Origin: a virus
Direction: 5' to 3' (one strand)
IMG/VR virus record: IMGVR_UViG_3300029288_006769
Location: 314,367-378,366 of that record
Length of the DNA stretch: 64,000 nucleotides
Both the position numbers and the translations under genes were made by a program. The notes below the pieces were generated by a model, which ran no database searches, was not told where the DNA came from, and was given only the letters and a program-made list of their open reading frames with translations. The stretch's first letter is position 1, and every line of letters starts with the position of its first letter. Positions 1-64,000 of this stretch are shown piece after piece.

Positions 1-785
1 TGTCTTAGTCCAATTGTGTAATGCAGTCTTCTTTTTGCTTCAGTTAATTGCGTATCTACTTGAGTCTGTATTCCTTGTGCTGCATTCAAATACTTATCGC
101 TTCTTGTCAGATCGAATGAATAACCGTTAAGATTGTAAGCAAATTCTTCATTTACCCACAAAATTGCTAAATCCATAAGAGCATAAGACATAGCCTGTAA
201 TAGAAGCAATGGTTGCCAGGGAGCAGGAACAGCTACAAGATCATATGCAGTATCTGGCGGTATCAAATTGATGTAATTGCATGCTTGAACTAAATGCATA
301 TAAAGAGAATCATCAGTCCAACGATAACCTCTTGTCCTTGTAAAACCAGCTATAGTTGCTTCTTTTTCTGGAGGTACGAAGTGATAATCCCGGTCAGGGT
401 TACTGTCTCTCAATTTATTTCGCAAATGTTGAATCAAATACATAATTTCAGGTGGATAAACAATTCCTACACCTGCACACAAAGGAATTATTTGAAACTC
501 TTCAACATCTTCCTTTATTTGAGATGTCGCAGAATCTCTATATTTCCATCTTATCTTATGGACACCAAGAGGCTCATCATCAGGTATTGTCCAAGAAGCA
601 AAATAACTACCCGTGCTAAATTTCAAAGGTGTTCTATCTGGCAAACCAATTATTTCATCTGTACCTGAAGTAGAATCATATAAGGTATATGTGACAAAAT
701 AAGGATCAGAAAGATTACTATTCACATAAAAATAGATATTCAAATCACTTTTAGTAAGTGTCTGTCCTTGTTTTAAAGCTCCCAT
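1..785 (-). CDS. Probable head-tail connector/neck protein, truncated by window edge
   Basis: Hand-translated ORF from ATG 785 (MGALKQGQTLTKSDLNIY...LRNKLRDSNPDRDYHF...WTDDSLY...EEFAYNLNGYSFDL), open to the edge; N-terminus paralogous to 1063..1491. Confidence 0.55.
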   Translation of the reverse strand, partial: MGALKQGQTLTKSDLNIYFYVNSNLSDPYFVTYTLYDSTSGTDEIIGLPDRTPLKFSTGSYFASWTIPDDEPLGVHKIRWKYRDSATSQIKEDVEEFQIIPLCAGVGIVYPPEIMYLIQHLRNKLRDSNPDRDYHFVPPEKEATIAGFTRTRGYRWTDDSLYMHLVQACNYINLIPPDTAYDLVAVPAPWQPLLLLQAMSYALMDLAILWVNEEFAYNLNGYSFDLTRSDKYLNAAQGIQTQVDTQLTEAKRRLHYTIGLR

Positions 786-991
786 TAATCGCTTTCTCCT
801 TTACCACCAACGAGTTTCCGCAACTCATTCTTTGCTTCATCAAATGTCTTGTATCTACCAATTTCTTCTTTTTCTTCAGATTCTTTATTCTTCTTTATCA
901 TTATCCACTCGACTGGTGCAACCATTAAAATCTGTTCTTCATCTTCAAATCTTATAAAATCTGGCTTTTCTTGATAAAGCACTCGTTCCAT
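785..991 (-). CDS. Hypothetical protein
   Basis: GGAG RBS; stop overlaps next ATG. Confidence 0.6.
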   Translation of the reverse strand: MERVLYQEKPDFIRFEDEEQILMVAPVEWIMIKKNKESEEKEEIGRYKTFDEAKNELRKLVGGKGESD

Positions 992-1062
992 AAAAATCTC
1001 CCCAAGTTGTTGTTGCTTTGCTAGTAGGGTTTAATCTTTTATACATCTTGAGAAGATTAATC

Positions 1063-1491
1063 TTAACCTGCACACAACGTACTGTTACCCCATTGTTGAT
1101 GAGGTAATTTTCCTCCTGACCCATCATTAACTGCTGAATAATTCATTCGATCTATTCTGTTCACAATTTCAAAATCTTCAATATATTCGGTTAAAGAAGA
1201 ATCAGAGAATCTCGCTATATTCCATTTTATTCTATAACTTCCTACACCAAGATCATGCGCTTGTTCCCAAGCAGCAAAAAACTTCCCAATACCAAAAGGT
1301 AATGGCAACAAATCAATAGTTTCCAAAATTGGTTCTTCACCACATTCTTGATTTCTGAATTGATCTGAAATTACTCTATAAATAGTATAAGTAATCGAAA
1401 AAGGATTGAAATAAACTCCATCTTGATCTTGAATAAAAATGTTCAAATCATCTTTTGTCAAATTCTGCCCTTTATAAATTACAACAGGCAT
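1063..1491 (-). CDS. Ig-like virion protein, paralog of N-terminus of 1..785
   Basis: Shared GQxLTKxDLNI...PxxxTYTxY...GxxFAxW...GxxxIxW pattern. Confidence 0.55.
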   Translation of the reverse strand: MPVVIYKGQNLTKDDLNIFIQDQDGVYFNPFSITYTIYRVISDQFRNQECGEEPILETIDLLPLPFGIGKFFAAWEQAHDLGVGSYRIKWNIARFSDSSLTEYIEDFEIVNRIDRMNYSAVNDGSGGKLPHQQWGNSTLCAG

Positions 1492-1634
1492 TACTTTCCA
1501 CCTTCATTGATTTTAATTATCAGACAATCTCGACACAAATGCTTTGTCGGTTCTTCTACAACTATAAATTGCACAACTTTAGTGTTGCACTCTACACATT
1601 TCTCTTTTTCATTGTACACATTTAAAAAACTCAT
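1491..1634 (-). CDS. Small Zn-finger protein (47 aa)
   Basis: Hand-translated, CVEC...CRDC, GGAG RBS, TAATG coupling to next gene. Confidence 0.55.
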   Translation of the reverse strand: MSFLNVYNEKEKCVECNTKVVQFIVVEEPTKHLCRDCLIIKINEGGK

Positions 1635-1689
1635 AATGCTACTCCCACTCAATACAACACAAGCCTACTTTATCAGTAAGCTTGTACAT

Positions 1690-1704
1690 ATAAAAAGTAT
1701 AGAA
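1690..1704 (-). promoter_or_regulatory. Phage promoter motif copy
   Basis: + strand ataaaaagtatagaa, intergenic, upstream of 1634 start. Confidence 0.55.
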
Positions 1705-1711
1705 AAATGAA

Positions 1712-2074
1712 TTACGGTTTTGTGAATTTAACTACCATTCCCCCATTCGAACCTGGAAAATATGTCTCTGTCAACACTCTATAAAAATCTTCTAAAACAA
1801 GATTTGTCAAATTTATCGGATGTGTTCCTGTTGCTCTAACAAAATATGTTTCATTTTCTAAAGCGGTACCAGGTATCTCCCAAGAACAAACATATTCACC
1901 TGTTCTACCAGCAAGTTTATCTAAAACCGTAGTTGCAACGACAATATTCTCAGTTGGACCGGCATAATAGACAATAGAATATTGAGCATTATCTACATCT
2001 ATTGCTTCTCCTGTAAGTATATCTCTAAAGATAAATTTAGAAACTGCTATCTCATTTCTCTTGAAAAAACGCAT
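1712..2074 (-). CDS. Ig-like virion protein (distant paralog of 1063..1491)
   Basis: Beta-rich; TGEYVCSWEIP...YFVR pattern; GGAG RBS. Confidence 0.5.
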   Translation of the reverse strand: MRFFKRNEIAVSKFIFRDILTGEAIDVDNAQYSIVYYAGPTENIVVATTVLDKLAGRTGEYVCSWEIPGTALENETYFVRATGTHPINLTNLVLEDFYRVLTETYFPGSNGGMVVKFTKP

Positions 2075-2083
2075 ATTTACTCC

Positions 2084-2287
2084 TTACATTGACTTATAAT
2101 CATCATGAAGATGCAAATATCTGAATTGTCTAATATCTTGTGAGCGCATCGATTTGCATTCAGGACAATCACAAGTATCAGGATCTACATACTTCTGTTG
2201 CTCTTCACACCAACACAACCCATTAGGGCCGAACCATGTGCGATCTAATATCTCGTCAGCTATCTCTGATATTTTTTTCTTATTCAT
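2084..2287 (-). CDS. Small Cys-rich protein with N-terminal IADEIL motif
   Basis: GPNGLCWCEEQQKY; paralog of 2291..2491. Confidence 0.6.
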   Translation of the reverse strand: MNKKKISEIADEILDRTWFGPNGLCWCEEQQKYVDPDTCDCPECKSMRSQDIRQFRYLHLHDDYKSM

Positions 2288-2290
2288 AAG

Positions 2291-2491
2291 TCACCACGTA
2301 ATATCTTTGCGTCGAACATATGAAGGAGGTCTATTACTTGTAGAACCTTCATCTAAAGGCTCACAACCAGAACATCCTTCACCCTCTTCTTCTGTTAAAT
2401 ATTGTTGCTGTTCTTCGCACCAACACAAACCAGAAGGACCATCCCAATCCAATATCTCATTTGCAATTCGAATAACATTTTGACTATACAT
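2291..2491 (-). CDS. Small Cys-rich protein with N-terminal IANEIL motif
   Basis: GPSGLCWCEEQQQY; paralog of 2084..2287. Confidence 0.6.
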   Translation of the reverse strand: MYSQNVIRIANEILDWDGPSGLCWCEEQQQYLTEEEGEGCSGCEPLDEGSTSNRPPSYVRRKDITW

Positions 2492-2506
2492 GAAGTAAGA
2501 AGAGCC

Positions 2507-2521
2507 ATAAAAACTTTAGAA
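2507..2521 (-). promoter_or_regulatory. Phage promoter motif copy
   Basis: + strand ataaaaactttagaa, 16 nt from ATG 2491. Confidence 0.65.
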
Positions 2522-2528
2522 AACAAGT

Positions 2529-3176
2529 TTATAGCTTTTCAAATTCGACTTTTTGTTCTGTTTTGAACTTATATTTGACAGGAACTACACCGAGCTTGTA
2601 GAGTTCTTTTAAAACAAAAACATCAAAATTATTAGCAATAACTATTCCAACAACAAAATCATAAATTCTATTTATCAAACCTAACTTAAAATGTATGACA
2701 TATTTATTAATCTGTCCAACAACATCATGAAATGCGCCATTTTTCTTGACTTCAATAGGATATACAGTCTTTTTGTCTTGAGCTACTAAATCAACTCTCC
2801 CATATCTAGTTTCCATTTCGGTAATAATACAATTAAAATCCGATTCAGCTCCAAGACAAATTCTTAAATCATCTTGAGACAACATGATAGCTTTCACAAG
2901 ATCATCCTGCTTTGAAAAAACTGTTTCATCTTCTTGTCGTAAAACAACAACAGATTTGTCTTCTACAAGATTTGACAAAACTAAATTCTTATCAATAGCA
3001 TTTCCAATTTCTTTAAGATGTTCCCAACGATGATCTTTTTTTAGCGGATCAAAAGATTTCTCATTACTATCAAACTCTTCTCTTAAAAAACTCAAATACA
3101 TTTTAGCATTACTTGAGTCACCTAACAACATATAGTTGTAAGTTTGATAATAAAGAGTTTCTGCTAAAGTCGTCAT
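2529..3176 (-). CDS. NucS/EndoMS-like PD-(D/E)xK endonuclease domain protein
   Basis: E..TRYGRVDLVA...IEVKK...VVGQINKY...GIVIA. Confidence 0.7.
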   Translation of the reverse strand: MTTLAETLYYQTYNYMLLGDSSNAKMYLSFLREEFDSNEKSFDPLKKDHRWEHLKEIGNAIDKNLVLSNLVEDKSVVVLRQEDETVFSKQDDLVKAIMLSQDDLRICLGAESDFNCIITEMETRYGRVDLVAQDKKTVYPIEVKKNGAFHDVVGQINKYVIHFKLGLINRIYDFVVGIVIANNFDVFVLKELYKLGVVPVKYKFKTEQKVEFEKL

Positions 3177-3442
3177 TGAATTCTTTCAAGAATCAAAGGC
3201 TCTGTTTCGATTTCGTCTTTTTCTACAAATTTTTCTGTCTTAGGATCCCTAATTTTTATTTTTTTAATCTGTGTAACTCCATTTACTTTTCTATTAACTT
3301 GTATATTTATATGAGCAAAAACATCATTTCCATCAGCAGAAAATTCTAATCTTTGAACACCACCGATTTGTACATCATCTATGAAAACCAAAGTTCGCAT
3401 CGATGTGCCATCTGTTTCAATTCTAATCTTATTGTATTTCAT
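3173..3442 (-). CDS. Hypothetical protein
   Basis: GGAG RBS, coupled to next gene. Confidence 0.6.
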   Translation of the reverse strand: MKYNKIRIETDGTSMRTLVFIDDVQIGGVQRLEFSADGNDVFAHINIQVNRKVNGVTQIKKIKIRDPKTEKFVEKDEIETEPLILERIQ

Positions 3443-3451
3443 TTCTTCTCC

Positions 3452-3958
3452 TTATGTTGCAAAGACTTTTGAAAATTTCTTGACGACATTAATTCTAACC
3501 AATGGTCGAATAATATGATCACTCAATGAATTATCAAGAACTATTTTGACTCCCATTACAGAACCAACAATTTTACCAATCTGTTTTTCTTCATCTGTTA
3601 AATTTCTAGGGATGTGATCTACTTCATAACTGTAGTATATTCTAAGAAGATTTTTTGTGTTCTTGTTCATAGTTATGCAAAGGATTTCTTCACCAGTATC
3701 TTTTATTTCTTTAAACATGTTTTGTAGTTGCTTGATCACATGACTTTGTATATCAGATTTAACAATTCTACCAGAAGTTCGAGTTGTACGTTGTAATCCG
3801 TCATGTCTATCAGAAATAATATCTCTAGAATTTAAGTCTTCTTGTTCGATAAAATAAAATTCAAAAGTCTTCCTAAAGTCTTTATAAAACAACACATTAC
3901 TTAATGTAGACTTTTGAGTTTCCAGATGATCTTTTATTACAAAATCAAATTTGTTCAT
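3452..3958 (-). CDS. Hypothetical protein with C-terminal capsid A-domain-like segment
   Basis: QLQNMFKEI...CITMN...GSVMGVKIVLDN resembles MCP ALADAFAEV...LFMN...AQIWGADIIVSR. Confidence 0.4.
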   Translation of the reverse strand: MNKFDFVIKDHLETQKSTLSNVLFYKDFRKTFEFYFIEQEDLNSRDIISDRHDGLQRTTRTSGRIVKSDIQSHVIKQLQNMFKEIKDTGEEILCITMNKNTKNLLRIYYSYEVDHIPRNLTDEEKQIGKIVGSVMGVKIVLDNSLSDHIIRPLVRINVVKKFSKVFAT

Positions 3959-4181
3959 TTTTGGGTTTGGGAGCTAAACGTACTAAATAAAGTCGAGAAT
4001 CATCGACGTCTTCTGCTGTTTTTTTTAAAACACCATGATAGGTCAACAATTCTGGGTCATTATTTTTTGCTTCATTTCTTGCTGTTTTAAGATCTGCAAA
4101 AGGACCTGAATAAGTTCCATCAAGTGCTTTTACGAAAAAGCCACGCTGCTGTTCTACTTCATTCATTCTTTGTCCTTTCAA
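3945..4181 (-). CDS. Hypothetical protein
   Basis: ORF in operon context. Confidence 0.5.
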   Translation of the reverse strand: MKGQRMNEVEQQRGFFVKALDGTYSGPFADLKTARNEAKNNDPELLTYHGVLKKTAEDVDDSRLYLVRLAPKPKNEQI

Positions 4182-4356
4182 ACATTTGTTGTTGCATTTC
4201 TTTTATTTGCCTTCCAGTATAAACTCTATGTGCTCCACGAGTTCTACCTGCTATAAAGTAATTTTCTCTATCCCAAGCTCTCAATGTCGATCTACTAACA
4301 CATAATAAAATAGCCGCTTCCTTCAATTTATAAATCTTGTTCTCATCAATGTCCAT
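4159..4356 (-). CDS. MerR/excisionase-like HTH protein
   Basis: YKLKEAAILLCVSRSTLRAWD...RTRGAHRVY. Confidence 0.8.
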   Translation of the reverse strand: MDIDENKIYKLKEAAILLCVSRSTLRAWDRENYFIAGRTRGAHRVYTGRQIKEMQQQMFERTKNE

Positions 4357-4371
4357 ATTTATCGATTTCTT

Positions 4372-4386
4372 ATAAACATACTAGAA
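4372..4386 (-). promoter_or_regulatory. Phage promoter motif copy (variant)
   Basis: + strand ataaacatactagaa, 16 nt from ATG 4356. Confidence 0.5.
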
Positions 4387-4414
4387 ATTAGCAGAAATTC
4401 ACATTTATAAAAAC

Positions 4415-4440
4415 AAAAAAGCCCAAGTCTTCCTTGGGCT
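4415..4440 (-). terminator. Intrinsic terminator
   Basis: agcccaag/cttgggct stem followed by U-tract on minus strand. Confidence 0.75.
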
Positions 4441-4488
4441 AGAGTGCTTGAGTCGAAAAGACTCTATAACATCCCTCAATGAGTATAC

Positions 4489-4791
4489 TTATTTTCCAAC
4501 TGGAGCTACAGTTTCAATTGCTTTTTGGATTTGTTCTTCTTCAGAAAGGAACATTTTTTCGAGTTCTTTCAAAAACAGATCCCAAACTTTTTCTTTCAGC
4601 TTTGGTTCTAGCTGCGCATAAGGAACTTTTTGCCTTCCCTGAGTAAATGTGCGCGACTTGATAAAATCTAAAAACTTCTGATTGATTTCTTTATAATGCT
4701 GCTTAAGCCACTGACGAGTCACTGCAGCCTCTTTTACAAACTCATCAAATAGAATATTGTCTGCAATTTGTACTATAGCTTCTTTATTCAT
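4489..4791 (-). CDS. Hypothetical protein with KEA/IADNIL motif
   Basis: Likely start MNKEAIVQIADNILFDEFVKEAA. Confidence 0.6.
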   Translation of the reverse strand: MNKEAIVQIADNILFDEFVKEAAVTRQWLKQHYKEINQKFLDFIKSRTFTQGRQKVPYAQLEPKLKEKVWDLFLKELEKMFLSEEEQIQKAIETVAPVGK

Positions 4792-4832
4792 TTTGAATTC
4801 CTTCTGAAATATTTTTCTATAAAGCTTTAATA

Positions 4833-4847
4833 ATAAAAACAGTAGAA
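4833..4847 (-). promoter_or_regulatory. Phage promoter motif copy
   Basis: + strand ataaaaacagtagaa. Confidence 0.65.
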
Positions 4848-4850
4848 AGG

Positions 4851-5516
4851 TTAACAATATTTGCTTATATTCTCAATAATTATTCTGTTTTCACATATTG
4901 CGCAAATTGCTTTTCCTTCATATTCATTCAAAATCCAACTTTTATCTTTACATATTGCGCATGTATTAATTTCAATTTCACTCTTTATAATTTCAGGTGC
5001 AAGTTTATCTCTTATCTCAACCAGTTTATCTTTAATTTCAAATTGATTTGTTAAACTTCCCGGTATACGTGTTTTCAAATCAGCATCATCACCACCTTCA
5101 AAATCTGCTGATTCAAGAAACCAGTTTTCTAATTTAAACTTATCTTTTATTTTTTCAGCTAATCTGTGACTATTAAATCCAATGCGAATTTCTAGCTCTA
5201 TTGCATTACTATCAAGTTTATCGTTGAAATCTAAATACAATCTTACATGTCTTAAACCTTCAACAAATTGTCCTGCTTCATTTTTGAAATATATATAACT
5301 GGAATCATCACAATCAAAAATTTCAAAAACTAGATTTTGAAAATCGATATACCAACAAGAATTTTGGTTACATCCGCTTGTCCAAAGTTTGCAAATATTG
5401 TTTCGAACACAATCTCGTCCATCTACTGGACATTGATTAGTAAACGGAAAATATTCTTCATATAACTCATTTTTTCGTCGCATAAACCCTCGTGAAATAG
5501 TGCGTCTTGCTCCCAT
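4851..5516 (-). CDS. Cys-rich hypothetical protein with C-terminal Zn finger
   Basis: CAIC...CAIC at C-terminus; N-terminal Cys cluster. Confidence 0.55.
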   Translation of the reverse strand: MGARRTISRGFMRRKNELYEEYFPFTNQCPVDGRDCVRNNICKLWTSGCNQNSCWYIDFQNLVFEIFDCDDSSYIYFKNEAGQFVEGLRHVRLYLDFNDKLDSNAIELEIRIGFNSHRLAEKIKDKFKLENWFLESADFEGGDDADLKTRIPGSLTNQFEIKDKLVEIRDKLAPEIIKSEIEINTCAICKDKSWILNEYEGKAICAICENRIIIENISKYC

Positions 5517-5704
5517 TGTCCTGCTTGCAGGACAAGCCGCGCGTTAATACTCCAACCACTACAAGTTAAATATAATTCAATTCCTACCAACAATACTACC
5601 AATGACTTTCACACCGGCACGGTGTTTTATATTTTCTCGCCATCTGTAATGTACAAACTAAATTCCAAGAGTTTTTGCTTAACTTGTTATGTTCTCAAAC
5701 AACT

Positions 5705-5724
5705 CTATACGATATATCGTATAG
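5705..5724. promoter_or_regulatory. Perfect 20-bp palindrome, candidate operator
   Basis: ctatacgatatatcgtatag in intergenic DNA. Confidence 0.45.
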
Positions 5725-5777
5725 GCTATAATTTTTAACATTTTTTACAAGATTAATATAAAAAATAAGATGTAAAT

Positions 5778-5811
5778 AAAAAGGGCTCTAGACCTTTTAA
5801 GACTAGAGCCC
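5778..5811 (-). terminator. Intrinsic terminator
   Basis: gggctctag/ctagagccc stem with minus-strand U-tract. Confidence 0.75.
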
Positions 5812-5856
5812 CTGGTGTTACTATGGTAAAAACAATCTTAATATGCTAGAGCCTAA

Positions 5857-6288
5857 CTAGAAAACCTTTAGCACATTTCCGTTCCAACTTGTCATTACCA
5901 TTCCGTCAAATCGTTCGCCATTTTCAATATACTTGATTTTAAAACGACCTAAAAGCGTAAAAGATCCAAATTGGAATTCTATAAACTTTGCTTCATCGAT
6001 TTTCGGGAAGTTGCTATTTTGTTCTTTAAATAAGACATTTAAATTTTCTGCTTTCAAAGCCATTATTTCTCGAGCACCTTTGGTAAGTTCTCTATATGAA
6101 ACTGGCTTTGCACATGAACAATCGGATGGCATTGCTGGTGCAGGTACACCAATATTTGGGGCACTTGTAACTTCAGGTTTTGATTCACATGGCTCGTCTT
6201 GTCCAGAATCTATAACCATTGTTTTTGACTCATCACTTACAACATACTCACCAATTGCAGCATAAATTGTTTTTGCTATGTCTCTCAT
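5857..6288 (-). CDS. Hypothetical protein
   Basis: Overlaps stop of upstream gene; MRDIAKTIYAA start. Confidence 0.55.
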   Translation of the reverse strand: MRDIAKTIYAAIGEYVVSDESKTMVIDSGQDEPCESKPEVTSAPNIGVPAPAMPSDCSCAKPVSYRELTKGAREIMALKAENLNVLFKEQNSNFPKIDEAKFIEFQFGSFTLLGRFKIKYIENGERFDGMVMTSWNGNVLKVF

Positions 6289-6644
6289 ATTTTAAGTTTT
6301 TCCCAAGCATCTTTAAGTGTTTTAATAATGTTGTCAGCATCATCATTTTTTCCTATTGTCCCAGAAAATTCTACCATAAAACCGCCTCCAGGCATTTTTA
6401 CTAGAGTGCCATGCGTATCTGGTCCAACACTAAAAAACCTTTTGTACTTTGCTTCTTTTAAGATTTCGTCAACAATTTTACTGTGTTTTGGCTTTTTTAA
6501 TTCTGCAAAAATATTTGAACTTAATTCTCTTACTTGTGAAATAAGTGATTCTAGATCACCATGGTCTTTTTCTCTTGTGAGTACTTTGATGAGTTGAGAA
6601 AAAAGATCAACAAGATTTTCTTTGTTAAATGCTTCTTTTTTCAT
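6285..6644 (-). CDS. Hypothetical protein with KIVDEILKEA motif
   Basis: Coupled ORF; internal motif. Confidence 0.55.
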   Translation of the reverse strand: MKKEAFNKENLVDLFSQLIKVLTREKDHGDLESLISQVRELSSNIFAELKKPKHSKIVDEILKEAKYKRFFSVGPDTHGTLVKMPGGGFMVEFSGTIGKNDDADNIIKTLKDAWEKLKI

Positions 6645-6856
6645 ACTAAAGCCAATATTTTATTTGTAGGTTTAAATTTTTTGCGATTTAAGAATTTTGG
6701 TAATTCTTCTTTATTAATTTCAGATATTTTAGTAAATCTTGCTTTGTTGTTTTCTAGTACGAAGGATAAAATTTTACAACTTGGTCTCCCGTTCATCTCG
6801 ATTTTCAAAAACTCATTATCATTTGACCAGACACGATCTTGAGTTTTCATATTCAT
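6641..6856 (-). CDS. Hypothetical protein, paralog of 6853..7068
   Basis: RVWSNDNEFLKIE vs QIWEDEEYILKIE. Confidence 0.55.
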   Translation of the reverse strand: MNMKTQDRVWSNDNEFLKIEMNGRPSCKILSFVLENNKARFTKISEINKEELPKFLNRKKFKPTNKILALV

Positions 6857-7068
6857 ACTTCCTTTAATGTAATAAATTTTCTTGAAATCTCCAATTTCAT
6901 ATCATTAATTAATCTCTCAATTTTAGAACTCTTAGGATCAATAACTATATTTATGAATTTAAGAGTTTCGCCGTCTTTTTTGAATATTAATGCTTGAAAA
7001 TTTTCACCCATTTTTTCAATTTTCAAGATATATTCTTCATCTTCCCAGATCTGATTATTATCAAGCAT
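6853..7068 (-). CDS. Hypothetical protein
   Basis: Coupled ORF. Confidence 0.55.
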   Translation of the reverse strand: MLDNNQIWEDEEYILKIEKMGENFQALIFKKDGETLKFINIVIDPKSSKIERLINDMKLEISRKFITLKEV

Positions 7069-7071
7069 TAT

Positions 7072-7662
7072 TCACTCTTGGAGTACTTTAACATGTTTCA
7101 AATCTTGTTTTTGCCCGAACATCCCTCTTAAAAAACTCCCAAAGCCTTCTTCAGTTTTTTTGAGTGTTATTCGTGTTGCATCGGCTTCTTGTAATTCAAC
7201 GTTCTCATTAAAATTTTTTCCTACAAAACGTAAAGCGTCTTGATAAGGAATTCTAATATCAATAGAATCTTGTATTTGATAAGTAGAATCTTCTGTGAAC
7301 ATTTCAACTTGTTTGACATTATTCACTACAACTTTTACGTCAATTGAATCTGTATCTGCATAAACAGTAAGCATTAGAATACAACTTACAGCTTGTGCCC
7401 CTGCTGTTCCAAGCTTTACAAGGCCACCGAGCAGTTGTGGTGCCGAAACACCACTTACGAAAGCTGTTCTAAAGTTTGTTGCACCTGAAATAAAAAACCC
7501 AATTACCCCAAAAACGCCTGCAAGTAACATACCACATAAAAAATAAACATCAGGTGTCTCTTTTGCTTTCAACATGTTAGCTAGTTCTGTCAAAGACAAG
7601 ACTATTCCCCCAGCAAAAGCACAACTTACAAGTTGGATCTTTATTTTTTTAAGTTCTAACAT
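7072..7662 (-). CDS. Membrane protein
   Basis: Several hydrophobic N-terminal segments. Confidence 0.6.
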   Translation of the reverse strand: MLELKKIKIQLVSCAFAGGIVLSLTELANMLKAKETPDVYFLCGMLLAGVFGVIGFFISGATNFRTAFVSGVSAPQLLGGLVKLGTAGAQAVSCILMLTVYADTDSIDVKVVVNNVKQVEMFTEDSTYQIQDSIDIRIPYQDALRFVGKNFNENVELQEADATRITLKKTEEGFGSFLRGMFGQKQDLKHVKVLQE

Positions 7663-7888
7663 AACAAAATGTTTTTAAACTACGTATTGCATTTGCATAT
7701 TTGAGTGCAGGAATTGCACTCTCAACAGACTCATTGAAATAACTATCTTTTAAATTTTCTCTATTTTGTGGATCTTCAAAGGAAAAAATACACTTAGAAC
7801 TCTCTCTTTCAGTTTTAGTAATTTTACAGCCCATACACTGTAAAAACGACGCAAAATACAAATCACTTGTTTTTATCACGTTGCCCAT
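7649..7888 (-). CDS. DUF5659-like small phage protein
   Basis: TSDLYFASFL..G......R.....FSF pattern; GGAG RBS. Confidence 0.6.
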   Translation of the reverse strand: MGNVIKTSDLYFASFLQCMGCKITKTERESSKCIFSFEDPQNRENLKDSYFNESVESAIPALKYANAIRSLKTFCYVRT

Positions 7889-7962
7889 ATTAGCTCCTTA
7901 AATCTTTTTACATCATTTTCAAAATCAAAGTTGTCTGCATCTAAGACATAAACTTGCAGTGA

Positions 7963-8000
7963 ATAAAAACTATAGAAAACCATTTTTCTCTTGTTTTTAT
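7963..8000. promoter_or_regulatory. Back-to-back divergent pair of phage promoter motifs
   Basis: ataaaaactatagaa (minus copy, 7963-7977) and ttctcttgtttttat (plus copy, 7986-8000) between divergent genes. Confidence 0.6.
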
Positions 8001-8045
8001 ACGGTCAAACTTACTAGATTTCATCGACTAAAATTAGGAGTAAAA

Positions 8046-10304
8046 ATGGCTTATAAAGAACGAGCTTTAACTTCTGAATTAAAAAGTGATGTAAGTAGTT
8101 TAGCAAGTTACTTATTGAGTTCTGCCGATACCGTAAGAGTTACTTCAAATTTAACTGTTACAGAGAACTTAATAATACCTGCATCCTGTTCTTTTATGTT
8201 TTTTAATGGTGCAAAACTTGTACATAGTTCTTACACAATTACTTTTACCGGGTCCATTATAGGAGATCCAACATGGAAGATATTTGACGGTACTGGTACT
8301 GTCACCTTCAATGTTGGCTCTGTCCCTCATGTAAGACCGGAATGGTGGGGCGTAACACAAGGTGTTGATTGTACTGCGTCTGTTCAAAAAGCAATAGATT
8401 CTGTTTCAAGTGGTGGTATTGTTCTTTTATCAGCTGCTAGTTATGTAATTAATGGCCCTCTGACAAATAATACAGGTGCAATAATTCTAAATTATAGTTC
8501 AGTAAATCTTTTCAATCTTTTACCTGCAAGTTCATTTAGTAGAGAAATGCAATTTGGCGGCTCTTTTGTAGCGGGTACAGGTTCGTTCATAGAAAGTGCC
8601 TCTATTCCTCGATTATCAAATTTTACTTCTAATGGAGTACTTAAAACAACTGGCGCAAATGGAACTTTAACGGTAGATACAGTTGGAGTTTTTGGACCTA
8701 CTGGCATTCAAGGTGAAACAGGAATTCAGGGCATCCAGGGTGAAACAGGATTACCAGGCCTTGGTGGCACAGGTTTACAAGGTCCTCAAGGTGATACTGG
8801 AATTCAAGGAATACAGGGAGCCACAGGAATAGGAGCCGAAATATCTGGTCATAGTAGTTTAACTGATATGCCTGATTTAACAGGTGTTGTAGCTGATCAT
8901 GATACAAGACTTGTAACAAAAGTTCAAGACATAACTCCCACAGTGCCTGCACCTTTTGCAGGTATGCTATGGTATGACACTTTAGCAACAGGAAGTGAAC
9001 AAGGTTATACTGGGCCACAAGGTCTTACTGGAATTCAAGGTATCCAAGGTGAAACAGGGTTGCCAGGTATTGGTGGTACAGGTTTACAAGGTCCTCAAGG
9101 TGATACAGGTATTCAAGGCTTGCAAGGTGAAACTGGGCCTGCCGGTTTAGGAACAACAGGTATTCAAGGTGAAACTGGGCCTGCTGGTTTAGGAACAACG
9201 GGGATCCAAGGTGAAACTGGGCCTGCTGGTTTAGGAACAACGGGGATCCAAGGTGAAACTGGGCCTGCTGGTTTAGGAACAACAGGGATTCAAGGTGAAA
9301 CTGGATTACAAGGAAGCACGGGATTACAAGGTTTAGGTGAGACTGGATTACAAGGCATTCAAGGAAACACAGGAATACAAGGAAATACAGGTGCACAAGG
9401 TTTAGGTGAGACTGGGTTACAAGGTGTTCAAGGAAATACCGGCATTCAAGGAAACACAGGAATACAAGGAAACACAGGTTCACAAGGTTTGGGTGAAACA
9501 GGATTACAAGGCATTCAAGGTGAAACTGGAATACAAGGAAATACAGGTGCACAAGGTTTGGGTGAGACTGGATTACAAGGTGTTCAAGGAAATACCGGGA
9601 TACAAGGTGAAACTGGAATACAAGGAGACACAGGTTCACAAGGTCTAGGTGAGACTGGACTACAAGGTGTTCAAGGTGAGACTGGATTACAAGGAAATCA
9701 GGGCGAAACTGGAATTCAAGGCAATACTGGATTGCAGGGCGCGACTGGACTCCAGGGATTAATTGGAATTCAAGGTGATACAGGTCTTGGAATACAAGGT
9801 GAGACTGGTGCAGGAATTCAGGGTGAGACTGGCCTTCAAGGAATTCAAGGCGATACAGGCCTTGGAATTCAAGGTGATACTGGTGCAGGAATACAAGGTG
9901 AGACTGGGCTTCAAGGAATTCAAGGTGATACAGGTCTTGGAATACAAGGCACAACTGGTGCAGGGATTCAAGGTGAGACTGGGCTTCAAGGAATTCAAGG
10001 TGATACAGGCCTTGGAATTCAAGGTGATACTGGCGCAGGGATTCAAGGTGAAACTGGCCTTCAAGGAGCTCAAGGCGAGACTGGAATTCAAGGTGAAACA
10101 GGCTTAGGTCTTCAGGGTGAAACTGGCCTTCAAGGTTCTCAAGGTCAAACTGGGCCAGAAGGTGGACCTCAGGGAACTACAGGTCTACAGGGACCACAAG
10201 GATTAACAGGTATACAGGGTGCTGCTAACATTTTGTCTGGTACTGATGATCCACCTGATCCATCAGGATATCCTGATGATACTTTATATTTTCAATATGT
10301 TTAA
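8046..10304 (+). CDS. Collagen-like fibre protein 1
   Basis: AGGAG RBS before ATG 8046; tailspike-like N-terminus (VRPEWWG...DCTASVQKAID); long G-x-T-G-x-Q repeat; ends PDDTLYFQYV. Confidence 0.85.
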   Translation: MAYKERALTSELKSDVSSLASYLLSSADTVRVTSNLTVTENLIIPASCSFMFFNGAKLVHSSYTITFTGSIIGDPTWKIFDGTGTVTFNVGSVPHVRPEWWGVTQGVDCTASVQKAIDSVSSGGIVLLSAASYVINGPLTNNTGAIILNYSSVNLFNLLPASSFSREMQFGGSFVAGTGSFIESASIPRLSNFTSNGVLKTTGANGTLTVDTVGVFGPTGIQGETGIQGIQGETGLPGLGGTGLQGPQGDTGIQGIQGATGIGAEISGHSSLTDMPDLTGVVADHDTRLVTKVQDITPTVPAPFAGMLWYDTLATGSEQGYTGPQGLTGIQGIQGETGLPGIGGTGLQGPQGDTGIQGLQGETGPAGLGTTGIQGETGPAGLGTTGIQGETGPAGLGTTGIQGETGPAGLGTTGIQGETGLQGSTGLQGLGETGLQGIQGNTGIQGNTGAQGLGETGLQGVQGNTGIQGNTGIQGNTGSQGLGETGLQGIQGETGIQGNTGAQGLGETGLQGVQGNTGIQGETGIQGDTGSQGLGETGLQGVQGETGLQGNQGETGIQGNTGLQGATGLQGLIGIQGDTGLGIQGETGAGIQGETGLQGIQGDTGLGIQGDTGAGIQGETGLQGIQGDTGLGIQGTTGAGIQGETGLQGIQGDTGLGIQGDTGAGIQGETGLQGAQGETGIQGETGLGLQGETGLQGSQGQTGPEGGPQGTTGLQGPQGLTGIQGAANILSGTDDPPDPSGYPDDTLYFQYV
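9124..9303 (+). repeat. Near-exact 42-nt in-frame tandem repeat (x4)
   Basis: caaggtgaaactgggcctgctggtttaggaacaac... encoding QGETGPAGLGTTGI. Confidence 0.8.
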
Positions 10305-10312
10305 GGACTATT

Positions 10313-11524
10313 ATGATAGCTTTTAAAAAAAATGGAGAAGCATGGTCTTGGGGGTACAATGGTTATGGTGGGCTTGGTGTAAATGATACACAAAACAAAA
10401 GTTCACCCGTACAAATAGTAGGCAATCATAGCTTTATTTTTGTAATGTCTGGATTTGCTCAATCATACTTTATTAAATCTGATAATAATGTATGGTGTTG
10501 TGGAAATGGTCAATATATGGGAGCAGGTAATACGTCTGATTATTCGTCACCTGTTGTACTAATTGGTAACCATCAATTCATTAAAATATCAACATCTTAT
10601 AGCTATAGTGCAGGTACAATAACAACTGTAGGTCTTAAGTCAAATGGAGAAGCGTGGTCTTGGGGATATAATGGTATCGGACAACTTGGCACGGGAAATA
10701 CTACTAGTACATCTTCACCAGTAAAAGTTATTGGTAACCACAGTTTTATTTATGTACATTCAGGTCATCAATATTTGGGTCTAAGTTCAACATTTGGCAT
10801 TAAGTCAAATGGAGAAGCATGGTGTTGGGGATGCAATAGTTATGGTGCACTTGGTGTAAATGATACACAAAACAGAAGTTCGCCCATACAAATAGCAGGC
10901 AATCATAGCTTTATTTTAATTAAATCTGGTTTTTATTTTGCAATGGGTCTTAAATCAAATGGAGAAGCATGGTCTTGGGGATTTAACGGTACTGGACAAC
11001 TTGGTACAGGAGATACTACTAGAACATCTTCACCAGTAAAAGTTATTGGCGATCACAGTTTCATTTTTATAGATGTATCTCAAAGTTCGTCTTTGGGTCT
11101 TAAATCAAATGGAGAAGTATGGTCTTGGGGACAGAATGCCTATGGACAACTTGGCACGGGAAATACTGCTAGTACATCTTCACCAGTAAAAGTTATTGGT
11201 AACCACAGTTTTATTTCAATTAAGGCATTTGAAACTTCATCTTTGGGTCTTAAGTCAAATGGAGAAATATGGTCTTGGGGATATAACTACTATGGACAAC
11301 TTGGCATAGGAAATACTTCTAATGCATCTTCACCAGTAAAAGTTATTGGTAATCACAGTTTTATTTCGATTAATACTGGAATGAATATCAGAATTTTAGA
11401 TAATTCTTCTTGGCATCAAAGACCTATAGGTTTTATTCGTAAATCAGGAGCTTGGAGAAGGTTAATTGACATATACATTAAAAAAGATAGTGTCTGGAAA
11501 ACAACTGATAGACTGCATAAATAA
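10313..11524 (+). CDS. RCC1-repeat beta-propeller protein 1
   Basis: Seven LKSNGEAWSWGYN.GQLG...SSPV.VIGNHSF repeats plus Trp-containing C-terminal tail. Confidence 0.9.
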   Translation: MIAFKKNGEAWSWGYNGYGGLGVNDTQNKSSPVQIVGNHSFIFVMSGFAQSYFIKSDNNVWCCGNGQYMGAGNTSDYSSPVVLIGNHQFIKISTSYSYSAGTITTVGLKSNGEAWSWGYNGIGQLGTGNTTSTSSPVKVIGNHSFIYVHSGHQYLGLSSTFGIKSNGEAWCWGCNSYGALGVNDTQNRSSPIQIAGNHSFILIKSGFYFAMGLKSNGEAWSWGFNGTGQLGTGDTTRTSSPVKVIGDHSFIFIDVSQSSSLGLKSNGEVWSWGQNAYGQLGTGNTASTSSPVKVIGNHSFISIKAFETSSLGLKSNGEIWSWGYNYYGQLGIGNTSNASSPVKVIGNHSFISINTGMNIRILDNSSWHQRPIGFIRKSGAWRRLIDIYIKKDSVWKTTDRLHK

Positions 11525-11591
11525 AAAAGATAGCATCTGGACATGCAACTCTATAATGTTTTGATGATCAGTGTCTAAATTTGGAGGATAA

Positions 11592-14243
11592 ATGCCACTT
11601 TTAAAAATTTTTGATGGTGCAGACTGGCAAATTGTTGGACGAGGCGTCCAAGGTGATACAGGTGCTCAAGGTTTGCAAGGTGCTACAGGTCTTCAAGGAA
11701 TTCAAGGGCAAACTGGTGTAAGAGGAGAAACTGGAGCACAAGGTAACACTGGCGTTACAGGAAGAACTGGACTTCGAGGCGCTACAGGCCCACAAGGTCA
11801 AGGTAATACAGGACTTCAAGGACAAACAGGAGTAAAAGGACAAACAGGAATACAGGGTCCAACAGGCCTTAAAGGTGCTACAGGCTCTCAAGGCGATACT
11901 GGCTATCAAGGCATACAGGGTGATACAGGAGTTGCTGGACCTCAAGGTGATACAGGAGTCCAAGGTGCAACTGGACCTTTAGGAGGGCCCCAGGGAGCTA
12001 CTGGCTTACAAGGCACTCAAGGTGATACTGGTTTAGAAGGAACTACTGGATTACAAGGTTTGCAAGGTGAAACTGGTTTTCAAGGCCAAACCGGTGCCCA
12101 AGGATTACAGGGAGAAACAGGATTACAGGGAGAAACTGGGTTACAGGGTACACAGGGATCAACTGGTTTCCAAGGCCAGACTGGTATAACAGGTGATCAG
12201 GGTCAAACTGGCGATCAAGGTGCTACTGGCCTTCAAGGCTCAACAGGTTTTCAAGGACTGACAGGCTCGCAAGGCAACACAGGAGCTCAAGGCTTTACGG
12301 GTTTGGGAGCACAAGGAGATACTGGATTACAAGGTCTTCAAGGCGAAACAGGAACTCAAGGCATTCAAGGCGACACTGGATTAAGTTTGCAAGGCGAAAC
12401 GGGTCTTCAAGGTATTCAAGGCGAGACTGGCCTGGAAGGTTCTCAAGGACAGACAGGTTTACAAGGACTTGGCGAAACAGGACTTCAAGGCGAAACAGGT
12501 TTAGAAGGTACTCAAGGTGTTACTGGATTACAAGGTATCCAAGGAAATACTGGATTACAAGGTATCCAAGGAAATACTGGATTACAAGGCGAAACTGGAT
12601 TAGGACTTCAAGGAGAGACAGGTTTACAGGGTGTTCAAGGTAACACTGGATCACAAGGTACTCAGGGTAATACTGGAGTTCAAGGTCTTGGTGAAACAGG
12701 TTTACAAGGTGAAACAGGAATACAAGGTAACCAGGGTAACACAGGAGCTCAAGGCCTTCAGGGAAACACTGGATTAAGTTTGCAAGGTGAAACAGGTCTT
12801 CAAGGTATCCAAGGCGAAACAGGCTCTCAAGGTATTCAAGGACAGACAGGTGTTCAAGGTGAAACTGGCTTACAAGGTACTCAAGGAAACACAGGCATAC
12901 AAGGAAGCCAGGGCGATACCGGTGTTCAAGGAACGCAAGGAAATACTGGATTGAATGGTGAAACAGGCCTTCCGGGTTCACAAGGTGAGACAGGATTAGA
13001 AGGCGTACAAGGTAATACAGGACCTCAGGGACTTGGCGAAACAGGTCTTCAAGGTATAACAGGCTTGCAGGGCTCTCAGGGCGATACAGGGTTGCAGGGC
13101 TCTCAGGGCGATACAGGGTTGCAGGGTCAAACTGGATCTCAAGGAATTCAGGGCAATACAGGATTACAGGGTGAGACAGGGTTACAAGGATCGCAGGGTG
13201 ATACAGGAGCCCAAGGTTTGGGTGAAACAGGTCTTCAGGGTTTCCAAGGACAAACAGGTATCCAAGGCGATACAGGAGCTCAAGGTTTACAAGGAGATAC
13301 TGGTCTACAAGGAAGTCAAGGCAATACTGGTATCCAAGGGTTACAAGGAAATACTGGTTTAAGTGGTGAAACAGGTCTTCAAGGTGCTCAAGGTGATACA
13401 GGAGCACAAGGAATTCAAGGTGATACAGGAGCACAAGGAATTCAAGGTCAAACAGGAGCACAAGGAATTCAAGGTCAAACAGGAGCACAAGGAATTCAAG
13501 GCAATACAGGATTGCAAGGGCAAACAGGTATTGATGGTATTCAAGGACAAACAGGACTTCAAGGTCTTGGCGAAACAGGTCTTCAGGGTCTACAGGGTAT
13601 CCAAGGCGATACAGGAGCTCAAGGATTACAAGGAATAACGGGCCTTCAAGGTCAGACTGGTTTGCAAAGTCCACAAGGTGATACAGGGTTACAAGGTCAT
13701 ACTGGTACTCAGGGGGTTCAAGGAAGTACAGGTCTTCAAGGTGCTCAAGGTGATACTGGCACACAAGGGATACAAGGTCAAACTGGGCCTCAAGGTTTAG
13801 GTGAAACAGGCCTACAAGGAATGACGGGTTTGCAGGGCTCTCAGGGCAACACTGGAGCACAAGGCATTCAAGGAAATACTGGATTACAGGGTACTACTGG
13901 TTTACAAGGTTCTCAAGGCGATACTGGTATTCAAGGAAATACAGGTGCTCAAGGGCTTGGTGAAACAGGATTACAAGGCGAAACCGGTTTGCAAGGTGAA
14001 ACAGGTCCTTCAGGTGGTCCTCAGGGAGCCACAGGTTTGCAAGGTGAAACTGGTGTTCAAGGTATTCAGGGAGTAACTGGCGTAGGTACTGGAGGTTCAG
14101 ATCCAACATTCAATTCTGTAACTATAACAGGTAATCTAAATGGTACTACAGGCATGGCTGCTCCAGTTTTATATGGTACTGGAAATCCACCATCTACTGC
14201 AGGTATCCCTTATGGAGCTATTTATTATCAATATGTGAACTAA
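11592..14243 (+). CDS. Collagen-like fibre protein 2
   Basis: GGAGG RBS; almost entirely GETGLQ-type triplets; ends GAIYYQYVN. Confidence 0.9.
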
Positions 14244-14263
14244 GAAATACGAGGCAAGAGTAA

Positions 14264-15499
14264 ATGTTTGGTAAAAGCGGGAATATAGCTTATAAGTCAG
14301 ATGGTAGTGTATGGTCTTGGGGTCAAAACAGTTGTGGCCAGTTGGGTGATAATGGTAGTGGTTATGTTAGGTCATCTCCTGTTCTGGTAGTGGGTGATCA
14401 TAAATTTTATTTGATAAGTGCTGGAAGAACTAATACTGTTTATCTTAAACAAGATGGCAGTGCTTGGTGCAATGGAATTGGAAATGGTATAGGAGATGAT
14501 ACAACTGATCAGAAAAATTCACCTGTAGCAGTTATAGGAAACCATTCCTTTGTAGATATTGACAGCGAATGGGGATTTTGTATGGCCCTCAAATCTAATG
14601 GCGAAGCTTGGGGTTGGGGATATAACATTAGAGGTAATTTAGGTAATAATTCTACCACACATACATCTTCTCCTGTACAAGTAGTAGGTAATCATTCTTT
14701 CATAAAAGTACAATGTGCGGGTGACAGTAATGCTAATGGTGAATCCGCAGGAGCATTGAAAGCAGATGGATCGTTATGGGGATGGGGAATGAATGCTTAT
14801 GGATCTTTAGGAAATGGAGACAGTAGTAATAAAAGCTCTCCAGTAGTGGTGGTAGGGAACCATTCTTTTATTGATTTTGCTATATCTCCTTGTTCCAGAT
14901 ATGGTTTGAAAGCTAATGGTGAAGTTTGGAGCTGGGGTGCTAATTATGCTGGTCAATTAGGAACAGGAAATACAACAAGTTATACATCTCCAGTATTGGT
15001 GATAGGAAATCATTCTTTTATAAAAATTGCATTGTCGCTTTATTCTAATAGGTCTGATTCAGTCGGATGTGCTGGATTGAAAAGTGATGGTACAGTTTGG
15101 ACATGGGGAAATTGGTGGACAATGGGTAATAATTCTATCACAGCTACATCTTCTCCTGTTTCTATAGTTGGAGATCACTCTTTTGTAGATATCACTGGAG
15201 GAGCAGAAACCGGGTTTTTCTCAGGGTTAAAATCAAATGGAGAGATATGGTCTTGGGGTGTCAATTCATATGGACAACTAGGTGATCTTAGTTTAACAAA
15301 TAGAAGTTCACCAGTGCTATTAGCAGGTAATCACTCTTTTATTTCTTTGCACACAGGTATGAACATGAATTTAGATGTGTCGGGTTCTTGGAAGAGAAAC
15401 CCTATTATACATGTGAACGTCGAAGGAACTTGGAAAAGAATAATAAGACAGAAAATGAATATAAACGGTACTTGGACATCACCTATACATCCAGATTAA
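14264..15499 (+). CDS. RCC1-repeat beta-propeller protein 2
   Basis: Seven RCC1 repeats; tail VNVEGTWKR...INGTW. Confidence 0.9.
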   Translation: MFGKSGNIAYKSDGSVWSWGQNSCGQLGDNGSGYVRSSPVLVVGDHKFYLISAGRTNTVYLKQDGSAWCNGIGNGIGDDTTDQKNSPVAVIGNHSFVDIDSEWGFCMALKSNGEAWGWGYNIRGNLGNNSTTHTSSPVQVVGNHSFIKVQCAGDSNANGESAGALKADGSLWGWGMNAYGSLGNGDSSNKSSPVVVVGNHSFIDFAISPCSRYGLKANGEVWSWGANYAGQLGTGNTTSYTSPVLVIGNHSFIKIALSLYSNRSDSVGCAGLKSDGTVWTWGNWWTMGNNSITATSSPVSIVGDHSFVDITGGAETGFFSGLKSNGEIWSWGVNSYGQLGDLSLTNRSSPVLLAGNHSFISLHTGMNMNLDVSGSWKRNPIIHVNVEGTWKRIIRQKMNINGTWTSPIHPD

Positions 15500-15568
15500 T
15501 TATATACTTGCATTTAAAACTTTTTTAACTTGTAGCAAATTAAAATTATAAAATTCGCTTTAGGAGCT

Positions 15569-15736
15569 ATGAAATTTATGTCTTTGCCTATAAGAGACAC
15601 ACCTATTTTGGCAGGAGAAGATGCAAGAAAATTTATCAAAAACATGCAGAATCCAAAACCGGTTCCTCGTAAAGAATATGAGCGAGCAAAAAAGATTTAT
15701 GAAGAATTGAAAGCAAAAGGAAAACTAGATATTTAG
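15569..15736 (+). CDS. Small protein, possibly antitoxin-like (55 aa)
   Basis: Hand-translated MKFMSLPIRDTPILAGEDARKFIKNMQNPK...; AGGAG RBS. Confidence 0.5.
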   Translation: MKFMSLPIRDTPILAGEDARKFIKNMQNPKPVPRKEYERAKKIYEELKAKGKLDI

Positions 15737-15745
15737 GAGAATTAG

Positions 15746-17293
15746 ATGCAGTCTTTAAGTCTTGCTATAATAATGAAAGACGTAGAAAAAACTTTACAAA
15801 AATGCTTAGATTCTGCTGCTCCTGTTGTTGATGAAATTATAGTAGTAGATACTGGTTCCACAGATAGATCAAAAGAAATTGCATTACAATATACTTCTAA
15901 AGTTTATGATTTCCCCTGGATAGATGACTTTTCTGCTGCTCGAAATTTTTCTTTTGATTTATGCACAAAAGAGTATATATTTTGGATTGATGCTGATGAT
16001 GAAATTCTTAAAAAAGATCAAGAGAAAATAAAAAATCTTGATTTATCTGACAAAGAAATAGTGTTATGTCAGTATCAATATTCTCATGATCAGTTTGGTG
16101 TTCCCGAATGCACTCTTGAGCGAGAAAGAATTATTAAACGTTCTCTTGGGCTTAAATGGGAAAAACCCATTCATGAATATTTGCCCATTTCTGGAAAAAA
16201 AATTTCTAGACAAGATATTGAAATACATCATTGGAAACAACATGGTACATCAGAAAGAAATTTGAAGATATTAGAAAGAATTATTCAAAAAGATCCTGAT
16301 TCTAGAAATTTCTATTATCTCGGAAAAGAATATGCCGATTTTGGAAGATTTGAAGAAGCTATTGAAACTCTTGAAAAATTTGTTACTATGAAAGGCTGGT
16401 GGGAAGACGTATTCTGTGCTCATGATACTATTGCTAAATGTTATCTTGTTCTTAAAAATGAAAAAAAGTTTTTTGAGAATATTTTTCGTTCAATAGAGAT
16501 AGAGCCCAGAAGAGCTGAACCATACTTTGAACTTGGTGATTATTACTTCTCAAAAAACGATTGGGGAAAAGCTGCTCATTATTTTGATATTTGCCTGAAT
16601 GTAAAAAGACCCAAAGAATTAATGTCAACATATTATCCTCAAAATTATACATGGCGACCAGCACTCATGGCAACACAAGCTTATAATAATTTAGGTGCTG
16701 TGCAGACAGCTTTTGAACGTAGTAAATTGTTTTTAAAATACAGGCCAAATGACCAATTAGCTATAAACAATTACAATTGCCTGTTGAATAGTTCTTTACG
16801 TTTTGTCAAGAAAGATGGACAAAGCAAGAAGCTTAATCTAGGTTGTGGAAATAAAAGAATTGAAGGTTATATAAATGTTGATATAGTCAAGATACCCGAA
16901 GTTGATGAAGTTTTTAATTTCTATGAAATACCTTATCAAGATAATACGATTTCAACTATTTCAAGCGAACATGCATTAGAGCATGTATCAGCTGACAAAG
17001 CAAAACAAGCTATAAAAGAATGGTTTAGAGTTCTTGAGCCTGGTGGTAAATTAGAGCTCTATATTCCCGATCTTGAGTTATGTGCTAAGGGTTATGTAGA
17101 AGGCGACAATAGTCGTACTATTAATGGGTTTAAAGAAAAAAATTGGTATAAAATGACTTTGTATGGCGCACAAAGACCCGAGAATGGAAGTGATGCTGAA
17201 CATCAATTTCATTTAAATGGTTTTTCAAAAGATGAAATCAAAGAATTACTTGAAGAAGCAGGGTTCATAATAACTCATCTAAGGAATTACTGA
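15746..17293 (+). CDS. GT2 + TPR + class I SAM methyltransferase (piece 1 of split glycosyltransferase)
   Basis: VDTGSTD, DFSAARNFS, WIDADD, IHE; TPRs; LNLGCG...HALEH...RVLEPGG. Confidence 0.85.
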   Translation: MQSLSLAIIMKDVEKTLQKCLDSAAPVVDEIIVVDTGSTDRSKEIALQYTSKVYDFPWIDDFSAARNFSFDLCTKEYIFWIDADDEILKKDQEKIKNLDLSDKEIVLCQYQYSHDQFGVPECTLERERIIKRSLGLKWEKPIHEYLPISGKKISRQDIEIHHWKQHGTSERNLKILERIIQKDPDSRNFYYLGKEYADFGRFEEAIETLEKFVTMKGWWEDVFCAHDTIAKCYLVLKNEKKFFENIFRSIEIEPRRAEPYFELGDYYFSKNDWGKAAHYFDICLNVKRPKELMSTYYPQNYTWRPALMATQAYNNLGAVQTAFERSKLFLKYRPNDQLAINNYNCLLNSSLRFVKKDGQSKKLNLGCGNKRIEGYINVDIVKIPEVDEVFNFYEIPYQDNTISTISSEHALEHVSADKAKQAIKEWFRVLEPGGKLELYIPDLELCAKGYVEGDNSRTINGFKEKNWYKMTLYGAQRPENGSDAEHQFHLNGFSKDEIKELLEEAGFIITHLRNY

Positions 17294-17499
17294 TGTCAGA
17301 CAGAACAACATGTTTAACCGTCGTCCTTGACAATGATTTTCGTATTGATGACATAGACAGCATTCTAAATGCAATTAGAATGATTAAAGGTGTTGCAGAA
17401 GTTAAAGCAAATGTTTCTAACCCTGAAGAATTTACTGCTTATATAAGAGCAAAAATGAGTCTTGAGAAAAAATTATGGGAAGCATTGAAAGATGAATAG
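17293..17499 (+). CDS. Small phage protein inserted in glycosyltransferase locus
   Basis: TGATG overlap at start; stop overlaps next ATG. Confidence 0.7.
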   Translation: MSDRTTCLTVVLDNDFRIDDIDSILNAIRMIKGVAEVKANVSNPEEFTAYIRAKMSLEKKLWEALKDE

Positions 17500-17929
17500 T
17501 TATGGTACTCCTTCAATTGAAATTAGAGCAATAAAACCAGTTTGTCCTTTGAGGATAGGCTGGATTATGACCGAGTATAACGAGACAGCTGCCCAAACAC
17601 GTATAAGAGTAATTAATGTTTGCATAGCATTAAAAGTAATGGGATATATGTCAAATTTTGCGACATATCAAAATATTCTTGACAAAAAATATGATATCGC
17701 AATAGTTGGAAAAGCTTTTAGTGAAAATGATTATAATAGCATCAAGTTATTAAAGCAACATGGAAAAACTGTTTACTGTGATTTATGTGAAGATATAATT
17801 GGATGGCCTTGGGTAAATGAAATCTTAAGTTTGTGTGACAAAGTCATTTGTTGTTCATATATGTTGCAAGAAAAAGTTAAACCAGTCAACCCGAACACAT
17901 TTGTTATAGAAGATGCTTTTGAAGTTTAA
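17492..17929 (+). CDS. Last MTase strand + GT-B N-terminal half (piece 2)
   Basis: NSYGTPSIEIRAIKP, then RIGWI...AQTRIRV...DLCED...DKVICCS..LQE...VIEDA. Confidence 0.65.
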   Translation: MNSYGTPSIEIRAIKPVCPLRIGWIMTEYNETAAQTRIRVINVCIALKVMGYMSNFATYQNILDKKYDIAIVGKAFSENDYNSIKLLKQHGKTVYCDLCEDIIGWPWVNEILSLCDKVICCSYMLQEKVKPVNPNTFVIEDAFEV

Positions 17930-18222
17930 TGTCTATACGTACGCAATTAATTGAAGGATTTTCTCAGATTGAAAAATATAATCAGCAAGTTGTTTCTGTT
18001 TTCATAAGCTCAGCTACATTTGAAGCAATAAAGAAAGAGAATATAAACGAATTTTTATTCAATAAAGAAGGATCAAAATCTCTTGGAACTATTTATGGAG
18101 CAAAAGTTTATTTGAATGAAACTGATAATATTGAATTTAGATCAAGTACAAGAATCATTCTAATCCCATCAGAAGTAAAACTTGAGCGTAATAAAAAATT
18201 CAAATTTATAATGGAGGCATAA
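17929..18222 (+). CDS. Stand-alone major capsid A-domain-like protein
   Basis: LIEGFSQIEKYNQQVVSVFIS...GTIYGAKV aligns with MCP LADAFAEVEKHDLRVARLFMN...AQIWGADI. Confidence 0.55.
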   Translation: MSIRTQLIEGFSQIEKYNQQVVSVFISSATFEAIKKENINEFLFNKEGSKSLGTIYGAKVYLNETDNIEFRSSTRIILIPSEVKLERNKKFKFIMEA

Positions 18223-18914
18223 TGAATAATAAAGAAGTATTTGTAGAAAAGCTGAATGAATGTGGTGAAGTCAAGTACGAAATGACAGAAATTCATAGCA
18301 GAATTTTGAGCAAACTAAAAACTGTATATCAACTTGTTTTTCAACGCGAGAAAAAAGATTTTCTTTCACTCAAGAATATGCAATATTTCAAACAGGGTAT
18401 TGCTTCTCCTGATGCTCGACCGAGATTACATGAAGTTCTTGATGTTTTTGTAAACCTTGCAAATCATTATAATTTCCTTGGTGATGACGAACTCAAAGAA
18501 TATCTTGATTCTAGAGGCATCACATTTACTATTACAAGACCAATGCTTGAAGATGGAGCTGTTTCTGTTTCGAAAGAAGAAACAAAAGAATTTGAAAGAT
18601 CTTGGAAATTTGCAATGGCAAATGAAGCTATTCCTGGGACAAAAAAAGAGATTCTCAATGCTATTCTAGATAAAGCGATCAGTGTACAAAAAGCGATCGA
18701 AAACAAAAAAGAAGAAATAGACAAAAAAGCTCAAGATGTTGATCTTGAATGCCAGGTCAAAAAACCTTTCTTTTTTAAAGCCCTTACTATCAAAATTGCT
18801 GAAATGAAAAAACGCTCAGTAGATAATCAAATCAAAAAAGTAGAAGATGATATTGAAGCATCAAAAGACATAATTTCGATTTTTGATAAAGCTGAAGAAA
18901 AAACTGAAGAATGA
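18222..18914 (+). CDS. Helical/coiled-coil hypothetical protein
   Basis: GGAGG RBS, TAATG coupling. Confidence 0.6.
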   Translation: MNNKEVFVEKLNECGEVKYEMTEIHSRILSKLKTVYQLVFQREKKDFLSLKNMQYFKQGIASPDARPRLHEVLDVFVNLANHYNFLGDDELKEYLDSRGITFTITRPMLEDGAVSVSKEETKEFERSWKFAMANEAIPGTKKEILNAILDKAISVQKAIENKKEEIDKKAQDVDLECQVKKPFFFKALTIKIAEMKKRSVDNQIKKVEDDIEASKDIISIFDKAEEKTEE

Positions 18915-18955
18915 GCAAATCTGTTTAAATGTCATAACATAGGCAAAGTAAGATT

Positions 18956-19561
18956 ATGAAACAAAAACATATTGTAATCAATAAAGAGGGACCAAAAATA
19001 TTACCAGATTCTATACAAGCGAAAATTCACCCAGAGATTTCAAATACGAATTGTTGGATATTGTCAAATAGTACAAGAAAACATCCGGGACATTATGCTG
19101 TAAAACAATGGGTTTTATGTTATGGTCAAATGCCTAAAAATTTAAATGTTTTACATAAATGCGATAATGTCAACGGGCCTTGTGTTAATCCAGAACACTT
19201 ATTTTTAGGAACGCCTTCTGAGAACTTAAAAGATTGTATAATAAAAAATAGATTTAGAAACGGGTGTACAAGTAGTACCGCTAAGAAAGCTTGGTTAACA
19301 AGATTAAAAAATGGGAATATAGATAATTTCATAAGTTCGTCAGAAAAAGCAAAAAAAGCAGTAGAAACAAAAAAGAAAAACGGAATAAAACTTGGTTTAA
19401 CTTCTGAACAAGCAAAGAAAAGTTGGGACACAAAAAGGAAAAAAGGCGAAGGTAATGGCGAAAAATTTGTTAGTGCTGCTAAAAAAGGATGGTTAACTAG
19501 AAGAAAAAATGGCAATGGTCATAAATTTGGAAATCAACACACAAAGGCAAATAAATGTTAA
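18956..19561 (+). CDS. HNH homing endonuclease with basic C-terminal repeats
   Basis: VLHKCDN...CVNPEHLFLGT..EN..D; repeated AKKxWxTRxK. Confidence 0.85.
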   Translation: MKQKHIVINKEGPKILPDSIQAKIHPEISNTNCWILSNSTRKHPGHYAVKQWVLCYGQMPKNLNVLHKCDNVNGPCVNPEHLFLGTPSENLKDCIIKNRFRNGCTSSTAKKAWLTRLKNGNIDNFISSSEKAKKAVETKKKNGIKLGLTSEQAKKSWDTKRKKGEGNGEKFVSAAKKGWLTRRKNGNGHKFGNQHTKANKC

Positions 19562-20763
19562 TCTATTGGGAAGGATATGGGGGAACAAAATATTTAGCTG
19601 AAAATTTGCGGCCTTTAATTGAACAATTAAATTGCAAACTTATAACAATGAGTGAATGGGAAGATTCAGATATTATTTGGGATTTATCGACATGGTTGCA
19701 AGAATTAAAAAAAGCAGATGTCGTAATTATTCCTTGCAACTACTTGGTTCAAAATGCTAAATCAAATAATAGACTTACGCAAATGATGAGTTTAGGAAAA
19801 CCCTGCATTGTTAATCCTTTACCTGCATATCTTAAAATAATCGAAGAAAATCCAGGTTGTGCTCTAATTGCTACAACAGAAGAAGATTGGAAAAAACATA
19901 TTGAATATTTAAAAGATAGCGAACATAGAAATCAATTATCACAAAAAGCTTTAATAGCAGCTCAAAAATACTCAATCAAGAATATAGCTCAAAAATGGAT
20001 TGACATATTTGAAAATAAAAAAGAAGACATTAAAAATGATGTAATAATCCCTACATATAATAATGTCGAATATTTGAGATTATGTCTAGATTCTCTTAAA
20101 AGAAATTCTGCTTTTAAAAACAGGATAATCATTTCAGATGCTGGTAGCAATGCAACGACCTGGGAATATTATAAGACTATTAATAATGTCGAGATTCTTG
20201 GTACCCAAGACGTACGACTAAATTTTTCACAGGCTTGTAATGCTGGGATACAAAATTCTTCATCTGATTATTTTGTACTCCTAAATTCTGACACTATAGT
20301 TTCTAAAAATTGGGATGTGAATCTTGTAAGTAAATTACAAGCAGATCCTCAATTAGCCATGTGCGGTGTTCTATCTAATTGTGATCGTTTTTGGTTGCAT
20401 GGTGTACCTGGCAAGCCAGTGTATCCAATGAGTATACCTGGTTTAGAACTTGTCCCTGGAATGAAAGCGAGTCAGTTAGAGGGCAAACTAGACAGCCTAT
20501 ATAGTTTTATGGACAATTCAAATAAATCACACCAAGGGACTCTCGTTGAACAAGAATGGGTAGCGTTTTATTGTACTATGTTTAATAGAAAAAAATTTAA
20601 TGAAATTGGTCTTTTGGATATTACTTTCAACAATGGATGCGAAGATTTAGATTTTTGTATTAGAACAAAAAAAATGAATTATAAAATAGCTCAAGCTATA
20701 GATTGTTTTGTTTTTCACTTTGGGGGCATTTCACGGGGGAGTTACGAAAAAGAGTTTTTATGA
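19555..20763 (+). CDS. GT-B C-terminal half + GT2 domain (piece 3)
   Basis: YWEGYGG...KSNNRL..MSLGKP; VIIPTYN, LLNSD, GCEDLDFC, FVFHFGG. Confidence 0.8.
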   Translation: MLIYWEGYGGTKYLAENLRPLIEQLNCKLITMSEWEDSDIIWDLSTWLQELKKADVVIIPCNYLVQNAKSNNRLTQMMSLGKPCIVNPLPAYLKIIEENPGCALIATTEEDWKKHIEYLKDSEHRNQLSQKALIAAQKYSIKNIAQKWIDIFENKKEDIKNDVIIPTYNNVEYLRLCLDSLKRNSAFKNRIIISDAGSNATTWEYYKTINNVEILGTQDVRLNFSQACNAGIQNSSSDYFVLLNSDTIVSKNWDVNLVSKLQADPQLAMCGVLSNCDRFWLHGVPGKPVYPMSIPGLELVPGMKASQLEGKLDSLYSFMDNSNKSHQGTLVEQEWVAFYCTMFNRKKFNEIGLLDITFNNGCEDLDFCIRTKKMNYKIAQAIDCFVFHFGGISRGSYEKEFL

Positions 20764-21341
20764 AACAAATCCAACTCTACTTATCCTTAAAAAAGCCATT
20801 GTTATCTGATAAATTCACAATCATAGATGATGATATTTATGAATTGTTTAAAAACACAAAATTAAAACTTAGTTCACTTGCTGATAATAGAAAGTTCTAT
20901 GTAGAAACACCTAATAAAAACTTCAAAGTATTCCATAGAGAAATATTAAATGCAAAAAAGAATGAAGTTGTTGATCATATTAATGGATTAACATTGGATA
21001 ATAGAAGAGAAAATTTAAGAATTTGCAATATACAACAAAATTCATGGAATAGAGGTATTGATATAGATAACAAATTAGGTTATAAAGGAGTTACTGCTGT
21101 AAAAAACAAATTTTATGCAAGAATAGGAAAAGGAGTTTTTTACAATCTTGGAACTTTCAAAACTGCAGAAGAAGCTGCTCGAGCCTATGATATTGCAGCC
21201 TTACGTCTATTTGGACAATATGCATTTACTAATTTTCCTAAAGAAGATTATTCAAATCTAAAAAAATTTGAGGCTATAATAAATGTAAAAAGAAGATTTG
21301 TTTGTAAAAACCAGTTGCCAAAGACACAATATGTCCAATAG
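20760..21341 (+). CDS. HNH-AP2 homing endonuclease
   Basis: HREIL...VVDHINGLTLDNRRENLR...N; AP2 YKGV...LGTFKTAEEAARAYD. Confidence 0.9.
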   Translation: MKQIQLYLSLKKPLLSDKFTIIDDDIYELFKNTKLKLSSLADNRKFYVETPNKNFKVFHREILNAKKNEVVDHINGLTLDNRRENLRICNIQQNSWNRGIDIDNKLGYKGVTAVKNKFYARIGKGVFYNLGTFKTAEEAARAYDIAALRLFGQYAFTNFPKEDYSNLKKFEAIINVKRRFVCKNQLPKTQYVQ

Positions 21342-22464
21342 ATATAAAGAAGAAGACACATCAAATCATAAATATTTAGAAGAAAAATGGAGTAAAAAAA
21401 CCATAGTATTTTTTTCTGGACCTAGTTGGGAAAAATGGGATCATAGAAATGTTGATCAAAATGGGATAGGAGGAAGTGAAACTTGGCAAGTAATGATTTC
21501 TAGAGAACTATCAAAACTTGGTTATAGAGTTATAAATTTTAATGATTGTCAGGAAGAAATAGATGATGGGCTCGTAAAATATTTCCCATATTCCCGATTA
21601 CATAATTTCATTGAATACAATTATGTTGATTATTTTATTAGTTCAAGAACGACAGAGCCTTTTAGACTTAAAATACGTTCAAATAAAAAAATTGTTATTT
21701 GCCACGACATCTGGTTATCAAGTCAAAATCAAGTTGCTTACCAAGAAAAAGTCGATAAATTCTTAGTTTTGTCTGAATGGCATAAAAATTTTGTGCATCA
21801 ACATCATGGTATATCTTTAGACAAATTAATCATGACTTCTAATGGTGTCGACTTGAAAAGATTTGAAAAACAGATTGAGCGTCATCCTTATAGACTTATG
21901 TATTCTTCTTCATTAGATAGAGGGCTTGATGTACTTCTCTATCTTTTTGATTTTATCAAGGTTAATGTGCCAGAACTTGAACTTCATATTTTTTATGGGT
22001 TAGATAATTGGATAAAAAGTGCTCAGCATCGCCCAGGTGAAAAAGAAAAAATTGAAGCTATACAAAAAGCAATGAATAAACCTGACGTATTTTATCATGG
22101 ACGCGTAGGACAAGATCAATTAGCTGAAGAGTGGTTAAAGTCTTCTTTATGGGCGTACCCAACTGATTTTGAGGAGACGAACTGCATCACTGCTATAGAA
22201 GCTCAAGCTGCTGGTCTACCTGTGCTCGCTACTAATTATGCTGGACTCAGAACTACAGTTGGAAATTCTGGTATTTTATTGGGTAATGGGAATAAAGGTG
22301 AAGCTAATACAAGAGAATTTAGAATTGAATTTGCTTCAAAATGTATTAGTCTTTTGAAAGATAGAGCGCTTTGGAAGGAATGGTCAGAAAAAAGTTTAGA
22401 AAATGCAAAAAAATATTCATGGGCCAATATAGCAAAACAATGGGTTGAGCAAATCTTATGTTGA
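21331..22464 (+). CDS. GT2 terminal helix + GT4-family glycosyltransferase (piece 4)
   Basis: GIGGSE, YSSSLDRGL, YPTDFEETNCITAIEAQAAG. Confidence 0.85.
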   Translation: MSNRYKEEDTSNHKYLEEKWSKKTIVFFSGPSWEKWDHRNVDQNGIGGSETWQVMISRELSKLGYRVINFNDCQEEIDDGLVKYFPYSRLHNFIEYNYVDYFISSRTTEPFRLKIRSNKKIVICHDIWLSSQNQVAYQEKVDKFLVLSEWHKNFVHQHHGISLDKLIMTSNGVDLKRFEKQIERHPYRLMYSSSLDRGLDVLLYLFDFIKVNVPELELHIFYGLDNWIKSAQHRPGEKEKIEAIQKAMNKPDVFYHGRVGQDQLAEEWLKSSLWAYPTDFEETNCITAIEAQAAGLPVLATNYAGLRTTVGNSGILLGNGNKGEANTREFRIEFASKCISLLKDRALWKEWSEKSLENAKKYSWANIAKQWVEQILC

Positions 22465-23042
22465 CAAGAAAAGACATTCCTGAATTTCTAAACCAAAAAG
22501 AACTTATAGGTTATGGTGCCGAAATTGGTGTCTTGCGTGGTGAATTTTCAAAACACATATTAGAAAAATGGAAGGGTAAAAAGCTTTATTTAATTGATTC
22601 TTGGCGATATTCAAAAGACATTGTTGATTTGAACAATTTTGAATTTAAAGAACAACTCGAAAATTATTCGAAAACTTTTTCTAATATTTATAGTTTTGGT
22701 GATAGAGCAACAATCATAAGAGAGTTCTCAAGAGAAGCCTCAAGATTGTTTCCTGATAATTATTTTGATTTTGTGTTTTTAGATGCAAGACATGATTTTG
22801 AGAATGTAACAATAGATTTAGAATCATGGTATCCTAAAGTGAAACCTGATGGTTATTTGATGGGCCATGATTATTTAGATAATATAACAAAGGTTGGTGG
22901 TGATATAGTTTTTAGTACAAAATTTGAAGTTAAATCCGCTGTAGATATTTTTGCTTTTGTAAGGAATTTAGAAGTTTATGTAATCGAAGACAAAAGCGAT
23001 CCGTTTTATCCATCTTGGTATATCAAGAAACTTACTGCTTGA
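22458..23042 (+). CDS. Class I SAM methyltransferase (Methyltransf_24-like)
   Basis: GAEIGV..GEFS, DFVFLDARH, KVKPDGYLMGHDY. Confidence 0.85.
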   Translation: MLTRKDIPEFLNQKELIGYGAEIGVLRGEFSKHILEKWKGKKLYLIDSWRYSKDIVDLNNFEFKEQLENYSKTFSNIYSFGDRATIIREFSREASRLFPDNYFDFVFLDARHDFENVTIDLESWYPKVKPDGYLMGHDYLDNITKVGGDIVFSTKFEVKSAVDIFAFVRNLEVYVIEDKSDPFYPSWYIKKLTA

Positions 23043-24666
23043 ATCTTTCAAGAACTTTTTCAATTACTTCTTCTTCTGTCGGTAAATAAAAATCCCAATT
23101 TTGTTTTATAAGTTCTGCTGTCGCTCCACCTTCAATCCATGTTGTAGGTCTTTGATCGCAATCATCAAGTGTAAGTTTCTTATATAGAGCATCAGCTTTA
23201 TGATAAGGCGTAATATAACCTTCGGATGTTTTTCTAAAAGGTAATACATGATCTGGATGTTTGCATGTTGGCATTATTATGATCCAATTGTCGAATGCCC
23301 CAGCTAAATGTATTGGAACAGAATCATTAGATAATAAAACAGGTGCTCTTGAGATAGCTGAAATTAGAACACCAACAGATGTTCTGTCTATGAGACTGAT
23401 AGAATTAGAAGGAAGTTCAAGTTGATATGCGCCTCGATTTTCATGATCATCTGTTCCAATTAAACATACAGGAATTTCTTTAGAGATACCATCTACAACT
23501 TTTTGCCACCATTCGATAGGAAATGTTTTGCTTTCCCAATGTCTTCCTGGATGAACAATTACAGCTTTTCTAAGATCAAAACCTTTAAGTATTTCATCTA
23601 ATTCATCATCATCTTCTTTTGTTGTTTGTATTTTGATAATTTTTTCTTGTAGGGGTAATACTCTTTGTAGAGAAGCAATAGAACAATAATCTACTGTATG
23701 ACAGAGTAAATTCGAAATAATAGAATAAACTACTGTTTTTGGATCTGGGAAAGTTTTTATTTGAAAAAAGGGTTGAAAAATCGAAGGGTTGAAATCATCA
23801 TGATGTATTATTTTATATTTCAAATGCTTGAAAAGCCTTGGCCAATGTGTTGTAATAATTATTTCTGTTGTATTATCTTTGTAGACTTTTTCAAGAAATC
23901 TTAATGTCGGTTCAGCATCTACTTGATCGCCCATTCCCCCAGAAACCACAATAACTATATTTCGTTTATAATTATATTCGGGTTTGTCGTTTTCCCATTT
24001 TTCAAGATCTCCCTTAATTATTGATAAAATCTCATTATTTACTGTAAAATAATGATAACCAGCATAATGTATAATAAATGAACTATGTCTTGTTTCTCCA
24101 CAAAAATCCAGACATGTCATTCGGTTAAGTTTGTATGGTAAATCATACATGAGTGAATTTTCTTCTTTTCTTTTACCTTCTTCAATTGCGAATTTTAAAT
24201 TGAGATACCCTTGTTCATAAAAGTTTGAAATTTCTTTTTCAGGTTTTTTAAAAAAGAATTTATGACACTTTGAAATAACTAAAACACCAGTATTATAATA
24301 TTTTCCATTCCAGTTTATTTTCTCAGGGTTAATATCATAACTCTTGCAAGCTTCAATTAATGAGTACTCTCTTGGTACAAATTTAGCTTCGTTGAAAGCA
24401 CCTATTTTGTTATAAGGCACTATATCAAAAAGATCAGGACAATCATCTCTTACGATTAAATCCGTATCAAGATAAATTATTCTATCATAAGAATTCAAAA
24501 GATCGAATATTTGGAATTTTTCCCAATGTGGAGTCGTTTTGCATGAATCAATAACTATAAAATCAGCATTGATTTTTTTCGCGTATGATTGTAGAGTTGG
24601 ATGCGTAAGTTTTGAGATATTTTTAATCTCATCCCCGATAGAAATAGCAATAAGAGCTTTTTTCAT
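23032..24666 (-). CDS. GT8-like + GT9-like fused glycosyltransferase
   Basis: YLDTD, YNTGV, EQGYLN, IIHYAG; GGMGD, VHPG..W.SK, SNDSVPIHLAGA. Confidence 0.8.
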   Translation of the reverse strand: MKKALIAISIGDEIKNISKLTHPTLQSYAKKINADFIVIDSCKTTPHWEKFQIFDLLNSYDRIIYLDTDLIVRDDCPDLFDIVPYNKIGAFNEAKFVPREYSLIEACKSYDINPEKINWNGKYYNTGVLVISKCHKFFFKKPEKEISNFYEQGYLNLKFAIEEGKRKEENSLMYDLPYKLNRMTCLDFCGETRHSSFIIHYAGYHYFTVNNEILSIIKGDLEKWENDKPEYNYKRNIVIVVSGGMGDQVDAEPTLRFLEKVYKDNTTEIIITTHWPRLFKHLKYKIIHHDDFNPSIFQPFFQIKTFPDPKTVVYSIISNLLCHTVDYCSIASLQRVLPLQEKIIKIQTTKEDDDELDEILKGFDLRKAVIVHPGRHWESKTFPIEWWQKVVDGISKEIPVCLIGTDDHENRGAYQLELPSNSISLIDRTSVGVLISAISRAPVLLSNDSVPIHLAGAFDNWIIIMPTCKHPDHVLPFRKTSEGYITPYHKADALYKKLTLDDCDQRPTTWIEGGATAELIKQNWDFYLPTEEEVIEKVLERFKQ

Positions 24667-24788
24667 AAATCTCCCTTTAATTTTATTAATATTAATCTTT
24701 TTATTTTATTTTTTCAATTAAAGCATTTTGAATTAATAAAATAATATTTGTAGTACTTGCTGTCACCCATTGTGTACAAAGAAACTCC

Positions 24789-25574
24789 TTATGTATAACT
24801 AGCTACTGAAAGTTTGCTTACATAACTGTTTACAACAAATTGAATATCATTATCTGTTGCTAAACCACCATTAGCTTGTATTGTTGGATTTAATGCAACA
24901 AAACATGTCATGGCAAGTGTATAAGTATCAGGGTTCAGCATAGCATTTGCAGCCCATTGAACTCTTTCTTTATTGTCGGCAAAAGTAACTTTAGCTGAAT
25001 TTGCTGTAGTGTAGGAATTTGTCAAATTAGCTGCCATTATAAGAGTATTCCCAGAAATTTCTGCAATAGTACCTGTTTCTGAAGTTAATGTATCTGAAAT
25101 GACAACTTGTTTACCCACCCAGAATGCAGTAGAACTAACTACAGCCACGTTTTTTTGCCCTGAACTTGCATCACTGGATAAATTAGAAGTAGTCAGAGCC
25201 TCATTCAAAATATCTTGTGATGTTTTGGCTACAGCTGCTTGTACACGTTTTCTCATTTCATTTGATATGTAAATCTTATTGATAGCCAATAAACTGCTAT
25301 CACCTGTTATATCTGTGTTGACTTCATTAACAAGTTCATTATCATAATAATAAGCAGCTTCTTCAGCTTCACCTTCATTATGAACAATAAAATTGACAAT
25401 CTTAGATTTCAATACGGGTTTTTTGCTTTTTTCAGAACTTCCTGTTTCATAAACAAGAATTTCATATGTCTTTATAGTTGCAGGTACACTAGCGTCCGAA
25501 GAAGTTGTTTCTCTTGCTGTTCCGACAACTGTATAAAATGCAGTTACCTCAGCTATTAACTCAGCTTTCGTCAT
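24789..25574 (-). CDS. Hypothetical, probably virion-associated protein
   Basis: Ser/Thr/Ala-rich, follows fibre genes; AGGAG RBS. Confidence 0.55.
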   Translation of the reverse strand: MTKAELIAEVTAFYTVVGTARETTSSDASVPATIKTYEILVYETGSSEKSKKPVLKSKIVNFIVHNEGEAEEAAYYYDNELVNEVNTDITGDSSLLAINKIYISNEMRKRVQAAVAKTSQDILNEALTTSNLSSDASSGQKNVAVVSSTAFWVGKQVVISDTLTSETGTIAEISGNTLIMAANLTNSYTTANSAKVTFADNKERVQWAANAMLNPDTYTLAMTCFVALNPTIQANGGLATDNDIQFVVNSYVSKLSVASYT

Positions 25575-25586
25575 AATAAATCTCCT

Positions 25587-26822
25587 TTAGGTATACATCG
25601 CAGAATTATTTGTCCATACTCCACTTTGTTTTTGATAAATATTGACAACTCTTCTCCAATTCCCAGAAATATTTACGAAATAAGCAGGCCATCTTCTCCA
25701 TGTTTCAGTTACACAAACAGGAATTCTTGATGCTCCTGATCCTATAAATAAGAAAGAATGTGCCCCAACAACTTGCACAGGAGAAGAATATGATGTTGCA
25801 TTATTTGTTCCTAATCTCCCTTGCGAATTTGAACCCCATGCCCAAATTGAACCATCAGCTTTCATAGCATGCGTAAAATTATTGCCTATAGCAAAATGTA
25901 TAAAACTATGTGCACCAACTACTTGTACAGGAGACGATCTATTTGTTCTTGTACCATCACCTAATTGTCCATAGACATTGTTGCCCCACATCCACAATGA
26001 ACCATTGGATTTCAAACCAGCACATGCACCCTCAGTTTGTTCATTAGTCATACCTGCAGCAACATGTATAAAAGAATGACCCCCTATTACTGTAACTGGT
26101 GATGATCTAGTTGTCACAGTTCCATCACCTAAATTTCCACTACCATTATATCCCCATGTCCATGCAGCACCAGTTTCTTTAAGTGCTATAGACAGACCAT
26201 TATCTGCTCCACCTGTAGCTATTTGAATAAAACTATGACTTCCTACAACTTGTACTGGAGAAAAAATCCAGTTTACTGCATTATTGCCTAATTGTCCTGA
26301 CTGACCATTTCCCCAGCACCATACTTGTCCATTATTTTTAAGAGCTGCAGTATGTGCAGCACTACAATGCACTCTAATAAAAGAATGATTTCCAACAACT
26401 TGTACTGGAGAACTGTAAGACACTTGATTGTTTGTACCTAATTGTCCATAACCATTATGACCACAACCCCACATTTGACCATTGTCTTTTAAACCCAAAA
26501 AATTGTAAGTTCCCTCAGCTATTGAAATAAAAGAATGATTTCCAACAACTTGTACTGGAGAAGAGTAAGACGCACTATTAGCGTTGTTACCTATTTGTCC
26601 ATAAATATTTGCGCCCCAACCCCATGCTTCTCCATTAGATTTCAATGCATGTGTGGCTTGATTAGAAGCTGTTAACATAATAAAAGAATGATTACCCACT
26701 ACTTGTACGGGTGACGATCTGGTAGTCAATGTATTGTCGCCAAGGCCACCTGCACCATTAAATCCCCATAACCAACAAGCCCCATTTAATTTTACTGCAT
26801 AGCCTTTATTATTATCAGACAT
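25587..26822 (-). CDS. RCC1-repeat beta-propeller protein 3
   Basis: Seven RCC1 repeats; tail VNISGNWRR...QSGVW. Confidence 0.9.
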   Translation of the reverse strand: MSDNNKGYAVKLNGACWLWGFNGAGGLGDNTLTTRSSPVQVVGNHSFIMLTASNQATHALKSNGEAWGWGANIYGQIGNNANSASYSSPVQVVGNHSFISIAEGTYNFLGLKDNGQMWGCGHNGYGQLGTNNQVSYSSPVQVVGNHSFIRVHCSAAHTAALKNNGQVWCWGNGQSGQLGNNAVNWIFSPVQVVGSHSFIQIATGGADNGLSIALKETGAAWTWGYNGSGNLGDGTVTTRSSPVTVIGGHSFIHVAAGMTNEQTEGACAGLKSNGSLWMWGNNVYGQLGDGTRTNRSSPVQVVGAHSFIHFAIGNNFTHAMKADGSIWAWGSNSQGRLGTNNATSYSSPVQVVGAHSFLFIGSGASRIPVCVTETWRRWPAYFVNISGNWRRVVNIYQKQSGVWTNNSAMYT

Positions 26823-26833
26823 ATTTCTATCTC

Positions 26834-29800
26834 TTATATGTATTGAATATAAATAGCATTATCTGGATAACCTGCCGGACTAGGAGGTGCACTTGTACCT
26901 GACGTAACATTGAGCCCTAAAATTCCAGTTACGCCTTGGATACCAGTTTGACCTTGTATCCCTTGTAATCCAGTGACTCCTTGCGCCCCTGCTATTCCAG
27001 TTTGTCCTTGTAGACCTGTCTGACCCTGAATACCTTGTACACCAGTAGCACCTTGATTACCTTGAAGACCTGTTTCGCCTTGTAATCCAGTTTCACCTTG
27101 CAGACCTTCTAACCCTGTCTCACCCTGCAACCCAGTGTCACCTTCGATACCTTCTAGACCAGTTTCGCCCTGAATTCCTTGTAATCCTGTAGTTCCTTGA
27201 GAACCAGTTTCACCCTCTAACCCTGTCGTACCTTGGACACCTGTCTCACCTTGAGACCCTTGTAACCCAGTTTCTCCTTGAACTCCAGTATTTCCTTGCA
27301 AACCTTGAAGACCAGTTTCGCCTTGAGCACCTTGCAATCCTGTAGTACCCTGAGTTCCAGTTTCCCCTTGAATTCCTTGCAACCCTGTCTCACCTTGCAA
27401 ACCAGTTTCGCCCTGAACACCTTCTAAACCTGTAGTTCCTTGAAATCCAGTTTCACCTTGAATCCCAGTTTCACCTTGTGCACCTTGTAACCCTGTTGTT
27501 CCTTGAAGACCTGTAACTCCCTGAAGTCCAGTAGAACCTTGCTGTCCATTTATACCAGTTTCGCCTTGTAAGCCCGTATTACCCTGAATACCAGCAAGAC
27601 CTGTTGTACCTTGTAGTCCGGTGTCACCTTGAACACCTGTTTGACCTTGTAATCCTGTATTACCTTGAACACCTTGTAACCCTGTAGCTCCAATTAAACC
27701 AGTGAGACCTTGCACACCAGTCAGACCTTGAACGCCTGTAACACCTTGAAGTCCTGTTTCACCTTGTGCTCCTACAGCTCCTGCTGAAGCGGGTGATGTT
27801 CTAGAACCAAAAATAGATTTTACGTTTTTTATTACAAAACTACCAGTTAAAGCACCAGTTCTTTGTAATGATATTTGAGCAATTATTACATATTCAGGGC
27901 TTGAAAAAGTACCAAAACTCAAATTTCTCGGGTCTTCTGTAAGACAAGAAGATGATGCACTATTTGTATAAGTTTGTTGACCTTGTACCCATAAAAATCT
28001 ATAACTCTGAGAACCAGAGTCCGCTGTAACTGGTACAGCAACTAACCAAACATTCATCCAATTATTAGAAGGTAATACAGTTTGTTGCCAAGTTCCACCC
28101 GTAAATTGATTATACGCTATTGTACCCCCTACTAAAGGTACTATGTTAGGATCAGTAAGCGTGAATACTGCTGTAGCGCCAGAACCTGAAAGATAAAAAA
28201 GAGTATAAGGCCCATTATCAGCAAGCGAATTCAAAGTTGTAAGAAGATCTTCATCTTCAATATAAGTTGCACCTACAGCTGGTCTGTTATCTGCATCAGT
28301 TGCACCGTCAATAACATAACCACTAATATCACCACCACTTCTACGATATGTGCCTATTGTATTATGAAATGTTCGATGAGATTCCCAAGGCATTAATCCA
28401 TGAACTTCTCTAAGACCAAATTTGACAGCTGTATAATAATTAACAAAAGCTATTTGCGCCATATCATAAGACCAGATAGAGCTAGACCAAATAAAACTTG
28501 AACCATTATAATACAAGAACCATGTGTTATCACTATCTGTATGTGAGTCTGAAGTCCATGTTGTTATGCCATCCCAAACTTTAGTACCTCTCCAATACAA
28601 TGTAATAGAACTACCAGTAAGCGTAATTGTTCTTGCTGTAGAATCATAAGTTACAGTTATATTTTCTGGACTTAGAAATCCAGTGGGTTCTTTAGTGTCA
28701 TTTAAAATAGTACTGTCAAAAACTCCAGTTTCACCTTGAATTCCAGTATTTCCTTGGACACCTGTTTCGCCTTGTAGACCATTAACACCAGTTTGTCCTT
28801 GTAATCCAGTATTTCCTTGACTCCCTTGTAACCCTGTATTGCCCTGTAATCCTGTTTCTCCTTGAGCGCCATTAGAGCCTGATAATCCAGTTGTACCTTG
28901 AAGACCAGTACTACCCTGTATACCTTGTGAACCCGTTTGCCCTTGTAAGCCAGTTGCGCCCTGAACACCTTGCAGTCCGGTTGCTCCTTGTATACCAGTC
29001 TGTCCCTGTAAACCTGTAGTACCCTCTAAACCAGTAACACCTTGCTGTCCCTCAAGTCCTGTATTTCCTTGATTGCCTTGAAGCCCCGTATCACCCTGCA
29101 AACCAGTCTCACCTTGTACCCCTTGAGGTCCTTCAAGACCATCTTCACCCTGCAAACCAGTAACACCCTGAAGTCCATTCAACCCTGTATTACCTTGTGC
29201 TCCTGTAAGCCCTGTGTTTCCTTGACTTCCAGTCAAACCTGTCTCGCCTTGGTTGCCATTGACACCTGCTAAACCAGTTTGACCCTGAAGACCTGTTTCG
29301 CCCTGTATACCATTAACACCAGTTTGTCCTTGAGCGCCTTGAAGTCCTGTATTGCCTTGAATACCAGTGCCACCCTGGTTGCCCTGTAAGCCAGTAATTC
29401 CTTGAAGTCCTGTGTCGCCCTGAAGACCTTGCAACCCAGTATTGCCCTGATCACCTTTTATACCTGTATCACCTTGTAGTCCTGTTTGACCTTGATAACC
29501 AGAAAGTCCAGTTGCGCCCTGAACTCCTGTATTTCCTTGAATTCCTGAAAGACCCGTCTGTCCTTCTAAACCCGTTGACCCTTGTAATCCAGTATGTCCT
29601 TGTAAACCTGTAGCACCCTCTAAACCAGTAATGCCTTGCTGCCCTTCAAGTCCTGTATTACCTTGTATACCAGTTTGACCTTGAACACCTTGTACTCCAG
29701 TATTTCCTTGATTGCCTTGAAGTCCCGTATTACCCTGTAAACCAGTCTCGCCTTGTGAACCTTGCAACCCTGTTTCGCCTTGTAATCCCTGAGTACCAGT

Positions 29801-30397
29801 TTGACCTTGGAAACCAGTTAAACCTTGTATACCTTGAAGTCCAGTAAAACCTTGCAACCCAGTGTTTCCTTGAGTGCCAAGTCCTGTTTCTCCTTGTGGT
29901 CCTTGTAAACCTGTTGCACCTTGTGTTCCTAACCCTGTCTCACCTTGTAGACCATTTAACCCTGTTGCACCTGGTAAACCAGTAGCTCCTTGTTCACCAC
30001 CCCCAGGACCTGTCACACCTTGGACACCAGTATCGCCTTTAAGACCTGTTTCACCTTGAACACCTGAGAGGCCAGTATCCCCTTGAATGCCTGGTAAACC
30101 AGTGACACCCTGTTCTCCACCTCCAGGACCTGTTACACCTTGAATACCTGTTTCACCCTGTATCCCTTGCGAGCCCGTCGAGCCTTGTATACCTGTACTA
30201 CCTTGGTTACCTATATTCCCTTGTAAGCCTGTTGCTCCCTGGGGGCCCATCTGACCCGAAACGCCCGTCTGGCCTTGTAGTCCTGTATTGCCTTGAATAC
30301 CAGTCTGACCTTGTAGACCCGTGTTTCCTTGGATTCCTGTTTGACCTTGCGGGCCAGTATCCCCATTCTTCCAACTTGATCTTGAAAAATGAGACAT
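26834..30397 (-). CDS. Collagen-like fibre protein 3 with internal beta-rich globular domain
   Basis: Two G-x-T-G-x-Q blocks flanking DTKEPTGF...SIFGSR domain; ends PDNAIYIQYI. Confidence 0.9.
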   Translation of the reverse strand: MSHFSRSSWKNGDTGPQGQTGIQGNTGLQGQTGIQGNTGLQGQTGVSGQMGPQGATGLQGNIGNQGSTGIQGSTGSQGIQGETGIQGVTGPGGGEQGVTGLPGIQGDTGLSGVQGETGLKGDTGVQGVTGPGGGEQGATGLPGATGLNGLQGETGLGTQGATGLQGPQGETGLGTQGNTGLQGFTGLQGIQGLTGFQGQTGTQGLQGETGLQGSQGETGLQGNTGLQGNQGNTGVQGVQGQTGIQGNTGLEGQQGITGLEGATGLQGHTGLQGSTGLEGQTGLSGIQGNTGVQGATGLSGYQGQTGLQGDTGIKGDQGNTGLQGLQGDTGLQGITGLQGNQGGTGIQGNTGLQGAQGQTGVNGIQGETGLQGQTGLAGVNGNQGETGLTGSQGNTGLTGAQGNTGLNGLQGVTGLQGEDGLEGPQGVQGETGLQGDTGLQGNQGNTGLEGQQGVTGLEGTTGLQGQTGIQGATGLQGVQGATGLQGQTGSQGIQGSTGLQGTTGLSGSNGAQGETGLQGNTGLQGSQGNTGLQGQTGVNGLQGETGVQGNTGIQGETGVFDSTILNDTKEPTGFLSPENITVTYDSTARTITLTGSSITLYWRGTKVWDGITTWTSDSHTDSDNTWFLYYNGSSFIWSSSIWSYDMAQIAFVNYYTAVKFGLREVHGLMPWESHRTFHNTIGTYRRSGGDISGYVIDGATDADNRPAVGATYIEDEDLLTTLNSLADNGPYTLFYLSGSGATAVFTLTDPNIVPLVGGTIAYNQFTGGTWQQTVLPSNNWMNVWLVAVPVTADSGSQSYRFLWVQGQQTYTNSASSSCLTEDPRNLSFGTFSSPEYVIIAQISLQRTGALTGSFVIKNVKSIFGSRTSPASAGAVGAQGETGLQGVTGVQGLTGVQGLTGLIGATGLQGVQGNTGLQGQTGVQGDTGLQGTTGLAGIQGNTGLQGETGINGQQGSTGLQGVTGLQGTTGLQGAQGETGIQGETGFQGTTGLEGVQGETGLQGETGLQGIQGETGTQGTTGLQGAQGETGLQGLQGNTGVQGETGLQGSQGETGVQGTTGLEGETGSQGTTGLQGIQGETGLEGIEGDTGLQGETGLEGLQGETGLQGETGLQGNQGATGVQGIQGQTGLQGQTGIAGAQGVTGLQGIQGQTGIQGVTGILGLNVTSGTSAPPSPAGYPDNAIYIQYI

Positions 30398-30399
30398 TT

Positions 30400-30732
30400 T
30401 TATTCCTCGGTCTCTAAATTAAAATGACCAATAATTCGAACATCTGTCAAACTTCCTGTACTTATCAAAGAAATCCCAGTAGCCTGTTTAATTTTCTTGT
30501 CAGCAGCATAATATTGTTTAGGATAAATCGGAATACCCGATGTTAAAGTAGCAACTCCCCCTGAAATATTTAAAAAAATAGTAGCAGTTTCAGAATTGTT
30601 TGCTATTTCAAAAGCAACAACATCTTGGGAAAAATTAATAGTACTACTTGTCAAACCAATCAATCTTGACATATCTTCAGAATCTACAGTTTGGTCTTGA
30701 CGTACTGGCATCGAACGACTATATTCTGCCAT
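30400..30732 (-). CDS. Small beta-rich virion-associated protein
   Basis: AGGAG RBS; directly upstream of fibre 3. Confidence 0.55.
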   Translation of the reverse strand: MAEYSRSMPVRQDQTVDSEDMSRLIGLTSSTINFSQDVVAFEIANNSETATIFLNISGGVATLTSGIPIYPKQYYAADKKIKQATGISLISTGSLTDVRIIGHFNLETEE

Positions 30733-30741
30733 ATTTTCTCC

Positions 30742-31386
30742 TTAAAACCTTGTTCCCTTATCTTCTAAGAACTTTTTCATCATATGCATTATTGCTAAAA
30801 CTGCTGCATCATTTTTGTTTCGCATCGAATTCCAAATTTTTTCTACAGTCACACCAGGATTTAAAAGATTTATTGTCTGTTTTGAATTCATTGCTTGTTC
30901 TGATAAAAGTTCTATGATTGCTTCTATTTTTATGTTTACATTCTCTATTGATTCATTTGAGTCTTTAATTTTCCTATTTAAAATCGATATACTATTTTTT
31001 AGAATTTTTAAAGCTTCTTCTGATTGTGTTTCTTTTTCATCAACCTGAACTTCTAAATCTTTATGATATTCGACTAATTCTTTTAAAGTATCTTCAATTA
31101 AAACAAATTTTTCGTTTTTCTTTACAAGTCCTTCAATTGTTTTTTGATTCTCAGTTTGTTTCTCAACAAGTTCTTCTACTGTTTTTTTGAGATTCGAAAT
31201 CTCTTGTCCTTCATGTCCGCTAAGATATGCTTCAGCTATTTGTTGTTTACTCAAACCCAATTCTTCAAGAGTTTTCAGATCGCTTGAATAAATTATGCCT
31301 GAATGCTTGTCATAACAAAAATTCAAATATTTCTTAAAAAACCCAATTTTAAAACTAGTACCAACTTTGTACGAATACATACTCAT
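30742..31386 (-). CDS. Coiled-coil protein
   Basis: Heptad-rich central region. Confidence 0.6.
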   Translation of the reverse strand: MSMYSYKVGTSFKIGFFKKYLNFCYDKHSGIIYSSDLKTLEELGLSKQQIAEAYLSGHEGQEISNLKKTVEELVEKQTENQKTIEGLVKKNEKFVLIEDTLKELVEYHKDLEVQVDEKETQSEEALKILKNSISILNRKIKDSNESIENVNIKIEAIIELLSEQAMNSKQTINLLNPGVTVEKIWNSMRNKNDAAVLAIMHMMKKFLEDKGTRF

Positions 31387-31412
31387 CTTCCTTAATTTTT
31401 TAATTAATTTTT

Positions 31413-32303
31413 TTAATATGTATAGCCAAACAAACCAGACTCATATCCCTGATTACTAACTTCTGTGTGATATGCTGTAACAGTAACTGTTGTTCCTGCA
31501 GGACATTGAACTGATTTGTCTGAGAAGTCAAACAAAACATTACGATTATTCCAACTATTGCGCAAAGCACAAATAGTTATTCCATTTAATTTCACTCTAA
31601 AAAGAGCATCAGCAGTACCTGTACAAAAAATTCTTTCAAGATAATAAGCTGCAGCATTAACATAAGAAAGTATTGTTGTCTCTGTGTTCGGGACAACAAC
31701 TGGTGTTTCAACAAAACTACGAATTCTAGATACAGTTGAAGGATCTTCAGAAACTATCAATCGTCTATTATTGTCGACAAGTAAATACTCTAATGTAGTG
31801 CCATCAGATAGAGCAGCGACTTTTACATTTTCAAGTGTAATATCGCCAATAGTTACACTAGCATCAACTTTTAACTTACCATCATCGGTTATTAGAAGTT
31901 TTTGCCAATGTTGTGAAGTTTCATCCCAGGCAAATACATGGGAATTAGCTTCCTGTTGTTCACCTTCAAGATGAAAATCTACCGTTGCAGGATATATTGT
32001 AGCATAAGGAGAAAGATTGATATCACTCTCTACATAAGAAGGATCTATAGCTGTAAGTTTGAAATAATATCGAACATTTGGTGGTACAGGTACATCAGAA
32101 TCTTTTACAAGAGTACAAACTTTATTTTTGTAATTTTTGTCAACTAGATTAGGAATACCAGTTTTTACTAATGTGTAAATACCTGCAGGAGTAGCAGAAC
32201 TATAAAGATTATAGCTTTTTGCTTCAGACTTAGTTAAAGGGATCCAGCCAAAAAATATATCCCCATTTCGACGGTACAAAACTTGTAATCTAGGTGCCGC
32301 CAT
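31413..32303 (-). CDS. FN3/Ig-like virion protein
   Basis: SYNLYSS..P.GIYTLV...YYFKLTAID; paralog of 32422..32853. Confidence 0.55.
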   Translation of the reverse strand: MAAPRLQVLYRRNGDIFFGWIPLTKSEAKSYNLYSSATPAGIYTLVKTGIPNLVDKNYKNKVCTLVKDSDVPVPPNVRYYFKLTAIDPSYVESDINLSPYATIYPATVDFHLEGEQQEANSHVFAWDETSQHWQKLLITDDGKLKVDASVTIGDITLENVKVAALSDGTTLEYLLVDNNRRLIVSEDPSTVSRIRSFVETPVVVPNTETTILSYVNAAAYYLERIFCTGTADALFRVKLNGITICALRNSWNNRNVLFDFSDKSVQCPAGTTVTVTAYHTEVSNQGYESGLFGYTY

Positions 32304-32366
32304 TTTACTTCTCCTTCGGTTGGCAAAGACGTGTGTTCGTCTATTTCTTGTTAGTCCGAAGTTCTT

Positions 32367-32394
32367 AAAAAAGGGTTAGATTCCTCTAACCCTT
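32367..32394 (-). terminator. Intrinsic terminator
   Basis: aagggttaga/tctaaccctt stem with minus-strand U-tract. Confidence 0.7.
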
Positions 32395-32421
32395 AATATT
32401 CAAAGAACTTTCAAATCAAAA

Positions 32422-32853
32422 TTATGTGCCAACTGTTGTTGTCACAACATTCCCGTCAGCATCAACAGAAACAGGTATAAATCTTTGTGTATCTTTATTA
32501 AAACCATATACGACTGAAAACTCTTTAGGGATAATTGTCTCTACTCTCGTTGGAATTGTCAAAGGTCCTTCCATTGCACCTTCAGTTCCTCCAGTAACAG
32601 GAGCGAGTTCTATATAATTCCTTGCATTGTCGTCCCAATTAACAAGAGTTTCAGTACTGAATTCGAAAACAATTTTGCCTCTAGTAGCAGGTGCATTTGA
32701 TGGCTGATTAACAGCAGAGCCAAACAAAGTGTAGACACCACTCGGAGCATCTGAATAATAGAAATTAAAAGAATCTACACCCGCTCTATAATCGACAAAA
32801 AGACGAATCAATTGTCTCAACCTATAAATTATCTGTACACCTTGTATTGCCAT
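32422..32853 (-). CDS. FN3/Ig-like virion protein
   Basis: SFNFYYSDAPSGVYTLF; paralog of N-terminus of 31413..32303. Confidence 0.55.
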   Translation of the reverse strand: MAIQGVQIIYRLRQLIRLFVDYRAGVDSFNFYYSDAPSGVYTLFGSAVNQPSNAPATRGKIVFEFSTETLVNWDDNARNYIELAPVTGGTEGAMEGPLTIPTRVETIIPKEFSVVYGFNKDTQRFIPVSVDADGNVVTTTVGT

Positions 32854-33522
32854 TTATGCTTCCTGGCTTGTTGTTTCTAATTTTCTACGTCTTCTTATGC
32901 GTTTTTCAATTTCCTGACTTATTTGTTCTTTAGCTTCATGCTTTTTTTCATCAAAATTTGGAGTTGCCAATTGGATATCATCAGCTCCTATTTCTTTTGC
33001 AAGATTTGCTATAACATCTTTCTTAGGTGGCTCTACTACAACTTCTCTTCTTGCTTGAGTTTGAATTGGACTCCTAAGAAGCTCATCAGGCCCTTTTGTT
33101 GTAACATCAGCTTGACGTTCTCTCATTCTTCGTTCAGCTGCATTAAAATTTGGTATTACAGGTTTATCTTCTTCTTTCTGTTTTTGCATCGGAGCTTTAG
33201 GTTTAAAACTTTTTCCAGCTTGACGAGATTCTAGACTTTTGTTTGTTTCCTTTGCATCAACAGAAGTTTTTATTGGTGTTTTCTTTTGAAGAACAATCTC
33301 TTCTTTTTCTTCTATGGGTTTAGATTTAGGAATTGAAATATACTGTGATGCTTCCTCCTCTGTGACTTCTGTCATCCATTTTGCTTTCAGAGAAGCTGAA
33401 ATCCCTTTTGAAGCATCACAAGTATATTTATCAAAATAAAAATACTCATCAGTCTGTATTTTTCTGTTCAAATCCGTTAGTCTAAAGCCACCTAACCGAT
33501 TACACTTGAAGAAACGATACAT
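32854..33522 (-). CDS. Hypothetical protein
   Basis: GGAG RBS; charged low-complexity C-terminus. Confidence 0.6.
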   Translation of the reverse strand: MYRFFKCNRLGGFRLTDLNRKIQTDEYFYFDKYTCDASKGISASLKAKWMTEVTEEEASQYISIPKSKPIEEKEEIVLQKKTPIKTSVDAKETNKSLESRQAGKSFKPKAPMQKQKEEDKPVIPNFNAAERRMRERQADVTTKGPDELLRSPIQTQARREVVVEPPKKDVIANLAKEIGADDIQLATPNFDEKKHEAKEQISQEIEKRIRRRRKLETTSQEA

Positions 33523-33560
33523 ATTAATCTCCCTAAATCTTAATTTTAATTTTTTATAGA

Positions 33561-34079
33561 TTATGCTGTTGCTGCTTTACCGATTTCATTTCTCTTATCA
33601 TCAAATGTACCAGGACCAATAGAAATCCATTCTTCATCACCTAATTGAGATGAAGCAAAAGCCGCAGGATCATCTTTATTCGGATCATGTTCAATTGGAT
33701 GTGATGCCTCTTTACCAGCAGGATCTAACCAATCTTCGGTGCCCATCTCCATAGACATAGGATCATCAGTGTCTTCCCAAGCTTTTTCTTCATCGTAGTC
33801 ATCATCAGCCATTTCTTCAACGCCCGACTGATATGCTTCTTCCATTTTACCAAGAGCTTCAAGTTCTCTTGAAATTCTCATAAGTTTCTTGGCAAGTCTC
33901 TTTTTTCTGTTTGCAATGGAAGCAGCTCTATGAGCAGGATCTCTCTTGTCATTACCCCAGTTATTCTCCGGAGCAACTTCTTGTTCATGATCCAATCCAA
34001 CCTGCGGTCCATCATAACCAATCGCTTCACGGCATGCGCCAATCTCATCGAGATATGAAGCCTGTTTCTTTTCCATCAT
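33561..34079 (-). CDS. Acidic probable internal head protein
   Basis: KKQAS, HRAAS, KEAS sites; LMRISREL helix; AGGAGG RBS. Confidence 0.5.
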   Translation of the reverse strand: MMEKKQASYLDEIGACREAIGYDGPQVGLDHEQEVAPENNWGNDKRDPAHRAASIANRKKRLAKKLMRISRELEALGKMEEAYQSGVEEMADDDYDEEKAWEDTDDPMSMEMGTEDWLDPAGKEASHPIEHDPNKDDPAAFASSQLGDEEWISIGPGTFDDKRNEIGKAATA

Positions 34080-34120
34080 TATCCTCCTTAGGAAATGTCT
34101 TAATTTGTTTTATGTGAAAA

Positions 34121-34411
34121 TCATCCAAAACGATGATAATGTCTTAATCCTCTACGACGTTTTAATTGTGTTCTATGTATTGAACGATATCTTTTCATTC
34201 TTGTTCTTAATTTTTGTCTATGTGTTTTATAGTAGAGTTTTCTCTTTGTTCTTGTAGTTCCTCTACTTTTTCTTGGCCTTTTAATTCTAAATCGATAACG
34301 AGCTGCCACTTCCATTGCAACTTTATCAAGTATGTCAGCTAGATCTGCGCGATTATATTTGTCTTCTAATTCGTCAGCATAATCATGCAATTTTGCTAGA
34401 ATAGAGAACAT
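34121..34411 (-). CDS. Arg/Lys-rich protamine-like protein with acidic N-terminal helix
   Basis: GGAGG RBS before MFSILAKLHDYADELE...DKVAMEVAA, then a very basic tail. Confidence 0.6.
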   Translation of the reverse strand: MFSILAKLHDYADELEDKYNRADLADILDKVAMEVAARYRFRIKRPRKSRGTTRTKRKLYYKTHRQKLRTRMKRYRSIHRTQLKRRRGLRHYHRFG

Positions 34412-35432
34412 CAGTCGCCTCCGAATCATATCTATATAAAAAATTAAAACAAGACAAAATCTCATTACAAGTACAAGCAAATTTCATTTTATAGACACAT
34501 AATTCATCTACAATAGCAAAATCTAATTTGTTTTGTTGACAAAACTTTCTTGCGGCATCGAATTTTAAATGATTATTTTCAGTATCTATAAAAACACTTG
34601 GTTTTATTTCGATTAAAATGCAATTATTTTTAAGACAAATTAAAACATCAGGAACATAATTTCTTATATAATCTTTTAGATAAGGTATACGAATAGGTTC
34701 GACATAATAACCAATAACATCATCAAATTTTTCTAAAGATTCGAATACTTGTAATTCCAGACTTGATCTATAATAAAATTTTAAATTGTTCTTATGTGAT
34801 TTGAAAAACCCAGTTTTGTATTTTGAACGTTTATCTATTTTTTCTAACATTTTTGCTGAAGCAATTGAAATCTTTGATCTTGCTTCTAAAGTATGATGTT
34901 TGCCAAAAAAACCATTATTTTTTCCAGAATTAGCTTTACTTATTTTTTGCTTTGTATCATAAGAATGATAATAACCATTTTGTTCGGCAGTTTTCTTTCT
35001 TGTTTTTTTATTTTTTTCAATTGCATCTAGAGTTGGTTTTTTCCCAAACATCCAACTCCCAAATTTTCTATCTTTTGCTATTTTAGACATTTTCTTTGAG
35101 AATTTTAAAAGTCTTGTATCAGTTTCTTTTGTTAAACCCTTAGACCATGATACATGACCTTCGTGTTTTCTGCCCTTGTTACTTCTAGAAATAGCTTGAT
35201 TATGTTGAGTCGTATTAGATTTGTGTCTTCTTGCATGCCCTTTTATAAACTTTATTCCAAGTCTCATTTTCTCCCAAGAAATAATTTTCCCGCATCCGCA
35301 AAGACAATAACAAAAAGTTGATTCTAAAGTCTTTCTACAATTATCACAAAATTTTGTCCGATTTGAATTTGCTTGGAATTCATTAGAACATTTAGAGCAA
35401 ACTTTGCGAATTTTATTTTTTAGAACTCTCAT
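34383..35432 (-). CDS. Free-standing homing endonuclease: NUMOD3 repeats + TnsA-like PD-(D/E)xK domain
   Basis: GKHHTLEARSKIS; YRSSLE...EP.RIPY...YVPDV...IEIKP. Confidence 0.8.
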   Translation of the reverse strand: MRVLKNKIRKVCSKCSNEFQANSNRTKFCDNCRKTLESTFCYCLCGCGKIISWEKMRLGIKFIKGHARRHKSNTTQHNQAISRSNKGRKHEGHVSWSKGLTKETDTRLLKFSKKMSKIAKDRKFGSWMFGKKPTLDAIEKNKKTRKKTAEQNGYYHSYDTKQKISKANSGKNNGFFGKHHTLEARSKISIASAKMLEKIDKRSKYKTGFFKSHKNNLKFYYRSSLELQVFESLEKFDDVIGYYVEPIRIPYLKDYIRNYVPDVLICLKNNCILIEIKPSVFIDTENNHLKFDAARKFCQQNKLDFAIVDELCVYKMKFACTCNEILSCFNFLYRYDSEATDVLYSSKIA

Positions 35433-35787
35433 TTTTGCTCTTCTTGATCTTTTCTTCCATTTGTTTTAATAAAGTATAATAAAGTTCCCCATCTGATTCT
35501 GCAAGATGGTCCAAGGCAATTCGCTTTGTTACATCTTCATCAGGTGTATGCTCTTTCTCTACTTCAATCCCCATTTTCAATTCATTTTGATCGACATCTT
35601 CTTCACTAATCCCTTTTTCATTTGCTCTCCCGCTTGTAAGAAATGTTACAAACTTTGTTGCAAGTTTATAAATTTCAGCTTCAACTTCATGCACATCATA
35701 ATCCTGAGCTTCTGCCCATGCATGCAGATCAGCATCTTTAGGGTTAGGATTAAGTTTTAGAAAAAATATTATGTCTTCTCTTAACAT
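35413..35787 (-). CDS. DUF5661-like phage protein
   Basis: ELKMGIEVEKEHT...IALDHLAE...YYTLL..ME. Confidence 0.7.
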   Translation of the reverse strand: MLREDIIFFLKLNPNPKDADLHAWAEAQDYDVHEVEAEIYKLATKFVTFLTSGRANEKGISEEDVDQNELKMGIEVEKEHTPDEDVTKRIALDHLAESDGELYYTLLKQMEEKIKKSKNESSKK

Positions 35788-35822
35788 TATAAAACCTCTT
35801 ACAAGTTATTAGAGCACTACTA

Positions 35823-35837
35823 ATAAAAACAGTAGAA
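35823..35837 (-). promoter_or_regulatory. Phage promoter motif copy
   Basis: + strand ataaaaacagtagaa, identical to 4833 copy. Confidence 0.65.
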
Positions 35838-35884
35838 TATTCAACATTAGAATGCAAATAAAATATGATGCAATTATTTCAAAC

Positions 35885-35916
35885 AAAAAGCCCCGCCTTG
35901 TTTCCAGGGCAGGGCT
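35885..35916 (-). terminator. Intrinsic terminator after MCP
   Basis: GC-rich stem agccccgccttg/cagggcagggct plus U-tract. Confidence 0.75.
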
Positions 35917-35940
35917 CAAAACTAATAATATTTCAATTAG

Positions 35941-36819
35941 TTATGGACGTGTAACTTCAATCAAGCTTACACCGCGCGGATTCCATACACCAATTCCGAT
36001 TTGTTCGAAAATTGACCAACCAATGAGGCGGTTATCCGGATCATCAGCGGGAAGAACTGTAATGTCAATTCTCTGCGGCATAACTGCAAGGAACTTCTCT
36101 TCGGTGCATACAAAGACTGTACCAATCGGAACTACCCTGCTAACAATGATATCGGCACCCCAGATCTGAGCCATCAAACCTGTGTTCAACAAACTCTTCT
36201 GAGTTACGGGGTCCAACTGGTCGCGACCAAACTTACGGATGTCAGAATAATCTCTGGCATTCATGAACAGACGTGCAACACGAAGGTCATGTTTCTCAAC
36301 TTCAGCAAAAGCATCAGCAAGCGCATCCCTGTCAAGAGACGGTGTTGCTGGTGTAACTGCGTTGAAAGGAAGACCAGTGTTTGGGTTGATCTGAGCAGCC
36401 GCAACTTGGAGGGCATTGAAACCAAGATCATCTTCACTTGCCTGGATGTCCTGTTTTGCCTTGTCCTGAGCACGGTCAATCAGATTGTACCGACGTTCTT
36501 TAATCTGGGTAAACGGAATTTTCGGGTTCGAAGCAAGTTCGAACAACGGAACGAGAATTCTTTTACCTTTGACGATAGTTTCTGGTGTCTGGCCTTCTTC
36601 ACCGATGACGATGGCCGGAACATCAACGTCTCTGTCATAGTACGGAAGAGCACCCTGAGGCAGAGGATCTACAACTGCTGCCCGACGGAACACACCCTCA
36701 TAGTCCAGACGTTCACGGAGGGGATTCTGCATCGATGCAGCAAGCTTCATCTTTCCTTCTGGGGAAAGCAAGAGCTTCTCAATGGCTCTTTCTTTGTCAG
36801 CTGCTGTCGTGATTTTCAT
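35941..36819 (-). CDS. Major capsid protein (HK97 fold)
   Basis: Follows protease, scaffold and decoration genes; VPLFELASNPKI...RYNLIDRAQ...IWGADIIVS...GWSIFEQIG...NPRGV. Confidence 0.85.
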   Translation of the reverse strand: MKITTAADKERAIEKLLLSPEGKMKLAASMQNPLRERLDYEGVFRRAAVVDPLPQGALPYYDRDVDVPAIVIGEEGQTPETIVKGKRILVPLFELASNPKIPFTQIKERRYNLIDRAQDKAKQDIQASEDDLGFNALQVAAAQINPNTGLPFNAVTPATPSLDRDALADAFAEVEKHDLRVARLFMNARDYSDIRKFGRDQLDPVTQKSLLNTGLMAQIWGADIIVSRVVPIGTVFVCTEEKFLAVMPQRIDITVLPADDPDNRLIGWSIFEQIGIGVWNPRGVSLIEVTRP

Positions 36820-36889
36820 GGAAATCTCCTTTAACTTACTGTTGCTTGTTTGTGAATACTTAGAACTTGTTACTTTTTGCGTCTTTCAG

Positions 36890-37378
36890 TTAGATCATCA
36901 GATCAAAACCAAGCCAAGGATCCGTCGGTGTCGGTGCCTTAGAGACACGACCAACGATATTGCTTGTTGTGTTTTCTGTTGTGAGAAGACCGAAATCACT
37001 AACATAGAGAAGAGCGCCAGCTACATAGGCGACATCGCCTGAATCAGCTTCATTGCGAGTCTCATAAATGTCAGTTTCAAACGATCCCATCGAACGCATA
37101 ACAGTAACTTTACCCGAAGCAACAGCTGGAGTATTTTCGAACGGTGAGCCTGCAGCATCGTTGAGAAAGATCCCGACAGCCGTATGGTCGTTACTGATAT
37201 CGACCTCGTAATTGTCGGAATACATCGCAACCATACCTGCCAGGACTCCGTCCGGTGTGTCAGCCGTAATCCGGGATGACGTAGCACCAGCAGCGCCATA
37301 GTTCTGACGAGTGAAGGCGCCAGGAGCCAATGTTGACAGAGAATTTCTGTCACCTGCGAACAGGATACGAAGTGCCAT
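36890..37378 (-). CDS. Head decoration/cement protein
   Basis: Directly upstream of MCP; ASGKVTV...YVAGALLYVS..GLLT. Confidence 0.7.
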   Translation of the reverse strand: MALRILFAGDRNSLSTLAPGAFTRQNYGAAGATSSRITADTPDGVLAGMVAMYSDNYEVDISNDHTAVGIFLNDAAGSPFENTPAVASGKVTVMRSMGSFETDIYETRNEADSGDVAYVAGALLYVSDFGLLTTENTTSNIVGRVSKAPTPTDPWLGFDLMI

Positions 37379-37447
37379 GGAACAACTCCTTACGTTAAGT
37401 TTTACTTTTGAAAACTAGCAGCACTACTGAACAGTTAATCTGAACTT

Positions 37448-37495
37448 ATAAAAGGTTTATAAAAGACAGAGGATTTCACCCCTGTCTTTTTATAA
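37448..37495 (-). promoter_or_regulatory. Hairpin overlapping a variant promoter motif upstream of decoration-MCP genes
   Basis: aaaagacag/ctgtctttt stem; ataaaaggtttataa at 37448-37462. Confidence 0.45.
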
Positions 37496-37501
37496 AACTT
37501 A

Positions 37502-39085
37502 TTAGTCTTGTGGTGCGCCTCTCCACATCTTAGAAAGAACTTCAACTTCAGGATCACTTGTATAATCATTTTGTTCAACAAGAGAAGCATTTTTGTCGAT
37601 ACCAAATTCATCGACAACTTCACCATCTTCACGTTTTAAAGTTGAATGATCTGACGAACTTACTGTTTTTCCCGGATCTTTTTTTGCAGCTTCTTTTTTT
37701 GCTTCTTCTGCAACTTCATCTTTAGGAGTCTCAGAAACTTTTTCAGCAGGGGTTTCGGGCTTGTCAGCTTTCTCTTCATCTTTTGCAACTTCAGGTACAG
37801 CTTTCTCTTCTTTGCATTCAGCAAGTTTCTTTTCAATATCTTCAGCTTTCTCTTCAGCAGAATCACCAAGAGCATCTTCTTTGTCAGCTGTTTCAATATC
37901 ACCTTCAGCTTCGGCTGACTCAGCAAGTTTACGATGATTTGCAGCTACCGTTCGATATGTACGTGCCAATTCAGCAAGTTTTGCCTTTTTGTCATCTGTT
38001 GCAGCTCCTTCAGGTTTTTCTTCAGCTAGTGGAACTGCTGCATCGGCCTTTTCTTCTTCAACTTTACCTGCTGGTGTCGAGTCTGGTGTTGCATTTGGAG
38101 GAAGAGCTGATGCTGCATCTTTTTCTGCTGGTACTGCGGTTTCTGGTTGTGCAACTAGATCAGCTTTTTCTTCTTTTTTTGCTTCTTCTGCTTCTACTGG
38201 TGCAGCTTCTTCAGGTTCTTTCTTAGCTTCATCATCTGCTGTCTTCATAAGGGAAATAACTTCTTCGATATGAGCAACTTTTGCTGCAGCATCATCAGCT
38301 TTCTGATCAAGGAATTCAGCCTGCTCTTCATCATCATCTTCTTGTGCTTCGGCAGCAGCTTGACGATTGATTCTTTCGACCCGTGCCTGACGACGAAGTT
38401 CTTTTTGAGCATCTTCAATTGAAGCAAACTCGTTTTCTCCGGCAACTTTTCTTTCAAGTCTTTCAATTTCACTATCATCGAGTTTTACGATTTGAGCGAT
38501 TTTCGCTTTAATAGTTTCATATGAATCTTCAAGTTTGCCCTCAACAACAAGTTGTTTTGCAATTGCAAGTCCTCTACGAGCTTTACGTTCGATAGCACGA
38601 TCACTACGTTCTTGAGCAAGTTTCTTTTTCAAATTTGAAATAACTGCTTTAAAACCTGCAGCTTCACTTGCAAATTTATCCTCATCTTCATTTACATCTT
38701 CAGCAGGTTCGCCTTCGCCTTCATCTTCACCTGTACCTCCATCTTTTTCTTCAACAGAAGGATTTAAAGGTGCTGCAGGTGTCATCGGGCTTGCAACTGG
38801 TGCATCTGCACCTGCACCTTTGCCTTCAGCCTGAGTATTCACTGCCTGAACTACTTCTGAATGAAGTTCGTTTGTATCAGTAACAGCTGGTTGATCAGCT
38901 GGTGCCGCCATCTGCGCACTGGTTCTGCTTTGAAGTGTAGCAATCAAGTCCTCAGCAAATTTTTGAGCTTCAGCTGGTTCAAAAGTCTCTTTTGAAGACT
39001 CAACGACTTTCACCAGCTCTGATCCCTTGAATACTGCGACTTTTGTTCCACTTTTATGCACTTTTGCACTCCAACACAAATTCAT
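37502..39085 (-). CDS. Prohead scaffolding protein
   Basis: Ala/Glu/Lys-rich coiled-coil between protease and capsid genes. Confidence 0.65.
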   Translation of the reverse strand: MNLCWSAKVHKSGTKVAVFKGSELVKVVESSKETFEPAEAQKFAEDLIATLQSRTSAQMAAPADQPAVTDTNELHSEVVQAVNTQAEGKGAGADAPVASPMTPAAPLNPSVEEKDGGTGEDEGEGEPAEDVNEDEDKFASEAAGFKAVISNLKKKLAQERSDRAIERKARRGLAIAKQLVVEGKLEDSYETIKAKIAQIVKLDDSEIERLERKVAGENEFASIEDAQKELRRQARVERINRQAAAEAQEDDDEEQAEFLDQKADDAAAKVAHIEEVISLMKTADDEAKKEPEEAAPVEAEEAKKEEKADLVAQPETAVPAEKDAASALPPNATPDSTPAGKVEEEKADAAVPLAEEKPEGAATDDKKAKLAELARTYRTVAANHRKLAESAEAEGDIETADKEDALGDSAEEKAEDIEKKLAECKEEKAVPEVAKDEEKADKPETPAEKVSETPKDEVAEEAKKEAAKKDPGKTVSSSDHSTLKREDGEVVDEFGIDKNASLVEQNDYTSDPEVEVLSKMWRGAPQD

Positions 39086-39100
39086 AGTATCTCTCCTCAG

Positions 39101-39372
39101 TTAAAGTGAAATTTGTTTTGCTTTAATCTCATTCTCAGTTATTACAACAAACTTCATATTATTGTCATTTACATATTTTCTAGCAGCTTCAAACTTTAAA
39201 ACATTTCGTTGTAATGTTGTAGAGAATTTGGGCTTAACTTCAATTAAATCTCTTGAGCCATCTGCATAAACAACTAAAATATCAGGCCAATAGCTTTTTT
39301 GCCTTTTAGAGACTGGCTTATTTTTCTTTTTGTCTCTTCAGATTTGGGTTTGCCTTTCTGCAAAAAACTCAT
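39101..39372 (-). pseudogene. Degenerate NUMOD3 + TnsA-like endonuclease remnant
   Basis: MSFLQKGKPKSEETKRKISQSLKG, then in another frame YWPDILVVYADG..LIEVKP...KFEAARKY...FVVITENE. Confidence 0.75.
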
Positions 39373-39384
39373 TATACTATCCTA

Positions 39385-40023
39385 TTACATTAATTTTACT
39401 AACTCATTACAATGTTGACAGACAACATAATTTGAAGTATAACTTGGTTTTCTATTTTGATCTACAAGATCATCAATAGTATAATGTTCTTCATTCTCAC
39501 AATGAGTACAAGAAACTTTCACATAAGAATTTTCTAAAACAAATGCATTAATTTCTTTGGCCGTTTTTTCTAAACTTGTCTCTTTTATTTTAGAAATTAT
39601 AGATGTGCCATATCTTGCCGAGAAAAAATAGACTTTATCTTCAATAGCACCGTTCTTATATGCTTCTTCATAACCTACAGTCATTTTAGGTTGACTGTTG
39701 CAATACCATACCCATCGTGCTTCATCATATCTGAATCCACATGTCCATACATCAGATCTCTTATTAATCAAATTTTTTTTAATTTCTTCAGTCTGTGTTG
39801 CAAGTTTCAATTGTTTTATGATTTCAAAACTTGCTCTTACAGGATTTGAAGGGAATGTATCTTTAACGCGTTGAATGATTTTGTTTTTTGAAACATCAAC
39901 AATGACAATATCTTTCTCTAAACGAAACGCCTTCAAATTTCTTTGAAGGTCTATAGATGATATTGCTTGTTGTTCTAGTTTCTTGACAACATTAAAACAA
40001 AAAAAATTAGAAAAAAACTGCAT
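39385..40023 (-). CDS. Head-module protein with C-terminal Zn ribbon (start uncertain)
   Basis: CTHC...CQHC; lies between protease and scaffold. Confidence 0.55.
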   Translation of the reverse strand: MQFFSNFFCFNVVKKLEQQAISSIDLQRNLKAFRLEKDIVIVDVSKNKIIQRVKDTFPSNPVRASFEIIKQLKLATQTEEIKKNLINKRSDVWTCGFRYDEARWVWYCNSQPKMTVGYEEAYKNGAIEDKVYFFSARYGTSIISKIKETSLEKTAKEINAFVLENSYVKVSCTHCENEEHYTIDDLVDQNRKPSYTSNYVVCQHCNELVKLM

Positions 40024-40025
40024 AT

Positions 40026-41768
40026 TTAATTTTTCTTTTTATTAATATAGGACATAGGCATATAAAAATCTTCACCAGTTTCTGTAATGAATTGTCCGTA
40101 TTCGCCACTATCGATTGTAGTCACAAAAGATACTTTCTCTCCCTTTGTGATAACAGAATTCCCTTGCTCATCGAACCAATATGTACCTTCATCATGATCA
40201 ACTGGAATGTCTTGAGAAACAACAAATATATTCGATTTTTTTACCTGTTCTAAGTCATTAATATTTTTCATTATAGTCTTTTTGTCATCGAGTCTAATGA
40301 TGAACATGGGACCACGTTGTGAAACAACTTCTCCAATTTTTCCCTTTTCTTTACCAGTTTTTATTTTAACCCTATCACCAGATTTGATTTTTGTTTTAGC
40401 AGTTTTATAGAGAGATTCTTCTGAAGCAAAAAAACAACGGGGACATTCTATAATATCTTGTTGCCCTGCATCAACGGAAGTGGCCTTTATTTTCCAAAGA
40501 TCTGTTTTAAAACCACATTTTAAACATTCAAATGTATCAACTCTTGAAACTGTTTTATTTGCAGGAGCAATTTCTAGAACAACAATAGGAACTTGTTTGC
40601 GTAATTCAAAACCTGGCTTTAATCCCGCATCATCTTTTATGTCATGAGGATTATCATAAGGAATATCAGAATAATCATGGGTGGAAATTGAGAAATCTTT
40701 ATTACCTGATTCATTTTCAATTGGATGAGTTGCTTCTTTTTTACCAAAAACTTTTTCAAGGATTCTATCGACAAAACCTGTTTTTTGTTTTGGTAAGACT
40801 TGACAAAGATTTTCTAACTCTTCACTTGAAAGAGTTTCTTTTGCTGTGAGTATTTGATTTGCTGTTTTGATTTCTATAGAACCGTCTTGTTTGATTGCAA
40901 TATTTGCAACATCAGTATCCTTTGATGCAGCTTTTAAAAGAACTCCATCCTCTTTTACCATTGTTTCAATTTTCGAATTGAGGATATTTGCAAGCAGATA
41001 ATTACTAACTTCAGAAGTGGAAAGAATTTTTCTAAAAACAGCGCCAGCAAAAGCAGGATTAGCTACAAGAGAAACATCAAAAAATGTGTTATTTATACAT
41101 ATTTCTGCAGCTCTTCTTGATGTCCCATCAGGTAGTCTATAAGTAGAACCTTTATTACCACGTCTAAGATGTTCACAATATGATGTAGGATCATTTGCAA
41201 TGTTTCCACAAATACTGCATCTTGTTTGAGCTGTAGTACAACCCATAGAAACTGCATTTATAATACCATTTTCAATATTTGCTACAAGATCTTTGTGTCT
41301 TCTATCTACAGAAAAAAGGACATCAATAAGAAGTGTGTCACCCATGTCTCTTGCAATGACATCAATGCATTTTCCTTTTGCATTTTCTAATCTTTGATCA
41401 TGTTCTACAAAGGTTGTTGCTCTTTTAAAGGACTTGTAATCTTTTAAAAGATCATTACATGTCCAAGCATCATGATTGTCATTGATAAATTTTTCAGTAG
41501 CAGTAGTAATCCAGTAGCCATTGTCTTCAGTTTTTACCCCAGCCATAATCGTAGTATGAATGTAGATAAATTTCGTTGGATCAATTGTGCTTACAACCTG
41601 AAAATCAGCCTCTTTATCGACAGCTTCTTTGTCAACAGCTTCTTTTTTGGGTTCTTCAATAGTGTTTTTGATGTTTGCTTGTTTCTTTAGAGCACTCCAA
41701 CTACTAATGTCACCACCCAAAATTTCGATTTTTGCTGTTTTGAGCATGCCAACTTTATTGAAAGACAT
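40026..41768 (-). CDS. Prohead maturation protease
   Basis: NDNHDAW, FVEH...KG..ID, AVSMGC...CSICG..CEH, DVSLVANPAF. Confidence 0.8.
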   Translation of the reverse strand: MSFNKVGMLKTAKIEILGGDISSWSALKKQANIKNTIEEPKKEAVDKEAVDKEADFQVVSTIDPTKFIYIHTTIMAGVKTEDNGYWITTATEKFINDNHDAWTCNDLLKDYKSFKRATTFVEHDQRLENAKGKCIDVIARDMGDTLLIDVLFSVDRRHKDLVANIENGIINAVSMGCTTAQTRCSICGNIANDPTSYCEHLRRGNKGSTYRLPDGTSRRAAEICINNTFFDVSLVANPAFAGAVFRKILSTSEVSNYLLANILNSKIETMVKEDGVLLKAASKDTDVANIAIKQDGSIEIKTANQILTAKETLSSEELENLCQVLPKQKTGFVDRILEKVFGKKEATHPIENESGNKDFSISTHDYSDIPYDNPHDIKDDAGLKPGFELRKQVPIVVLEIAPANKTVSRVDTFECLKCGFKTDLWKIKATSVDAGQQDIIECPRCFFASEESLYKTAKTKIKSGDRVKIKTGKEKGKIGEVVSQRGPMFIIRLDDKKTIMKNINDLEQVKKSNIFVVSQDIPVDHDEGTYWFDEQGNSVITKGEKVSFVTTIDSGEYGQFITETGEDFYMPMSYINKKKN

Positions 41769-41824
41769 GAGGCCTCCGAAAAATTGTCAATCTTTACACA
41801 ATTTTTTGATAAAAGTCTTGATTT

Positions 41825-41839
41825 ATAAAAACTTTAGAA
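41825..41839 (-). promoter_or_regulatory. Phage promoter motif copy
   Basis: + strand ataaaaactttagaa upstream of protease. Confidence 0.65.
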
Positions 41840-41848
41840 AAAGTCAAT

Positions 41849-42334
41849 TTACCATTTGATTTTTGCTCGTAACCATCCATTTAGATCACCAGGTATTGCA
41901 CCTACAATACCTATGACATCAGCATTACCACCTATATTTTCGTTTGTCAAAATTCCATTTGAATTAACATATAGTTTTTGATTATAAGTATAAATTCTTG
42001 TCGTGTCATAAGCATTTCTATTAAAATCTAGCAAAACATCATCTGATATCATTGATGCTGAATGATTGCTTGAATCGACAGGACTGTTTTCATATTTATA
42101 TGGTCGTCTTGCTGTTGCCAATCCATCCATATCTTTAAAATCATACTGTTTTCCATCATAATCTTCAAGTTTGTAACCGTTGATAAGCAAACCAACTGTT
42201 TCATTTGGCAATGCTTTTTCTACAGTCATTTTGTCTACAAATCTTACTATTTGACCACCATACCAACCTGTTCTTAGAAGATTAGGTCCAATTTTAACAT
42301 TAATTCCCCAGTATTTATAGTGGATCTTAATCAT
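41849..42334 (-). CDS. Second decoration-protein paralog
   Basis: Y....KLYVNSNGILTNEN...VIGIV..IP....WL matches 36890..37378. Confidence 0.6.
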   Translation of the reverse strand: MIKIHYKYWGINVKIGPNLLRTGWYGGQIVRFVDKMTVEKALPNETVGLLINGYKLEDYDGKQYDFKDMDGLATARRPYKYENSPVDSSNHSASMISDDVLLDFNRNAYDTTRIYTYNQKLYVNSNGILTNENIGGNADVIGIVGAIPGDLNGWLRAKIKW

Positions 42335-43038
42335 ATTCTTCCTGGCCTTGGTTTTATTCTTGTGGGTCGTTGTATTATAGGCTTTAATTCTCTTGGTCTT
42401 TTTTCTGTCAATGGTTTTTCTTGTTCAGGTTTTGTTGGTGTCACTGGAGCCTTTTGTTGTGGTTTTGTAGGAACTGGTTTAACAGGTACCTTAAGAGTTG
42501 GTTTGACAGGACCTTTTTGTGGGCCTTTGAACTGATCAGGAACTATAAATCTTTTAAACAAAGGTATTGACGCAGCAACATGTTTACAAATCAGATACCT
42601 TCTTTGTGGATCTCTTATATTGGGAGCGGTACCATCCGAGTATTGACGCTCAGAATAATCTTTATCAAGAGCATTAAAATCAGCACCATTATATTTCCAA
42701 GCATTACAATTACAAGATATTTCGACTTCTCTCCCAAGCATACCCTGTGTTTTAGGCCCTGTACCTAATAACTTAAAACGGACATCATAGGGCCCTTTGC
42801 TTTTTGTTTGATGACATTTTACAGAAAACATCCATCTACCATTTTTAGGATCATTACGTTTTGTTGTTGCTACACACCCTTTAGCATATTTGATAGATTT
42901 TTGATTTGTCTTAAATAATAATTCTCCTGCAGACATAGCAAGTTTTGCAAAAGGATCAGAAAACAATACTCCAAGCGGAATAATTTTTCTTGACAATAAC
43001 TCATTTGCTATAGATTGAATGGCTTCTTTATTCATCAA
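42331..43038 (-). CDS. SWIM zinc-finger protein with IANELL motif
   Basis: SCNC...CKHVAA; Pro/Lys-rich tail. Confidence 0.7.
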   Translation of the reverse strand: MMNKEAIQSIANELLSRKIIPLGVLFSDPFAKLAMSAGELLFKTNQKSIKYAKGCVATTKRNDPKNGRWMFSVKCHQTKSKGPYDVRFKLLGTGPKTQGMLGREVEISCNCNAWKYNGADFNALDKDYSERQYSDGTAPNIRDPQRRYLICKHVAASIPLFKRFIVPDQFKGPQKGPVKPTLKVPVKPVPTKPQQKAPVTPTKPEQEKPLTEKRPRELKPIIQRPTRIKPRPGRI

Positions 43039-43436
43039 TAATCTCTTGCTTTCCCTATTATTGTTCCTATAGTACGCGAATCATTCCATTCAGGTATTGC
43101 GCCCAGTCTAGCATTACTTGCTTTTGTCACGTCATCATATAATTGCTTTGATGGGAAGATATATACAGAACCTTTTGCATATGTCTCGTTGTCAACGTAT
43201 TTATCGTTTAGATCAAAGATAATCTCAAAAACTATTTTCCAATGTTGATAAGATTGCTCTGTCTCATCTTCTCTAAAACTTGAATCTTTAAGTTCAAGAT
43301 GTACATGTTTAGATTTAATAGAACTAATAAATTGTTTTACTTTTTTTTCGAAATCAATCTTATCGACAAATTTCTGTTTCGAAACTGTTCTTTCACTTGC
43401 TTTCAAAATTTCATTTGTAATAAGTTCTATATTCAT
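43035..43436 (-). CDS. Hypothetical protein with ITNEILKA motif
   Basis: Coupled to portal stop. Confidence 0.6.
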   Translation of the reverse strand: MNIELITNEILKASERTVSKQKFVDKIDFEKKVKQFISSIKSKHVHLELKDSSFREDETEQSYQHWKIVFEIIFDLNDKYVDNETYAKGSVYIFPSKQLYDDVTKASNARLGAIPEWNDSRTIGTIIGKARDY

Positions 43437-45688
43437 ACTTTAAATTCTTCTCGAATTGTTTCTCTAATTGCACTTTTGATTTTTTCAATCTCGTGTGTTT
43501 CATTTAATTTTGATTCAAGTAAAAAAGTAAGTTTTGAAATATTATCAGCATATAAATCTTTTGCAGCATTTACTTTTTCTGTAATTGGCAATTCATCTTT
43601 AATTCTAGATGCAAAAACTTGAGGTAAATATTTTTTAAGCGTATGAATTCTTATTTTAGTTGTCGAAGATCCATTTAAAGCAAGAATTTCATTTTCTAAG
43701 TTCAAAACAGCACGTCTAGCATTCTGACTCAATTTTAAATCTTTTATCATTGAATCAACCCAAGCCTTCTTTGAGTTTTCTTCAACAATAATAGCAGCAC
43801 CAAGTTGCTCAGCTTTATCCGTGTCCACAAATGGAATATCAGGGATTTCAACTTTATTTTCAGATTCAGCAAATAATTTTACTTTTTTTTGATCTGTTCT
43901 TTCGGGTTTGAGTCTTTTTTCTAAAGGAACTTCCAGTTCTTCTATTTCATCGTCTCTTTTCTTATCTTTTTTATTTTCTTGTCTATCATATCTACGTTGT
44001 TCTCTTGTTTCTGCTGTTTTTGTAATTTTTTCATTTTGTGTCGCAAACATTTCTGTTGATGCTTCAGGTTCATATTTTAAACCAAGTTCTTGTGCCCTTA
44101 ATTCCGCAATTGCAGGTGCAAGAGTTCTTCCAGCTTCGGTAGCAGCACCATTCATCATGGTGAAATAATTAATATCGAGTGGAGTACCTTCAAATCTCTT
44201 GAGCCTTTCTTTAACAGTTTCAGCGTCAAGCCCAAAACACTCGAGCCAAGTTTGCATATCGATTTGACCCTGAGTAACCATTTGAGCAAGCATCTGTTTA
44301 TGGGCTGTATCATCAACAAAATTCAATCTGTTCCATTTGATACGAGGATACAACCATTTGATTTTCTTTTCTTTCTTAGAAGTACCTTCTTCATATTCTG
44401 CCCAATCATTTCTTTTGGCCATAGGAAGAAATAATGATTGAATCACATAACTTTCAATTCTTTCTCTATAAATTGAATATTTTTGATTCATTACTTCTAA
44501 TACGGTTTGTCCATTAGCATAAGAACCTTCACCTAACAAGAAACTTTTATTTATCATTAACCCTATCAACAGTTCCTCGTTTATCCAATTCCATTCTGAC
44601 TCTAATTGCATCAACCCTTGACTTGTTCCAACAAGGTCCCAATGCAATTCATAGTTAGTAATGATGGCGTAATCAGGATCTGCAAAAGCACTGTCGACCT
44701 GTTCTCTAATTATATTCAGATCAGCCATACCTGTAGAATCTGCCCAAATCAAATGTTTCGGCGTAAGATGTCGAGAAGCTACAGCATCCTGTGATTGTCT
44801 TAATCTGTCTTTATAAATAAGAGTTTTGAAATTTCTCTCTACAATACCAGTACCCACAAGGTCATAATCAGCCATTTTGTAGGTGACATGAGCCACATGG
44901 CTACCATGATTTGGATCTGTATTTAAAGGTATTTTCTTTCCTGTTTGTACAAGTTCAATAACATCTTCAGGTATTGCTTTAAAAAGAACACCTGTTTTTG
45001 GGTTATCAGGTCCATTGTTAATAATTTTCTTCATTTGCTCATTTGGAATTAAATCGACTCTCATTATATCAGTAAATTGAAGTTTTTCAAGTTCTATATA
45101 ATCAGGATCTAACAGAGTCAGTTTTGTCCAACGGTTTTTCTGTTCGCTCCATCGAGCAAAAGGAAAGACGTTACCAAGTTTGTAGTATTCAACACCCATT
45201 TGAAGGAGTTTATTGAACAAATCAATACCTTCAGTGGAACACATTTCTTCGTATTCTTCTTGGATCTTCCTTGTTTTTATCTTATCTTTGCTTGGGGGTA
45301 ATGTCAATCTTATACTTGACAAAGGAAGTTCAGCATGAGAATCTATAGCAGTACTAACTAAAGGATCATATTTGTAAAAATAACGACACCATGCATTTAT
45401 TTCTCTATAATCACGAGGAAGTAAGATAGAACTTGGCTCAAATTCTGGGTGGTAAAAGCTTGGCATAGAATTCTTAACATTTGCTCCACCCCCACAAGTA
45501 TTAGCAGTCTTAGACATTGATCTAGACATTCGATCTACTACACGTAACAAACGTTTGTTATATTTTCTGGGCTTTCCTTGATAAAACTCAGAATCTATAA
45601 TAGTTGTGTCATTCCCGAATTTGATCGTAGCGCCATTCTTTTTCATGCCACTTGAATCAAGTTCAGAGCGTTTTTTTCTTTGAATCAT
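43433..45688 (-). CDS. Portal protein
   Basis: Downstream of TerL; WCRYFYKYDPLVSTAIDSH...EYYKLGNVFP...LLDPDYIE. Confidence 0.8.
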   Translation of the reverse strand: MIQRKKRSELDSSGMKKNGATIKFGNDTTIIDSEFYQGKPRKYNKRLLRVVDRMSRSMSKTANTCGGGANVKNSMPSFYHPEFEPSSILLPRDYREINAWCRYFYKYDPLVSTAIDSHAELPLSSIRLTLPPSKDKIKTRKIQEEYEEMCSTEGIDLFNKLLQMGVEYYKLGNVFPFARWSEQKNRWTKLTLLDPDYIELEKLQFTDIMRVDLIPNEQMKKIINNGPDNPKTGVLFKAIPEDVIELVQTGKKIPLNTDPNHGSHVAHVTYKMADYDLVGTGIVERNFKTLIYKDRLRQSQDAVASRHLTPKHLIWADSTGMADLNIIREQVDSAFADPDYAIITNYELHWDLVGTSQGLMQLESEWNWINEELLIGLMINKSFLLGEGSYANGQTVLEVMNQKYSIYRERIESYVIQSLFLPMAKRNDWAEYEEGTSKKEKKIKWLYPRIKWNRLNFVDDTAHKQMLAQMVTQGQIDMQTWLECFGLDAETVKERLKRFEGTPLDINYFTMMNGAATEAGRTLAPAIAELRAQELGLKYEPEASTEMFATQNEKITKTAETREQRRYDRQENKKDKKRDDEIEELEVPLEKRLKPERTDQKKVKLFAESENKVEIPDIPFVDTDKAEQLGAAIIVEENSKKAWVDSMIKDLKLSQNARRAVLNLENEILALNGSSTTKIRIHTLKKYLPQVFASRIKDELPITEKVNAAKDLYADNISKLTFLLESKLNETHEIEKIKSAIRETIREEFKV

Positions 45689-45734
45689 TATTTATACCTT
45701 TAAAATTATTAATCTGATTAATTCTTTAGAAAAA

Positions 45735-46367
45735 TTAAACTGCATCCCAATCAATAATTGATGCATGTGGCCCGTGTCTATGTCTAAATCTAAATTCTGA
45801 ATTCATAATGTATTCAAAAATGTCTTGTTGTTTTGCACCAACAATTGAGGCTAATTCAGCTGCAATTTCTTGATTTGACATTGTCGGGTGTTGCTCAAGT
45901 CTCATATTTATAAGAGTTCTTTGAGAACCTGTAAGACCACATTTCCTATTCAAACGGCGACATGCTCTTTTCAAGTAATTAATTTCAATAGCAGCAGATT
46001 GAAAAAGGCTATCATTCATATCAATGTCATCTGGCACTCGCAAATTATCTATTCTTTTTTTAAGTTCATCAATCTCTCCTTGAGTATCATAATCAGTTTG
46101 CAAATCTTCAAGTTGTTTTTTAAGCTCATCTATTTGAGATTGAAGTGCATCGGTACCAGCATCAGAAGGAGCCTCTGCCCCTGTATCAGTAGCAGGCATA
46201 TCAGCTATATCTTGTGCTAGATCAGGATTTGGTTGTTCATCAGGGCTAACAGAAGGATCATCAGCAGGAACATCTACAGGTTCATTAGTACCCGTTGTTT
46301 CATCGGGCGGGGTATCTTCTGCTGGTGCACTTTGTCTAATAAATCTATCAAACCATGGATGTTCCAT
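45735..46367 (-). CDS. Hypothetical protein (acidic N-terminus, coiled coil, HTH-like C-terminus)
   Basis: Between TerL and portal. Confidence 0.55.
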   Translation of the reverse strand: MEHPWFDRFIRQSAPAEDTPPDETTGTNEPVDVPADDPSVSPDEQPNPDLAQDIADMPATDTGAEAPSDAGTDALQSQIDELKKQLEDLQTDYDTQGEIDELKKRIDNLRVPDDIDMNDSLFQSAAIEINYLKRACRRLNRKCGLTGSQRTLINMRLEQHPTMSNQEIAAELASIVGAKQQDIFEYIMNSEFRFRHRHGPHASIIDWDAV

Positions 46368-46650
46368 GCTCTCTCCTTTGTTTTCTCTCTTGTCTTGCTT
46401 TTTCTATCTGTTCCTGTTTTTGTTTGAATAATTGTCTTGTTATTGCTGCTCTTTTTTGATTTGTAAAGAAACTTGTCTGTTTCTCAATTGCATTAGATAA
46501 GTCTAAAGCTTGTAAAGCCATTTTTTGCATACCAATAAGATAAAATTTAGCTGAAATATCATTCTCTTTCAACATCGAAATTTCTTTATTTAATTCTTGA
46601 GAATGAAACTTCAGTTTATTAATTATTTCTCTAACATGTTCTATACTCAT
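46348..46650 (-). CDS. Coiled-coil hypothetical protein
   Basis: Coupled to TerL stop. Confidence 0.55.
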   Translation of the reverse strand: MSIEHVREIINKLKFHSQELNKEISMLKENDISAKFYLIGMQKMALQALDLSNAIEKQTSFFTNQKRAAITRQLFKQKQEQIEKARQERKQRREHGTSMV

Positions 46651-48518
46651 CTAAATGATCTCACTGGATGAATAGCTCTTTGCAAATTAGTTACCGTTTT
46701 ATGCAATTTCAAACGTCTTTGATAAGCTTGATGACTTGCTACTTTATCACCTGTTGACGTAAAAGTTTGCACTCCATTTGTTCCAACAATACTCAAAGCA
46801 GACATCCCGATTTCATTGTTAGTGGCTATATATGAAGCATTGGCTAAAACATCGCACAAGTCATCCGTTGTTATTTCTCCAAGAGTAGGTGCCTCAATTA
46901 AAAATTGTTTTTTCCCAACTCTTTTTTCCTGTAAATTTTTAAGTTCTTTTATTCCCCGTTCATGATAAAACATGTCGAGTCTTTCATCATAAATAAGATC
47001 TCTCAAATTTTTGTAAATTTTAGTGTTGTAATGTCTACTAAAAGGAGTTTTGAGAGCATTCAATCCTAATTTTTTGAACTTAAGAACAGAAGATGTACTG
47101 TCAAATTGGTCAAATACTATTTTCACTATTCTGAATTTTTGACATAAACTTGTTATATATTCGTGTATGACTTCTTCATCGATATAAGGCAATCCTTCAA
47201 ATTCAGGATCTCTTAATGACCAAACTTTCCATCTGTCTAAAATGACAATTGTTCTTTTTTGTCTTTTTTCTTTTCCTTCGATTACATTAGTTTTTTCTTT
47301 TTGTTCTACATGAACCATAGCAAGAGCATATCCATTTTGAGATGATGAAGGATCTACAGCTATATAATGGGCATAATTTGAAACTGGGACTGTTGTTTCA
47401 CTATCTCTTGTGATACAAGCATCAATTTTTTCAGGGTATCTAAAGAATCCTGAAATTATAGAAGAGAATTCTGCACCAAATTCTGAGTCAAATGATTCTG
47501 GGTTTCTCTTTTTTTCGCTTTCAAGATACTCGAAAGTAATTGTTTCATTCATCTCCCAAGTAGGTATTCTAAACATGATCTTGTTGAGATCAGGTTCATC
47601 ACCTTCTCGACCTATACAATCAAGATATAGATCGTAAAAAATACCTGCTTTGATGTACGGCGACGAAATGCTTATGATTTTTCCATCAAGTCCAAATGTC
47701 GCTACAGAAGGAGTCAATGCCTCATAAATTTGATCTCCTGAACGGTTTCCCTCATTATCAATAAAGTGAGCAATCTCGTCAAGAATTCCAACTATAATGC
47801 TACCACCACGTATACCACGTGCTGTACAAGGCAGAGCCAATATTTTTATAGAAACATGAGGATCTAAAGGTTTCCCGTGTAATCTTGTTTCTTGCGTATA
47901 GAGTTCTAAATCTCTTTTTGTTCTTAAACGAATCTCAGATTGATTTTTGCCTTCGACATAAGGCGTAAACCATTTTGAATTAAGAATTCTATTTTGAGTA
48001 GCTTTTGCAAGAATTAATGCCTGATCTGTTGTACTGGCAATATTGACAATGCGAATTTCTTCGCCTTGGGGTAATTTATAGTATTTTTGAGGATCTACTT
48101 TTAAAATTAGTCTATATGCTTCATATGAAGAAATGACCGATGCAATAAATGTTTTACCAGATCTACGTCCACAAACTAGAACAAGTTCAATAAAATCTTT
48201 AGGATCAAGGTTTCTTAAATTTGTTCTACCTTGTTGAATTAAAAAATTGACATATTCTACTTCAGTTAAATACTTCCCTTCCTCATCAAACGGGAATGAT
48301 CTTACTTTTATAGTTTTTTCTTTATCATCAAGTGAAATACCATAATAAACTTTAAGAACAAGTTTTTCAACAGCATGTAAGGGTTGATCAAGATAAAAAG
48401 GGTGTTCACAGAAGGTGATTATGTCAACTTCTTTTTCTGAATCATCAATGAGTCCCTTTGTTGCTTCTGCAAAAAGGGACTCAAACGAGAAGGAAGTATC
48501 TAAAATATCATTAGCCAT
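46647..48518 (-). CDS. terL: Terminase large subunit
   Basis: Walker A GRRSGKT, Walker B ILDEIAH, ISSP, nuclease AVDPS...FDQF...DDLCD. Confidence 0.9.
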   Translation of the reverse strand: MANDILDTSFSFESLFAEATKGLIDDSEKEVDIITFCEHPFYLDQPLHAVEKLVLKVYYGISLDDKEKTIKVRSFPFDEEGKYLTEVEYVNFLIQQGRTNLRNLDPKDFIELVLVCGRRSGKTFIASVISSYEAYRLILKVDPQKYYKLPQGEEIRIVNIASTTDQALILAKATQNRILNSKWFTPYVEGKNQSEIRLRTKRDLELYTQETRLHGKPLDPHVSIKILALPCTARGIRGGSIIVGILDEIAHFIDNEGNRSGDQIYEALTPSVATFGLDGKIISISSPYIKAGIFYDLYLDCIGREGDEPDLNKIMFRIPTWEMNETITFEYLESEKKRNPESFDSEFGAEFSSIISGFFRYPEKIDACITRDSETTVPVSNYAHYIAVDPSSSQNGYALAMVHVEQKEKTNVIEGKEKRQKRTIVILDRWKVWSLRDPEFEGLPYIDEEVIHEYITSLCQKFRIVKIVFDQFDSTSSVLKFKKLGLNALKTPFSRHYNTKIYKNLRDLIYDERLDMFYHERGIKELKNLQEKRVGKKQFLIEAPTLGEITTDDLCDVLANASYIATNNEIGMSALSIVGTNGVQTFTSTGDKVASHQAYQRRLKLHKTVTNLQRAIHPVRSFR

Positions 48519-49518
48519 TATTGTATGACGCCACAACTTCGAAAATAATGTCTTCTGTTGTTCTGTATCTAAGCATTGCAATTTTGACAAGTTTGTTGAT
48601 CATACTTGCTGTGTAGAGTTCTTTCAATTTTGGACTTTCTCTAAGTTTCTCTCTTCCAATTGCAATCCAATGACGAACCATTCTTTCAGTAAAAGCAGGA
48701 TCTTCTTTACCAAGTTCTTTTGCGACCTCATTACTTGTCAGATCATCAGCTCCTGGATCATCCGGATGATAATATTTTAAAAGAACTTTCTTTTCATTGT
48801 CAGGTAATTTCTTGATTTCTTCCATGAAAAGTCTCATAATCTCTTTGTTTCTTAGAACTTCGTCCGGGAGAGGTTCGTTACTCTTGAGTGTGTCCATAAG
48901 AAGAAGTGCGCTCTCACCTTCATCACCAGAAACTTCTTCGTACATACTTTTGATAGTTCCCTGACCAAAAAGTTTTAAAATCTCAAGAGTTTTATCTACA
49001 TCTGTCTTAAGAATTTCAGAAAATTCTTTAAGATCTTTTGATTCATAATCAGCATTTTCATCATCAAGTTGAGATAAATCGATTTTGTTAAAATCTGGCA
49101 TTCTTTTATTTTTTTGAAAAAATGTCCTTAGAGCATTCTTGAATCTGATTTTATATTTTCCTACATCAGGTATAACTTCACCTTTACCTAGCATTTCGGC
49201 AATCGAGTGTCTATTGATTTTCGTTCCAAAAGCTTTTGCAATGTAACCTACAATTTCACCAGCAGATTTGGGAGTAAGTTCCATAAGAACTTCAAGAAAA
49301 CTACTCTCAATGTGATGACGAATTTCTTCCCTTTCTTTTGCATTACTAGCAAGTTCAGAAACTTGTTTCATCTTTTTCCCTATCAATCCGCCAAATGTCT
49401 CGCGTAAATCATCAAAGACTCTTGTTTTATCTTTTCTTGATGTTGCTGAATCTTGCAAGGTTTTAACAGCGTTTACAAGATCATCACCCTCCAATTTTTT
49501 AGATTTAAGCCAAAACAT
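48511..49518 (-). CDS. Sigma70-family (FliA/WhiG-like) RNA polymerase sigma factor
   Basis: LMDTL...LPDEV...IKKLPDNEKKVLLKYY...LTSNEVAKEL...TERMVRHWIAIGREKLR (region 4); AGGAG before MFWLK. Confidence 0.7.
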   Translation of the reverse strand: MFWLKSKKLEGDDLVNAVKTLQDSATSRKDKTRVFDDLRETFGGLIGKKMKQVSELASNAKEREEIRHHIESSFLEVLMELTPKSAGEIVGYIAKAFGTKINRHSIAEMLGKGEVIPDVGKYKIRFKNALRTFFQKNKRMPDFNKIDLSQLDDENADYESKDLKEFSEILKTDVDKTLEILKLFGQGTIKSMYEEVSGDEGESALLLMDTLKSNEPLPDEVLRNKEIMRLFMEEIKKLPDNEKKVLLKYYHPDDPGADDLTSNEVAKELGKEDPAFTERMVRHWIAIGREKLRESPKLKELYTASMINKLVKIAMLRYRTTEDIIFEVVASYNNG

Positions 49519-49519
49519 T

Positions 49520-49777
49520 TCACTCTCCTTTTGTTTGTGACATTGCTTTTCGTTTTTCTTTTCTCTTTTCAAGAATGCTTCTTCTTTTGTCAGCATCCTC
49601 TCCTATAATACAATCTAGTAATCTATGTTCACTTCCCTTTACTACTCCTGAAAATCGGGAAATCAATCTTCTTGTTTCACTTCCACATTCTGGACATTTT
49701 GCATCTGGCGAATCTATATGCAAAAATTCTTCAAATTCATATCCGCAACTAAGACAAGAAAATTCATAAATGGGCAT
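49520..49777 (-). CDS. FmdB-family zinc ribbon protein
   Basis: MPIYEFSCLSCG..FE...CPECGS..RRLIS. Confidence 0.85.
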   Translation of the reverse strand: MPIYEFSCLSCGYEFEEFLHIDSPDAKCPECGSETRRLISRFSGVVKGSEHRLLDCIIGEDADKRRSILEKRKEKRKAMSQTKGE

Positions 49778-49804
49778 ACAGCACCTTTAATTTCATTTAA
49801 TTTT

Positions 49805-49981
49805 TTAAACATATACACGTATTTGATTTCGTTGTTTGTAACGTTTTCTGAGGCACTCAACACAAATAATCTCTCCATACATTACTTCTATTACTTCTCT
49901 TGTTTTCTTATCTACGATTTCAACTTTGATACGTGCATAATTGTCTTTCTCTAGATTGCAATTCGAGCAATGCATTTTCAT
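49805..49981 (-). CDS. Small Zn-finger protein (58 aa)
   Basis: Hand-translated MKMHCSNC...ICVEC; GGAG directly upstream. Confidence 0.5.
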   Translation of the reverse strand: MKMHCSNCNLEKDNYARIKVEIVDKKTREVIEVMYGEIICVECLRKRYKQRNQIRVYV

Positions 49982-49990
49982 CTCCGTTAA

Positions 49991-50269
49991 TTATTTTATA
50001 TCGGCAAGTTTTGTTGCTCCCTCACCTGATCTCTCCCTTTCAATCATTTTTGATTTCATCTTGTCGTTCTTTTTTTTCATTTGGTCTTTAATTCTAAAGC
50101 CCTGACTTGGCCAATCATTTCCTTTGAGAACAAAATTCTTGTTTAAAGAAAAAAGCCTTTCACAATCACCAGAACAAATCTCGCATGACACTTTTGGAGT
50201 AGCTGTAATACCGTGCATTTGTTCTTGAACATTTCCACATTCCTTACACTGATACTCATATGTGGGCAT
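49991..50269 (-). CDS. FmdB-family zinc ribbon protein
   Basis: MPTYEYQCKECG...CEICSG..ERLFS...FVLKG..W. Confidence 0.85.
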   Translation of the reverse strand: MPTYEYQCKECGNVQEQMHGITATPKVSCEICSGDCERLFSLNKNFVLKGNDWPSQGFRIKDQMKKKNDKMKSKMIERERSGEGATKLADIK

Positions 50270-50391
50270 TTTAATCTCCTCTTAAAAATTAATTTTATTT
50301 AATTTGTACTACTAATTATATCTTGAATTTCAATGACAATGATCTTTAAATTGAAAACACAACACAATTCTGTCTATTAAACAATAGTCTT

Positions 50392-50406
50392 ATAAAAACT
50401 ATAGAA
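50392..50406 (-). promoter_or_regulatory. Phage promoter motif copy
   Basis: + strand ataaaaactatagaa heading Zn-ribbon/sigma/TerL operon. Confidence 0.6.
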
Positions 50407-50418
50407 ATGGGAAATGAA

Positions 50419-51102
50419 CTAGTTCAAAAACCAGTTTATTGGTTGAATATTTTTAGATGCCAAAAAATCATTTGTTTTAGAAAAGTGTTTGCATCCAAAA
50501 AATTTGTATGAGGATAAAGGTGACGGATGAGCAGACATTAAAATTTGATGTTTTTTCTGATCTATTAAAAATCTCTTATTTTTAGCAAAAGAACCCCACA
50601 ACAAAAAAACAATATTGCTTTTTAAATCAGATATTTTTTCAATTACACAATCAGTGAAAATCTCCCAACCTATTTTTGAATGCGACAATGGTTTATGGAG
50701 CTCGACTGTAAGAAAAGAATTCAAAAGCAATACGCCTTGACGAGCCCAGGACTCTAAACAACCAGATTTTGGTATTTCAATTTCTAAATCATTTGCAAGT
50801 TCCTTAAAAATATTTATAAGACTTGGTGGCTTATCGATTCCTGCAGGAACAGAAAAAGAGAGGCCCTGAGCTTGTCCAACATTATGATAAGGGTCTTGGC
50901 CTAATAGAACCACTTTGGTGTCATCAAAAGAACACCATTCAAATGCTTTAAAGATATTATGTATTTCTGGTCTTATTTCTTTTTCTTTGTACTCTGCAAA
51001 AATTCGTTTTTTTAATTCAATAAAATAAGACTTATCCTGTTCTTCTTGAAGGATTGTTTTCCAACTTTCAGGTAACTCTAAAATATTTTTTCTATTTATC
51101 AT
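50419..51102 (-). CDS. ung: Uracil-DNA glycosylase family 1
   Basis: GQDPYH, GLSFSV, PPSL.NI, GVLLLN, HPSPLS. Confidence 0.95.
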   Translation of the reverse strand: MINRKNILELPESWKTILQEEQDKSYFIELKKRIFAEYKEKEIRPEIHNIFKAFEWCSFDDTKVVLLGQDPYHNVGQAQGLSFSVPAGIDKPPSLINIFKELANDLEIEIPKSGCLESWARQGVLLLNSFLTVELHKPLSHSKIGWEIFTDCVIEKISDLKSNIVFLLWGSFAKNKRFLIDQKKHQILMSAHPSPLSSYKFFGCKHFSKTNDFLASKNIQPINWFLN

Positions 51103-52024
51103 TACTCAAACACATTTTTAAAAAATCAATGACTTTTAATTTTATTCCAGGAGAAGTTTTTTCACTATTTCCTGCAACATTTAAAACTTTTATTGCATTA
51201 CATTTCAACCAACTTTTGAATTTTATTTGTTGTTCTTTTAAATCTACATTTAAGTCAACATCAAAATAAGGTTTATCGTATTGAACTATTGCTTCAAATG
51301 TACATTTTTCACCTGATGAATTAAAATTTGTTGCAAATCTTACTGTCCCATCAGATTCTTTAACATTTAGATAAGTTCTTGGAGGATAATAACTTGATTC
51401 ATGTTCTTGCATATTGTATAATTCTTTATATTCTGGTTTGTCTCCATCTAATGTTCTAAAACCTGCAGGCATCCATCCACCAGATTTAAACCCTATCAAT
51501 TTTGCTGTAATTATACCAGCTTCATCAGCCCCTGTTTGACCACCTGAAATAATTTTTTCAACTTGAATATTATACCAATCAACTGTCGTAGGAATACTTT
51601 GTGTTTCTCTTGAAAAATCGAGCTTTGTGATCAAATCCGGTCTATGTAATCTGATCATCTTTCCAATCAAAGTAGTATGACAAAAAAACATTCCTGTATT
51701 TTTTATTTGCTCTTTTGAAGAAGAACTACTCGGGCACCAACAACATAAAATATATTGTTGTTTTTTGTCAAGACTTTCAAGCCAGTTTTCTATTTGTTCC
51801 CATCTATCTACATAACCTCCTCGTAACTCATTTATATAGCTATCAATAGAATTGCCACAATTTCTAAGTCTTAATCGAAAACCATTGACATCTTTTGGGA
51901 ACAAAAATTCTAAGTCATGATACTTACACCACTCAGGTTTCCAACAAGCAACACTGTATTTGTTTTCTAATTCATGTTTCTTTGCTTCAAAAAATGAAGT
52001 TAATAATACATTGAATTCAAGCAT
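51092..52024 (-). CDS. Unknown N-terminal domain fused to SLOG-superfamily (putative molybdenum carrier/YpsA-like) domain
   Basis: IISGGQTGAD..G, RT..NVKESDGT, LNVAGN. Confidence 0.75.
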   Translation of the reverse strand: MLEFNVLLTSFFEAKKHELENKYSVACWKPEWCKYHDLEFLFPKDVNGFRLRLRNCGNSIDSYINELRGGYVDRWEQIENWLESLDKKQQYILCCWCPSSSSSKEQIKNTGMFFCHTTLIGKMIRLHRPDLITKLDFSRETQSIPTTVDWYNIQVEKIISGGQTGADEAGIITAKLIGFKSGGWMPAGFRTLDGDKPEYKELYNMQEHESSYYPPRTYLNVKESDGTVRFATNFNSSGEKCTFEAIVQYDKPYFDVDLNVDLKEQQIKFKSWLKCNAIKVLNVAGNSEKTSPGIKLKVIDFLKMCLSNDK

Positions 52025-52045
52025 ATCTATTTATATACCAAAAAC

Positions 52046-52080
52046 AAAAAGAGCCGACACCTTTGAACCTGCCGGCTCTT
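52046..52080 (-). terminator. Intrinsic terminator
   Basis: aagagccg/cggctctt stem with minus-strand U-tract. Confidence 0.7.
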
Positions 52081-52092
52081 ATTAATAAAAAA

Positions 52093-53805
52093 TTAATTTT
52101 TATGTTTATGAATCTGAACTACGCGCTCTTGCTGTAAAGCTTTTTCTTTTGAAGGATGCCTTCCTAAAAGTCTATCTTGATCCTTTGTGTATAAACACCA
52201 TCGTTGTTCTGATTTGGGTCTATTATCTTGATCTTTTTTAGGGCATTTTTTGATTATTGCTATCTTGATAAGTTCATGTTTACTAAGAATCTTTTTCTCT
52301 TCATTTGTCAAAAGGTTACTCAAGTATTTTATTGGATCTTTAAAACCATAACGCTCAATATATTTGAAAATAATATTGAAAGCTTCCCAATTTTTACTAA
52401 ATTTGCAACCTAATAATTCAAATTCATTTGTTTTGAATCTAATTAAACGAAATTCTTTAATTTCTTCTTTCAAAGTTTTCAAATCTTGAAAATCTCGTGT
52501 TAATTTTGCTTTTATATCAGTCGTGTCCTTATTTGCTTTTTCTTGATAGACTAAGTCATTCACATGAACTTTTGTTCTAAAAATAAAGGGTAGAACAAAT
52601 CTAACAATAGACAAAGCTTGCTGTCGTTCTTTTGCAAATTCTTCATCAGGTACAAAAGTAGTATCGACAAATTTTGGAGAACTCAACCACGAATCCTTAA
52701 GAATATCATAAACAGAATCAGATTCTAAACGTCTATTTTTCCCTATAACAAAGAATTTCACGGGATGGTCACCAACCAACTTCTTGTCATTTAACCTATA
52801 GACATATTGGCGGATAAATTGCCTTATCTCGAGATCATTCGAGCAATGTCTAACCGATTGTAGATTGTCTTGTCTAAACTTGTCAAAATCTATAGAAACA
52901 TTTATATCGACATCAGTTTCCGGAACATATTGATTAGTAACCATTGATCCTGTCATTGAAATATCAGTTACCCAATTTTTATAATTGTTAAATTTAGAAA
53001 GAACACTAGAGAGCCTATCAAGAATTATCTTTCTAATTTCAGATTTTAATCTTATTGGTTCGACTTTCAAATCCCAAATCATAGGACAAAAAGTTTCTTG
53101 AGGATAATCAATTATCGAAGCATGCTTGGGCAAACGTCTTTCAAAAAAAATTTCAAGTTCTTTGGGTAAGAGTTTTTTCTTTTTTAAAACTTCTGCATTC
53201 TGCTCCAACATATCTTTCCCGCCTGGGACATAATCTCTTCTTTCGATTAAAGGTTGCATTATCTGAGCAATAATTCTCTCAGTATTTGCTTTTTTGTATT
53301 CTGATGTATCTTTAACTTTTATCCAAAGAAATTTTTTAGCACTTGTTTTTATAAGAGCATAATAACCATCAACTTTTTTACCATTAAATTTTACCACGTA
53401 TTTCTTATCATAATCGACATCTACAAGTTCAAAAGTTCCTTTGTCATAAATATCGACTGTTCCTGCACCATAATGCCCTTCTGGTATAGTGCCCTCAAAA
53501 TCACGATAAGCTATATCATGATCTTCAGTTTCTGATGCAAGCAAAGGTTTATCGCTTGGGAGTTTATGCTTTGGAATTGCCCAACTTCTAAGCACTGTAC
53601 CTGATTTGTCTGGGAATTTTGTTTCTGGTTCCGTTGTGCTATCATTATCCCAAACACGCTTTTTGTAATATGAAGTAAGGGCATCTTTCAATGAATCAAC
53701 AGGGAATTCAAGTCGTAGATCCCAGTGTTCATTAGTAGCGACATGATGTTGTATTACGAATTTTCCTTTATATCCAATTTGAAGTTTTTCTTTATCGTAA
53801 CTCAT
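52093..53805 (-). CDS. LigD 3'-phosphoesterase domain fused to pol-beta nucleotidyltransferase and a small C-terminal domain
   Basis: FVIQHH...HWDLRLE, SWAIPK, TEDH..Y..FEGTIP..YGAG.V; TGSM..NQY..ETDVDIN. Confidence 0.85.
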   Translation of the reverse strand: MSYDKEKLQIGYKGKFVIQHHVATNEHWDLRLEFPVDSLKDALTSYYKKRVWDNDSTTEPETKFPDKSGTVLRSWAIPKHKLPSDKPLLASETEDHDIAYRDFEGTIPEGHYGAGTVDIYDKGTFELVDVDYDKKYVVKFNGKKVDGYYALIKTSAKKFLWIKVKDTSEYKKANTERIIAQIMQPLIERRDYVPGGKDMLEQNAEVLKKKKLLPKELEIFFERRLPKHASIIDYPQETFCPMIWDLKVEPIRLKSEIRKIILDRLSSVLSKFNNYKNWVTDISMTGSMVTNQYVPETDVDINVSIDFDKFRQDNLQSVRHCSNDLEIRQFIRQYVYRLNDKKLVGDHPVKFFVIGKNRRLESDSVYDILKDSWLSSPKFVDTTFVPDEEFAKERQQALSIVRFVLPFIFRTKVHVNDLVYQEKANKDTTDIKAKLTRDFQDLKTLKEEIKEFRLIRFKTNEFELLGCKFSKNWEAFNIIFKYIERYGFKDPIKYLSNLLTNEEKKILSKHELIKIAIIKKCPKKDQDNRPKSEQRWCLYTKDQDRLLGRHPSKEKALQQERVVQIHKHKN

Positions 53806-54083
53806 AAAACTTCAAACCTCATATTTCTTAATCTTGACAATCTTCTTTTCAATTCATTTTTAAGAGTTCTTTCATTAGTTACTTCCATATTCATAAGAAT
53901 ATCAAGAACTATTGATATGTTAGGCCTTCCCACAAAATTAGAAAAACCTGGAGCAGCCCGAATTGTTTTTTGAAAAAGAAGTGAACTTGGCCTGTCTAAA
54001 ACAACATTAATTCGTATTTTTCTTGTTCTGTCAGCAGCTTCTTTTAAAATTTCATTTGCTATTTTCTGGACTTGTTTCTTCAT
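53802..54083 (-). CDS. Hypothetical protein with KIANEILKEA motif
   Basis: Coupled ORF. Confidence 0.6.
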   Translation of the reverse strand: MKKQVQKIANEILKEAADRTRKIRINVVLDRPSSLLFQKTIRAAPGFSNFVGRPNISIVLDILMNMEVTNERTLKNELKRRLSRLRNMRFEVL

Positions 54084-54315
54084 TAGTTTCTTCTTTAATA
54101 GATTTTCTTGATTTTGATTTTACAGCAGCATGGCCTAAGCCCAAAGCTGACAATAAGAAACCAAATATAGTCACACTCTTTGAAAAAACTAGAGGAAAAC
54201 CATCAGGGCAACCATTGGGCCATATCACAGCTATACTCGGAATTAAAACAGACCAATAGATCAATGCAATTGTTCTTTTTCTTCCATTAATGAGCCGCCA
54301 TAATTTAACTAGCAT
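54052..54315 (-). CDS. Holin-like two-TM protein
   Basis: NGRKRTIALI..., two TM segments, GLGH, charged tail, near endolysin. Confidence 0.55.
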   Translation of the reverse strand: MLVKLWRLINGRKRTIALIYWSVLIPSIAVIWPNGCPDGFPLVFSKSVTIFGFLLSALGLGHAAVKSKSRKSIKEETNEETSPENSK

Positions 54316-55166
54316 AATGCACCTCCAGTTTTATTGATTTCATAGAGTATGCGTAGATAAGAGGATTCTTTCTTTTTATTATCCCATTTGAATTTCTTTC
54401 CAATAACTTTTTGATAAATTTTATCAAACTTTGCATCTTCTTTTTTAAAACTTTTTAGAGAAGAAACTGGTACACAACATAATCCAGTTTCTATTCTCAT
54501 GCTATATGGTGCAATATGACCACCATCAGATTTCATCGGTGAAAGATCTATATTAATTTTTGAACCAGAAGGCTTATTTGTTGCAATTACAATCTTGTCA
54601 TCGTCTTTAAAATATTCTTCCAGACGTTTTTCAACATCTTTTCTGATAGCACTTATATCACGTTTTGATTTTAATTTTCCTTTTACATGAAAACCTCGTT
54701 TTCCTGTAAAATTTATCTCTGGATTTGATTTGAAATCTTTTTGTTCTTTTATAAAATCAACACATTGCGAAACAATATCTTTCAAAGATTCAAATGTTGC
54801 ACTGGACCCTGGATCAATATCGAAAATAGCTTCATCCGTTGTAGTTGGAGATGTAATATGGTATTCACCTGTCTTCCCTGTGTGATATTGTTCAAAATCA
54901 TCAACTGAATTGATCCTAATATATTGAGTTTTTTTATCATAAGGACGTCTTATGTAAAGTCTTGAACCCGGACGAATTGCCATGACAACAAATAAATCAT
55001 GTCCTTTTAATTCTGGTACAAGTTTATTTTTTACACCATCATAATAATTCCAGACATCAATTTCTTTCACACCGTTAGAAAAATATTCATTCTTTTTGAC
55101 TACAAGTTGGTCAGGATGTTCTGGATAATCTGCTGTTTTATTCAGTAGTTTTTCCATCAAATTCAT
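54309..55166 (-). CDS. LigD-type AEP primase-polymerase
   Basis: FDIDP, TGKRGFHV, INID, IAPYSMR...VPV. Confidence 0.85.
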   Translation of the reverse strand: MNLMEKLLNKTADYPEHPDQLVVKKNEYFSNGVKEIDVWNYYDGVKNKLVPELKGHDLFVVMAIRPGSRLYIRRPYDKKTQYIRINSVDDFEQYHTGKTGEYHITSPTTTDEAIFDIDPGSSATFESLKDIVSQCVDFIKEQKDFKSNPEINFTGKRGFHVKGKLKSKRDISAIRKDVEKRLEEYFKDDDKIVIATNKPSGSKINIDLSPMKSDGGHIAPYSMRIETGLCCVPVSSLKSFKKEDAKFDKIYQKVIGKKFKWDNKKKESSYLRILYEINKTGGALC

Positions 55167-55581
55167 CCGTTTTATCGTTCAATGCATCAGCTTTTGTCTT
55201 ATGAATTATTTTATCTTTGTGTTGCGGTGGTGCATAAAGTGTGTAAAGTTTAAGATCTTCTTTTCCTGTGTTAATTATATTGTGTTCTGTACCTGCAGGA
55301 ATCAATATAGAAAAACCATCTTTAATTTGATGGGTCTCTCCACTAATAACAACTTCACCAGAGCCAGCATCTAATCTAAAAAACTGATCGACATCTTTAT
55401 GTGTTTCTTTTCCAATATCTTCTTTAGGTTTTAATGTCATCAAAACTAATTGTAAGTTTTCTGCTGTATAAATAACTTTCCTGAAATTTTTGTTTCTTAT
55501 TGTTTCTTCTTCTATATTGATGACAAAACCTTTTTTCTTGTTTTTCTTCAAAATCTCATCGGCTATTTTTGAAACATTCAT
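55138..55581 (-). CDS. Cupin domain protein with KIADEILK motif
   Basis: N.NFRKV..T...QLVLM..IG.E.H..DQFF...IPAGTEHN. Confidence 0.85.
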   Translation of the reverse strand: MNVSKIADEILKKNKKKGFVINIEEETIRNKNFRKVIYTAENLQLVLMTLKPKEDIGKETHKDVDQFFRLDAGSGEVVISGETHQIKDGFSILIPAGTEHNIINTGKEDLKLYTLYAPPQHKDKIIHKTKADALNDKTDEFDGKTTE

Positions 55582-55589
55582 AATTTCAC

Positions 55590-56069
55590 CTATGCTAGAA
55601 ATTCAAAATGTGGATAATCAGGGTTTTTAAATCTTCCTCCCCATTTCAATCCTACACTTTCTCCAAGTAATCCAGCTTCTAAATAATCAGGCTGTTCATT
55701 TTGATTGACATTAACTTTTACATCCCAAATAACTTTTCCATTTTTTGTAATAGCAATATCAAAAGCTCGTGATTTATCGTTTTCTTTATAACCATCATCA
55801 AGATCTACGAGATGTCGGGATGCAAGTGTCCATGTTACTTTATTCTTATTTTCTTTTTCTGTAATTGAAGGTAAATTAGCCATTCTTCTAAGGATATTGA
55901 CTTCTCTTACAGGTTGTCTGCCTTGAGCATATAGTGCCTGTTGTTCTTTTACTGTTCTAGCTGTACATGTCACTATAAAAGCGATTTTTGCAGCATCCAT
56001 TTTTTCTTTGAATTTAGCATATATTAGCTGCATTTGTGGTGTTAAATCTTCAATTTTTCTTGAAGCCAT
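55590..56069 (-). CDS. Endolysin, M15-family peptidase
   Basis: RT..EQ.ALYAQGR, SRH...AFD, WGGRF..PDYPHFE. Confidence 0.85.
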   Translation of the reverse strand: MASRKIEDLTPQMQLIYAKFKEKMDAAKIAFIVTCTARTVKEQQALYAQGRQPVREVNILRRMANLPSITEKENKNKVTWTLASRHLVDLDDGYKENDKSRAFDIAITKNGKVIWDVKVNVNQNEQPDYLEAGLLGESVGLKWGGRFKNPDYPHFEFLA

Positions 56070-56072
56070 AAT

Positions 56073-57533
56073 CTATTCTTCCTGATAAGATTCTGGCCAT
56101 ACACCTTCATTTTGTTTAAATTTCTTCTTTATTTTTTCGCCATTAGCTTTAGGGTTAAGTTCTTCTAGAGCAATCATAGCATCTTCCCAATATATTCCCT
56201 CATGATCAATTAATGTTTTAAGTTCTTCAGCAAGTTTATCATAATCAGTAGAGTTCCTTACGATGATAAATTCTTTAATGTTTTCACGATTCTTAGGGTG
56301 TTTCATAGGTTTTCTGCCAAAAGCAGCAAGAATTTCACCAGCAATTTTGTCAATATTGTTATTCAGAACTGAAGCGGTTTTGATTTGCGCTTTTTTAGTG
56401 AAATGCTTGTGTATTGCAGCTTTAATTTCTACCATTGTTTGTCCAGGAAAGAAGTTCTCACGTATAATTTCGCAAGCTTCTCTAAGACAAGAAATTATTT
56501 CTTTGTCTTCATTGGTTGCAAGAATTTTTGCAGTATTTACAGTTTCAACAACATGAGACCCTGTAAAATCTTTTGAAAGCGTGATAATTTCATCATCGAC
56601 AGCTTTTCCAAGATGTTTGAAATACATCATTTTAAGATTCTCAGGTCCAGGTAAACCAATCTCTATTCTTCTATCAAAACGACAAGGGCGAGAAGAAAGA
56701 GCTGTGTCCAGCATTTCAATTTTATTTGTAGATGCTATAACAACAAGTGGTTCACCAAATTTTCTCATACCATCAAGATTTGTAAGCAGATCGCCAAGTT
56801 GATTTGAAGCTGTAAAGTTATCTCTATTTCCACTCATAAAATCTATATCTTCGAATGCAAGAACTGTTGGGCCAAGATATGCCAAGAACTCAAACAGCTT
56901 ACTAACAGCCATATATCTAAAAGATTCAGCTGTCACATAAATTCTACTTACATTTTTCTTGTCAAGATCATTAAAAACAGCTTTTACAACAGAAGTCTTC
57001 CCAGTCCCTGGAGGCCCATACATAACAAGACCCCGTTTGTTCACTCCTGCTGTTGCAAATTTTTGATTTCCAAGAAATTCTGATGTGTTAAGCCGTATAT
57101 CTTTCTTAGCTTTTTCGGTAAGGATAACATCATCCCAAGAAACTTTCGGAACATCCCTGAAAAACATTGTTTCTTTTTCAGCATATAGGCATTTTCCACG
57201 ATATTGATTTTTCTTAATCATATCGTTTTCAAATCTGTCAATCCATTGTTTTGCTTCTTCTCTTGTTTGAGCATAACAGTTCACATGAAAACTACCATAC
57301 TGCATATATGCTGTAATTATTTTGTTATCATAAACTGCAGATAAATTTTCAATTGCAGGCATTGTGTTATAGACATCGATTTGTAAATCATCTAAAACTG
57401 GTTTTTTCCCAAAATCATTTGCTGTTGCAATTTTTGGTGTTTGTTCCTTCAACAGATTTGTGATTGTATATTTTGCAATTGGGACAAGTAAACCATCATA
57501 AGAACGAGAAACTGGAGTGAGACCGAGTATCAT
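56073..57533 (-). CDS. AAA+ ATPase with C-terminal KIAGEIL motif
   Basis: GPPGTGKT, FEDID, STN...LD.AL..RP.RFD. Confidence 0.85.
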   Translation of the reverse strand: MILGLTPVSRSYDGLLVPIAKYTITNLLKEQTPKIATANDFGKKPVLDDLQIDVYNTMPAIENLSAVYDNKIITAYMQYGSFHVNCYAQTREEAKQWIDRFENDMIKKNQYRGKCLYAEKETMFFRDVPKVSWDDVILTEKAKKDIRLNTSEFLGNQKFATAGVNKRGLVMYGPPGTGKTSVVKAVFNDLDKKNVSRIYVTAESFRYMAVSKLFEFLAYLGPTVLAFEDIDFMSGNRDNFTASNQLGDLLTNLDGMRKFGEPLVVIASTNKIEMLDTALSSRPCRFDRRIEIGLPGPENLKMMYFKHLGKAVDDEIITLSKDFTGSHVVETVNTAKILATNEDKEIISCLREACEIIRENFFPGQTMVEIKAAIHKHFTKKAQIKTASVLNNNIDKIAGEILAAFGRKPMKHPKNRENIKEFIIVRNSTDYDKLAEELKTLIDHEGIYWEDAMIALEELNPKANGEKIKKKFKQNEGVWPESYQEE

Positions 57534-57547
57534 ATTTAATCTCCTTT

Positions 57548-57883
57548 TTAATTACTCTCTTTTAGATGTTTTTTATTAACAATGTGGTATTGTTCTAATG
57601 GGAAAGCTTTAAGTCTTTTCAAAACATCAAGTACTTTTTGTTTGCTTTTTACATCAGAATTTATCTCTACTTCTACAAGATTTTTGCCAGTAAAATCTGG
57701 GAACTCTTCGTCATCTATATCAAAAACTTTAAGCTCTACTGTTAATCTGCTTAAATGCCTTTTCAATTCTTCAATTTTTGTTTCATCAAGACCCCATGAC
57801 CCAAGATCCTTTGGATATTTTGCCGATGTTTCTAAATTGAAAGCAAGTTTTTTAACTATAGAATTCAATTCTTTCAAAATCAT
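57548..57883 (-). CDS. Hypothetical protein
   Basis: GGAGG RBS; ELNSIVKKLA start. Confidence 0.6.
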   Translation of the reverse strand: MILKELNSIVKKLAFNLETSAKYPKDLGSWGLDETKIEELKRHLSRLTVELKVFDIDDEEFPDFTGKNLVEVEINSDVKSKQKVLDVLKRLKAFPLEQYHIVNKKHLKESN

Positions 57884-59019
57884 AAGTTTCCTCCAACAAC
57901 TGATCTTATAATAGACTCAGATATAATAAAAAGTTTAGAACTTTTTAAAAAATTTTTTTTCATTTTAGCATAATCTGGTAATTGACTCAAACGCAAATCC
58001 TGTGCATTTATATCTTTATCGGTTCTTTCTCTAACGAATCCAGGTTTTGAAATAGTAGCAGCAAATTGATCTTCAATTTTTTCCCAAGATTTATCTTTAA
58101 ATTCAAATGTATTGACAGGTCTATAATTCAATCTCTCGTAACTTGTTTCTATAACTTTATTCATTTTAAAAGGATCGACCCAAATAGTTCCATTTTCTTT
58201 CTTTATCTCATATTTTTTAGCAAGTTTCCACCATTCATCCCGATCAGTATCTGTAAAACCAACTCCTAAATTTATGACTTTATAAAACTGTTTCCCATCA
58301 TAAAAACCTAATATCAAAGCCCCCATACGGCCTTTATTCTTCCCACGACCTTCTTGAACAGCTAATACGCCAAGATCTAAAGTAAAAACAGGTTTAGACT
58401 TATAGATTTTTCCATCTGCCGTTCGAACAACTATACCTTCATTTTTTTCTTTTTCGACCCACTTGTTCCAAACTGATTTCAAGTCAGAAACTTTTCCGAT
58501 TTTATGATCTACTGGATAAATATGCTTCGATTTCCCAAACCATTTTTCGAGTTTTTCAAAATTTGTTTTATAATCTTCATAAGAACTTGAAACTTCTTTA
58601 TTATCAAGTTCATGAACTTCAAAAGGAAAAAATTCTATATGTTCTTCTTCACCAAGTTCTGGTTTTCTTAACGTTGATTCAGTATCGTTAAAATGTACTG
58701 GTTTTCCATGAGATGAAGTCTTTGCAAGTTCTCCAAAAATAATAGCCTGTCGAACTTTTTCTTTTTTCAAAATAGTTTCTATTTCGTTCGACACAGGCAT
58801 ATCTTGACGAATTCTACCATCTTTTGAACTGAACTTTACATCTCCTGGAGTATATTCCATGCCACCTAATTCGCCATCAATTTTTTCTGACGCGAAAATC
58901 TCTTGGTCTCCAACTTCTTTTTTGAGCTCATCAAAGCTTAAGGAGACCATACCTTGATGCTCTTTCCAGGATTGTACTTGTTTTGTTAAGCTATTAGACT
59001 TGTCAATATGGGACTTCAT
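57880..59019 (-). CDS. ATP-dependent DNA ligase
   Basis: EKIDG, IFGEL, EGIVVR, YKSKP, OB-fold EGRGK..GRMGALILG; likely start MKSH. Confidence 0.85.
   Translation of the reverse strand: MKSHIDKSNSLTKQVQSWKEHQGMVSLSFDELKKEVGDQEIFASEKIDGELGGMEYTPGDVKFSSKDGRIRQDMPVSNEIETILKKEKVRQAIIFGELAKTSSHGKPVHFNDTESTLRKPELGEEEHIEFFPFEVHELDNKEVSSSYEDYKTNFEKLEKWFGKSKHIYPVDHKIGKVSDLKSVWNKWVEKEKNEGIVVRTADGKIYKSKPVFTLDLGVLAVQEGRGKNKGRMGALILGFYDGKQFYKVINLGVGFTDTDRDEWWKLAKKYEIKKENGTIWVDPFKMNKVIETSYERLNYRPVNTFEFKDKSWEKIEDQFAATISKPGFVRERTDKDINAQDLRLSQLPDYAKMKKNFLKSSKLFIISESIIRSVVGGNL
57926..57940 (-). promoter_or_regulatory. Phage promoter motif copy inside ligase 3' end
   Basis: + strand ataaaaagtttagaa upstream of 57883. 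Confidence 0.45.
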
Positions 59020-59034
59020 GTCAAATAACAGCAA

Positions 59035-59049
59035 ATAAAAACTATAGAA
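59035..59049 (-). promoter_or_regulatory. Phage promoter motif copy
   Basis: + strand ataaaaactatagaa, 16 nt from ligase ATG. Confidence 0.65.
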
Positions 59050-59075
59050 AAGAACTAGATGTTTAGACAAACGTT

Positions 59076-59489
59076 TTAAACAGTTACAGCTTCGGCATCT
59101 ACTTCCTCAAGTATTTTTTGCAAATCATACTTGGGTTTCAATTTCATCTTATGCTGTTGTTTGTCGTATTCAAGGAAAGGATGTGGAGATTCACGCTTAT
59201 CTTTTATGAAAAGCTCGATAAACTCTTTACCACCTCGAAGAAGTTCATCTATCGATAATGTCTTGACATCAGGGTTTCCTAAGAAAAACTTTTTATCAAG
59301 ATATCCAAAATCTGCAAGAGCAATTTCAGGTTCACTTTGGCTAGTAAAATCTTCCCAAAATTTTTTTCGATCTTCAGGCGATAAAAACTCAAAATGTAGA
59401 TCGGCATGCCCTTTCCCCTTAACAGGTACCTGAGGCATTGCTTCTTTTACTATATCATCTAACAATCTATTATATTCAGCACATTTCAT
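59076..59489 (-). CDS. Hypothetical protein with LLDDIVKEA motif
   Basis: AGGAG RBS. Confidence 0.6.
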   Translation of the reverse strand: MKCAEYNRLLDDIVKEAMPQVPVKGKGHADLHFEFLSPEDRKKFWEDFTSQSEPEIALADFGYLDKKFFLGNPDVKTLSIDELLRGGKEFIELFIKDKRESPHPFLEYDKQQHKMKLKPKYDLQKILEEVDAEAVTV

Positions 59490-59517
59490 TCTATTCTCCT
59501 AACAAAATATTAAGAGA

Positions 59518-59532
59518 ATAAAAGCTTTAGAA
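59518..59532 (-). promoter_or_regulatory. Phage promoter motif copy
   Basis: + strand ataaaagctttagaa. Confidence 0.6.
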
Positions 59533-59535
59533 AAT

Positions 59536-60018
59536 CTACTGTCCAGTTGAACCAAAACCTCCCAAACCACGTGAAGTAGCATCAAGATCTTCTACTTCTA
59601 TAACAGGGAATAAACCTACAGGACAAACAACAAGTTGAGCAATCTTATCACCAACTTTTAGTTCTTGTCGCTCATGTCCTATATTTGCAATAATAATTCC
59701 AATATGTCCTCTATATTGCTGGTCAATTGTACCCGGACTATTTACAACTATAAGACCTTTGTTCAAAGCATTGCCACTTCTTGGTCTTGCTTGAATTTCC
59801 CAACCTATACCTGCAGTACCTGCAAGCCCTGTGTCAATTAAAACTCTATCATTTGTTGAAAGTATCACGTTTTGAGCACCTTCTGACATTTCCTTCAAAC
59901 CTGAAACTTCAAATTTCTTAACAAAATGATGTATGAAAACATCAGCACCAGAATCTGTTGAATTAGCACGTTCTGGCAATCTAGCATCAGCATATAACTT
60001 TTTGATTTTTAAGTTCAT
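59536..60018 (-). CDS. dut: Trimeric dUTPase
   Basis: SGAD, RPRSG, NSPGTID..YRG, KIAQL, RG.GGFGSTG. Confidence 0.95.
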   Translation of the reverse strand: MNLKIKKLYADARLPERANSTDSGADVFIHHFVKKFEVSGLKEMSEGAQNVILSTNDRVLIDTGLAGTAGIGWEIQARPRSGNALNKGLIVVNSPGTIDQQYRGHIGIIIANIGHERQELKVGDKIAQLVVCPVGLFPVIEVEDLDATSRGLGGFGSTGQ

Positions 60019-60176
60019 TATGCTCCAATCTGAATTTCTTCAAAATGTACATGTGCAGGTTTCAAACAATGAACTTTTTCCCAACATTCAAACGAACAAA
60101 ATCCATCATCAGTTTCAACATTATCAACATGATAGCTTTTATTGCATTCAGGATTTGAACAATTAGAATGAGACAT
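60018..60176 (-). CDS. Small Zn-binding protein (52 aa)
   Basis: Hand-translated CSNPEC...FCSFEC; TAATG coupling to dut. Confidence 0.55.
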   Translation of the reverse strand: MSHSNCSNPECNKSYHVDNVETDDGFCSFECWEKVHCLKPAHVHFEEIQIGA

Positions 60177-60204
60177 ACCTGCCCCCTAGTTAAAGTTTTT
60201 TATA

Positions 60205-62754
60205 TTAACCACAACCAACATAATCTGGACAATCAATACAACGTTGACAACCACCCTCCATTACAACTCTACCACCACAAACTGGGCATTTAATTCCCTT
60301 AAGCTCTATACCATCATTTAATGTTTTAGACAAAAACTTTCTAACGGCAGTAAGAAGCGTTGAAACATTATCCCCATCAATTCCCATCAAAGAAACAAGT
60401 ATGTCTTCTCTAGGGATATTGTGTCTCAAACACAAAGAAATCATACGTCCAAGTCTATTATGAGGATAATCTTCATTTGCTTTATCGACAGTCTCTTTTA
60501 CAATCTCTCTATCTATTCCGCAAGATAATGCAAGTTTAGAGAGATTTCGAGCTGCTTTATTACAAACTTTTAATTCTTCACCACCATATTGTGAATTAGT
60601 ATAGATCCAAATACAAATAGGGAATTCTTTTCTTGAATCTTCAGGAAGATATGAAAAATGTAAATAGAATTTTTTACCTTCTCTTTTTATAATATGAGTT
60701 TCACCGTTTATGAAAATGTCGGGAAGTTTTATGTCTTTTGCAATAATTTCTCGTCTTGCAGCTTTACTTATATCAGAAAGTACAGATTCCATTGAACCTT
60801 CACGATATGTCGTAAAACCATTAAGTCCAAGTTTCCATGCCTTCAAGTAAAGTTCTTTAAAATCATCAAAAGGATAGTCATTAGGAAGATTCGCTGTTTT
60901 GCTAGTACTTTGATTATTATAGAATTGAACGACTTCTTGAATTCTCAAATGATCATCAATTTTCAAATCTTTTGTTGTAACAAGATACTTTGAATGATCT
61001 TCATCAGGGAAATTATCAAGTAACCATTGATACCCGTAATCTCTTACTTTATTTATCTTGCATAAACCCCTGTTATGAGGCTCATAATAATATTCAAAAT
61101 CACTATACTCGCCCCTCCAGTATTCATAATCTTTCTCTTTATGATGTTTTAAGAGTTTTTTGACGTTGTCAGCGTCAAGTCCTTCGGGCCACTGTTGACA
61201 AATAACTTTTCTCTCATACTCAATAAGAAAAACAGGCTCAATTCCGTTTGAAGTGATATCTGAAAGCAAAGATGAGTTACCAAGCGGCGGAACAGTTGTA
61301 GTTTTTGCATTTCTTGCACCATATTTTCTCAACATTGCTCTTGTGTCGTCTGTAATTCTTACAGAATTGAAAAATTCTGTGCTCTCAAATTCAGCTTTTC
61401 TATATGCTCCAAAAACTCCTTTTTCTTTAGCAAGTAATGCTGATGTTTGCCATGTAAGATTTTCTTTTAATTGGCAAATTTTCTTAGTGAATTCAACAGC
61501 TTCTTGACTATTATAAGGAATTTTGAGCATCATTAAAGTAGAACCCAAACCATTAATCCCCATACCTATTTGACGAAGATTATCTATAACCCATTGATAA
61601 CTTGGCAGAGGTGCATAAGTAAGATCATTTACGTTGTCAAGCATTCTTGTAAAAATCTTTACATCTTTGATGTATTCGTCAAAGTCAAAATAAGTAGTTC
61701 TATCAATTTTTATATGGACATATTGAGTGAGGTTTAAAGAGCCAAGAAGACAGACAGTGCCAATAGATGCTAGACCTCCTATTTCCCCACAAGGGTTGGT
61801 CGCTGTTACTCGACCAAGATATGCAACAGGATTGTTGTGCATCATATTATCAGCAAAAAGGACACCAGGCTCTGCTCTATCATAACAAGATTGCATTATC
61901 AAGTTATAAAGTTCTCTTGCTTTAATTTTTTTGAACACAACTCCATTAAAACTCTGTTCAAAGAACTCATCGTTTTCTACAGCTCTCAAAAAATCATCAG
62001 TTAGAACAACAGAGATATTGAATTTTGTCAATACACCAGAGGTCTGTTTTGCTCTTACGAACTCTTCACAATCAGGGTGTGTAACGCTCAAGGCACCAAG
62101 CATTGCACCTTTTCTTATTGAATCTTTTATAATTTCCTTTACTTTCTCGAATTTTTCTGCTCCAAGATAGTTCTTGATTCTATCAACATAACCATCAGCA
62201 TCACCTTGAACAATACATTGAGAAACAGCGTCCCAGATTTTCATATAAGCTACAACACCAGGATGCTTGATTCCAGTACCTTTAATTATAGAACCACGAG
62301 GTCTAATAAAATCAAAGCTTACACCATAACCACCTTCAGAAGCAAGAGTTTTTGCTTGTTCTGTTATGGTTAAAAAGATATTTAACAAATCATCAGGAGA
62401 ATCATCAGTTTCATATTCAATAGGAAATTGTATGAGTTTGTTTTCTGTTTCACGTTCATATGAAACTTTTGCATTAGAAACAGGAGCAGCAACAAAACAA
62501 TTAAGTAAAGTTGCTTTCTTGTAAGTAGTCCCTACATTTGCTGTTATTCTCCCGCCAGTAGTACATTTCAATCCTACTGGTTCCCCTTCGACGATTTTTA
62601 CAAGTGTATGTAAAAAAGGCTCATACCACTCATCAGGATTTTTTTCTACAGATGCAAGGGCTCTAGCAACTCTTTGGAAAGTCTCGTATGGAGTCTCATT
62701 ACCAAATTTATATTTTGAAGCCCATATTTCTCTAGCAAGTTCAGTTTTAAACAT
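60205..62754 (-). CDS. nrdJ: Class II (B12-dependent) ribonucleotide reductase
   Basis: GGRI..N, LLNCFV, AEPGVLF, TNPCGEI, CLLGSLNL, SKTANLP, YREGS, C-terminal CPVC..EGGC..C; no beta subunit adjacent. Confidence 0.85.
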   Translation of the reverse strand: MFKTELAREIWASKYKFGNETPYETFQRVARALASVEKNPDEWYEPFLHTLVKIVEGEPVGLKCTTGGRITANVGTTYKKATLLNCFVAAPVSNAKVSYERETENKLIQFPIEYETDDSPDDLLNIFLTITEQAKTLASEGGYGVSFDFIRPRGSIIKGTGIKHPGVVAYMKIWDAVSQCIVQGDADGYVDRIKNYLGAEKFEKVKEIIKDSIRKGAMLGALSVTHPDCEEFVRAKQTSGVLTKFNISVVLTDDFLRAVENDEFFEQSFNGVVFKKIKARELYNLIMQSCYDRAEPGVLFADNMMHNNPVAYLGRVTATNPCGEIGGLASIGTVCLLGSLNLTQYVHIKIDRTTYFDFDEYIKDVKIFTRMLDNVNDLTYAPLPSYQWVIDNLRQIGMGINGLGSTLMMLKIPYNSQEAVEFTKKICQLKENLTWQTSALLAKEKGVFGAYRKAEFESTEFFNSVRITDDTRAMLRKYGARNAKTTTVPPLGNSSLLSDITSNGIEPVFLIEYERKVICQQWPEGLDADNVKKLLKHHKEKDYEYWRGEYSDFEYYYEPHNRGLCKINKVRDYGYQWLLDNFPDEDHSKYLVTTKDLKIDDHLRIQEVVQFYNNQSTSKTANLPNDYPFDDFKELYLKAWKLGLNGFTTYREGSMESVLSDISKAARREIIAKDIKLPDIFINGETHIIKREGKKFYLHFSYLPEDSRKEFPICIWIYTNSQYGGEELKVCNKAARNLSKLALSCGIDREIVKETVDKANEDYPHNRLGRMISLCLRHNIPREDILVSLMGIDGDNVSTLLTAVRKFLSKTLNDGIELKGIKCPVCGGRVVMEGGCQRCIDCPDYVGCG

Positions 62755-62795
62755 GATGATTTCCCGTCTAGTGTAAGACTAATATGGTTCTCCGA

Positions 62796-62966
62796 TTATT
62801 TAAATTCTTGTATATGTAATGAGAGGAGTTCAGCTACAAAAGCTAAAGTTTGCTTTTCTTTAGGTGTGAATTTAAATCGTTCTATTTTATCGCCTTCGAT
62901 AATATTTTCTATATTTTGTAAGGCTGTCTCAAAATCTTGTTTTTTCTCAGATAACTTTTCGCTCAT
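62796..62966 (-). CDS. Hypothetical protein
   Basis: Start MSEKL just after upstream stop. Confidence 0.5.
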   Translation of the reverse strand: MSEKLSEKKQDFETALQNIENIIEGDKIERFKFTPKEKQTLAFVAELLSLHIQEFK

Positions 62967-62967
62967 G

Positions 62968-63114
62968 TCACCCTTCTTGCATATCAACTAGTTTTGTTTC
63001 TTTATCGCCACACTTCTTACAAATAAAGACCTGCATTATCTTATGCAAGTCTTCACCAAAATTCTTACTTTCAACATCAAAATCTATCGAGCCGCATTTT
63101 TTGCAAGCGTTCAT
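62968..63114 (-). CDS. Small Zn-ribbon protein (48 aa)
   Basis: Hand-translated CKKCG...CKKCG; AGGAG RBS. Confidence 0.6.
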   Translation of the reverse strand: MNACKKCGSIDFDVESKNFGEDLHKIMQVFICKKCGDKETKLVDMQEG

Positions 63115-63242
63115 TTTTATTAATCTCCTTTAATTTATTTCTATAAAAAGGAGCAATAAAAACACTAAAAAAACAAGTCTTTTGTTTATTAATAAGAATG
63201 AGAAAAGAGAACTACGTGATGTCTGGTGAGAAAAATAATTTG

Positions 63243-63775
63243 TCAGTCTACTTCAATATCCTGATCAACTAATTTTTTAACTTCTGCAAATTCATGTTGA
63301 TCAAACCCTTTAAGCCTTGCAGTCCAATTAGGATTGTCGGGGAGACAATCCATAACATGTGCTACAGTTTCAAAACTTACTGGAGTAAAATTGTTACTGT
63401 CAACACCTACATCAAAAGATTTTCCAAAGGGCTCGAGCATACCGTGCGAGTGTCCGTATAAATGCCAAACACGCATTGCAAAATGAGATAGAACAATAGT
63501 TTTCTTTTCAATTTTAATTATATGTAAGTCATAAACTTTATCAAAAACACTACAATCATATCTATAATCATGATTCCCTACAATCAGCTCGATCCGGCCC
63601 TTCAATCTCTTTCTATAATGATAAGGGTTCTTAAAGGAGAAATCCCCAAGATGATAGACTGTGTCGCGCTCACCAACTACATTGTTCCAATTATTTATTA
63701 TTGTTTCAAAGGACGATCGCAATAATGTATAATTTTTGAATGACCAAGATGCGTGTCGGAAGTAAAGAAAATCAT
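63243..63775 (-). pseudogene. Calcineurin-like metallophosphoesterase, frameshifted
   Basis: MIFFTSDTHLGH..YCDRP in one frame; ETIINNWN..HLGDF, GNHD, GHSH in another. Confidence 0.75.
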
Positions 63776-64000
63776 TGTAGGAGTTCTCTATTTTCTATTA
63801 AGACTTTCTCATATAATTTTTCACCTAAAATGTCTCGAGCAAGAAGTTGCTTTTGTTTGAAATCTAGTATAGTACAAATACCTTCTTCAAATAACTTTCT
63901 TACTCTTACTCCGCCAATACCCCTCAGAGAACAAAGTTCGGTTTGTTTATCCGTAATTTCGTATTCTATTCTTAATTGAAGTTTTCTCCAAAAATCAGAT
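63772..64000 (-). CDS. C-terminal HhH region, probably of a Ski2/Hel308-like helicase (partial)
   Basis: Hand-translated LQLRIEY...ELCSLRGIGGVRVRKLFEEGI. Confidence 0.55.
   Translation of the reverse strand, partial: SDFWRKLQLRIEYEITDKQTELCSLRGIGGVRVRKLFEEGICTILDFKQKQLLARDILGEKLYEKVLIENRELLQ

Follow-up and report, generated by a model that had tools for sequence, protein, structure and literature searches.

In phage T4, capsid-targeting sequences (CTS) are N-terminal propeptides of 10-19 residues found on varied internal proteins, namely IPI, IPII, IPIII and Alt (PMC9026906, PMC3012670). In the case of phage P1, the N-terminal residues of DarB suffice to steer this large enzyme, and equally a reporter, into the capsid (PMC9024508), whilst in SPN3US and phiKZ many head-internal and ejection proteins are N-terminally processed by the prohead protease (PMC5694885, PMC10052503). 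For bacterial microcompartments, the encapsulation peptide of PduP depends on residues 6, 9, 10, 13 and 14 (PMC4594438). Here we describe a shared N-terminal helix in the 424-kb genome of an uncultured phage, kin of Bacillus phage G: the same short hydrophobic helix, with the core motif I-A-(D/N)-E-I-L, opens about a dozen small proteins and enzymes that are otherwise unrelated, both in this phage and in its relatives. The analysis centred on a 64-kb window (the whole stretch of DNA that was presented, 64,000 nucleotides), for which an initial annotation had proposed a tag that loads proteins into the virion.

Comparison with described targeting peptides

The tag is like the T4 CTS in being a short N-terminal peptide on otherwise unrelated small proteins and enzymes, and both systems have a separate scaffold, a prohead protease and carriers scattered beyond the head module. 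The T4 analogy drawn in the initial annotation is apt; the sequence of the peptide is different, and the head genes are not of the T4 type (gp23-type MCP, gp21 protease, gp22 core). The encapsulation peptides of PduP, PduD and EutC (PMC4594438) are also alike in several ways, being terminal amphipathic helices followed by a poorly conserved linker, exhibiting an important acidic residue and occurring on targeted homologs whilst missing from untargeted ones, as is found here for the cupin extension; furthermore, the spacing of the five important PduP residues is that of the SWIM-family consensus at this locus. However, the present tag is shorter (about 12 residues), no microcompartment shell gene (PF00936) was found in the 424-kb genome, with control genomes positive, and the place of the shell would presumably be taken by an HK97-fold capsid or its scaffold. 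P1 DarB likewise has an N-terminal packaging signal on an enzyme, loading being putative in our case, but it is the single known cargo with such a signal, shows no sequence likeness and comes from a phage without a separate scaffold. The propeptides of SPN3US and phiKZ differ in being long and in not sharing one motif. We read the tag as resembling both the T4 CTS and the microcompartment encapsulation peptides, and as a member of neither family.

Enrichment and position of the motif

The expression I[AVT][DNG][ENT][IL]L has 11 matches in the 424-kb genome, compared with a mean of 0.70 (maximum 4) across 300 per-protein shuffles, which bears out the core observation; scoring with a PSSM gave 10 matches of at least 15 bits where 0.3 were expected. 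The window holds 9 of the 11 matches. In eight of its proteins the motif begins at residue 6-10: the automatic count found seven matches that begin no later than residue 14, where the internal motif rate predicts 0.25 (P = 1e-8), and the eighth is gene 4489, once the ATG at 4791 is taken as the start. As a control, unrelated phage loci with 1,971 proteins in all yielded one N-terminal match. The nine tags first listed as strong are all present in the genes to which they had been assigned, whereas the weaker versions at 5857, 33561 and 34121 and in the sigma factor, PrimPol and ligase scored below 9 bits in the PSSM and are background. The hydrophobic moments of the tags lie between the 77th and 99th percentile of the proteome.

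Synonymous positions vary at every codon of the tag and the upstream DNA is unlike between carriers, showing that selection acts on the peptide and not on the DNA; a DNA-level repeat or shared leader was rejected on the same grounds. This bears on the proposal that the tag is a relic of common ancestry, in the form of one duplicated N-terminal module, or a DNA- or RNA-level element at gene starts. Two carriers, 2084 and 2291, are true tandem paralogs (E = 1e-8), as common ancestry would have it, but no further pair shows similarity outside the tag, which is carried by at least eight unrelated families. Together with the differences in codons and upstream DNA, this largely refutes the proposal, and we regard it as highly improbable.

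Proteins carrying the tag

The copies in the window are as follows:

2240..2287, minus strand: tag, residues 1-16 of the 67-aa Cys-rich protein 2084..2287 (25.9 bits, PSSM)
2444..2491, minus strand: N-terminal tag of the 66-aa protein 2291..2491 (27.1 bits, PSSM; kept in the ortholog)
4744..4791, minus strand: N-terminal tag of the 100-aa protein 4489..4791 (PSSM and ortholog)
6447..6485, minus strand: internal tag, residues 54-66 of protein 6285..6644, between two domains (19.6 bits, PSSM)
42988..43035, minus strand: N-terminal tag of the SWIM-like 234-aa protein 42331..43035 (motif, homologs and AF2)
43398..43436, minus strand: N-terminal tag of the 133-aa protein 43035..43436, first gene past the portal gene
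53236..53280, minus strand: probable internal tag relic, residues 176-190 of the 570-aa phosphoesterase-nucleotidyltransferase 52093..53805 (homology)
54033..54083, minus strand: N-terminal tag of the basic 93-aa protein 53802..54083 (27.2 bits, PSSM)
55543..55581, minus strand: N-terminal tag of the cupin 55138..55581 (Pfam Cupin_2 at residues 47-115)
56322..56354, minus strand: internal motif copy, residue 397 of the Cdc48/VAT-like AAA ATPase 56073..57533 (16.2 bits, PSSM)
59436..59489, minus strand: diverged N-terminal tag of the 137-aa protein 59076..59489 (weak here; clear in the ortholog)

Ten proteins, nine tag carriers plus 59076, were searched against Pfam and PHROG, and seven of them gave no match. 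Orthologs in the syntenic relative G002 keep the tag, in part as variants: L-S-D-E-I-L for 2084..2287 and T-A-E-E-I-L for 4489..4791, the latter ortholog beginning at the same methionine, which supports the ATG at 4791 as start rather than the TTG at 4857. In the case of 53802..54083, identity with the ortholog is 35% overall and the tag is unchanged. The weak tag of 59076 could be rescued by its G002 ortholog, which exhibits a clear N-terminal version. The SWIM family conserves its six motif columns to 72-78% in 40 homologs, with a variable linker following, and tag variants of the 43035..43436 family are present in 10 relatives. The AF2 model of the SWIM-like protein has a helix at residues 3-14 and low confidence after it, with no fold match for the model in the PDB; a search of the ESM Atlas with 43035 gave no usable match.

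The initial annotation had the tag usable at the N-terminus, at the C-terminus or internally, and of these only the first holds: no C-terminal example exists in the genome, and the internal copies of 6285 and 52093 look like products or relics of gene fusion. Residues 1-53 of 6285..6644 match 73-aa proteins of relatives that are themselves tagged at the N-terminus, and the gene resembles a fusion of two. The copy in 52093..53805 (residue 178), which was also first listed as weak, is likewise rescued by orthology, its counterpart being the N-terminus of a 139-aa protein that stands alone in relatives (G002, L103). The copy inside the AAA ATPase is probably not a tag: its 82%-identical ortholog lacks the acidic pair. 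A tag-like stretch at residue 302 of the head protease was rejected, as it is not kept in 13 orthologs.

Modularity of the tag

The cupin displays the tag as an add-on. Bacterial homologs (130-138 aa) begin at the domain, around residue 17, whilst phage-type homologs (146-157 aa) carry a helix-plus-linker extension; cellular homologs are without this extension of 12-25 residues. The AF2 model places a helix at residues 3-13 with a pLDDT of about 71-76, compared with 97-98 for the barrel. The claim that tags avoid catalytic domains is upheld in that they are positioned outside folded domains, and the linkers between tag and domain vary in both the SWIM and the cupin alignments. Gain and loss of the tag between orthologs, its spread over unrelated families and its absence from cellular cupins all agree with the portability first proposed, and we read it as a portable docking helix.

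A different account would need no common reader: AT-rich codon usage and general helix-start preferences could have produced convergent N-terminal helices, each serving its own protein. The pattern phi-phi-x-x-phi-phi is indeed enriched 1.8-fold at N-termini in unrelated phage loci, an observation that we also counted against head loading, and K-I-A-(D/N)-E-I-L-K is present inside many unrelated viral proteins; an IMG/VR-wide peptide search returned 74 loci, mainly internal helices in unrelated proteins, and no second multi-tag genome. However, with the acidic pair included the motif is about 27 times commoner at N-termini here than in control phages (1.33 vs 0.05 per 100 proteins), the tag is kept across orthologs while its flanks drift, it is missing from cellular cupins, and its codons include GCN and GAN and are thus not simply AT-rich. 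Convergence is hence a quite improbable explanation.

Genomic context

Two tagged genes lie within the head module of the window (35941..48590, minus strand), the other genes of which are:

46647-48590, minus strand: TerL (PHROG/Pfam)
43433-45688, minus strand: portal (PHROG/Pfam)
40026-41768, minus strand: head protease (PHROG/Pfam)
37502-39085, minus strand: acidic 527-aa protein, probable scaffold
35941-36819, minus strand: MCP (PHROG/Pfam)

The MCP is a 292-aa protein of HK97 type that matches Pfam Phage_capsid and phrog_2522, with phage G gp27 as its nearest cultured relative; the protease has no sequence match in the PDB. Gene 43035..43436 overlaps the upstream portal gene by 4 nt and the SWIM-like gene, second past the portal gene, overlaps its upstream neighbour by 1 nt, from which we predict co-expression of both tagged genes with the portal. 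Wherever a viral or metagenome locus is long enough to display it, one gene order recurs: the portal gene is followed by two tagged genes, the second of them the SWIM gene, and frequently by a third, after which come protease, scaffold and MCP. Two to three small tagged genes are always found between the portal and head-protease genes in relatives, and of all the carriers those in the head module are the most constant, which links the tag to this module by position. The head locus of Tunturiibacter phage Tunturi_5 has no tags.

The head module holds only a minority of the tagged genes; most are surrounded by lysis and DNA-repair genes and neighbour the Cdc48-like AAA ATPase, and a second tagged cluster is packed together with the endolysin and a holin-like gene, neighbours that suggest late timing for this cluster. 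We counted the location of the majority against head loading, together with the fact that the nearby ATPase could read N-terminal tags. The tag might accordingly dock on a hub other than the capsid, chiefly this Cdc48/VAT-like unfoldase (56073..57533), which would unfold, remodel or hand over the tagged proteins, or on another phage or host hub. The ATPase belongs to the classical unfoldase clade (best PDB matches VAT, AFG2 and p97, E = 1e-36 to 1e-30), is 82% identical in G002 and has, in either genome, 4-6 tagged genes no more than 4 kb away; AAA unfoldases usually choose their substrates by terminal peptide tags. On the other hand, its putative connection to the tag is one of gene proximity, and the steadiest carriers across relatives are those inside the head module. 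We therefore consider such a hub unlikely.

Proposed role in head loading

Our preferred reading is that the tag is an address peptide by which proteins are put into the phage head, a putative best guess to which we assign a probability of roughly 0.45. The portable N-terminal peptide would form an amphipathic helix about 12 residues long, its hydrophobic positions being i, i+3, i+4, i+7 and i+8 and its acidic pair conserved, and a short variable linker would connect it to the unrelated cargo domains. Its hydrophobic face would dock on a single phage-encoded candidate receptor, most likely the core of the prohead during assembly (scaffold, portal or protease), and the tagged proteins would end up inside the head and be delivered along with the DNA, with the T4 CTS as model. 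Docking on a receptor, the prohead as that receptor and any cleavage or injection are steps that we infer from sequence and gene context.

As regards cleavage, the initial annotation had placed the tag usually beside a K-x-A site; K-E-A or L-K-E-A comes after roughly one tag in three (approximately 4 of 12), with no such site after the others. The L/I-x-E cut site of T4 is not consistently present after the tags, and cleavage in SPN3US and phiKZ follows a small-residue-x-E rule. No consistent cleavage motif was found downstream of the tags, which we counted against head loading. T4 internal proteins evolve fast, in contrast to the tagged proteins here: identity was 55% for these vs 64% for the rest (P = 0.085), so that faster evolution was rejected as not significant, and this too was counted against head loading.

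If the tag does load proteins into the head, the T4 capsid-targeting principle would extend to an unrelated phage group that combines HK97-type heads and a separate scaffold with very large genomes, and about a dozen unknown proteins would become candidate injected effectors, among them the cupin enzyme and some components of an end-joining kit. Such a rule, a helix of 12 residues joined to a linker, would be simple and easy to transfer, and could be used for finding cargo in metagenomic phages and for packaging foreign proteins. A wider proposal, which we regard as rather doubtful, is that phage-G-like megaphages run general lineage-specific cargo addressing: every lineage would carry an N-terminal tag of its own, read by its own prohead core, by which swappable sets of enzymes, with DNA-repair and anti-host proteins among them, are packed into the capsid and injected. 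The lineage tags may then be I-A-x-E-I-L in the present phage, M-K-R-L-I-K-K in cultured phage G and, for the cupins of other phages, a V-K-E-S-L-N-E type. Cultured phage G does have an N-terminal tag of its own, the M-K-R-L-I-K-K peptide, and with its particle proteomics published (PMC12484599) the idea is directly testable.

A recurrent N-terminal peptide on unrelated proteins

The virus genome is a single record of 424,144 bp with 35% G+C and approximately 526 genes, as called with a simple codon-usage caller written for this analysis. The window takes up bases 314367-378366 of this record. The initial annotation had described near-identical short helices with the core I-A-(D/N)-E-I-L on many unrelated proteins (named here by gene start in the window), and this is borne out: the expression I[AVT][DNG][ENT][IL]L matches nine window proteins and is enriched over shuffled background, with 11 matches genome-wide, whereas 300 shuffles averaged 0.70 and never exceeded 4. 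A PSSM trained on the N-terminal copies found 10 sites at a score of at least 15 bits, where 0.3 were expected, and 40 sites at the 9-bit level, where 12 were expected; the "weaker versions" proposed at 5857, 33561 and 34121 and in the sigma factor, PrimPol and ligase all score below 9 bits and were discarded. The weak tag of 59076 is retained, as its ortholog in the syntenic 210-kb IMG/VR contig G002 begins with a clear copy.

Given ATG starts at 4791 and 43035, the tag begins at residue 6–10 in eight proteins. Automatic counting gave 7 N-terminal tags, where the internal rate predicts 0.25 (P = 1e-8), and among 1,971 control proteins taken from loci of unrelated phages there was a single N-terminal match (0.05 per 100 proteins vs 1.33 here). 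The tag had been thought usable at either terminus or internally, usually beside K-x-A. No C-terminal copy exists, however, and K-x-A follows only about 4 of 12 tags. Internal copies are indeed present, but the acidic pair of the AAA ATPase copy is missing from an 82%-identical ortholog, and the copy in the 570-aa protein 52093..53805 (residue 178) corresponds by homology to the extreme N-terminus of a stand-alone 139-aa G002 protein and is hence a fusion relic. In 6285..6644 a further copy (residue 57) separates two domains, and relatives encode the first of these as a 73-aa protein with its own N-terminal tag. The protein 52093-53805 (minus strand) itself consists of a phosphoesterase-type N-terminal part joined to the protein that stands alone in G002 (139 aa), with additional sequence between its two homologous ends.

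Once the tag is removed, relatedness can be detected only between 2084 and 2291 (E = 1e-8), all other carriers being unrelated, which rules out paralogy. Pfam domains among the carriers are a cupin barrel (residues 47-115), a weak SWIM finger and the AAA domain, the rest being orphans. Synonymous positions differ at every motif codon and the upstream DNA of the carriers is unrelated; thus the conserved object is the peptide, and a DNA-level element is ruled out. Outside the window (G000, the 424-kb genome), N-terminal tag variants also occur on two tandem 44-aa genes near 209 kb (G000 209019-209552) and on two small genes just past the window end (G000 380934-382900).

Modularity of the tag

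The cupin (55138) provides a natural experiment for tag modularity: its closest bacterial homologs (candidate-phyla-radiation bacteria, Sphingomonas; 130-138 aa) begin right at the domain, whilst phage-type metagenomic homologs (146-157 aa) carry a 12-25-residue amphipathic extension and a variable linker. AlphaFold2 predicts the cupin tag as a separate helix (residues 3-13, pLDDT ~71-76 vs 97-98 for the barrel), and in the SWIM protein (42331) likewise a separate tag helix (residues 3-14) followed by a low-confidence linker. Ranked against every N-terminus encoded in the genome, the tags have hydrophobic moments in the 77th-99th percentile. The specificity of the motif and the cupin comparison make a purely convergent helix with no common reader unlikely, although N-termini in general show a 1.8-fold enrichment of plain hydrophobic helices.

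Conservation in the head module and in relatives

The head module is encoded on the minus strand in the following order:

46647..48590, minus: TerL
43433..45688, minus: portal
between portal and prohead protease, minus: two small genes, then a 161-aa gene
40026..41768, minus: prohead protease
between prohead protease and scaffold, minus: 212-aa gene
37502..39085, minus: probable scaffold, acidic, 527 aa
between scaffold and MCP, minus: 162-aa gene
35941..36819, minus: MCP

The MCP (35941..36819) is of HK97 type, with 48% identity to gp27 of the cultured Bacillus phage G and 97% identity to the G002 MCP. The long C-terminal extension of the prohead protease (40026-41768, minus; 580 aa) includes a KOW/uL24-like segment (residues 451-548), which matches ribosomal protein uL24 at E = 0.0025. 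Directly downstream of the MCP gene lies a homing-endonuclease-like gene (34383-35432, minus) with NUMOD3 and a TnsA-like nuclease domain; G002 has a relative of it elsewhere in its head module.

In G002, orthologs of 2084, 2291, 4489, 42331, 43035, 53802 and 59076 bear N-terminal phi-x-(D/N/E)-E-I-L, and more tagged small genes surround its endolysin and AAA ATPase. The 53802 pair retains an unchanged tag at 35% overall identity. The SWIM-like protein has 61 homologs in public metagenomes, and an alignment of 40 of these shows 72-78% conservation across the six motif columns, with a variable stretch after them. Head modules were compared among viral and metagenomic relatives sampled from sludge, digesters and sediments: in those examined, the genes that immediately follow the portal all start with tag variants; they belong to the 43035 family, the SWIM family and, in many cases, a third family (70-117 aa) that is missing from this genome. 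Orthologs of 35413, 45735 and 6285 have gained or lost the tag in single relatives, and the protein searches turned up the tag in a single clade.

Possible role of the tag

We consider it probable (roughly 0.8) that the peptide serves its carriers as some form of common docking tag. It is built like an address or docking helix: a hydrophobic face at i, i+3, i+4, i+7 and i+8 is combined with a conserved pair of acidic residues and a flexible tether. That it loads proteins into the head is a more tentative proposal, to which we give slightly less than even odds. The prohead is favoured as receptor because the most constant carriers are encoded between portal and protease, because the post-portal tagged genes overlap their upstream genes by 4 and 1 nt and so would be made together with the portal, and because the phage has a separate scaffold and protease and its other tagged clusters lie beside genes for lysis and tail fibres, typically late ones. 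Instead of the prohead, the reader could be a single-ring Cdc48/VAT-like AAA ATPase (best PDB matches VAT, AFG2 and p97), which sits among tagged genes both here and in G002. This ATPase (56073-57533, minus) lies directly upstream of the endolysin gene, is 82% identical in G002 and has a 120-residue N-domain.

Two known systems use address peptides of this kind. In T4, the capsid-targeting sequence (CTS), an N-terminal propeptide of 10-19 residues, brings a range of internal proteins into the scaffolding core before being cleaved away (PMC9026906, PMC3012670); an N-terminal signal is known from P1 DarB as well (PMC9024508). The encapsulation peptides of bacterial microcompartments, discovered by comparing targeted with untargeted homologs, are amphipathic helices at a terminus, attached through a variable linker, and the key residues of PduP (6, 9, 10, 13 and 14; PMC4594438) have a spacing identical to that of the SWIM-family consensus. 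By analogy, the tag would work like both. Membership of the T4-type CTS is ruled out by the different sequence and head genes, and that of the microcompartment peptides by the lack of a shell gene in the genome. The divergence of tagged proteins does not significantly exceed that of the remaining proteome (55% vs 64% identity, P = 0.085), and hence a picture of hypervariable T4-like cargo is not established here.

Other N-terminal tags

A literature search found no published description of the I-A-(D/N)-E-I-L tag. In cultured phage G, whose particles are reported from proteomics to contain 104 proteins including many DNA-metabolism enzymes (PMC12484599), at least nine proteins, among them gp13, gp17, gp38 and gp53, start with M/L/V-K-R-L-I-K-K-(S/A/G) (NC_023719.1 9289-38131; 73333, 147657, 254655, 388150, 446712), and 7 of 10 forward-strand matches to K-R-L-I-K immediately follow the start codon. 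M-K-R-L-I-K-K represents a second N-terminal tag, basic in character, in a relative that can be cultured. Cupins of other phage lineages (six viral contigs) have a different common N-terminus of the type M-K-x-(L/V)-V-(K/R)-E-S-L-N-E-(W)-F, and in one of the six (L161) an adjoining 103-aa gene starts with the same M-K-x-(L/V)-V-(K/R)-E-S-L-N-E type of peptide. Elsewhere in the window, collagen-like fibre genes and their RCC1-like neighbours (8001-16000, 24001-32000) have 37-42% G+C, compared to ~32% in the remainder.

Follow-up and report, generated by a model that had tools for sequence, protein, structure and literature searches.

The nrdA gene of Aeromonas phage Aeh1 is interrupted by mobE, a free-standing endonuclease gene, and represents a described case of genes-in-pieces (Crona et al. 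2010, PMC3045599). In fractured genes, a gene for a homing endonuclease is flanked by split inteins (Dassa et al. 2009, PMC2677866), and in class 1 of Rephine.r phage genes are fragmented via small indels that make a stop and a new start (PMC8351571).

The locus described here lies in a window of 64,000 nucleotides (the whole stretch of DNA that was analysed) from a 424-kb phage. It comprises four intact ORFs on the same strand, A, B, C and D, separated by the junctions J1 (A|B), J2 (B|C) and J3 (C|D), and it is a rich example of the known phenomenon of genes-in-pieces and not a new one. As in Aeh1 nrdA/mobE, an enzyme gene is cut at J3 by a free-standing homing endonuclease gene and its halves are translated separately, with no splicing. 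Unlike in Aeh1, the pieces are four instead of two, the split form is a putatively functional one, and at two of the three seams the break predates the present insert and occurs without an endonuclease in relatives; moreover, the fragments carry none of the long insertion-derived tails that are essential in Aeh1 NrdA-a/b. Like the fractured genes, the locus has a free-standing endonuclease gene lying between two parts of one gene, but it is without intein halves, since Pfam gave no Hint domain and the fragment ends coincide with residues of the host protein. The features are as follows.

15746..17293, + strand, fragment A, 515 aa: GT2, TPR repeats and a class I SAM methyltransferase without its last beta strand
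17293..17499, + strand, i1, 68-aa ORF in the A|B seam
17492..17929, + strand, fragment B, 145 aa: last methyltransferase strand (residues ~5-16), then the predicted N-terminal Rossmann half of a GT-B fold
17929..18222, + strand, i2a, 97-aa ORF in the B|C gap
18222..18914, + strand, i2b, conserved 230-aa protein, function not assigned
18911..18928, + strand, relic of the original start of C, ATG AGC AAA TCT GTT TAA, identified by aligning the DNA with the start of C in relative L011
18956..19561, + strand, i2c, free-standing HNH_3 endonuclease gene, five codons into C
19555..20763, + strand, fragment C, 402 aa: predicted C-terminal Rossmann half of the GT-B fold (~residues 1-155) and a second GT2 domain
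20760..21341, + strand, i3, free-standing HNH-AP2 homing endonuclease gene in the C-D linker
21331..22464, + strand, fragment D, 377 aa (true ATG at 21331): linker helix of ~20 aa, then a complete GT4 (GT-B) glycosyltransferase
22458..23042, + strand, Methyltransf_24 gene, downstream neighbour, its start overlapping the stop of D (ATGTTGA); the same neighbour is found in L011

All the stop/start overlaps that an earlier note on this DNA had listed for the fragment boundaries (TGATG, ATGAATAG, TAATG, ATGTTAA, ATGA and ATGTCCAATAG) were found in the locus. Overlapping junctions, counted from crude ORF calls, were enriched, with 8 of the 9 neighbouring ORF pairs within the locus overlapping versus 21 of 61 elsewhere in the window, and no terminator-like site was found within 15300-23300.

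Alignments to homologous proteins indicated that A 1-515 (to residues 1 to ~520) and B 2-145 lie end-to-end on ~40 single fused proteins, that C and D are fused in many proteins, and that B-C-D are fused in two, P0043 and P0080. At least six proteins of 1407-1485 aa (P0077, P0079, P0085, P0088, P0089 and P0103) carry A-B-C-D in the same domain order, with residue-level continuity across all three junctions. The ends and starts of the window fragments matched the continuing homologue residue exactly, with at most an extra Met or a 2-aa tail (at J3, C gains the tail FL and D gains a Met). As judged from these alignments, contiguity over each junction is far beyond chance. The earlier note had held that the fragments read on from each other as one enzyme of about 1440 aa and had proposed a search for uninterrupted homologues; contiguous proteins spanning every junction were found, and the single-chain counterpart exists. 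A blastn search against GenBank phages gave only a 93-nt match, from i3 to the gene for an HNH homing endonuclease in Bacillus phage Stahl, and fragment C scanned directly against viral contigs gave no match.

The four-piece layout is common to L006/L007, L012 and L013, while in L011 the end of A and B are split and C+D are fused (775 aa), the contig holding only the last 63 codons of A. The dN/dS values (NG86; two relatives compared) of A, B, C and D were 0.11, 0.12, 0.26 and 0.15 against L006 and 0.09, 0.07, 0.18 and 0.17 against L011, values that are rough because dS was saturated (1-2.4). By these ratios, all four fragments are under purifying selection and not decaying; the ratio near 1 that the earlier note had named as the mark of decay was not seen. 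It is nevertheless conceivable that the fragments are pseudogenes decaying after mobile-element hits, given the several mobile insertions in one locus and the case of L012, where a frameshift lies near the C start and the gene caller gave only a 234-aa GT2 for C; some clade members may thus be losing parts. We regard this reading as very unlikely, since low ratios were obtained in two independent comparisons, ORFs of 515, 145, 402 and 377 codons remain open in a genome of 32% G+C, the same split is kept over a clade with dS above 1, and near-invariant family residues are retained in the fragments, including TPS...K of the orphan strand.

Fragment A matched PF00535 at 1.3e-18 (68 bits, cut-off 23.3), TPR families, and PF08241/PF13489, the PF08241 match of 33.1 bits versus a cut-off of 21.2 indicating a class I SAM methyltransferase. 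The AF2 model of the fused protein P0013 showed strand 6 of this domain at 513-520 and strand 7 at 533-539, so that J1 falls in the 521-532 loop, a hairpin loop of pLDDT 70, and cuts the beta6-beta7 hairpin; in the window it is fragment B that supplies strand 7. Class I methyltransferases have this strand between strands 5 and 6 and, given the hairpin in the AF2 model, A alone would not be a complete domain. The orphan strand was disordered at the N-terminus of the B-C-D protein in the AF2 model (pLDDT 41-63). In the model of P0043, J2 coincided with an unstructured linker (139-159) and J3 with a helix-helix kink at 532/534. These positions agree with the earlier placement of the breaks before the last methyltransferase strand, between the Rossmann halves and ahead of the helix after the second GT2.

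Comparison of the J1 seams revealed that relatives carry the break without an insert: L011 has a 7-nt seam, L012 overlapping frames and L003 an 11-nt spacer. The L011 seam reads TGA-T-ATG, with one base extra versus an in-frame NY-D-M-NSYGTPS reading. In the window the seam holds i1, a 204-nt insert flanked by GATG that overlaps the stop of A (TGATG) and the start of B (ATGAATAG), and other lineages have other fillers, the ORFs of 68, 102 and 117 aa being unrelated. Homologues of i1 (P0196-P0198, 57-65% identity) occur in unrelated contexts on other phage contigs, and i1 gave no Pfam or PHROG match and showed no nuclease signature. From this distribution, J1 is a clade-old stop-start seam and the 68-aa ORF probably a later filler. 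The trees place the window clade among fused forms and need two changes to explain the J1 split, of which a single one covers the entire clade; on the A+B tree, this nesting makes J1 a derived fission. The seams of L011 (one extra base) and L012 (overlapping frames) resemble the class 1 fragmentation of Rephine.r (PMC8351571), but J1 differs in lying inside the methyltransferase fold, in being conserved over a clade under purifying selection and in serving as a slot for unrelated small ORFs.

A single chain might instead be restored, by an intron, an intein or split intein, stop reassignment, frameshifting, or bypassing at the Tyr-stop seam. The coordinates put A and B in one reading frame and likewise C and D, a Tyr codon precedes the J1 stop in all split relatives, where this Tyr is a conserved family residue, and true inteins are present at other sites in relatives of the gene family. 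We consider restoration scarcely credible, as a permissive Rfam scan of 15000-23500 gave no group I/II intron match at E up to 10, each insert is occupied from edge to edge by ORFs that supply overlapping start and stop codons of their own, and the fragment ends are without a Hint/intein domain or extra residues. At the seams of relatives, which are only 7-17 nt long, there is no space for a ribozyme. An intein or split intein was rejected on the immediate in-frame stops, the lack of a Hint domain in Pfam and the match of the fragment ends to homologue residues, and stop-codon reassignment was rejected because all three stop codons are used in the locus and the frames shut again after few codons. 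Ribosome bypass from the Tyr-stop to the downstream Tyr was judged unlikely, both Tyr being conserved and Shine-Dalgarno-like sequences being present at the seams of L003 and L013. Re-initiation fits, since the 7-17-nt seams of L011 and L003 keep a Shine-Dalgarno-like GGAG.

At J3, i3 matched HNH_3 (1.8e-6) and AP2 (1.6e-4) in Pfam and PHROG 99 (7e-34), and it was absent from the C-D linker in L011 and in the outgroups, where C and D are fused. Relative to L011, the nearest relative, J3 is by this comparison a genuine recent HNH-AP2 insertion and the sole fresh endonuclease split of the three. It has the marks of genes-in-pieces, namely uninterrupted homologues, a free-standing endonuclease gene, no intron or intein, and a stop and a start of its own; the insert at J1 shows no nuclease signature. 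Two relatives are cut ~20 codons from the J3 of the window by a different HNH gene, so that one tight clade has two sites with different HNH genes, and across lineages the cargo of J3 is one of three HNH gene kinds or none. The second nuclease gene, i2c, matched PF13392 at 9.8e-6 in Pfam as well as PHROG endonuclease and HNH families, and was not found at the C-start site in L006, L011, L012 and L013. Judged from the alignment to L011, i2c cut away the original start of C, leaving the relic. Pfam thus gave HNH_3 and HNH_3+AP2 for the two nuclease inserts, as had been proposed, and two of the three HNH_3 matches of the genome are in this locus. The earlier claim that three insertions made the three breaks was supported for J3, but not for J1, a seam without insert in relatives, nor for J2, an old gene boundary.

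J2 is a gene boundary in the ~40 A+B proteins and in many C+D proteins. A profile of the fused B-C region matched GT4 structures (BshA, MshA and PimA), with the C-terminal half of BshA at 2.6e-9, while all Pfam matches of B and the first 155 residues of C were sub-threshold, those at C residues 50-150 being weak and to GT1 families. The assignment of B and the start of C as the two Rossmann halves of one GT-B fold rests on the profile and on the secondary-structure pattern of the homologue model; Foldseek and VIA-align runs with the 916-aa model of B-C-D mainly retrieved matches to its GT4 domain and were uninformative on these half-folds. The usual EX7E motif is absent from this GT-B, which may thus be non-catalytic. 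On this assignment and the distribution of the boundary, J2 is an old, widespread gene boundary between the Rossmann halves of the first GT-B fold. In the eukaryotic Alg13/Alg14 pair the GT-B Rossmann halves are on two polypeptides that must pair. The likeness to B and C is one of layout only and, in contrast to that pair, each half here is also fused to other catalytic domains; membership of B or C in the Alg13/Alg14 or MurG families was not found in Pfam, the matches being of GT4 type (PF00534, PF13524).

The remainder of C matched PF00535 at 8.4e-19 (68.5 bits, cut-off 23.3), indicating a GT2, and D matched PF00534 at 4e-13 (49.7 bits versus a cut-off of 26.4). The part of P0043 equivalent to D (553-911) aligned with GT4 structures at Z 29-31 (rmsd ~3 A, ~320 residues aligned), and D, from this homologous part, would be a complete GT4 fold by itself. 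That completeness suits a reading in which the ORFs are independent enzymes, free-standing modules of a glycosylation operon, with the long relatives as secondary fusions and reassembly unneeded except perhaps between A and B. The family architectures are indeed fluid (A+B, C+D, B-C-D, A-B-C-D, C-D-A and methyltransferase-less forms), the linker helix belongs to C in L006 and L013, whereas D carries it in the window, and the C+D tree mixes fused with unfused forms. On a tree of uncertain root, J2 may reflect either fusion or fission. However, J1 falls inside the methyltransferase fold, J2 parts two halves of one GT-B fold and, on the A+B tree, fused forms surround the split clade, making J1 a derived fission; we consider independence unlikely.

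The locus is probably a four-ORF glycosylation module whose breaks differ in age and whose chains would reassemble. The module order would be GT2-TPR-methyltransferase, GT-B, GT2 and GT4, present as a single protein in some distantly related large phages. The four ORFs would be translated separately from one probable transcript and coupled through their overlapping stop and start codons. J2 would be the old boundary, occupied in the window clade by the resident genes i2a and i2b, J1 would have arisen once in the ancestor of that clade as a minimal stop-start seam that unrelated small ORFs later filled by lineage, and J3 would follow from the recent insertion of the HNH-AP2 gene in the linker ahead of D, the second HNH gene having entered C five codons in. 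We infer that A, B, C and possibly D reassemble non-covalently, as the earlier note had suggested: A and B would join through the strand on B complementing the methyltransferase beta sheet of A, B and C would associate like two halves of a GT-B fold, and for C and D a loose contact may suffice, or none be required. The context is one of low omega (0.07-0.26) in all fragments and of breaks in loops and linkers of the homologue models. A likely role would be glycan building and methylation, perhaps with the collagen-like fibre proteins of neighbouring genes as substrate.

More tentatively, the breaks may have come first and the inserts after, the minimal split seams, set in tolerant loops or linkers, being protected landing pads for coupled cargo and the clade maintaining a split methyltransferase that folds by strand complementation. 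A gene dropped in a seam would be expressed through translational coupling and leave the host gene unharmed; the loading of the same seams with different cargo by different lineages would fit such protection. The locus would offer a dated fission series in one enzyme, which begins with an old split at a domain boundary, continues with a clade-old intra-fold cut and ends in fresh, recurrent homing-endonuclease cuts in a linker, and a natural test case for fragment complementation, with a methyltransferase without an inner strand and a GT-B in halves. The locus is also relevant to the way in which selfish genes find harmless insertion sites in large phage genomes, and in annotation A, B, C and D are best treated as a single functional unit.

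The J2 gap of the five-member window clade always holds i2b (contexts L006, L011, L012 and L013). This gene was found in 25 clusters at 52-83% identity, with dN/dS of 0.08-0.15; Pfam, PHROG and PDB profile searches gave no match and the ESM Atlas no usable one, and i2b merits attention as a possible partner of the glycosylation module. The ORF i2a occurs in the B|C gap of most clade members (49% identity to L011, 31% to L006; none called in L012). The 68-aa and 230-aa ORFs, the HNH and the HNH-AP2 genes listed earlier were all present, while the capsid-like label given to the 97-aa ORF goes back to a weak resemblance (27% identity over 33 aa) to a 292-aa capsid-like ORF at 35941-36819. The capsid search of the phage record gave no NCLDV capsid match, with the controls unmatched too, and only a weak Gp23-like match.

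The four pieces A to D of the glycosyltransferase/methyltransferase module are intact, conserved and tightly overlapping ORFs in the window, and single-chain counterparts occur elsewhere. The source record, of which the window forms bases 314367-378366, is an IMG/VR virus record of 424,144 bp with about 32% G+C. A capsid search of this record gave no NCLDV match, the search controls likewise giving none, and a weak Gp23-like match; the record was read as that of a tailed jumbo phage. The plus strand carries ten ORFs within 15746-23042, including those lying between the pieces (i1, i2a, i2b, i2c and i3) and the downstream gene E.

ORFs of the locus
15746-17293, plus strand: A, 515 aa; Pfam GT2, TPR and class I methyltransferase
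17293-17499, plus strand: i1, 68 aa; no Pfam assignment
17492-17929, plus strand: B, 145 aa; no Pfam assignment
17929-18222, plus strand: i2a, 97 aa; no Pfam assignment
18222-18914, plus strand: i2b, 230 aa; no Pfam assignment
18956-19561, plus strand: i2c, 201 aa; Pfam HNH_3
19555-20763, plus strand: C, 402 aa; Pfam GT1-type, weak, at residues 50-150, then GT2
20760-21341, plus strand: i3, 193 aa; Pfam HNH_3 and AP2
21331-22464, plus strand: D, 377 aa; Pfam GT4
22458-23042, plus strand: E, 194 aa; Pfam Methyltransf_24

Eight of the nine locus junctions overlap, compared with 21 of the 61 same-strand pairs outside the locus but within the window, both counts resting on crude ORF calls. Each stop/start overlap string quoted in the earlier note was found in the window sequence, and no terminator-like site was found in the locus.

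The proposal that A to D read on from each other was borne out by contiguous homologues at all three junctions, J1 (A/B), J2 (B/C) and J3 (C/D). Searching for longer proteins with B gave 44 matches, about 40 of them being ~660-aa proteins to which residues 1-515 of A and 2-145 of B align end to end; in P0001, A stops at 521 and B begins at 522. An exhaustive HMMER search with C brought up ~780-aa proteins containing C+D, 915-916-aa proteins containing B+C+D, and P0077, P0079, P0085, P0088, P0089 and P0103 (1407-1485 aa), which carry A-B-C-D in the window order, P0077 being encoded on a 152-kb phage-like contig. The multiple alignment revealed that at J1 ...LRNY / M-NSYGTPSIEIRAIKP matches ...NYDG-WDTPSVAVRALKP, that at J2 ...VIEDAFEV / MLIYWEGYGG matches fused forms with a ~20-aa extra linker, and that at J3 ...RGSYEKEFL / MSNRYKEEDTSNHKYLEEKW matches ...RKISENE-NHSKHHEEDQFSSKYLNEKY.

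To judge from the sequences, the pieces are neither spliced, recoded nor decaying. No intron was found in a permissive Rfam scan, and the locus uses all three stop codons. The 'fractured gene' layout with split inteins, as described in PMC2677866, was excluded, since no Hint/intein domain occurred among the Pfam matches and the fragment ends carried no extra residues in the alignment. Contig L006 has the same four-piece layout at ~68% amino-acid identity to the window, and dN/dS (NG86) against it was 0.11 for A, 0.12 for B, 0.26 for C and 0.15 for D; against L011, the nearest relative, the values were 0.09, 0.07, 0.18 and 0.17, respectively. A lack of contiguous homologues, or decaying fragments (dN/dS near 1) that do not associate, had been named beforehand as speaking against the proposal; homologues span J1 to J3, and the dN/dS values (0.07-0.26) are rough because dS is saturated, every one still lying far below 1.

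The observation made in the earlier note was confirmed, and its interpretation, that three insertions broke one gene, was supported only in part: the HNH-AP2 insertion at J3 agrees with it, whereas J2 is an old boundary and the J1 break predates its filling. The window and contigs L006, L011, L012 and L013 formed a well-supported five-member clade, (L013,(L012,(window, L006, L011))), within which J1 and J3 take the following forms, the comparison contig L003 being added for J1.

Forms of J1 and J3
J1, window: i1, 68 aa, a 204-nt insert flanked by GATG
J1, L011: 7 nt, TGA-T-ATG, one base beyond an in-frame NY-D-M-NSYGTPS reading
J1, L012: A and B frames overlap, B starting with GTG
J1, L003: spacer of 11 nt with GGAG inside
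J1, L006: unrelated ORF of 102 aa
J1, L013: unrelated ORF of 117 aa
J3, window: cut ahead of the linker helix, HNH-AP2 inserted
J3, L012: cut at the window's position, no endonuclease, 12-nt spacer
J3, L006 and L013: cut ~20 codons downstream, HNH_3 genes related to i2c

L011 has C+D as a single 775-aa protein and the outgroups likewise carry a fused form, and such patchy J3 forms inside a tight clade are, as a sequence pattern, what mobile endonuclease genes produce. The HNH_3 gene i2c is inserted five codons into C, and a relic (18911-18928, ATG AGC AAA TCT GTT TAA) still aligns with the beginning of C in L011; of the three HNH_3 matches in the genome, two fall within this locus. Insertions of ~390 aa at two fixed sites are carried by P0027, P0037 and P0054 (A, near residue 80) and by P0055, P0059, P0067 and P0099 (D, residue 285/286), those of P0027 and P0037 matching intein and LAGLIDADG Pfam families, so both inteins and free-standing endonucleases have struck the enzyme family. 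At 6490-6545 of L012 (GCA_043956535.1) the C start is frameshifted after ~15 codons; this contig, labelled Candidatus Nanoarchaeia, appears to be of phage origin and to have been binned with an archaeal MAG.

The J1 break is older than its present filling, since the seam differs in each relative and homologues of i1 (57-65% identity) lie in unrelated sites on other phage contigs. In L009 (3-188) and L010 (2-556) such a homologue adjoins a homologue of the window ORF 63243-63722, the vicinity of which may be the usual neighbourhood of i1 and the source of the copy in the A/B seam. In the A+B tree, the split forms of the window, L006, L012 and L013 group together (SH-aLRT 99), their clade lying inside a set of fused A+B proteins, and two state changes are needed on this tree because L003 is split separately.

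At J2, the end of B is the exact end of ~40 A+B proteins and the start of C is the exact start of many C+D proteins. In the window clade this gap is always occupied by i2b (window 18222-18914, L006 6248-6964, L011 934-1653, L012 5780-6469, L013 8001-8705), usually with i2a ahead of it. The i2b family comprises 25 clusters with 52-83% identity and omega of about 0.08-0.15. The coinciding protein ends together with the constancy and conservation of i2b argue that J2 is a gene boundary of long standing, occupied by resident genes, and not a recent interruption. The best-conserved gene of the locus is i2b, which gave no match in Pfam, PHROG, PDB or Atlas and is a possible partner for the split enzyme; i2a (17929-18222) gave only a weak match to the capsid-like ORF 35941-36819 (27% identity across 33 aa, with a pairwise E of 6e-5).

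In the AlphaFold2 model of P0013, a fused A+B protein (mean pLDDT 90.6), J1 falls in loop 521-532 (pLDDT ~70), between methyltransferase strands 513-520 and 533-539, and the following Rossmann domain begins at 546. In class I methyltransferases, strand 7 is flanked by strands 5 and 6, and A therefore lacks one inner strand that B carries. The model of P0043, a fused B-C-D protein (mean pLDDT 91.1), in which the orphan strand (residues 1-20) is disordered, places J2 in an unstructured linker (139-159) with an alternating beta/alpha domain on either side, and J3 at a kink between helices 524-532 and 534-551. Its D-equivalent GT4 fold (Z 29-31 to PimA, MshA and BshA) starts only at 553-555, so the ~20-aa helix opening D of the window is a linker. 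As a profile, the fused B-C region matched GT4 structures over their C-terminal half (BshA, 2.6e-9), and this match and the secondary-structure pattern are the two grounds for its putative assignment as GT-B.

The four pieces would be carried on one transcript, and coupled translation would yield the chains at about the same level. A and B may associate as B supplies the strand that completes the methyltransferase (strand complementation), and B and C may pair as two halves of a GT-B fold, by analogy with Alg13/Alg14, whose separately encoded GT-B halves pair up; C and D would associate loosely, if at all. J3 simply adds another example to the Aeh1 nrdA/mobE type (PMC3045599), but is without long insertion-derived tails. 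J1 resembles the indel-type gene fragmentation that is routine in phage pangenomes (PMC8351571), and J2 is ordinary domain fission. Less ordinary are the number of seams held by one enzyme, a seam within the methyltransferase fold retained across the whole clade, and the reuse of the same seams by unrelated cargo.

ORFs flanking the locus
7959-10304: collagen-repeat ORF, 781 aa
11592-14243: collagen-repeat ORF, 883 aa
14264-15499: ORF whose counterpart in L011 is RCC1-like
23032-24666: GT8/GT9 gene
26834-30397: collagen-repeat ORF, 1187 aa

The collagen, RCC1-like, GT8/GT9 and Methyltransf_24 neighbours recur in L011, and since collagen-repeat proteins and the GT8/GT9 gene flank the locus, fibre proteins are a reasonable guess as the target of glycosylation. 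L012 and L013 carry a further GT2 gene immediately upstream of A, and 127 nt of the record outside the window (G000:C1:302401-302527), 76% identical to nt 86-212 of A, are probably part of a paralogous GT2 gene. Other domain arrangements were seen in P0104 (284 aa), with a C-type half preceding a B-type half in permuted order, in P0048, with the order C-D-A, and in P0049, where the methyltransferase segment lies inside C. On the minus strand, a ribonucleotide reductase large-subunit ORF (60205-62754, 848 aa) matched its Pfam barrel domain in two stretches and might hold an insertion.

Follow-up and report, generated by a model that had tools for sequence, protein, structure and literature searches.

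Organization of the locus

The window, namely the whole 64,000-nucleotide stretch of DNA analysed here, belongs to a single virus record of 424,144 bp that is about 98% complete and carries 39 tRNA genes and one tmRNA gene. The source element is a phage-G-like megaphage, since the major capsid protein (MCP) it encodes shares 48% identity with gp27 of Bacillus phage G. An earlier note on this DNA had drawn attention to a small open reading frame (ORF), hereafter P0001, and the ORF was found exactly as described there, with an ATG start, a stop codon, and a product of 97 aa (Table 1). At the 5' junction the sequence TAATG overlaps the stop of the upstream gene with the ATG of P0001, and at the 3' junction the stop of P0001 in turn overlaps the ATG of the downstream gene encoding P0128. 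The ribosome-binding site of P0001 itself is weak; that of P0128 (GGAGG) is located within the last codons of P0001.

A distance of 18 kb separates P0001 from the MCP gene; P0001 belongs to a plus-strand block spanning 7959-23042. The first part of this block encodes two collagen-like G-x-T-rich proteins, RCC1-repeat proteins, a GT2-TPR-methyltransferase of 515 aa, and a 68-aa ORF, and is followed by P0127, P0001, P0128, an HNH endonuclease, a 402-aa glycosyltransferase (GT), an HNH-AP2 endonuclease, a 388-aa GT1, and a methyltransferase. The next gene after the block, a GT8/GT9, is placed on the opposite strand, and the cassette as a whole adjoins structural genes. No terminator-like site was detected between 15000 and 23500. 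A self-splicing intron around P0001 and the HNH gene was also considered and was rejected, as the same interval gave no Rfam match at E values up to 1.

Table 1. Coordinates of the features discussed in the text (positions in the window)
Feature	Position	Strand	Description
GT2-TPR-methyltransferase	15746..17293	+	515 aa; TPR region at about residues 169-290
P0127	17492..17929	+	145 aa; N-terminal Rossmann half of a GT-B glycosyltransferase
P0001 gene	17929..18222	+	97 aa; free-standing HK97 A-domain-like protein; ATG at 17929, stop at 18220-18222
P0001 A-domain core	17929..18180	+	Residues 1-84; helix 3-15, strand 23-26, helix 28-37, five strands
P0001 C-terminal tail	18181..18219	+	Residues 85-97; K-F-K-F-hydrophobic, invariant across the family; pLDDT below 50
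P0128	18222..18914	+	230 aa; no known family
HNH endonuclease ORF	18956..19561	+	Present in this phage only; in the variable slot with P0001 and P0128
C-terminal GT-B half + GT2 domain	19555..20763	+	Front half of a 775-aa GT that is intact in relatives
MCP gene (P0002)	35941..36819	-	292 aa; parent lineage of P0001
MCP A-domain segment	36136..36330	-	MCP residues 164-228, aligned with P0001 residues 4-64

Sequence relationship between P0001 and the MCP

The ORF assigned to the MCP was confirmed to encode a bona fide HK97-type major head protein, matching phrog_2522 with an E value of 2e-67 and the Pfam Phage_capsid model above its cut-off, and the capsid peptides quoted in the earlier note were located in this ORF. 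The gapless alignment proposed there was reproduced by BLASTP, covering 33 residues at 27% identity (P0001 4-36 versus MCP 164-196). Among the 109 ORFs of the window, P0001 and the MCP formed a reciprocal best non-self BLASTP pair (E 0.005 and 0.014), and their Smith-Waterman score of 55 was reached by none of 2000 shuffles. Taken alone, this pairwise similarity would nevertheless be marginal if any ORF pair could be chosen.

Profile comparisons that drew on relatives of P0001 made the relationship firm. With hhalign, the P0001-family profile was aligned to a 25-member MCP profile at a probability of 95% (P 2e-8) when built from four members and of 96% (P 3e-9) when built from five, with P0001 residues 4-64 placed opposite MCP residues 164-228. 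The second motif pair pointed out earlier, IYGA in one protein and IWGA in the other, fell in register in this alignment. The P0001 family scored 52-61, as compared with at most 19.5 for 60 column-shuffled profiles, 19 for the reversed profile, and 12-16 for five unrelated neighbour families set against the MCP. When the 3951 ORFs of the genome were searched with the P0001-family HMM, the top match outside the family was the MCP (E 2.6e-4); in the converse phmmer search with the MCP, the two best non-self matches were P0001 and P0005, a paralogue encoded elsewhere in the genome. P0001 itself stays below the reach of both Pfam capsid models (PF05065 and PF25209).

Among PDB sequences, the P0001-family profile matched gp27 of phage G (6WKK) with an E value of 5e-4. 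A segment of the topoisomerase II ATPase was matched equally well (E 4e-4), and was judged to be a chance hit because no fold search returned the GHKL fold. Given such an equally scoring segment, sequence comparison alone is insufficient at the level of E about 5e-4. A 315-aa ORF at genome positions 137714-138658 was likewise rejected as a family member: it gave a phmmer E value of 0.006 but only 8.7 with the family HMM, and the match to this Cys/Lys-rich protein was short and local. In the case of P0126 (3452-3958), the alignment was in the right register, but with P values of only 0.004-0.018 from one sequence.

Predicted structure of P0001

The AlphaFold2 model of P0001, built on a four-sequence alignment, showed a pLDDT of 82 and a pTM of 0.72, and all five models ranged from 76 to 82 in pLDDT. 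The elements were arranged in the order of a helix (3-15), a strand, a second helix (28-37), and five strands, followed by a low-confidence, disordered-looking tail (85-97). Every fold search with this model returned HK97 A-domains, and the model was superposable on the A-domains of solved capsids. The E values given by Foldseek were weak, as the query is short, and the lists agreed on the fold. In the ESM Atlas, every neighbour was a capsid cluster (TM 0.63-0.69, rmsd about 2.2 A, 80-84 residues), PF25209, the Pfam family of the MCP itself, being among them. Lack of structural similarity to the A-domain had been named beforehand in the earlier note as the finding that would refute the assignment, and the similarity was found to be present.

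The alignments were confined to the A-domain range of every capsid chain. The complete HK97 fold is absent from P0001, which possesses none of the N-arm, E-loop, spine helix, and P-domain; without the N-arm, E-loop, and P-domain, it therefore cannot be a subunit of the shell lattice. On this point the sequence profiles and the fold searches agreed with the earlier note, which had described a stand-alone A-domain unable to form a shell. P0001 was thus shown to be an exapted copy of the axial (A) domain of the lineage's own MCP, corresponding roughly to residues 164-250. In BFVD, further small uncharacterised phage proteins, several of them from jumbo phages such as Y3, Noxifer, and PaBG, matched the P0001 model weakly, and genes for free A-domains may be spread more widely than the searched literature shows.

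Distribution and evolution of the P0001 family

An exhaustive phmmer search of 1.8 billion representatives retrieved only two relatives of P0001, namely P0003 (51% identity) and P0004 (38% identity). The family comprises five members including P0001 itself, the others being two metagenome orthologues, one dispersed paralogue, and one tandem paralogue. The dispersed paralogue, P0005, is encoded in the same genome between tRNA genes with no cassette genes nearby, and the tandem paralogue was found in one of the two orthologous loci (L003; the other locus is L002). No further member was recovered by a word-index search, by tblastn of deposited phages, or by pattern scans of viral and metagenome contigs. 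The MCP, by comparison, has over 1300 relatives at an E value of 1e-10 or better, many of them above 90% identity.

P0001 evolves much faster than its neighbours. It is 49% identical to its counterpart in L002 and 33% to that in L003, as opposed to 74% and 61% for P0127, 83% and 70% for P0128, 65-75% and 63-67% for the GT halves, and 75% and 69% for the GT8/GT9. The frame is nonetheless intact in three lineages and two paralogues, down to 33% identity, with 12-16 invariant columns. Because of this intact frame, the invariant columns, and the confidently predicted fold, P0001 must be a real, selected gene; it is also a dispensable, fast-evolving accessory.

The glycosyltransferase cassette and its GT-B hinge

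The predicted fold of P0127 corresponded to the N-terminal Rossmann half of a GT-B enzyme (Atlas TM 0.73-0.78). In L002 and L003, the gene order was P0127-like, P0001-like, P0128-like, an intact GT2+GT1 enzyme of 775-777 aa, methyltransferase, and GT8/GT9. The P0001 family was found directly downstream of the GT-B half-domain gene in two of the three loci and within the GT cassette in all three. At each of the three loci, P0128 follows the P0001 orthologue and is translationally coupled to it, with overlaps of 1-4 nt. The P0001 orthologues are predicted to be co-transcribed with the 230-aa P0128 gene.

P0127 forms the C-terminal end of the GT2-TPR-methyltransferase in most relatives, giving a protein of 650-690 aa. 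In P0171 (916 aa), from a single relative, it is instead continuous with the large GT and no gene intervenes; judging from BLAST coordinates, the fusion junctions are seamless. P0001 and P0128, together with the HNH gene in this phage, therefore sit at the hinge between the two GT-B halves. The split enzyme was in this way shown to be a giant multi-domain glycosyltransferase of the order GT2-TPR-methyltransferase-GT-B-GT2-GT1, with the P0001 orthologues at its fixed GT-B hinge.

The possibility of a split MCP, in which P0128 would supply the rest of the HK97 fold, found no support, as the hhalign scores of the P0128 family were 13.7 against the MCP and 13.4 against the family of P0173, a capsid-derived protein described below. 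The AlphaFold2 model of P0128 was unusable (pLDDT 43, all-helical). A distant homologue of P0128 occurs in LR756500 with no A-domain gene adjoining it. Complex prediction of P0127 and P0128 with P0001 returned a score of 0.00 in a run without controls, and this value weighs neither for nor against binding.

Other capsid-derived genes in the variable slot

The slot was compared across relatives in neighbourhoods of about 14 kb. It is empty in L008, holds one 170-aa ORF in L012 and small ORFs including collagen-like minis in L009 and L013, and contains a longer gene set in L010 and L011; in this phage and in L003, HNH genes flank or interrupt it. None of the ORFs in the slots of L008-L013 resembled P0001, and the small ORFs in L008, L009, L012, and L013 showed no similarity to either the P0001 family or the MCP (scores 8-13).

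The first slot gene in L010 (P0174) and L011 (P0173) encodes a 249-aa protein that is itself derived from the MCP. Residues 70-171 match MCP 5-99 (BLASTP E 5e-8), residues 214-247 match MCP 246-279 (E 8e-4), and the hhalign probability against the MCP was 97%. Because only about 40 residues take the place of MCP 100-245, P0173 has no A-domain. P0173/P0174 and P0001 are hence roughly complementary fragments of the MCP occupying the same slot in related phages. Among deposited phages and in this genome, no relatives of P0173 other than MCPs were found. In the slot of L010, an 89-aa ORF also matches the MCP N-arm, including the invariant M-x-N-P-L-R, at 42% identity over 31 residues (hhalign 68%), and was tentatively taken as an N-arm-like mini-ORF.

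The shared C-terminal tail

The most conserved part of the P0001 family is its extreme C-terminus, K-F-K-F-[IVL]-x-E, in which K90, F91, K92, F93, and E96 are invariant. To count this tail among the ORFs of the genome, the strict motif KF[KR][FW][ILVM] was required within 8 residues of the C-terminus. Seven ORFs carried it, as against 0.61 expected from shuffles (maximum 3 in 100 shuffles); 7 of its 11 occurrences genome-wide were C-terminal, and the reversed motif gave none. The five additional carriers have unrelated bodies and align to the P0001 family at the tail only. Four of them map to 36-40 kb, and the fifth is a multi-pass membrane protein encoded at 411 kb; Pfam searches of the ORFs neighbouring the former four gave nothing informative. 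The KFKF tail has the appearance of a short linear motif for docking or targeting that these proteins have in common.

Possible functions of P0001

We tentatively favour, as a possible though not yet probable role, that P0001 is a mimicry-based accessory of the protein-glycosylation cassette. Its tail would be a docking peptide at the C-terminus, with the TPR domain of the adjacent glycosyltransferase as its most plausible reader, and its body would present or bind the capsomer-forming surface of the A-domain. P0001 would act in consequence either as an adaptor bringing the enzyme to the capsid surface or as a capsid-like client or pseudo-substrate of the enzyme, and would be dispensable and fast-evolving like the other cargo of the variable slot. 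TPR domains classically bind C-terminal peptides, as in the recognition of the Hsp90 EEVD by Hop and of PTS1 by PEX5.

Such a role as a cassette accessory is consistent with the gene order shared by the window, L002, and L003 with translational coupling, with an interval (15000-23500) free of terminators and intron RNAs, and with the position of the slot at the GT-B hinge, where relatives also hold the MCP-derived P0173/P0174 and the collagen-like minis. The TPR domain is carried by the adjacent enzyme, and the tail is invariant, disordered in the model, and common to otherwise unrelated C-termini. The genes outside the cassette fit less well: the paralogue P0005 stands away from it among tRNA genes, the five other tail-bearing ORFs are far from it, and the P0128 homologue in LR756500 has no neighbouring A-domain gene. 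The slot also collects HNH endonucleases and ORFans, such that the co-location may reflect an insertion-tolerant hot-spot, and an obligate partner of the enzymes would be expected to be as conserved as they are, which P0001 is not.

A role as an immune decoy or antagonist, in which the free A-domain would bind, block, or divert host sensors of unassembled capsid protein, appears somewhat unlikely. It was the first of the roles suggested in the earlier note, ahead of inhibition of rival phage assembly and a capsomer plug. The capsomer-forming (penton/hexon-forming) face of the MCP A-domain has been reported to be bound by Avs7, Avs8, and Avs10 (bioRxiv 10.64898/2026.01.04.697583; 2026 preprint), and this is the part kept by P0001. 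Its fast evolution relative to the neighbouring genes, its tandem and dispersed duplication, and its patchy presence among close relatives of the cassette all accord with this role, as does the occurrence of different MCP pieces as mini-genes in related phages, which is expected if each mimics another epitope. The tail could then link P0001 to a common phage or host effector. On the other hand, no published precedent for a capsid-mimic decoy was found in the literature searched, and a faithful mimic of the trigger might activate the sensor instead of blocking it. A decoy must also compete with the most abundant late protein, despite the weak ribosome-binding site of P0001 and its place in a long operon beside structural genes.

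An extension of the decoy idea covers the other fragments as well. Phage-G-like megaphages would keep a toolkit of cut-down MCP genes (the A-domain only, the A-domain-less P0173/P0174, and possibly the N-arm) that mimic unassembled capsid and antagonise host sensors, with the KFKF tail as a handle to one phage-encoded hub, for example the TPR of the giant glycosyltransferase. We regard this broader proposal as speculative and rather unlikely as a whole.

It is less likely that P0001 acts as an assembly modulator or a minor virion part by binding the A-domains of the MCP. It could in that case cap or chaperone unassembled MCP, tune the very large shell, plug or decorate the capsomer centres, or poison the assembly of a competitor. 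The two helices and the core sheet of the A-domain, through which neighbouring subunits touch within the capsomers of HK97-fold shells, are retained in P0001, and this role is documented for the helices (PMC8346489). The source of P0001 is also the MCP lineage of this phage and not some generic capsid family, the only capsid match in the PDB sequence search being gp27 of phage G. T4 gp24 and SaPIbov5 Ccm are, in addition, known examples of full-length MCP paralogues that have taken on special roles in assembly. These points are weakened by the distance of P0001 from the head module and by its absence from many relatives with near-identical MCPs (over 1300 relatives of the MCP versus two of P0001). 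The rapid divergence of P0001 next to a highly conserved MCP further argues against a tight, co-evolving contact.

A fourth, quite improbable alternative takes P0001 as a scaffold or chaperone unrelated to the capsid that oligomerises and stabilises or organises the neighbouring enzymes, in the manner of the Family 4 "A-domain encapsulins." These are A-domain-only proteins of about 100 aa whose genes are paired with enzyme genes in two-component operons (Andreas and Giessen 2021, PMC8346489). They constitute Pfam PF08967 (DUF1884), exemplified by P. furiosus PF0899 (PDB 2PK8), and have been reported only from thermophilic Euryarchaeota and Bacteroidetes, with hydrogenase, OsmC, GAPDH, and DeoC as partner enzymes (PMC8346489). 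Their self-assembly into pentameric or higher-order forms, or into a complex with the enzyme, has been hypothesised. Like DUF1884, P0001 is an A-domain of about 100 aa, and its position after a GT-B half-domain gene in two of three loci is suggestive of the operons of that family, with enzymes that differ from the four described types. However, four members of the P0001 family gave no match to PF08967 at E values up to 10, P0001 alone gave none at E values up to 1, and 2PK8 was absent from the profile search of PDB sequences. The sequence affinity of P0001 to the phage's own MCP, the location of P0005 outside any enzyme operon, and a conservation far lower than that of the enzymes also speak against it.

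It is very improbable that P0001 is a functionless passenger, in which case it would be a fragment of a duplicated capsid gene, now in decay, that the traffic of homing endonucleases brought into an insertion hot-spot. The HNH genes at the slot here and in L003, the highly variable slot content, and the low conservation of P0001 would fit such a passenger. Against it stand an uninterrupted frame in three lineages and two paralogues at identities of 33-49%, boundaries coinciding with a structural domain, a fold predicted confidently from only four sequences, and an invariant tail motif.

Comparison with known systems

Thermophilic archaea and a few bacteria are so far the only described sources of HK97-type proteins consisting of the A-domain alone. 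P0001 is traceable to the phage's own capsid gene; phage-encoded mini-capsid proteins of this kind appear to be undescribed in the literature searched. P0001 offers three handles for further work, namely its fixed enzyme neighbourhood, the roughly complementary capsid fragment in the slot of relatives, and its docking-like tail. As several bacterial immune sensors have been reported to grip the A-domain surface, capsid mimicry toward sensors or toward capsid-modifying enzymes is directly testable, and the KFKF tail may define an unnoticed targeting signal in huge phages.

Of the classes described so far, the Family 4 encapsulins come closest to P0001, which resembles them in being about 100 aa long and consisting of the A-domain alone but does not belong to them by sequence. 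The earlier note was right as to an A-domain-only protein. It had not anticipated that a class of such proteins was already described (PMC8346489), nor the fixed position of the gene in a glycosyltransferase cassette, the conserved tail common to unrelated proteins, and the roughly complementary MCP fragment in the slot of related phages. P0001 differs from that class in that it is phage-encoded and detectably derived from a phage-G-type MCP, in that it carries a conserved C-terminal tail common to unrelated proteins, and in that its neighbour enzymes are glycosyltransferases.

With gp27 of phage G (PDB 6WKK) and its own MCP, P0001 shares a homologous A-domain core, as judged from both sequence profile and fold, together with an invariant Glu in the first helix and an aromatic-Gly-Ala strand motif. 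It is, however, only one third of their length, lacking the N-arm, E-loop, spine helix, and P-domain. The vertex protein gp24 of T4 (PDB 1YUE) and Ccm of SaPIbov5 (PDB 7RWZ), which were among the fold matches of P0001, likewise represent a second capsid-derived gene in one genome. These proteins retain the HK97 fold in full and become part of shells, whereas P0001 is one domain, and it would illustrate the viral re-use of a single domain of a shell protein for a non-shell job.

A split glycosyltransferase gene and its surroundings

The (+)-strand stretch around the free-standing A-domain-like protein P0001 was found to encode a single giant multi-domain glycosyltransferase split over four coding pieces, in which the two GT-B halves are parted by P0001, the adjoining P0128 and an HNH ORF, and a 68-aa ORF lies between the 515-aa part and the N-terminal GT-B half P0127. 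In fused relatives (P0138, 649 aa; P0171, 916 aa; the 775–777-aa proteins of L002 and L003, loci with P0001 orthologues), the junctions were seamless. Flanking the glycosyltransferase genes, the window has genes for two collagen-like proteins with many G-x-T triplets, as well as for three beta-propeller proteins with RCC1 repeats; these are plausibly fibre proteins that serve as substrates for glycosylation. In L009, L010, L011 and L013, the relatives' variable slot likewise contains small collagen-like ORFs.

A distant homologue of P0128 (27%) was observed in LR756500.1, a 462-kb uncultured phage; no P0001-like gene stood beside it in that locus (L007), and the adjoining, divergently transcribed ORF resembles, by eye, enzymes of sugar-transferase type. 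ARAGORN also called a tRNA outside the window whose CTA anticodon would decode the TAG stop codon; no recoding was evident in the window, where ORFs are long under table 11.

Paralogues of P0001 and their shared tail

The full-length paralogue P0005, which ends in the same tail as P0001, lies within the phage tRNA array with tRNA-Thr and tRNA-Cys on either side, and no glycosylation genes were found in its neighbourhood (L006). L003 has a second paralogue in tandem, placed just before the P0001 orthologue P0004 (35% identity, E 1e-11); this paralogue likewise carries the KFKF tail and is immediately preceded by an HNH endonuclease gene. Across the genome, the KF[KR][FW]-hydrophobic tail of P0001 also terminates five otherwise unrelated small ORFs (covered by L014 and L015), whose bodies include Cys-rich zinc-ribbon-like proteins and a multi-pass membrane protein, among others. 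Seven carriers were observed in the genome versus 0.61 expected, and the tail might serve these proteins as a common peptide for docking or targeting.

[quoted passage not shown] P0126 is thus only a possible third A-domain-like protein, one that would have diverged further.

Capsid-derived proteins in the slot of relatives

In L011 and L010, the slot that P0001 occupies in the window holds the capsid-derived P0173 and P0174, respectively, each the first gene past the GT2-TPR-methyltransferase gene. Both retain the MCP N-arm/E-loop region and C-terminal strands, without the A-domain, and have an additional 70-residue N-terminal part. L010 further encodes an N-arm-like ORF, matched to MCP with an hhalign probability of 68% from a single-sequence query, whose residues 5–35 are 42% identical to N-arm residues 6–36 and contain the invariant M-x-N-P-L-R motif.

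Positions of the features described
Feature	Sequence	Position	Strand	Length or remark
P0126	window	3452-3958	-	168 aa
Collagen-like proteins	window	7959-10304, 11592-14243	+	long
RCC1-repeat proteins	window	10313-11524, 14264-15499	+	
RCC1-repeat protein	window	25587-26822	-	
Split glycosyltransferase	window	15746-22464	+	
Small ORF	window	17293-17499	+	68 aa
HNH-AP2 ORF	window	20703-21341	+	interrupts 775-aa glycosyltransferase
P0005	L006 (genome C1)	4273-4626 (178272-178625)	-	118 aa
Tandem paralogue of P0004	L003	5605-5988	+	127 aa
Tail-bearing ORFs	genome C1	36268-36546, 38278-38694, 39304-39582, 39911-40387	+	
Tail-bearing ORF	genome C1	411346-411864	-	
P0173	L011	8092-8838	+	249 aa
P0174	L010	8072-8818	+	249 aa
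N-arm-like ORF	L010	10022-10291	+	89 aa
P0128 homologue	L007	6001-6699	+	
tRNA (CTA)	genome C1	1278-1350
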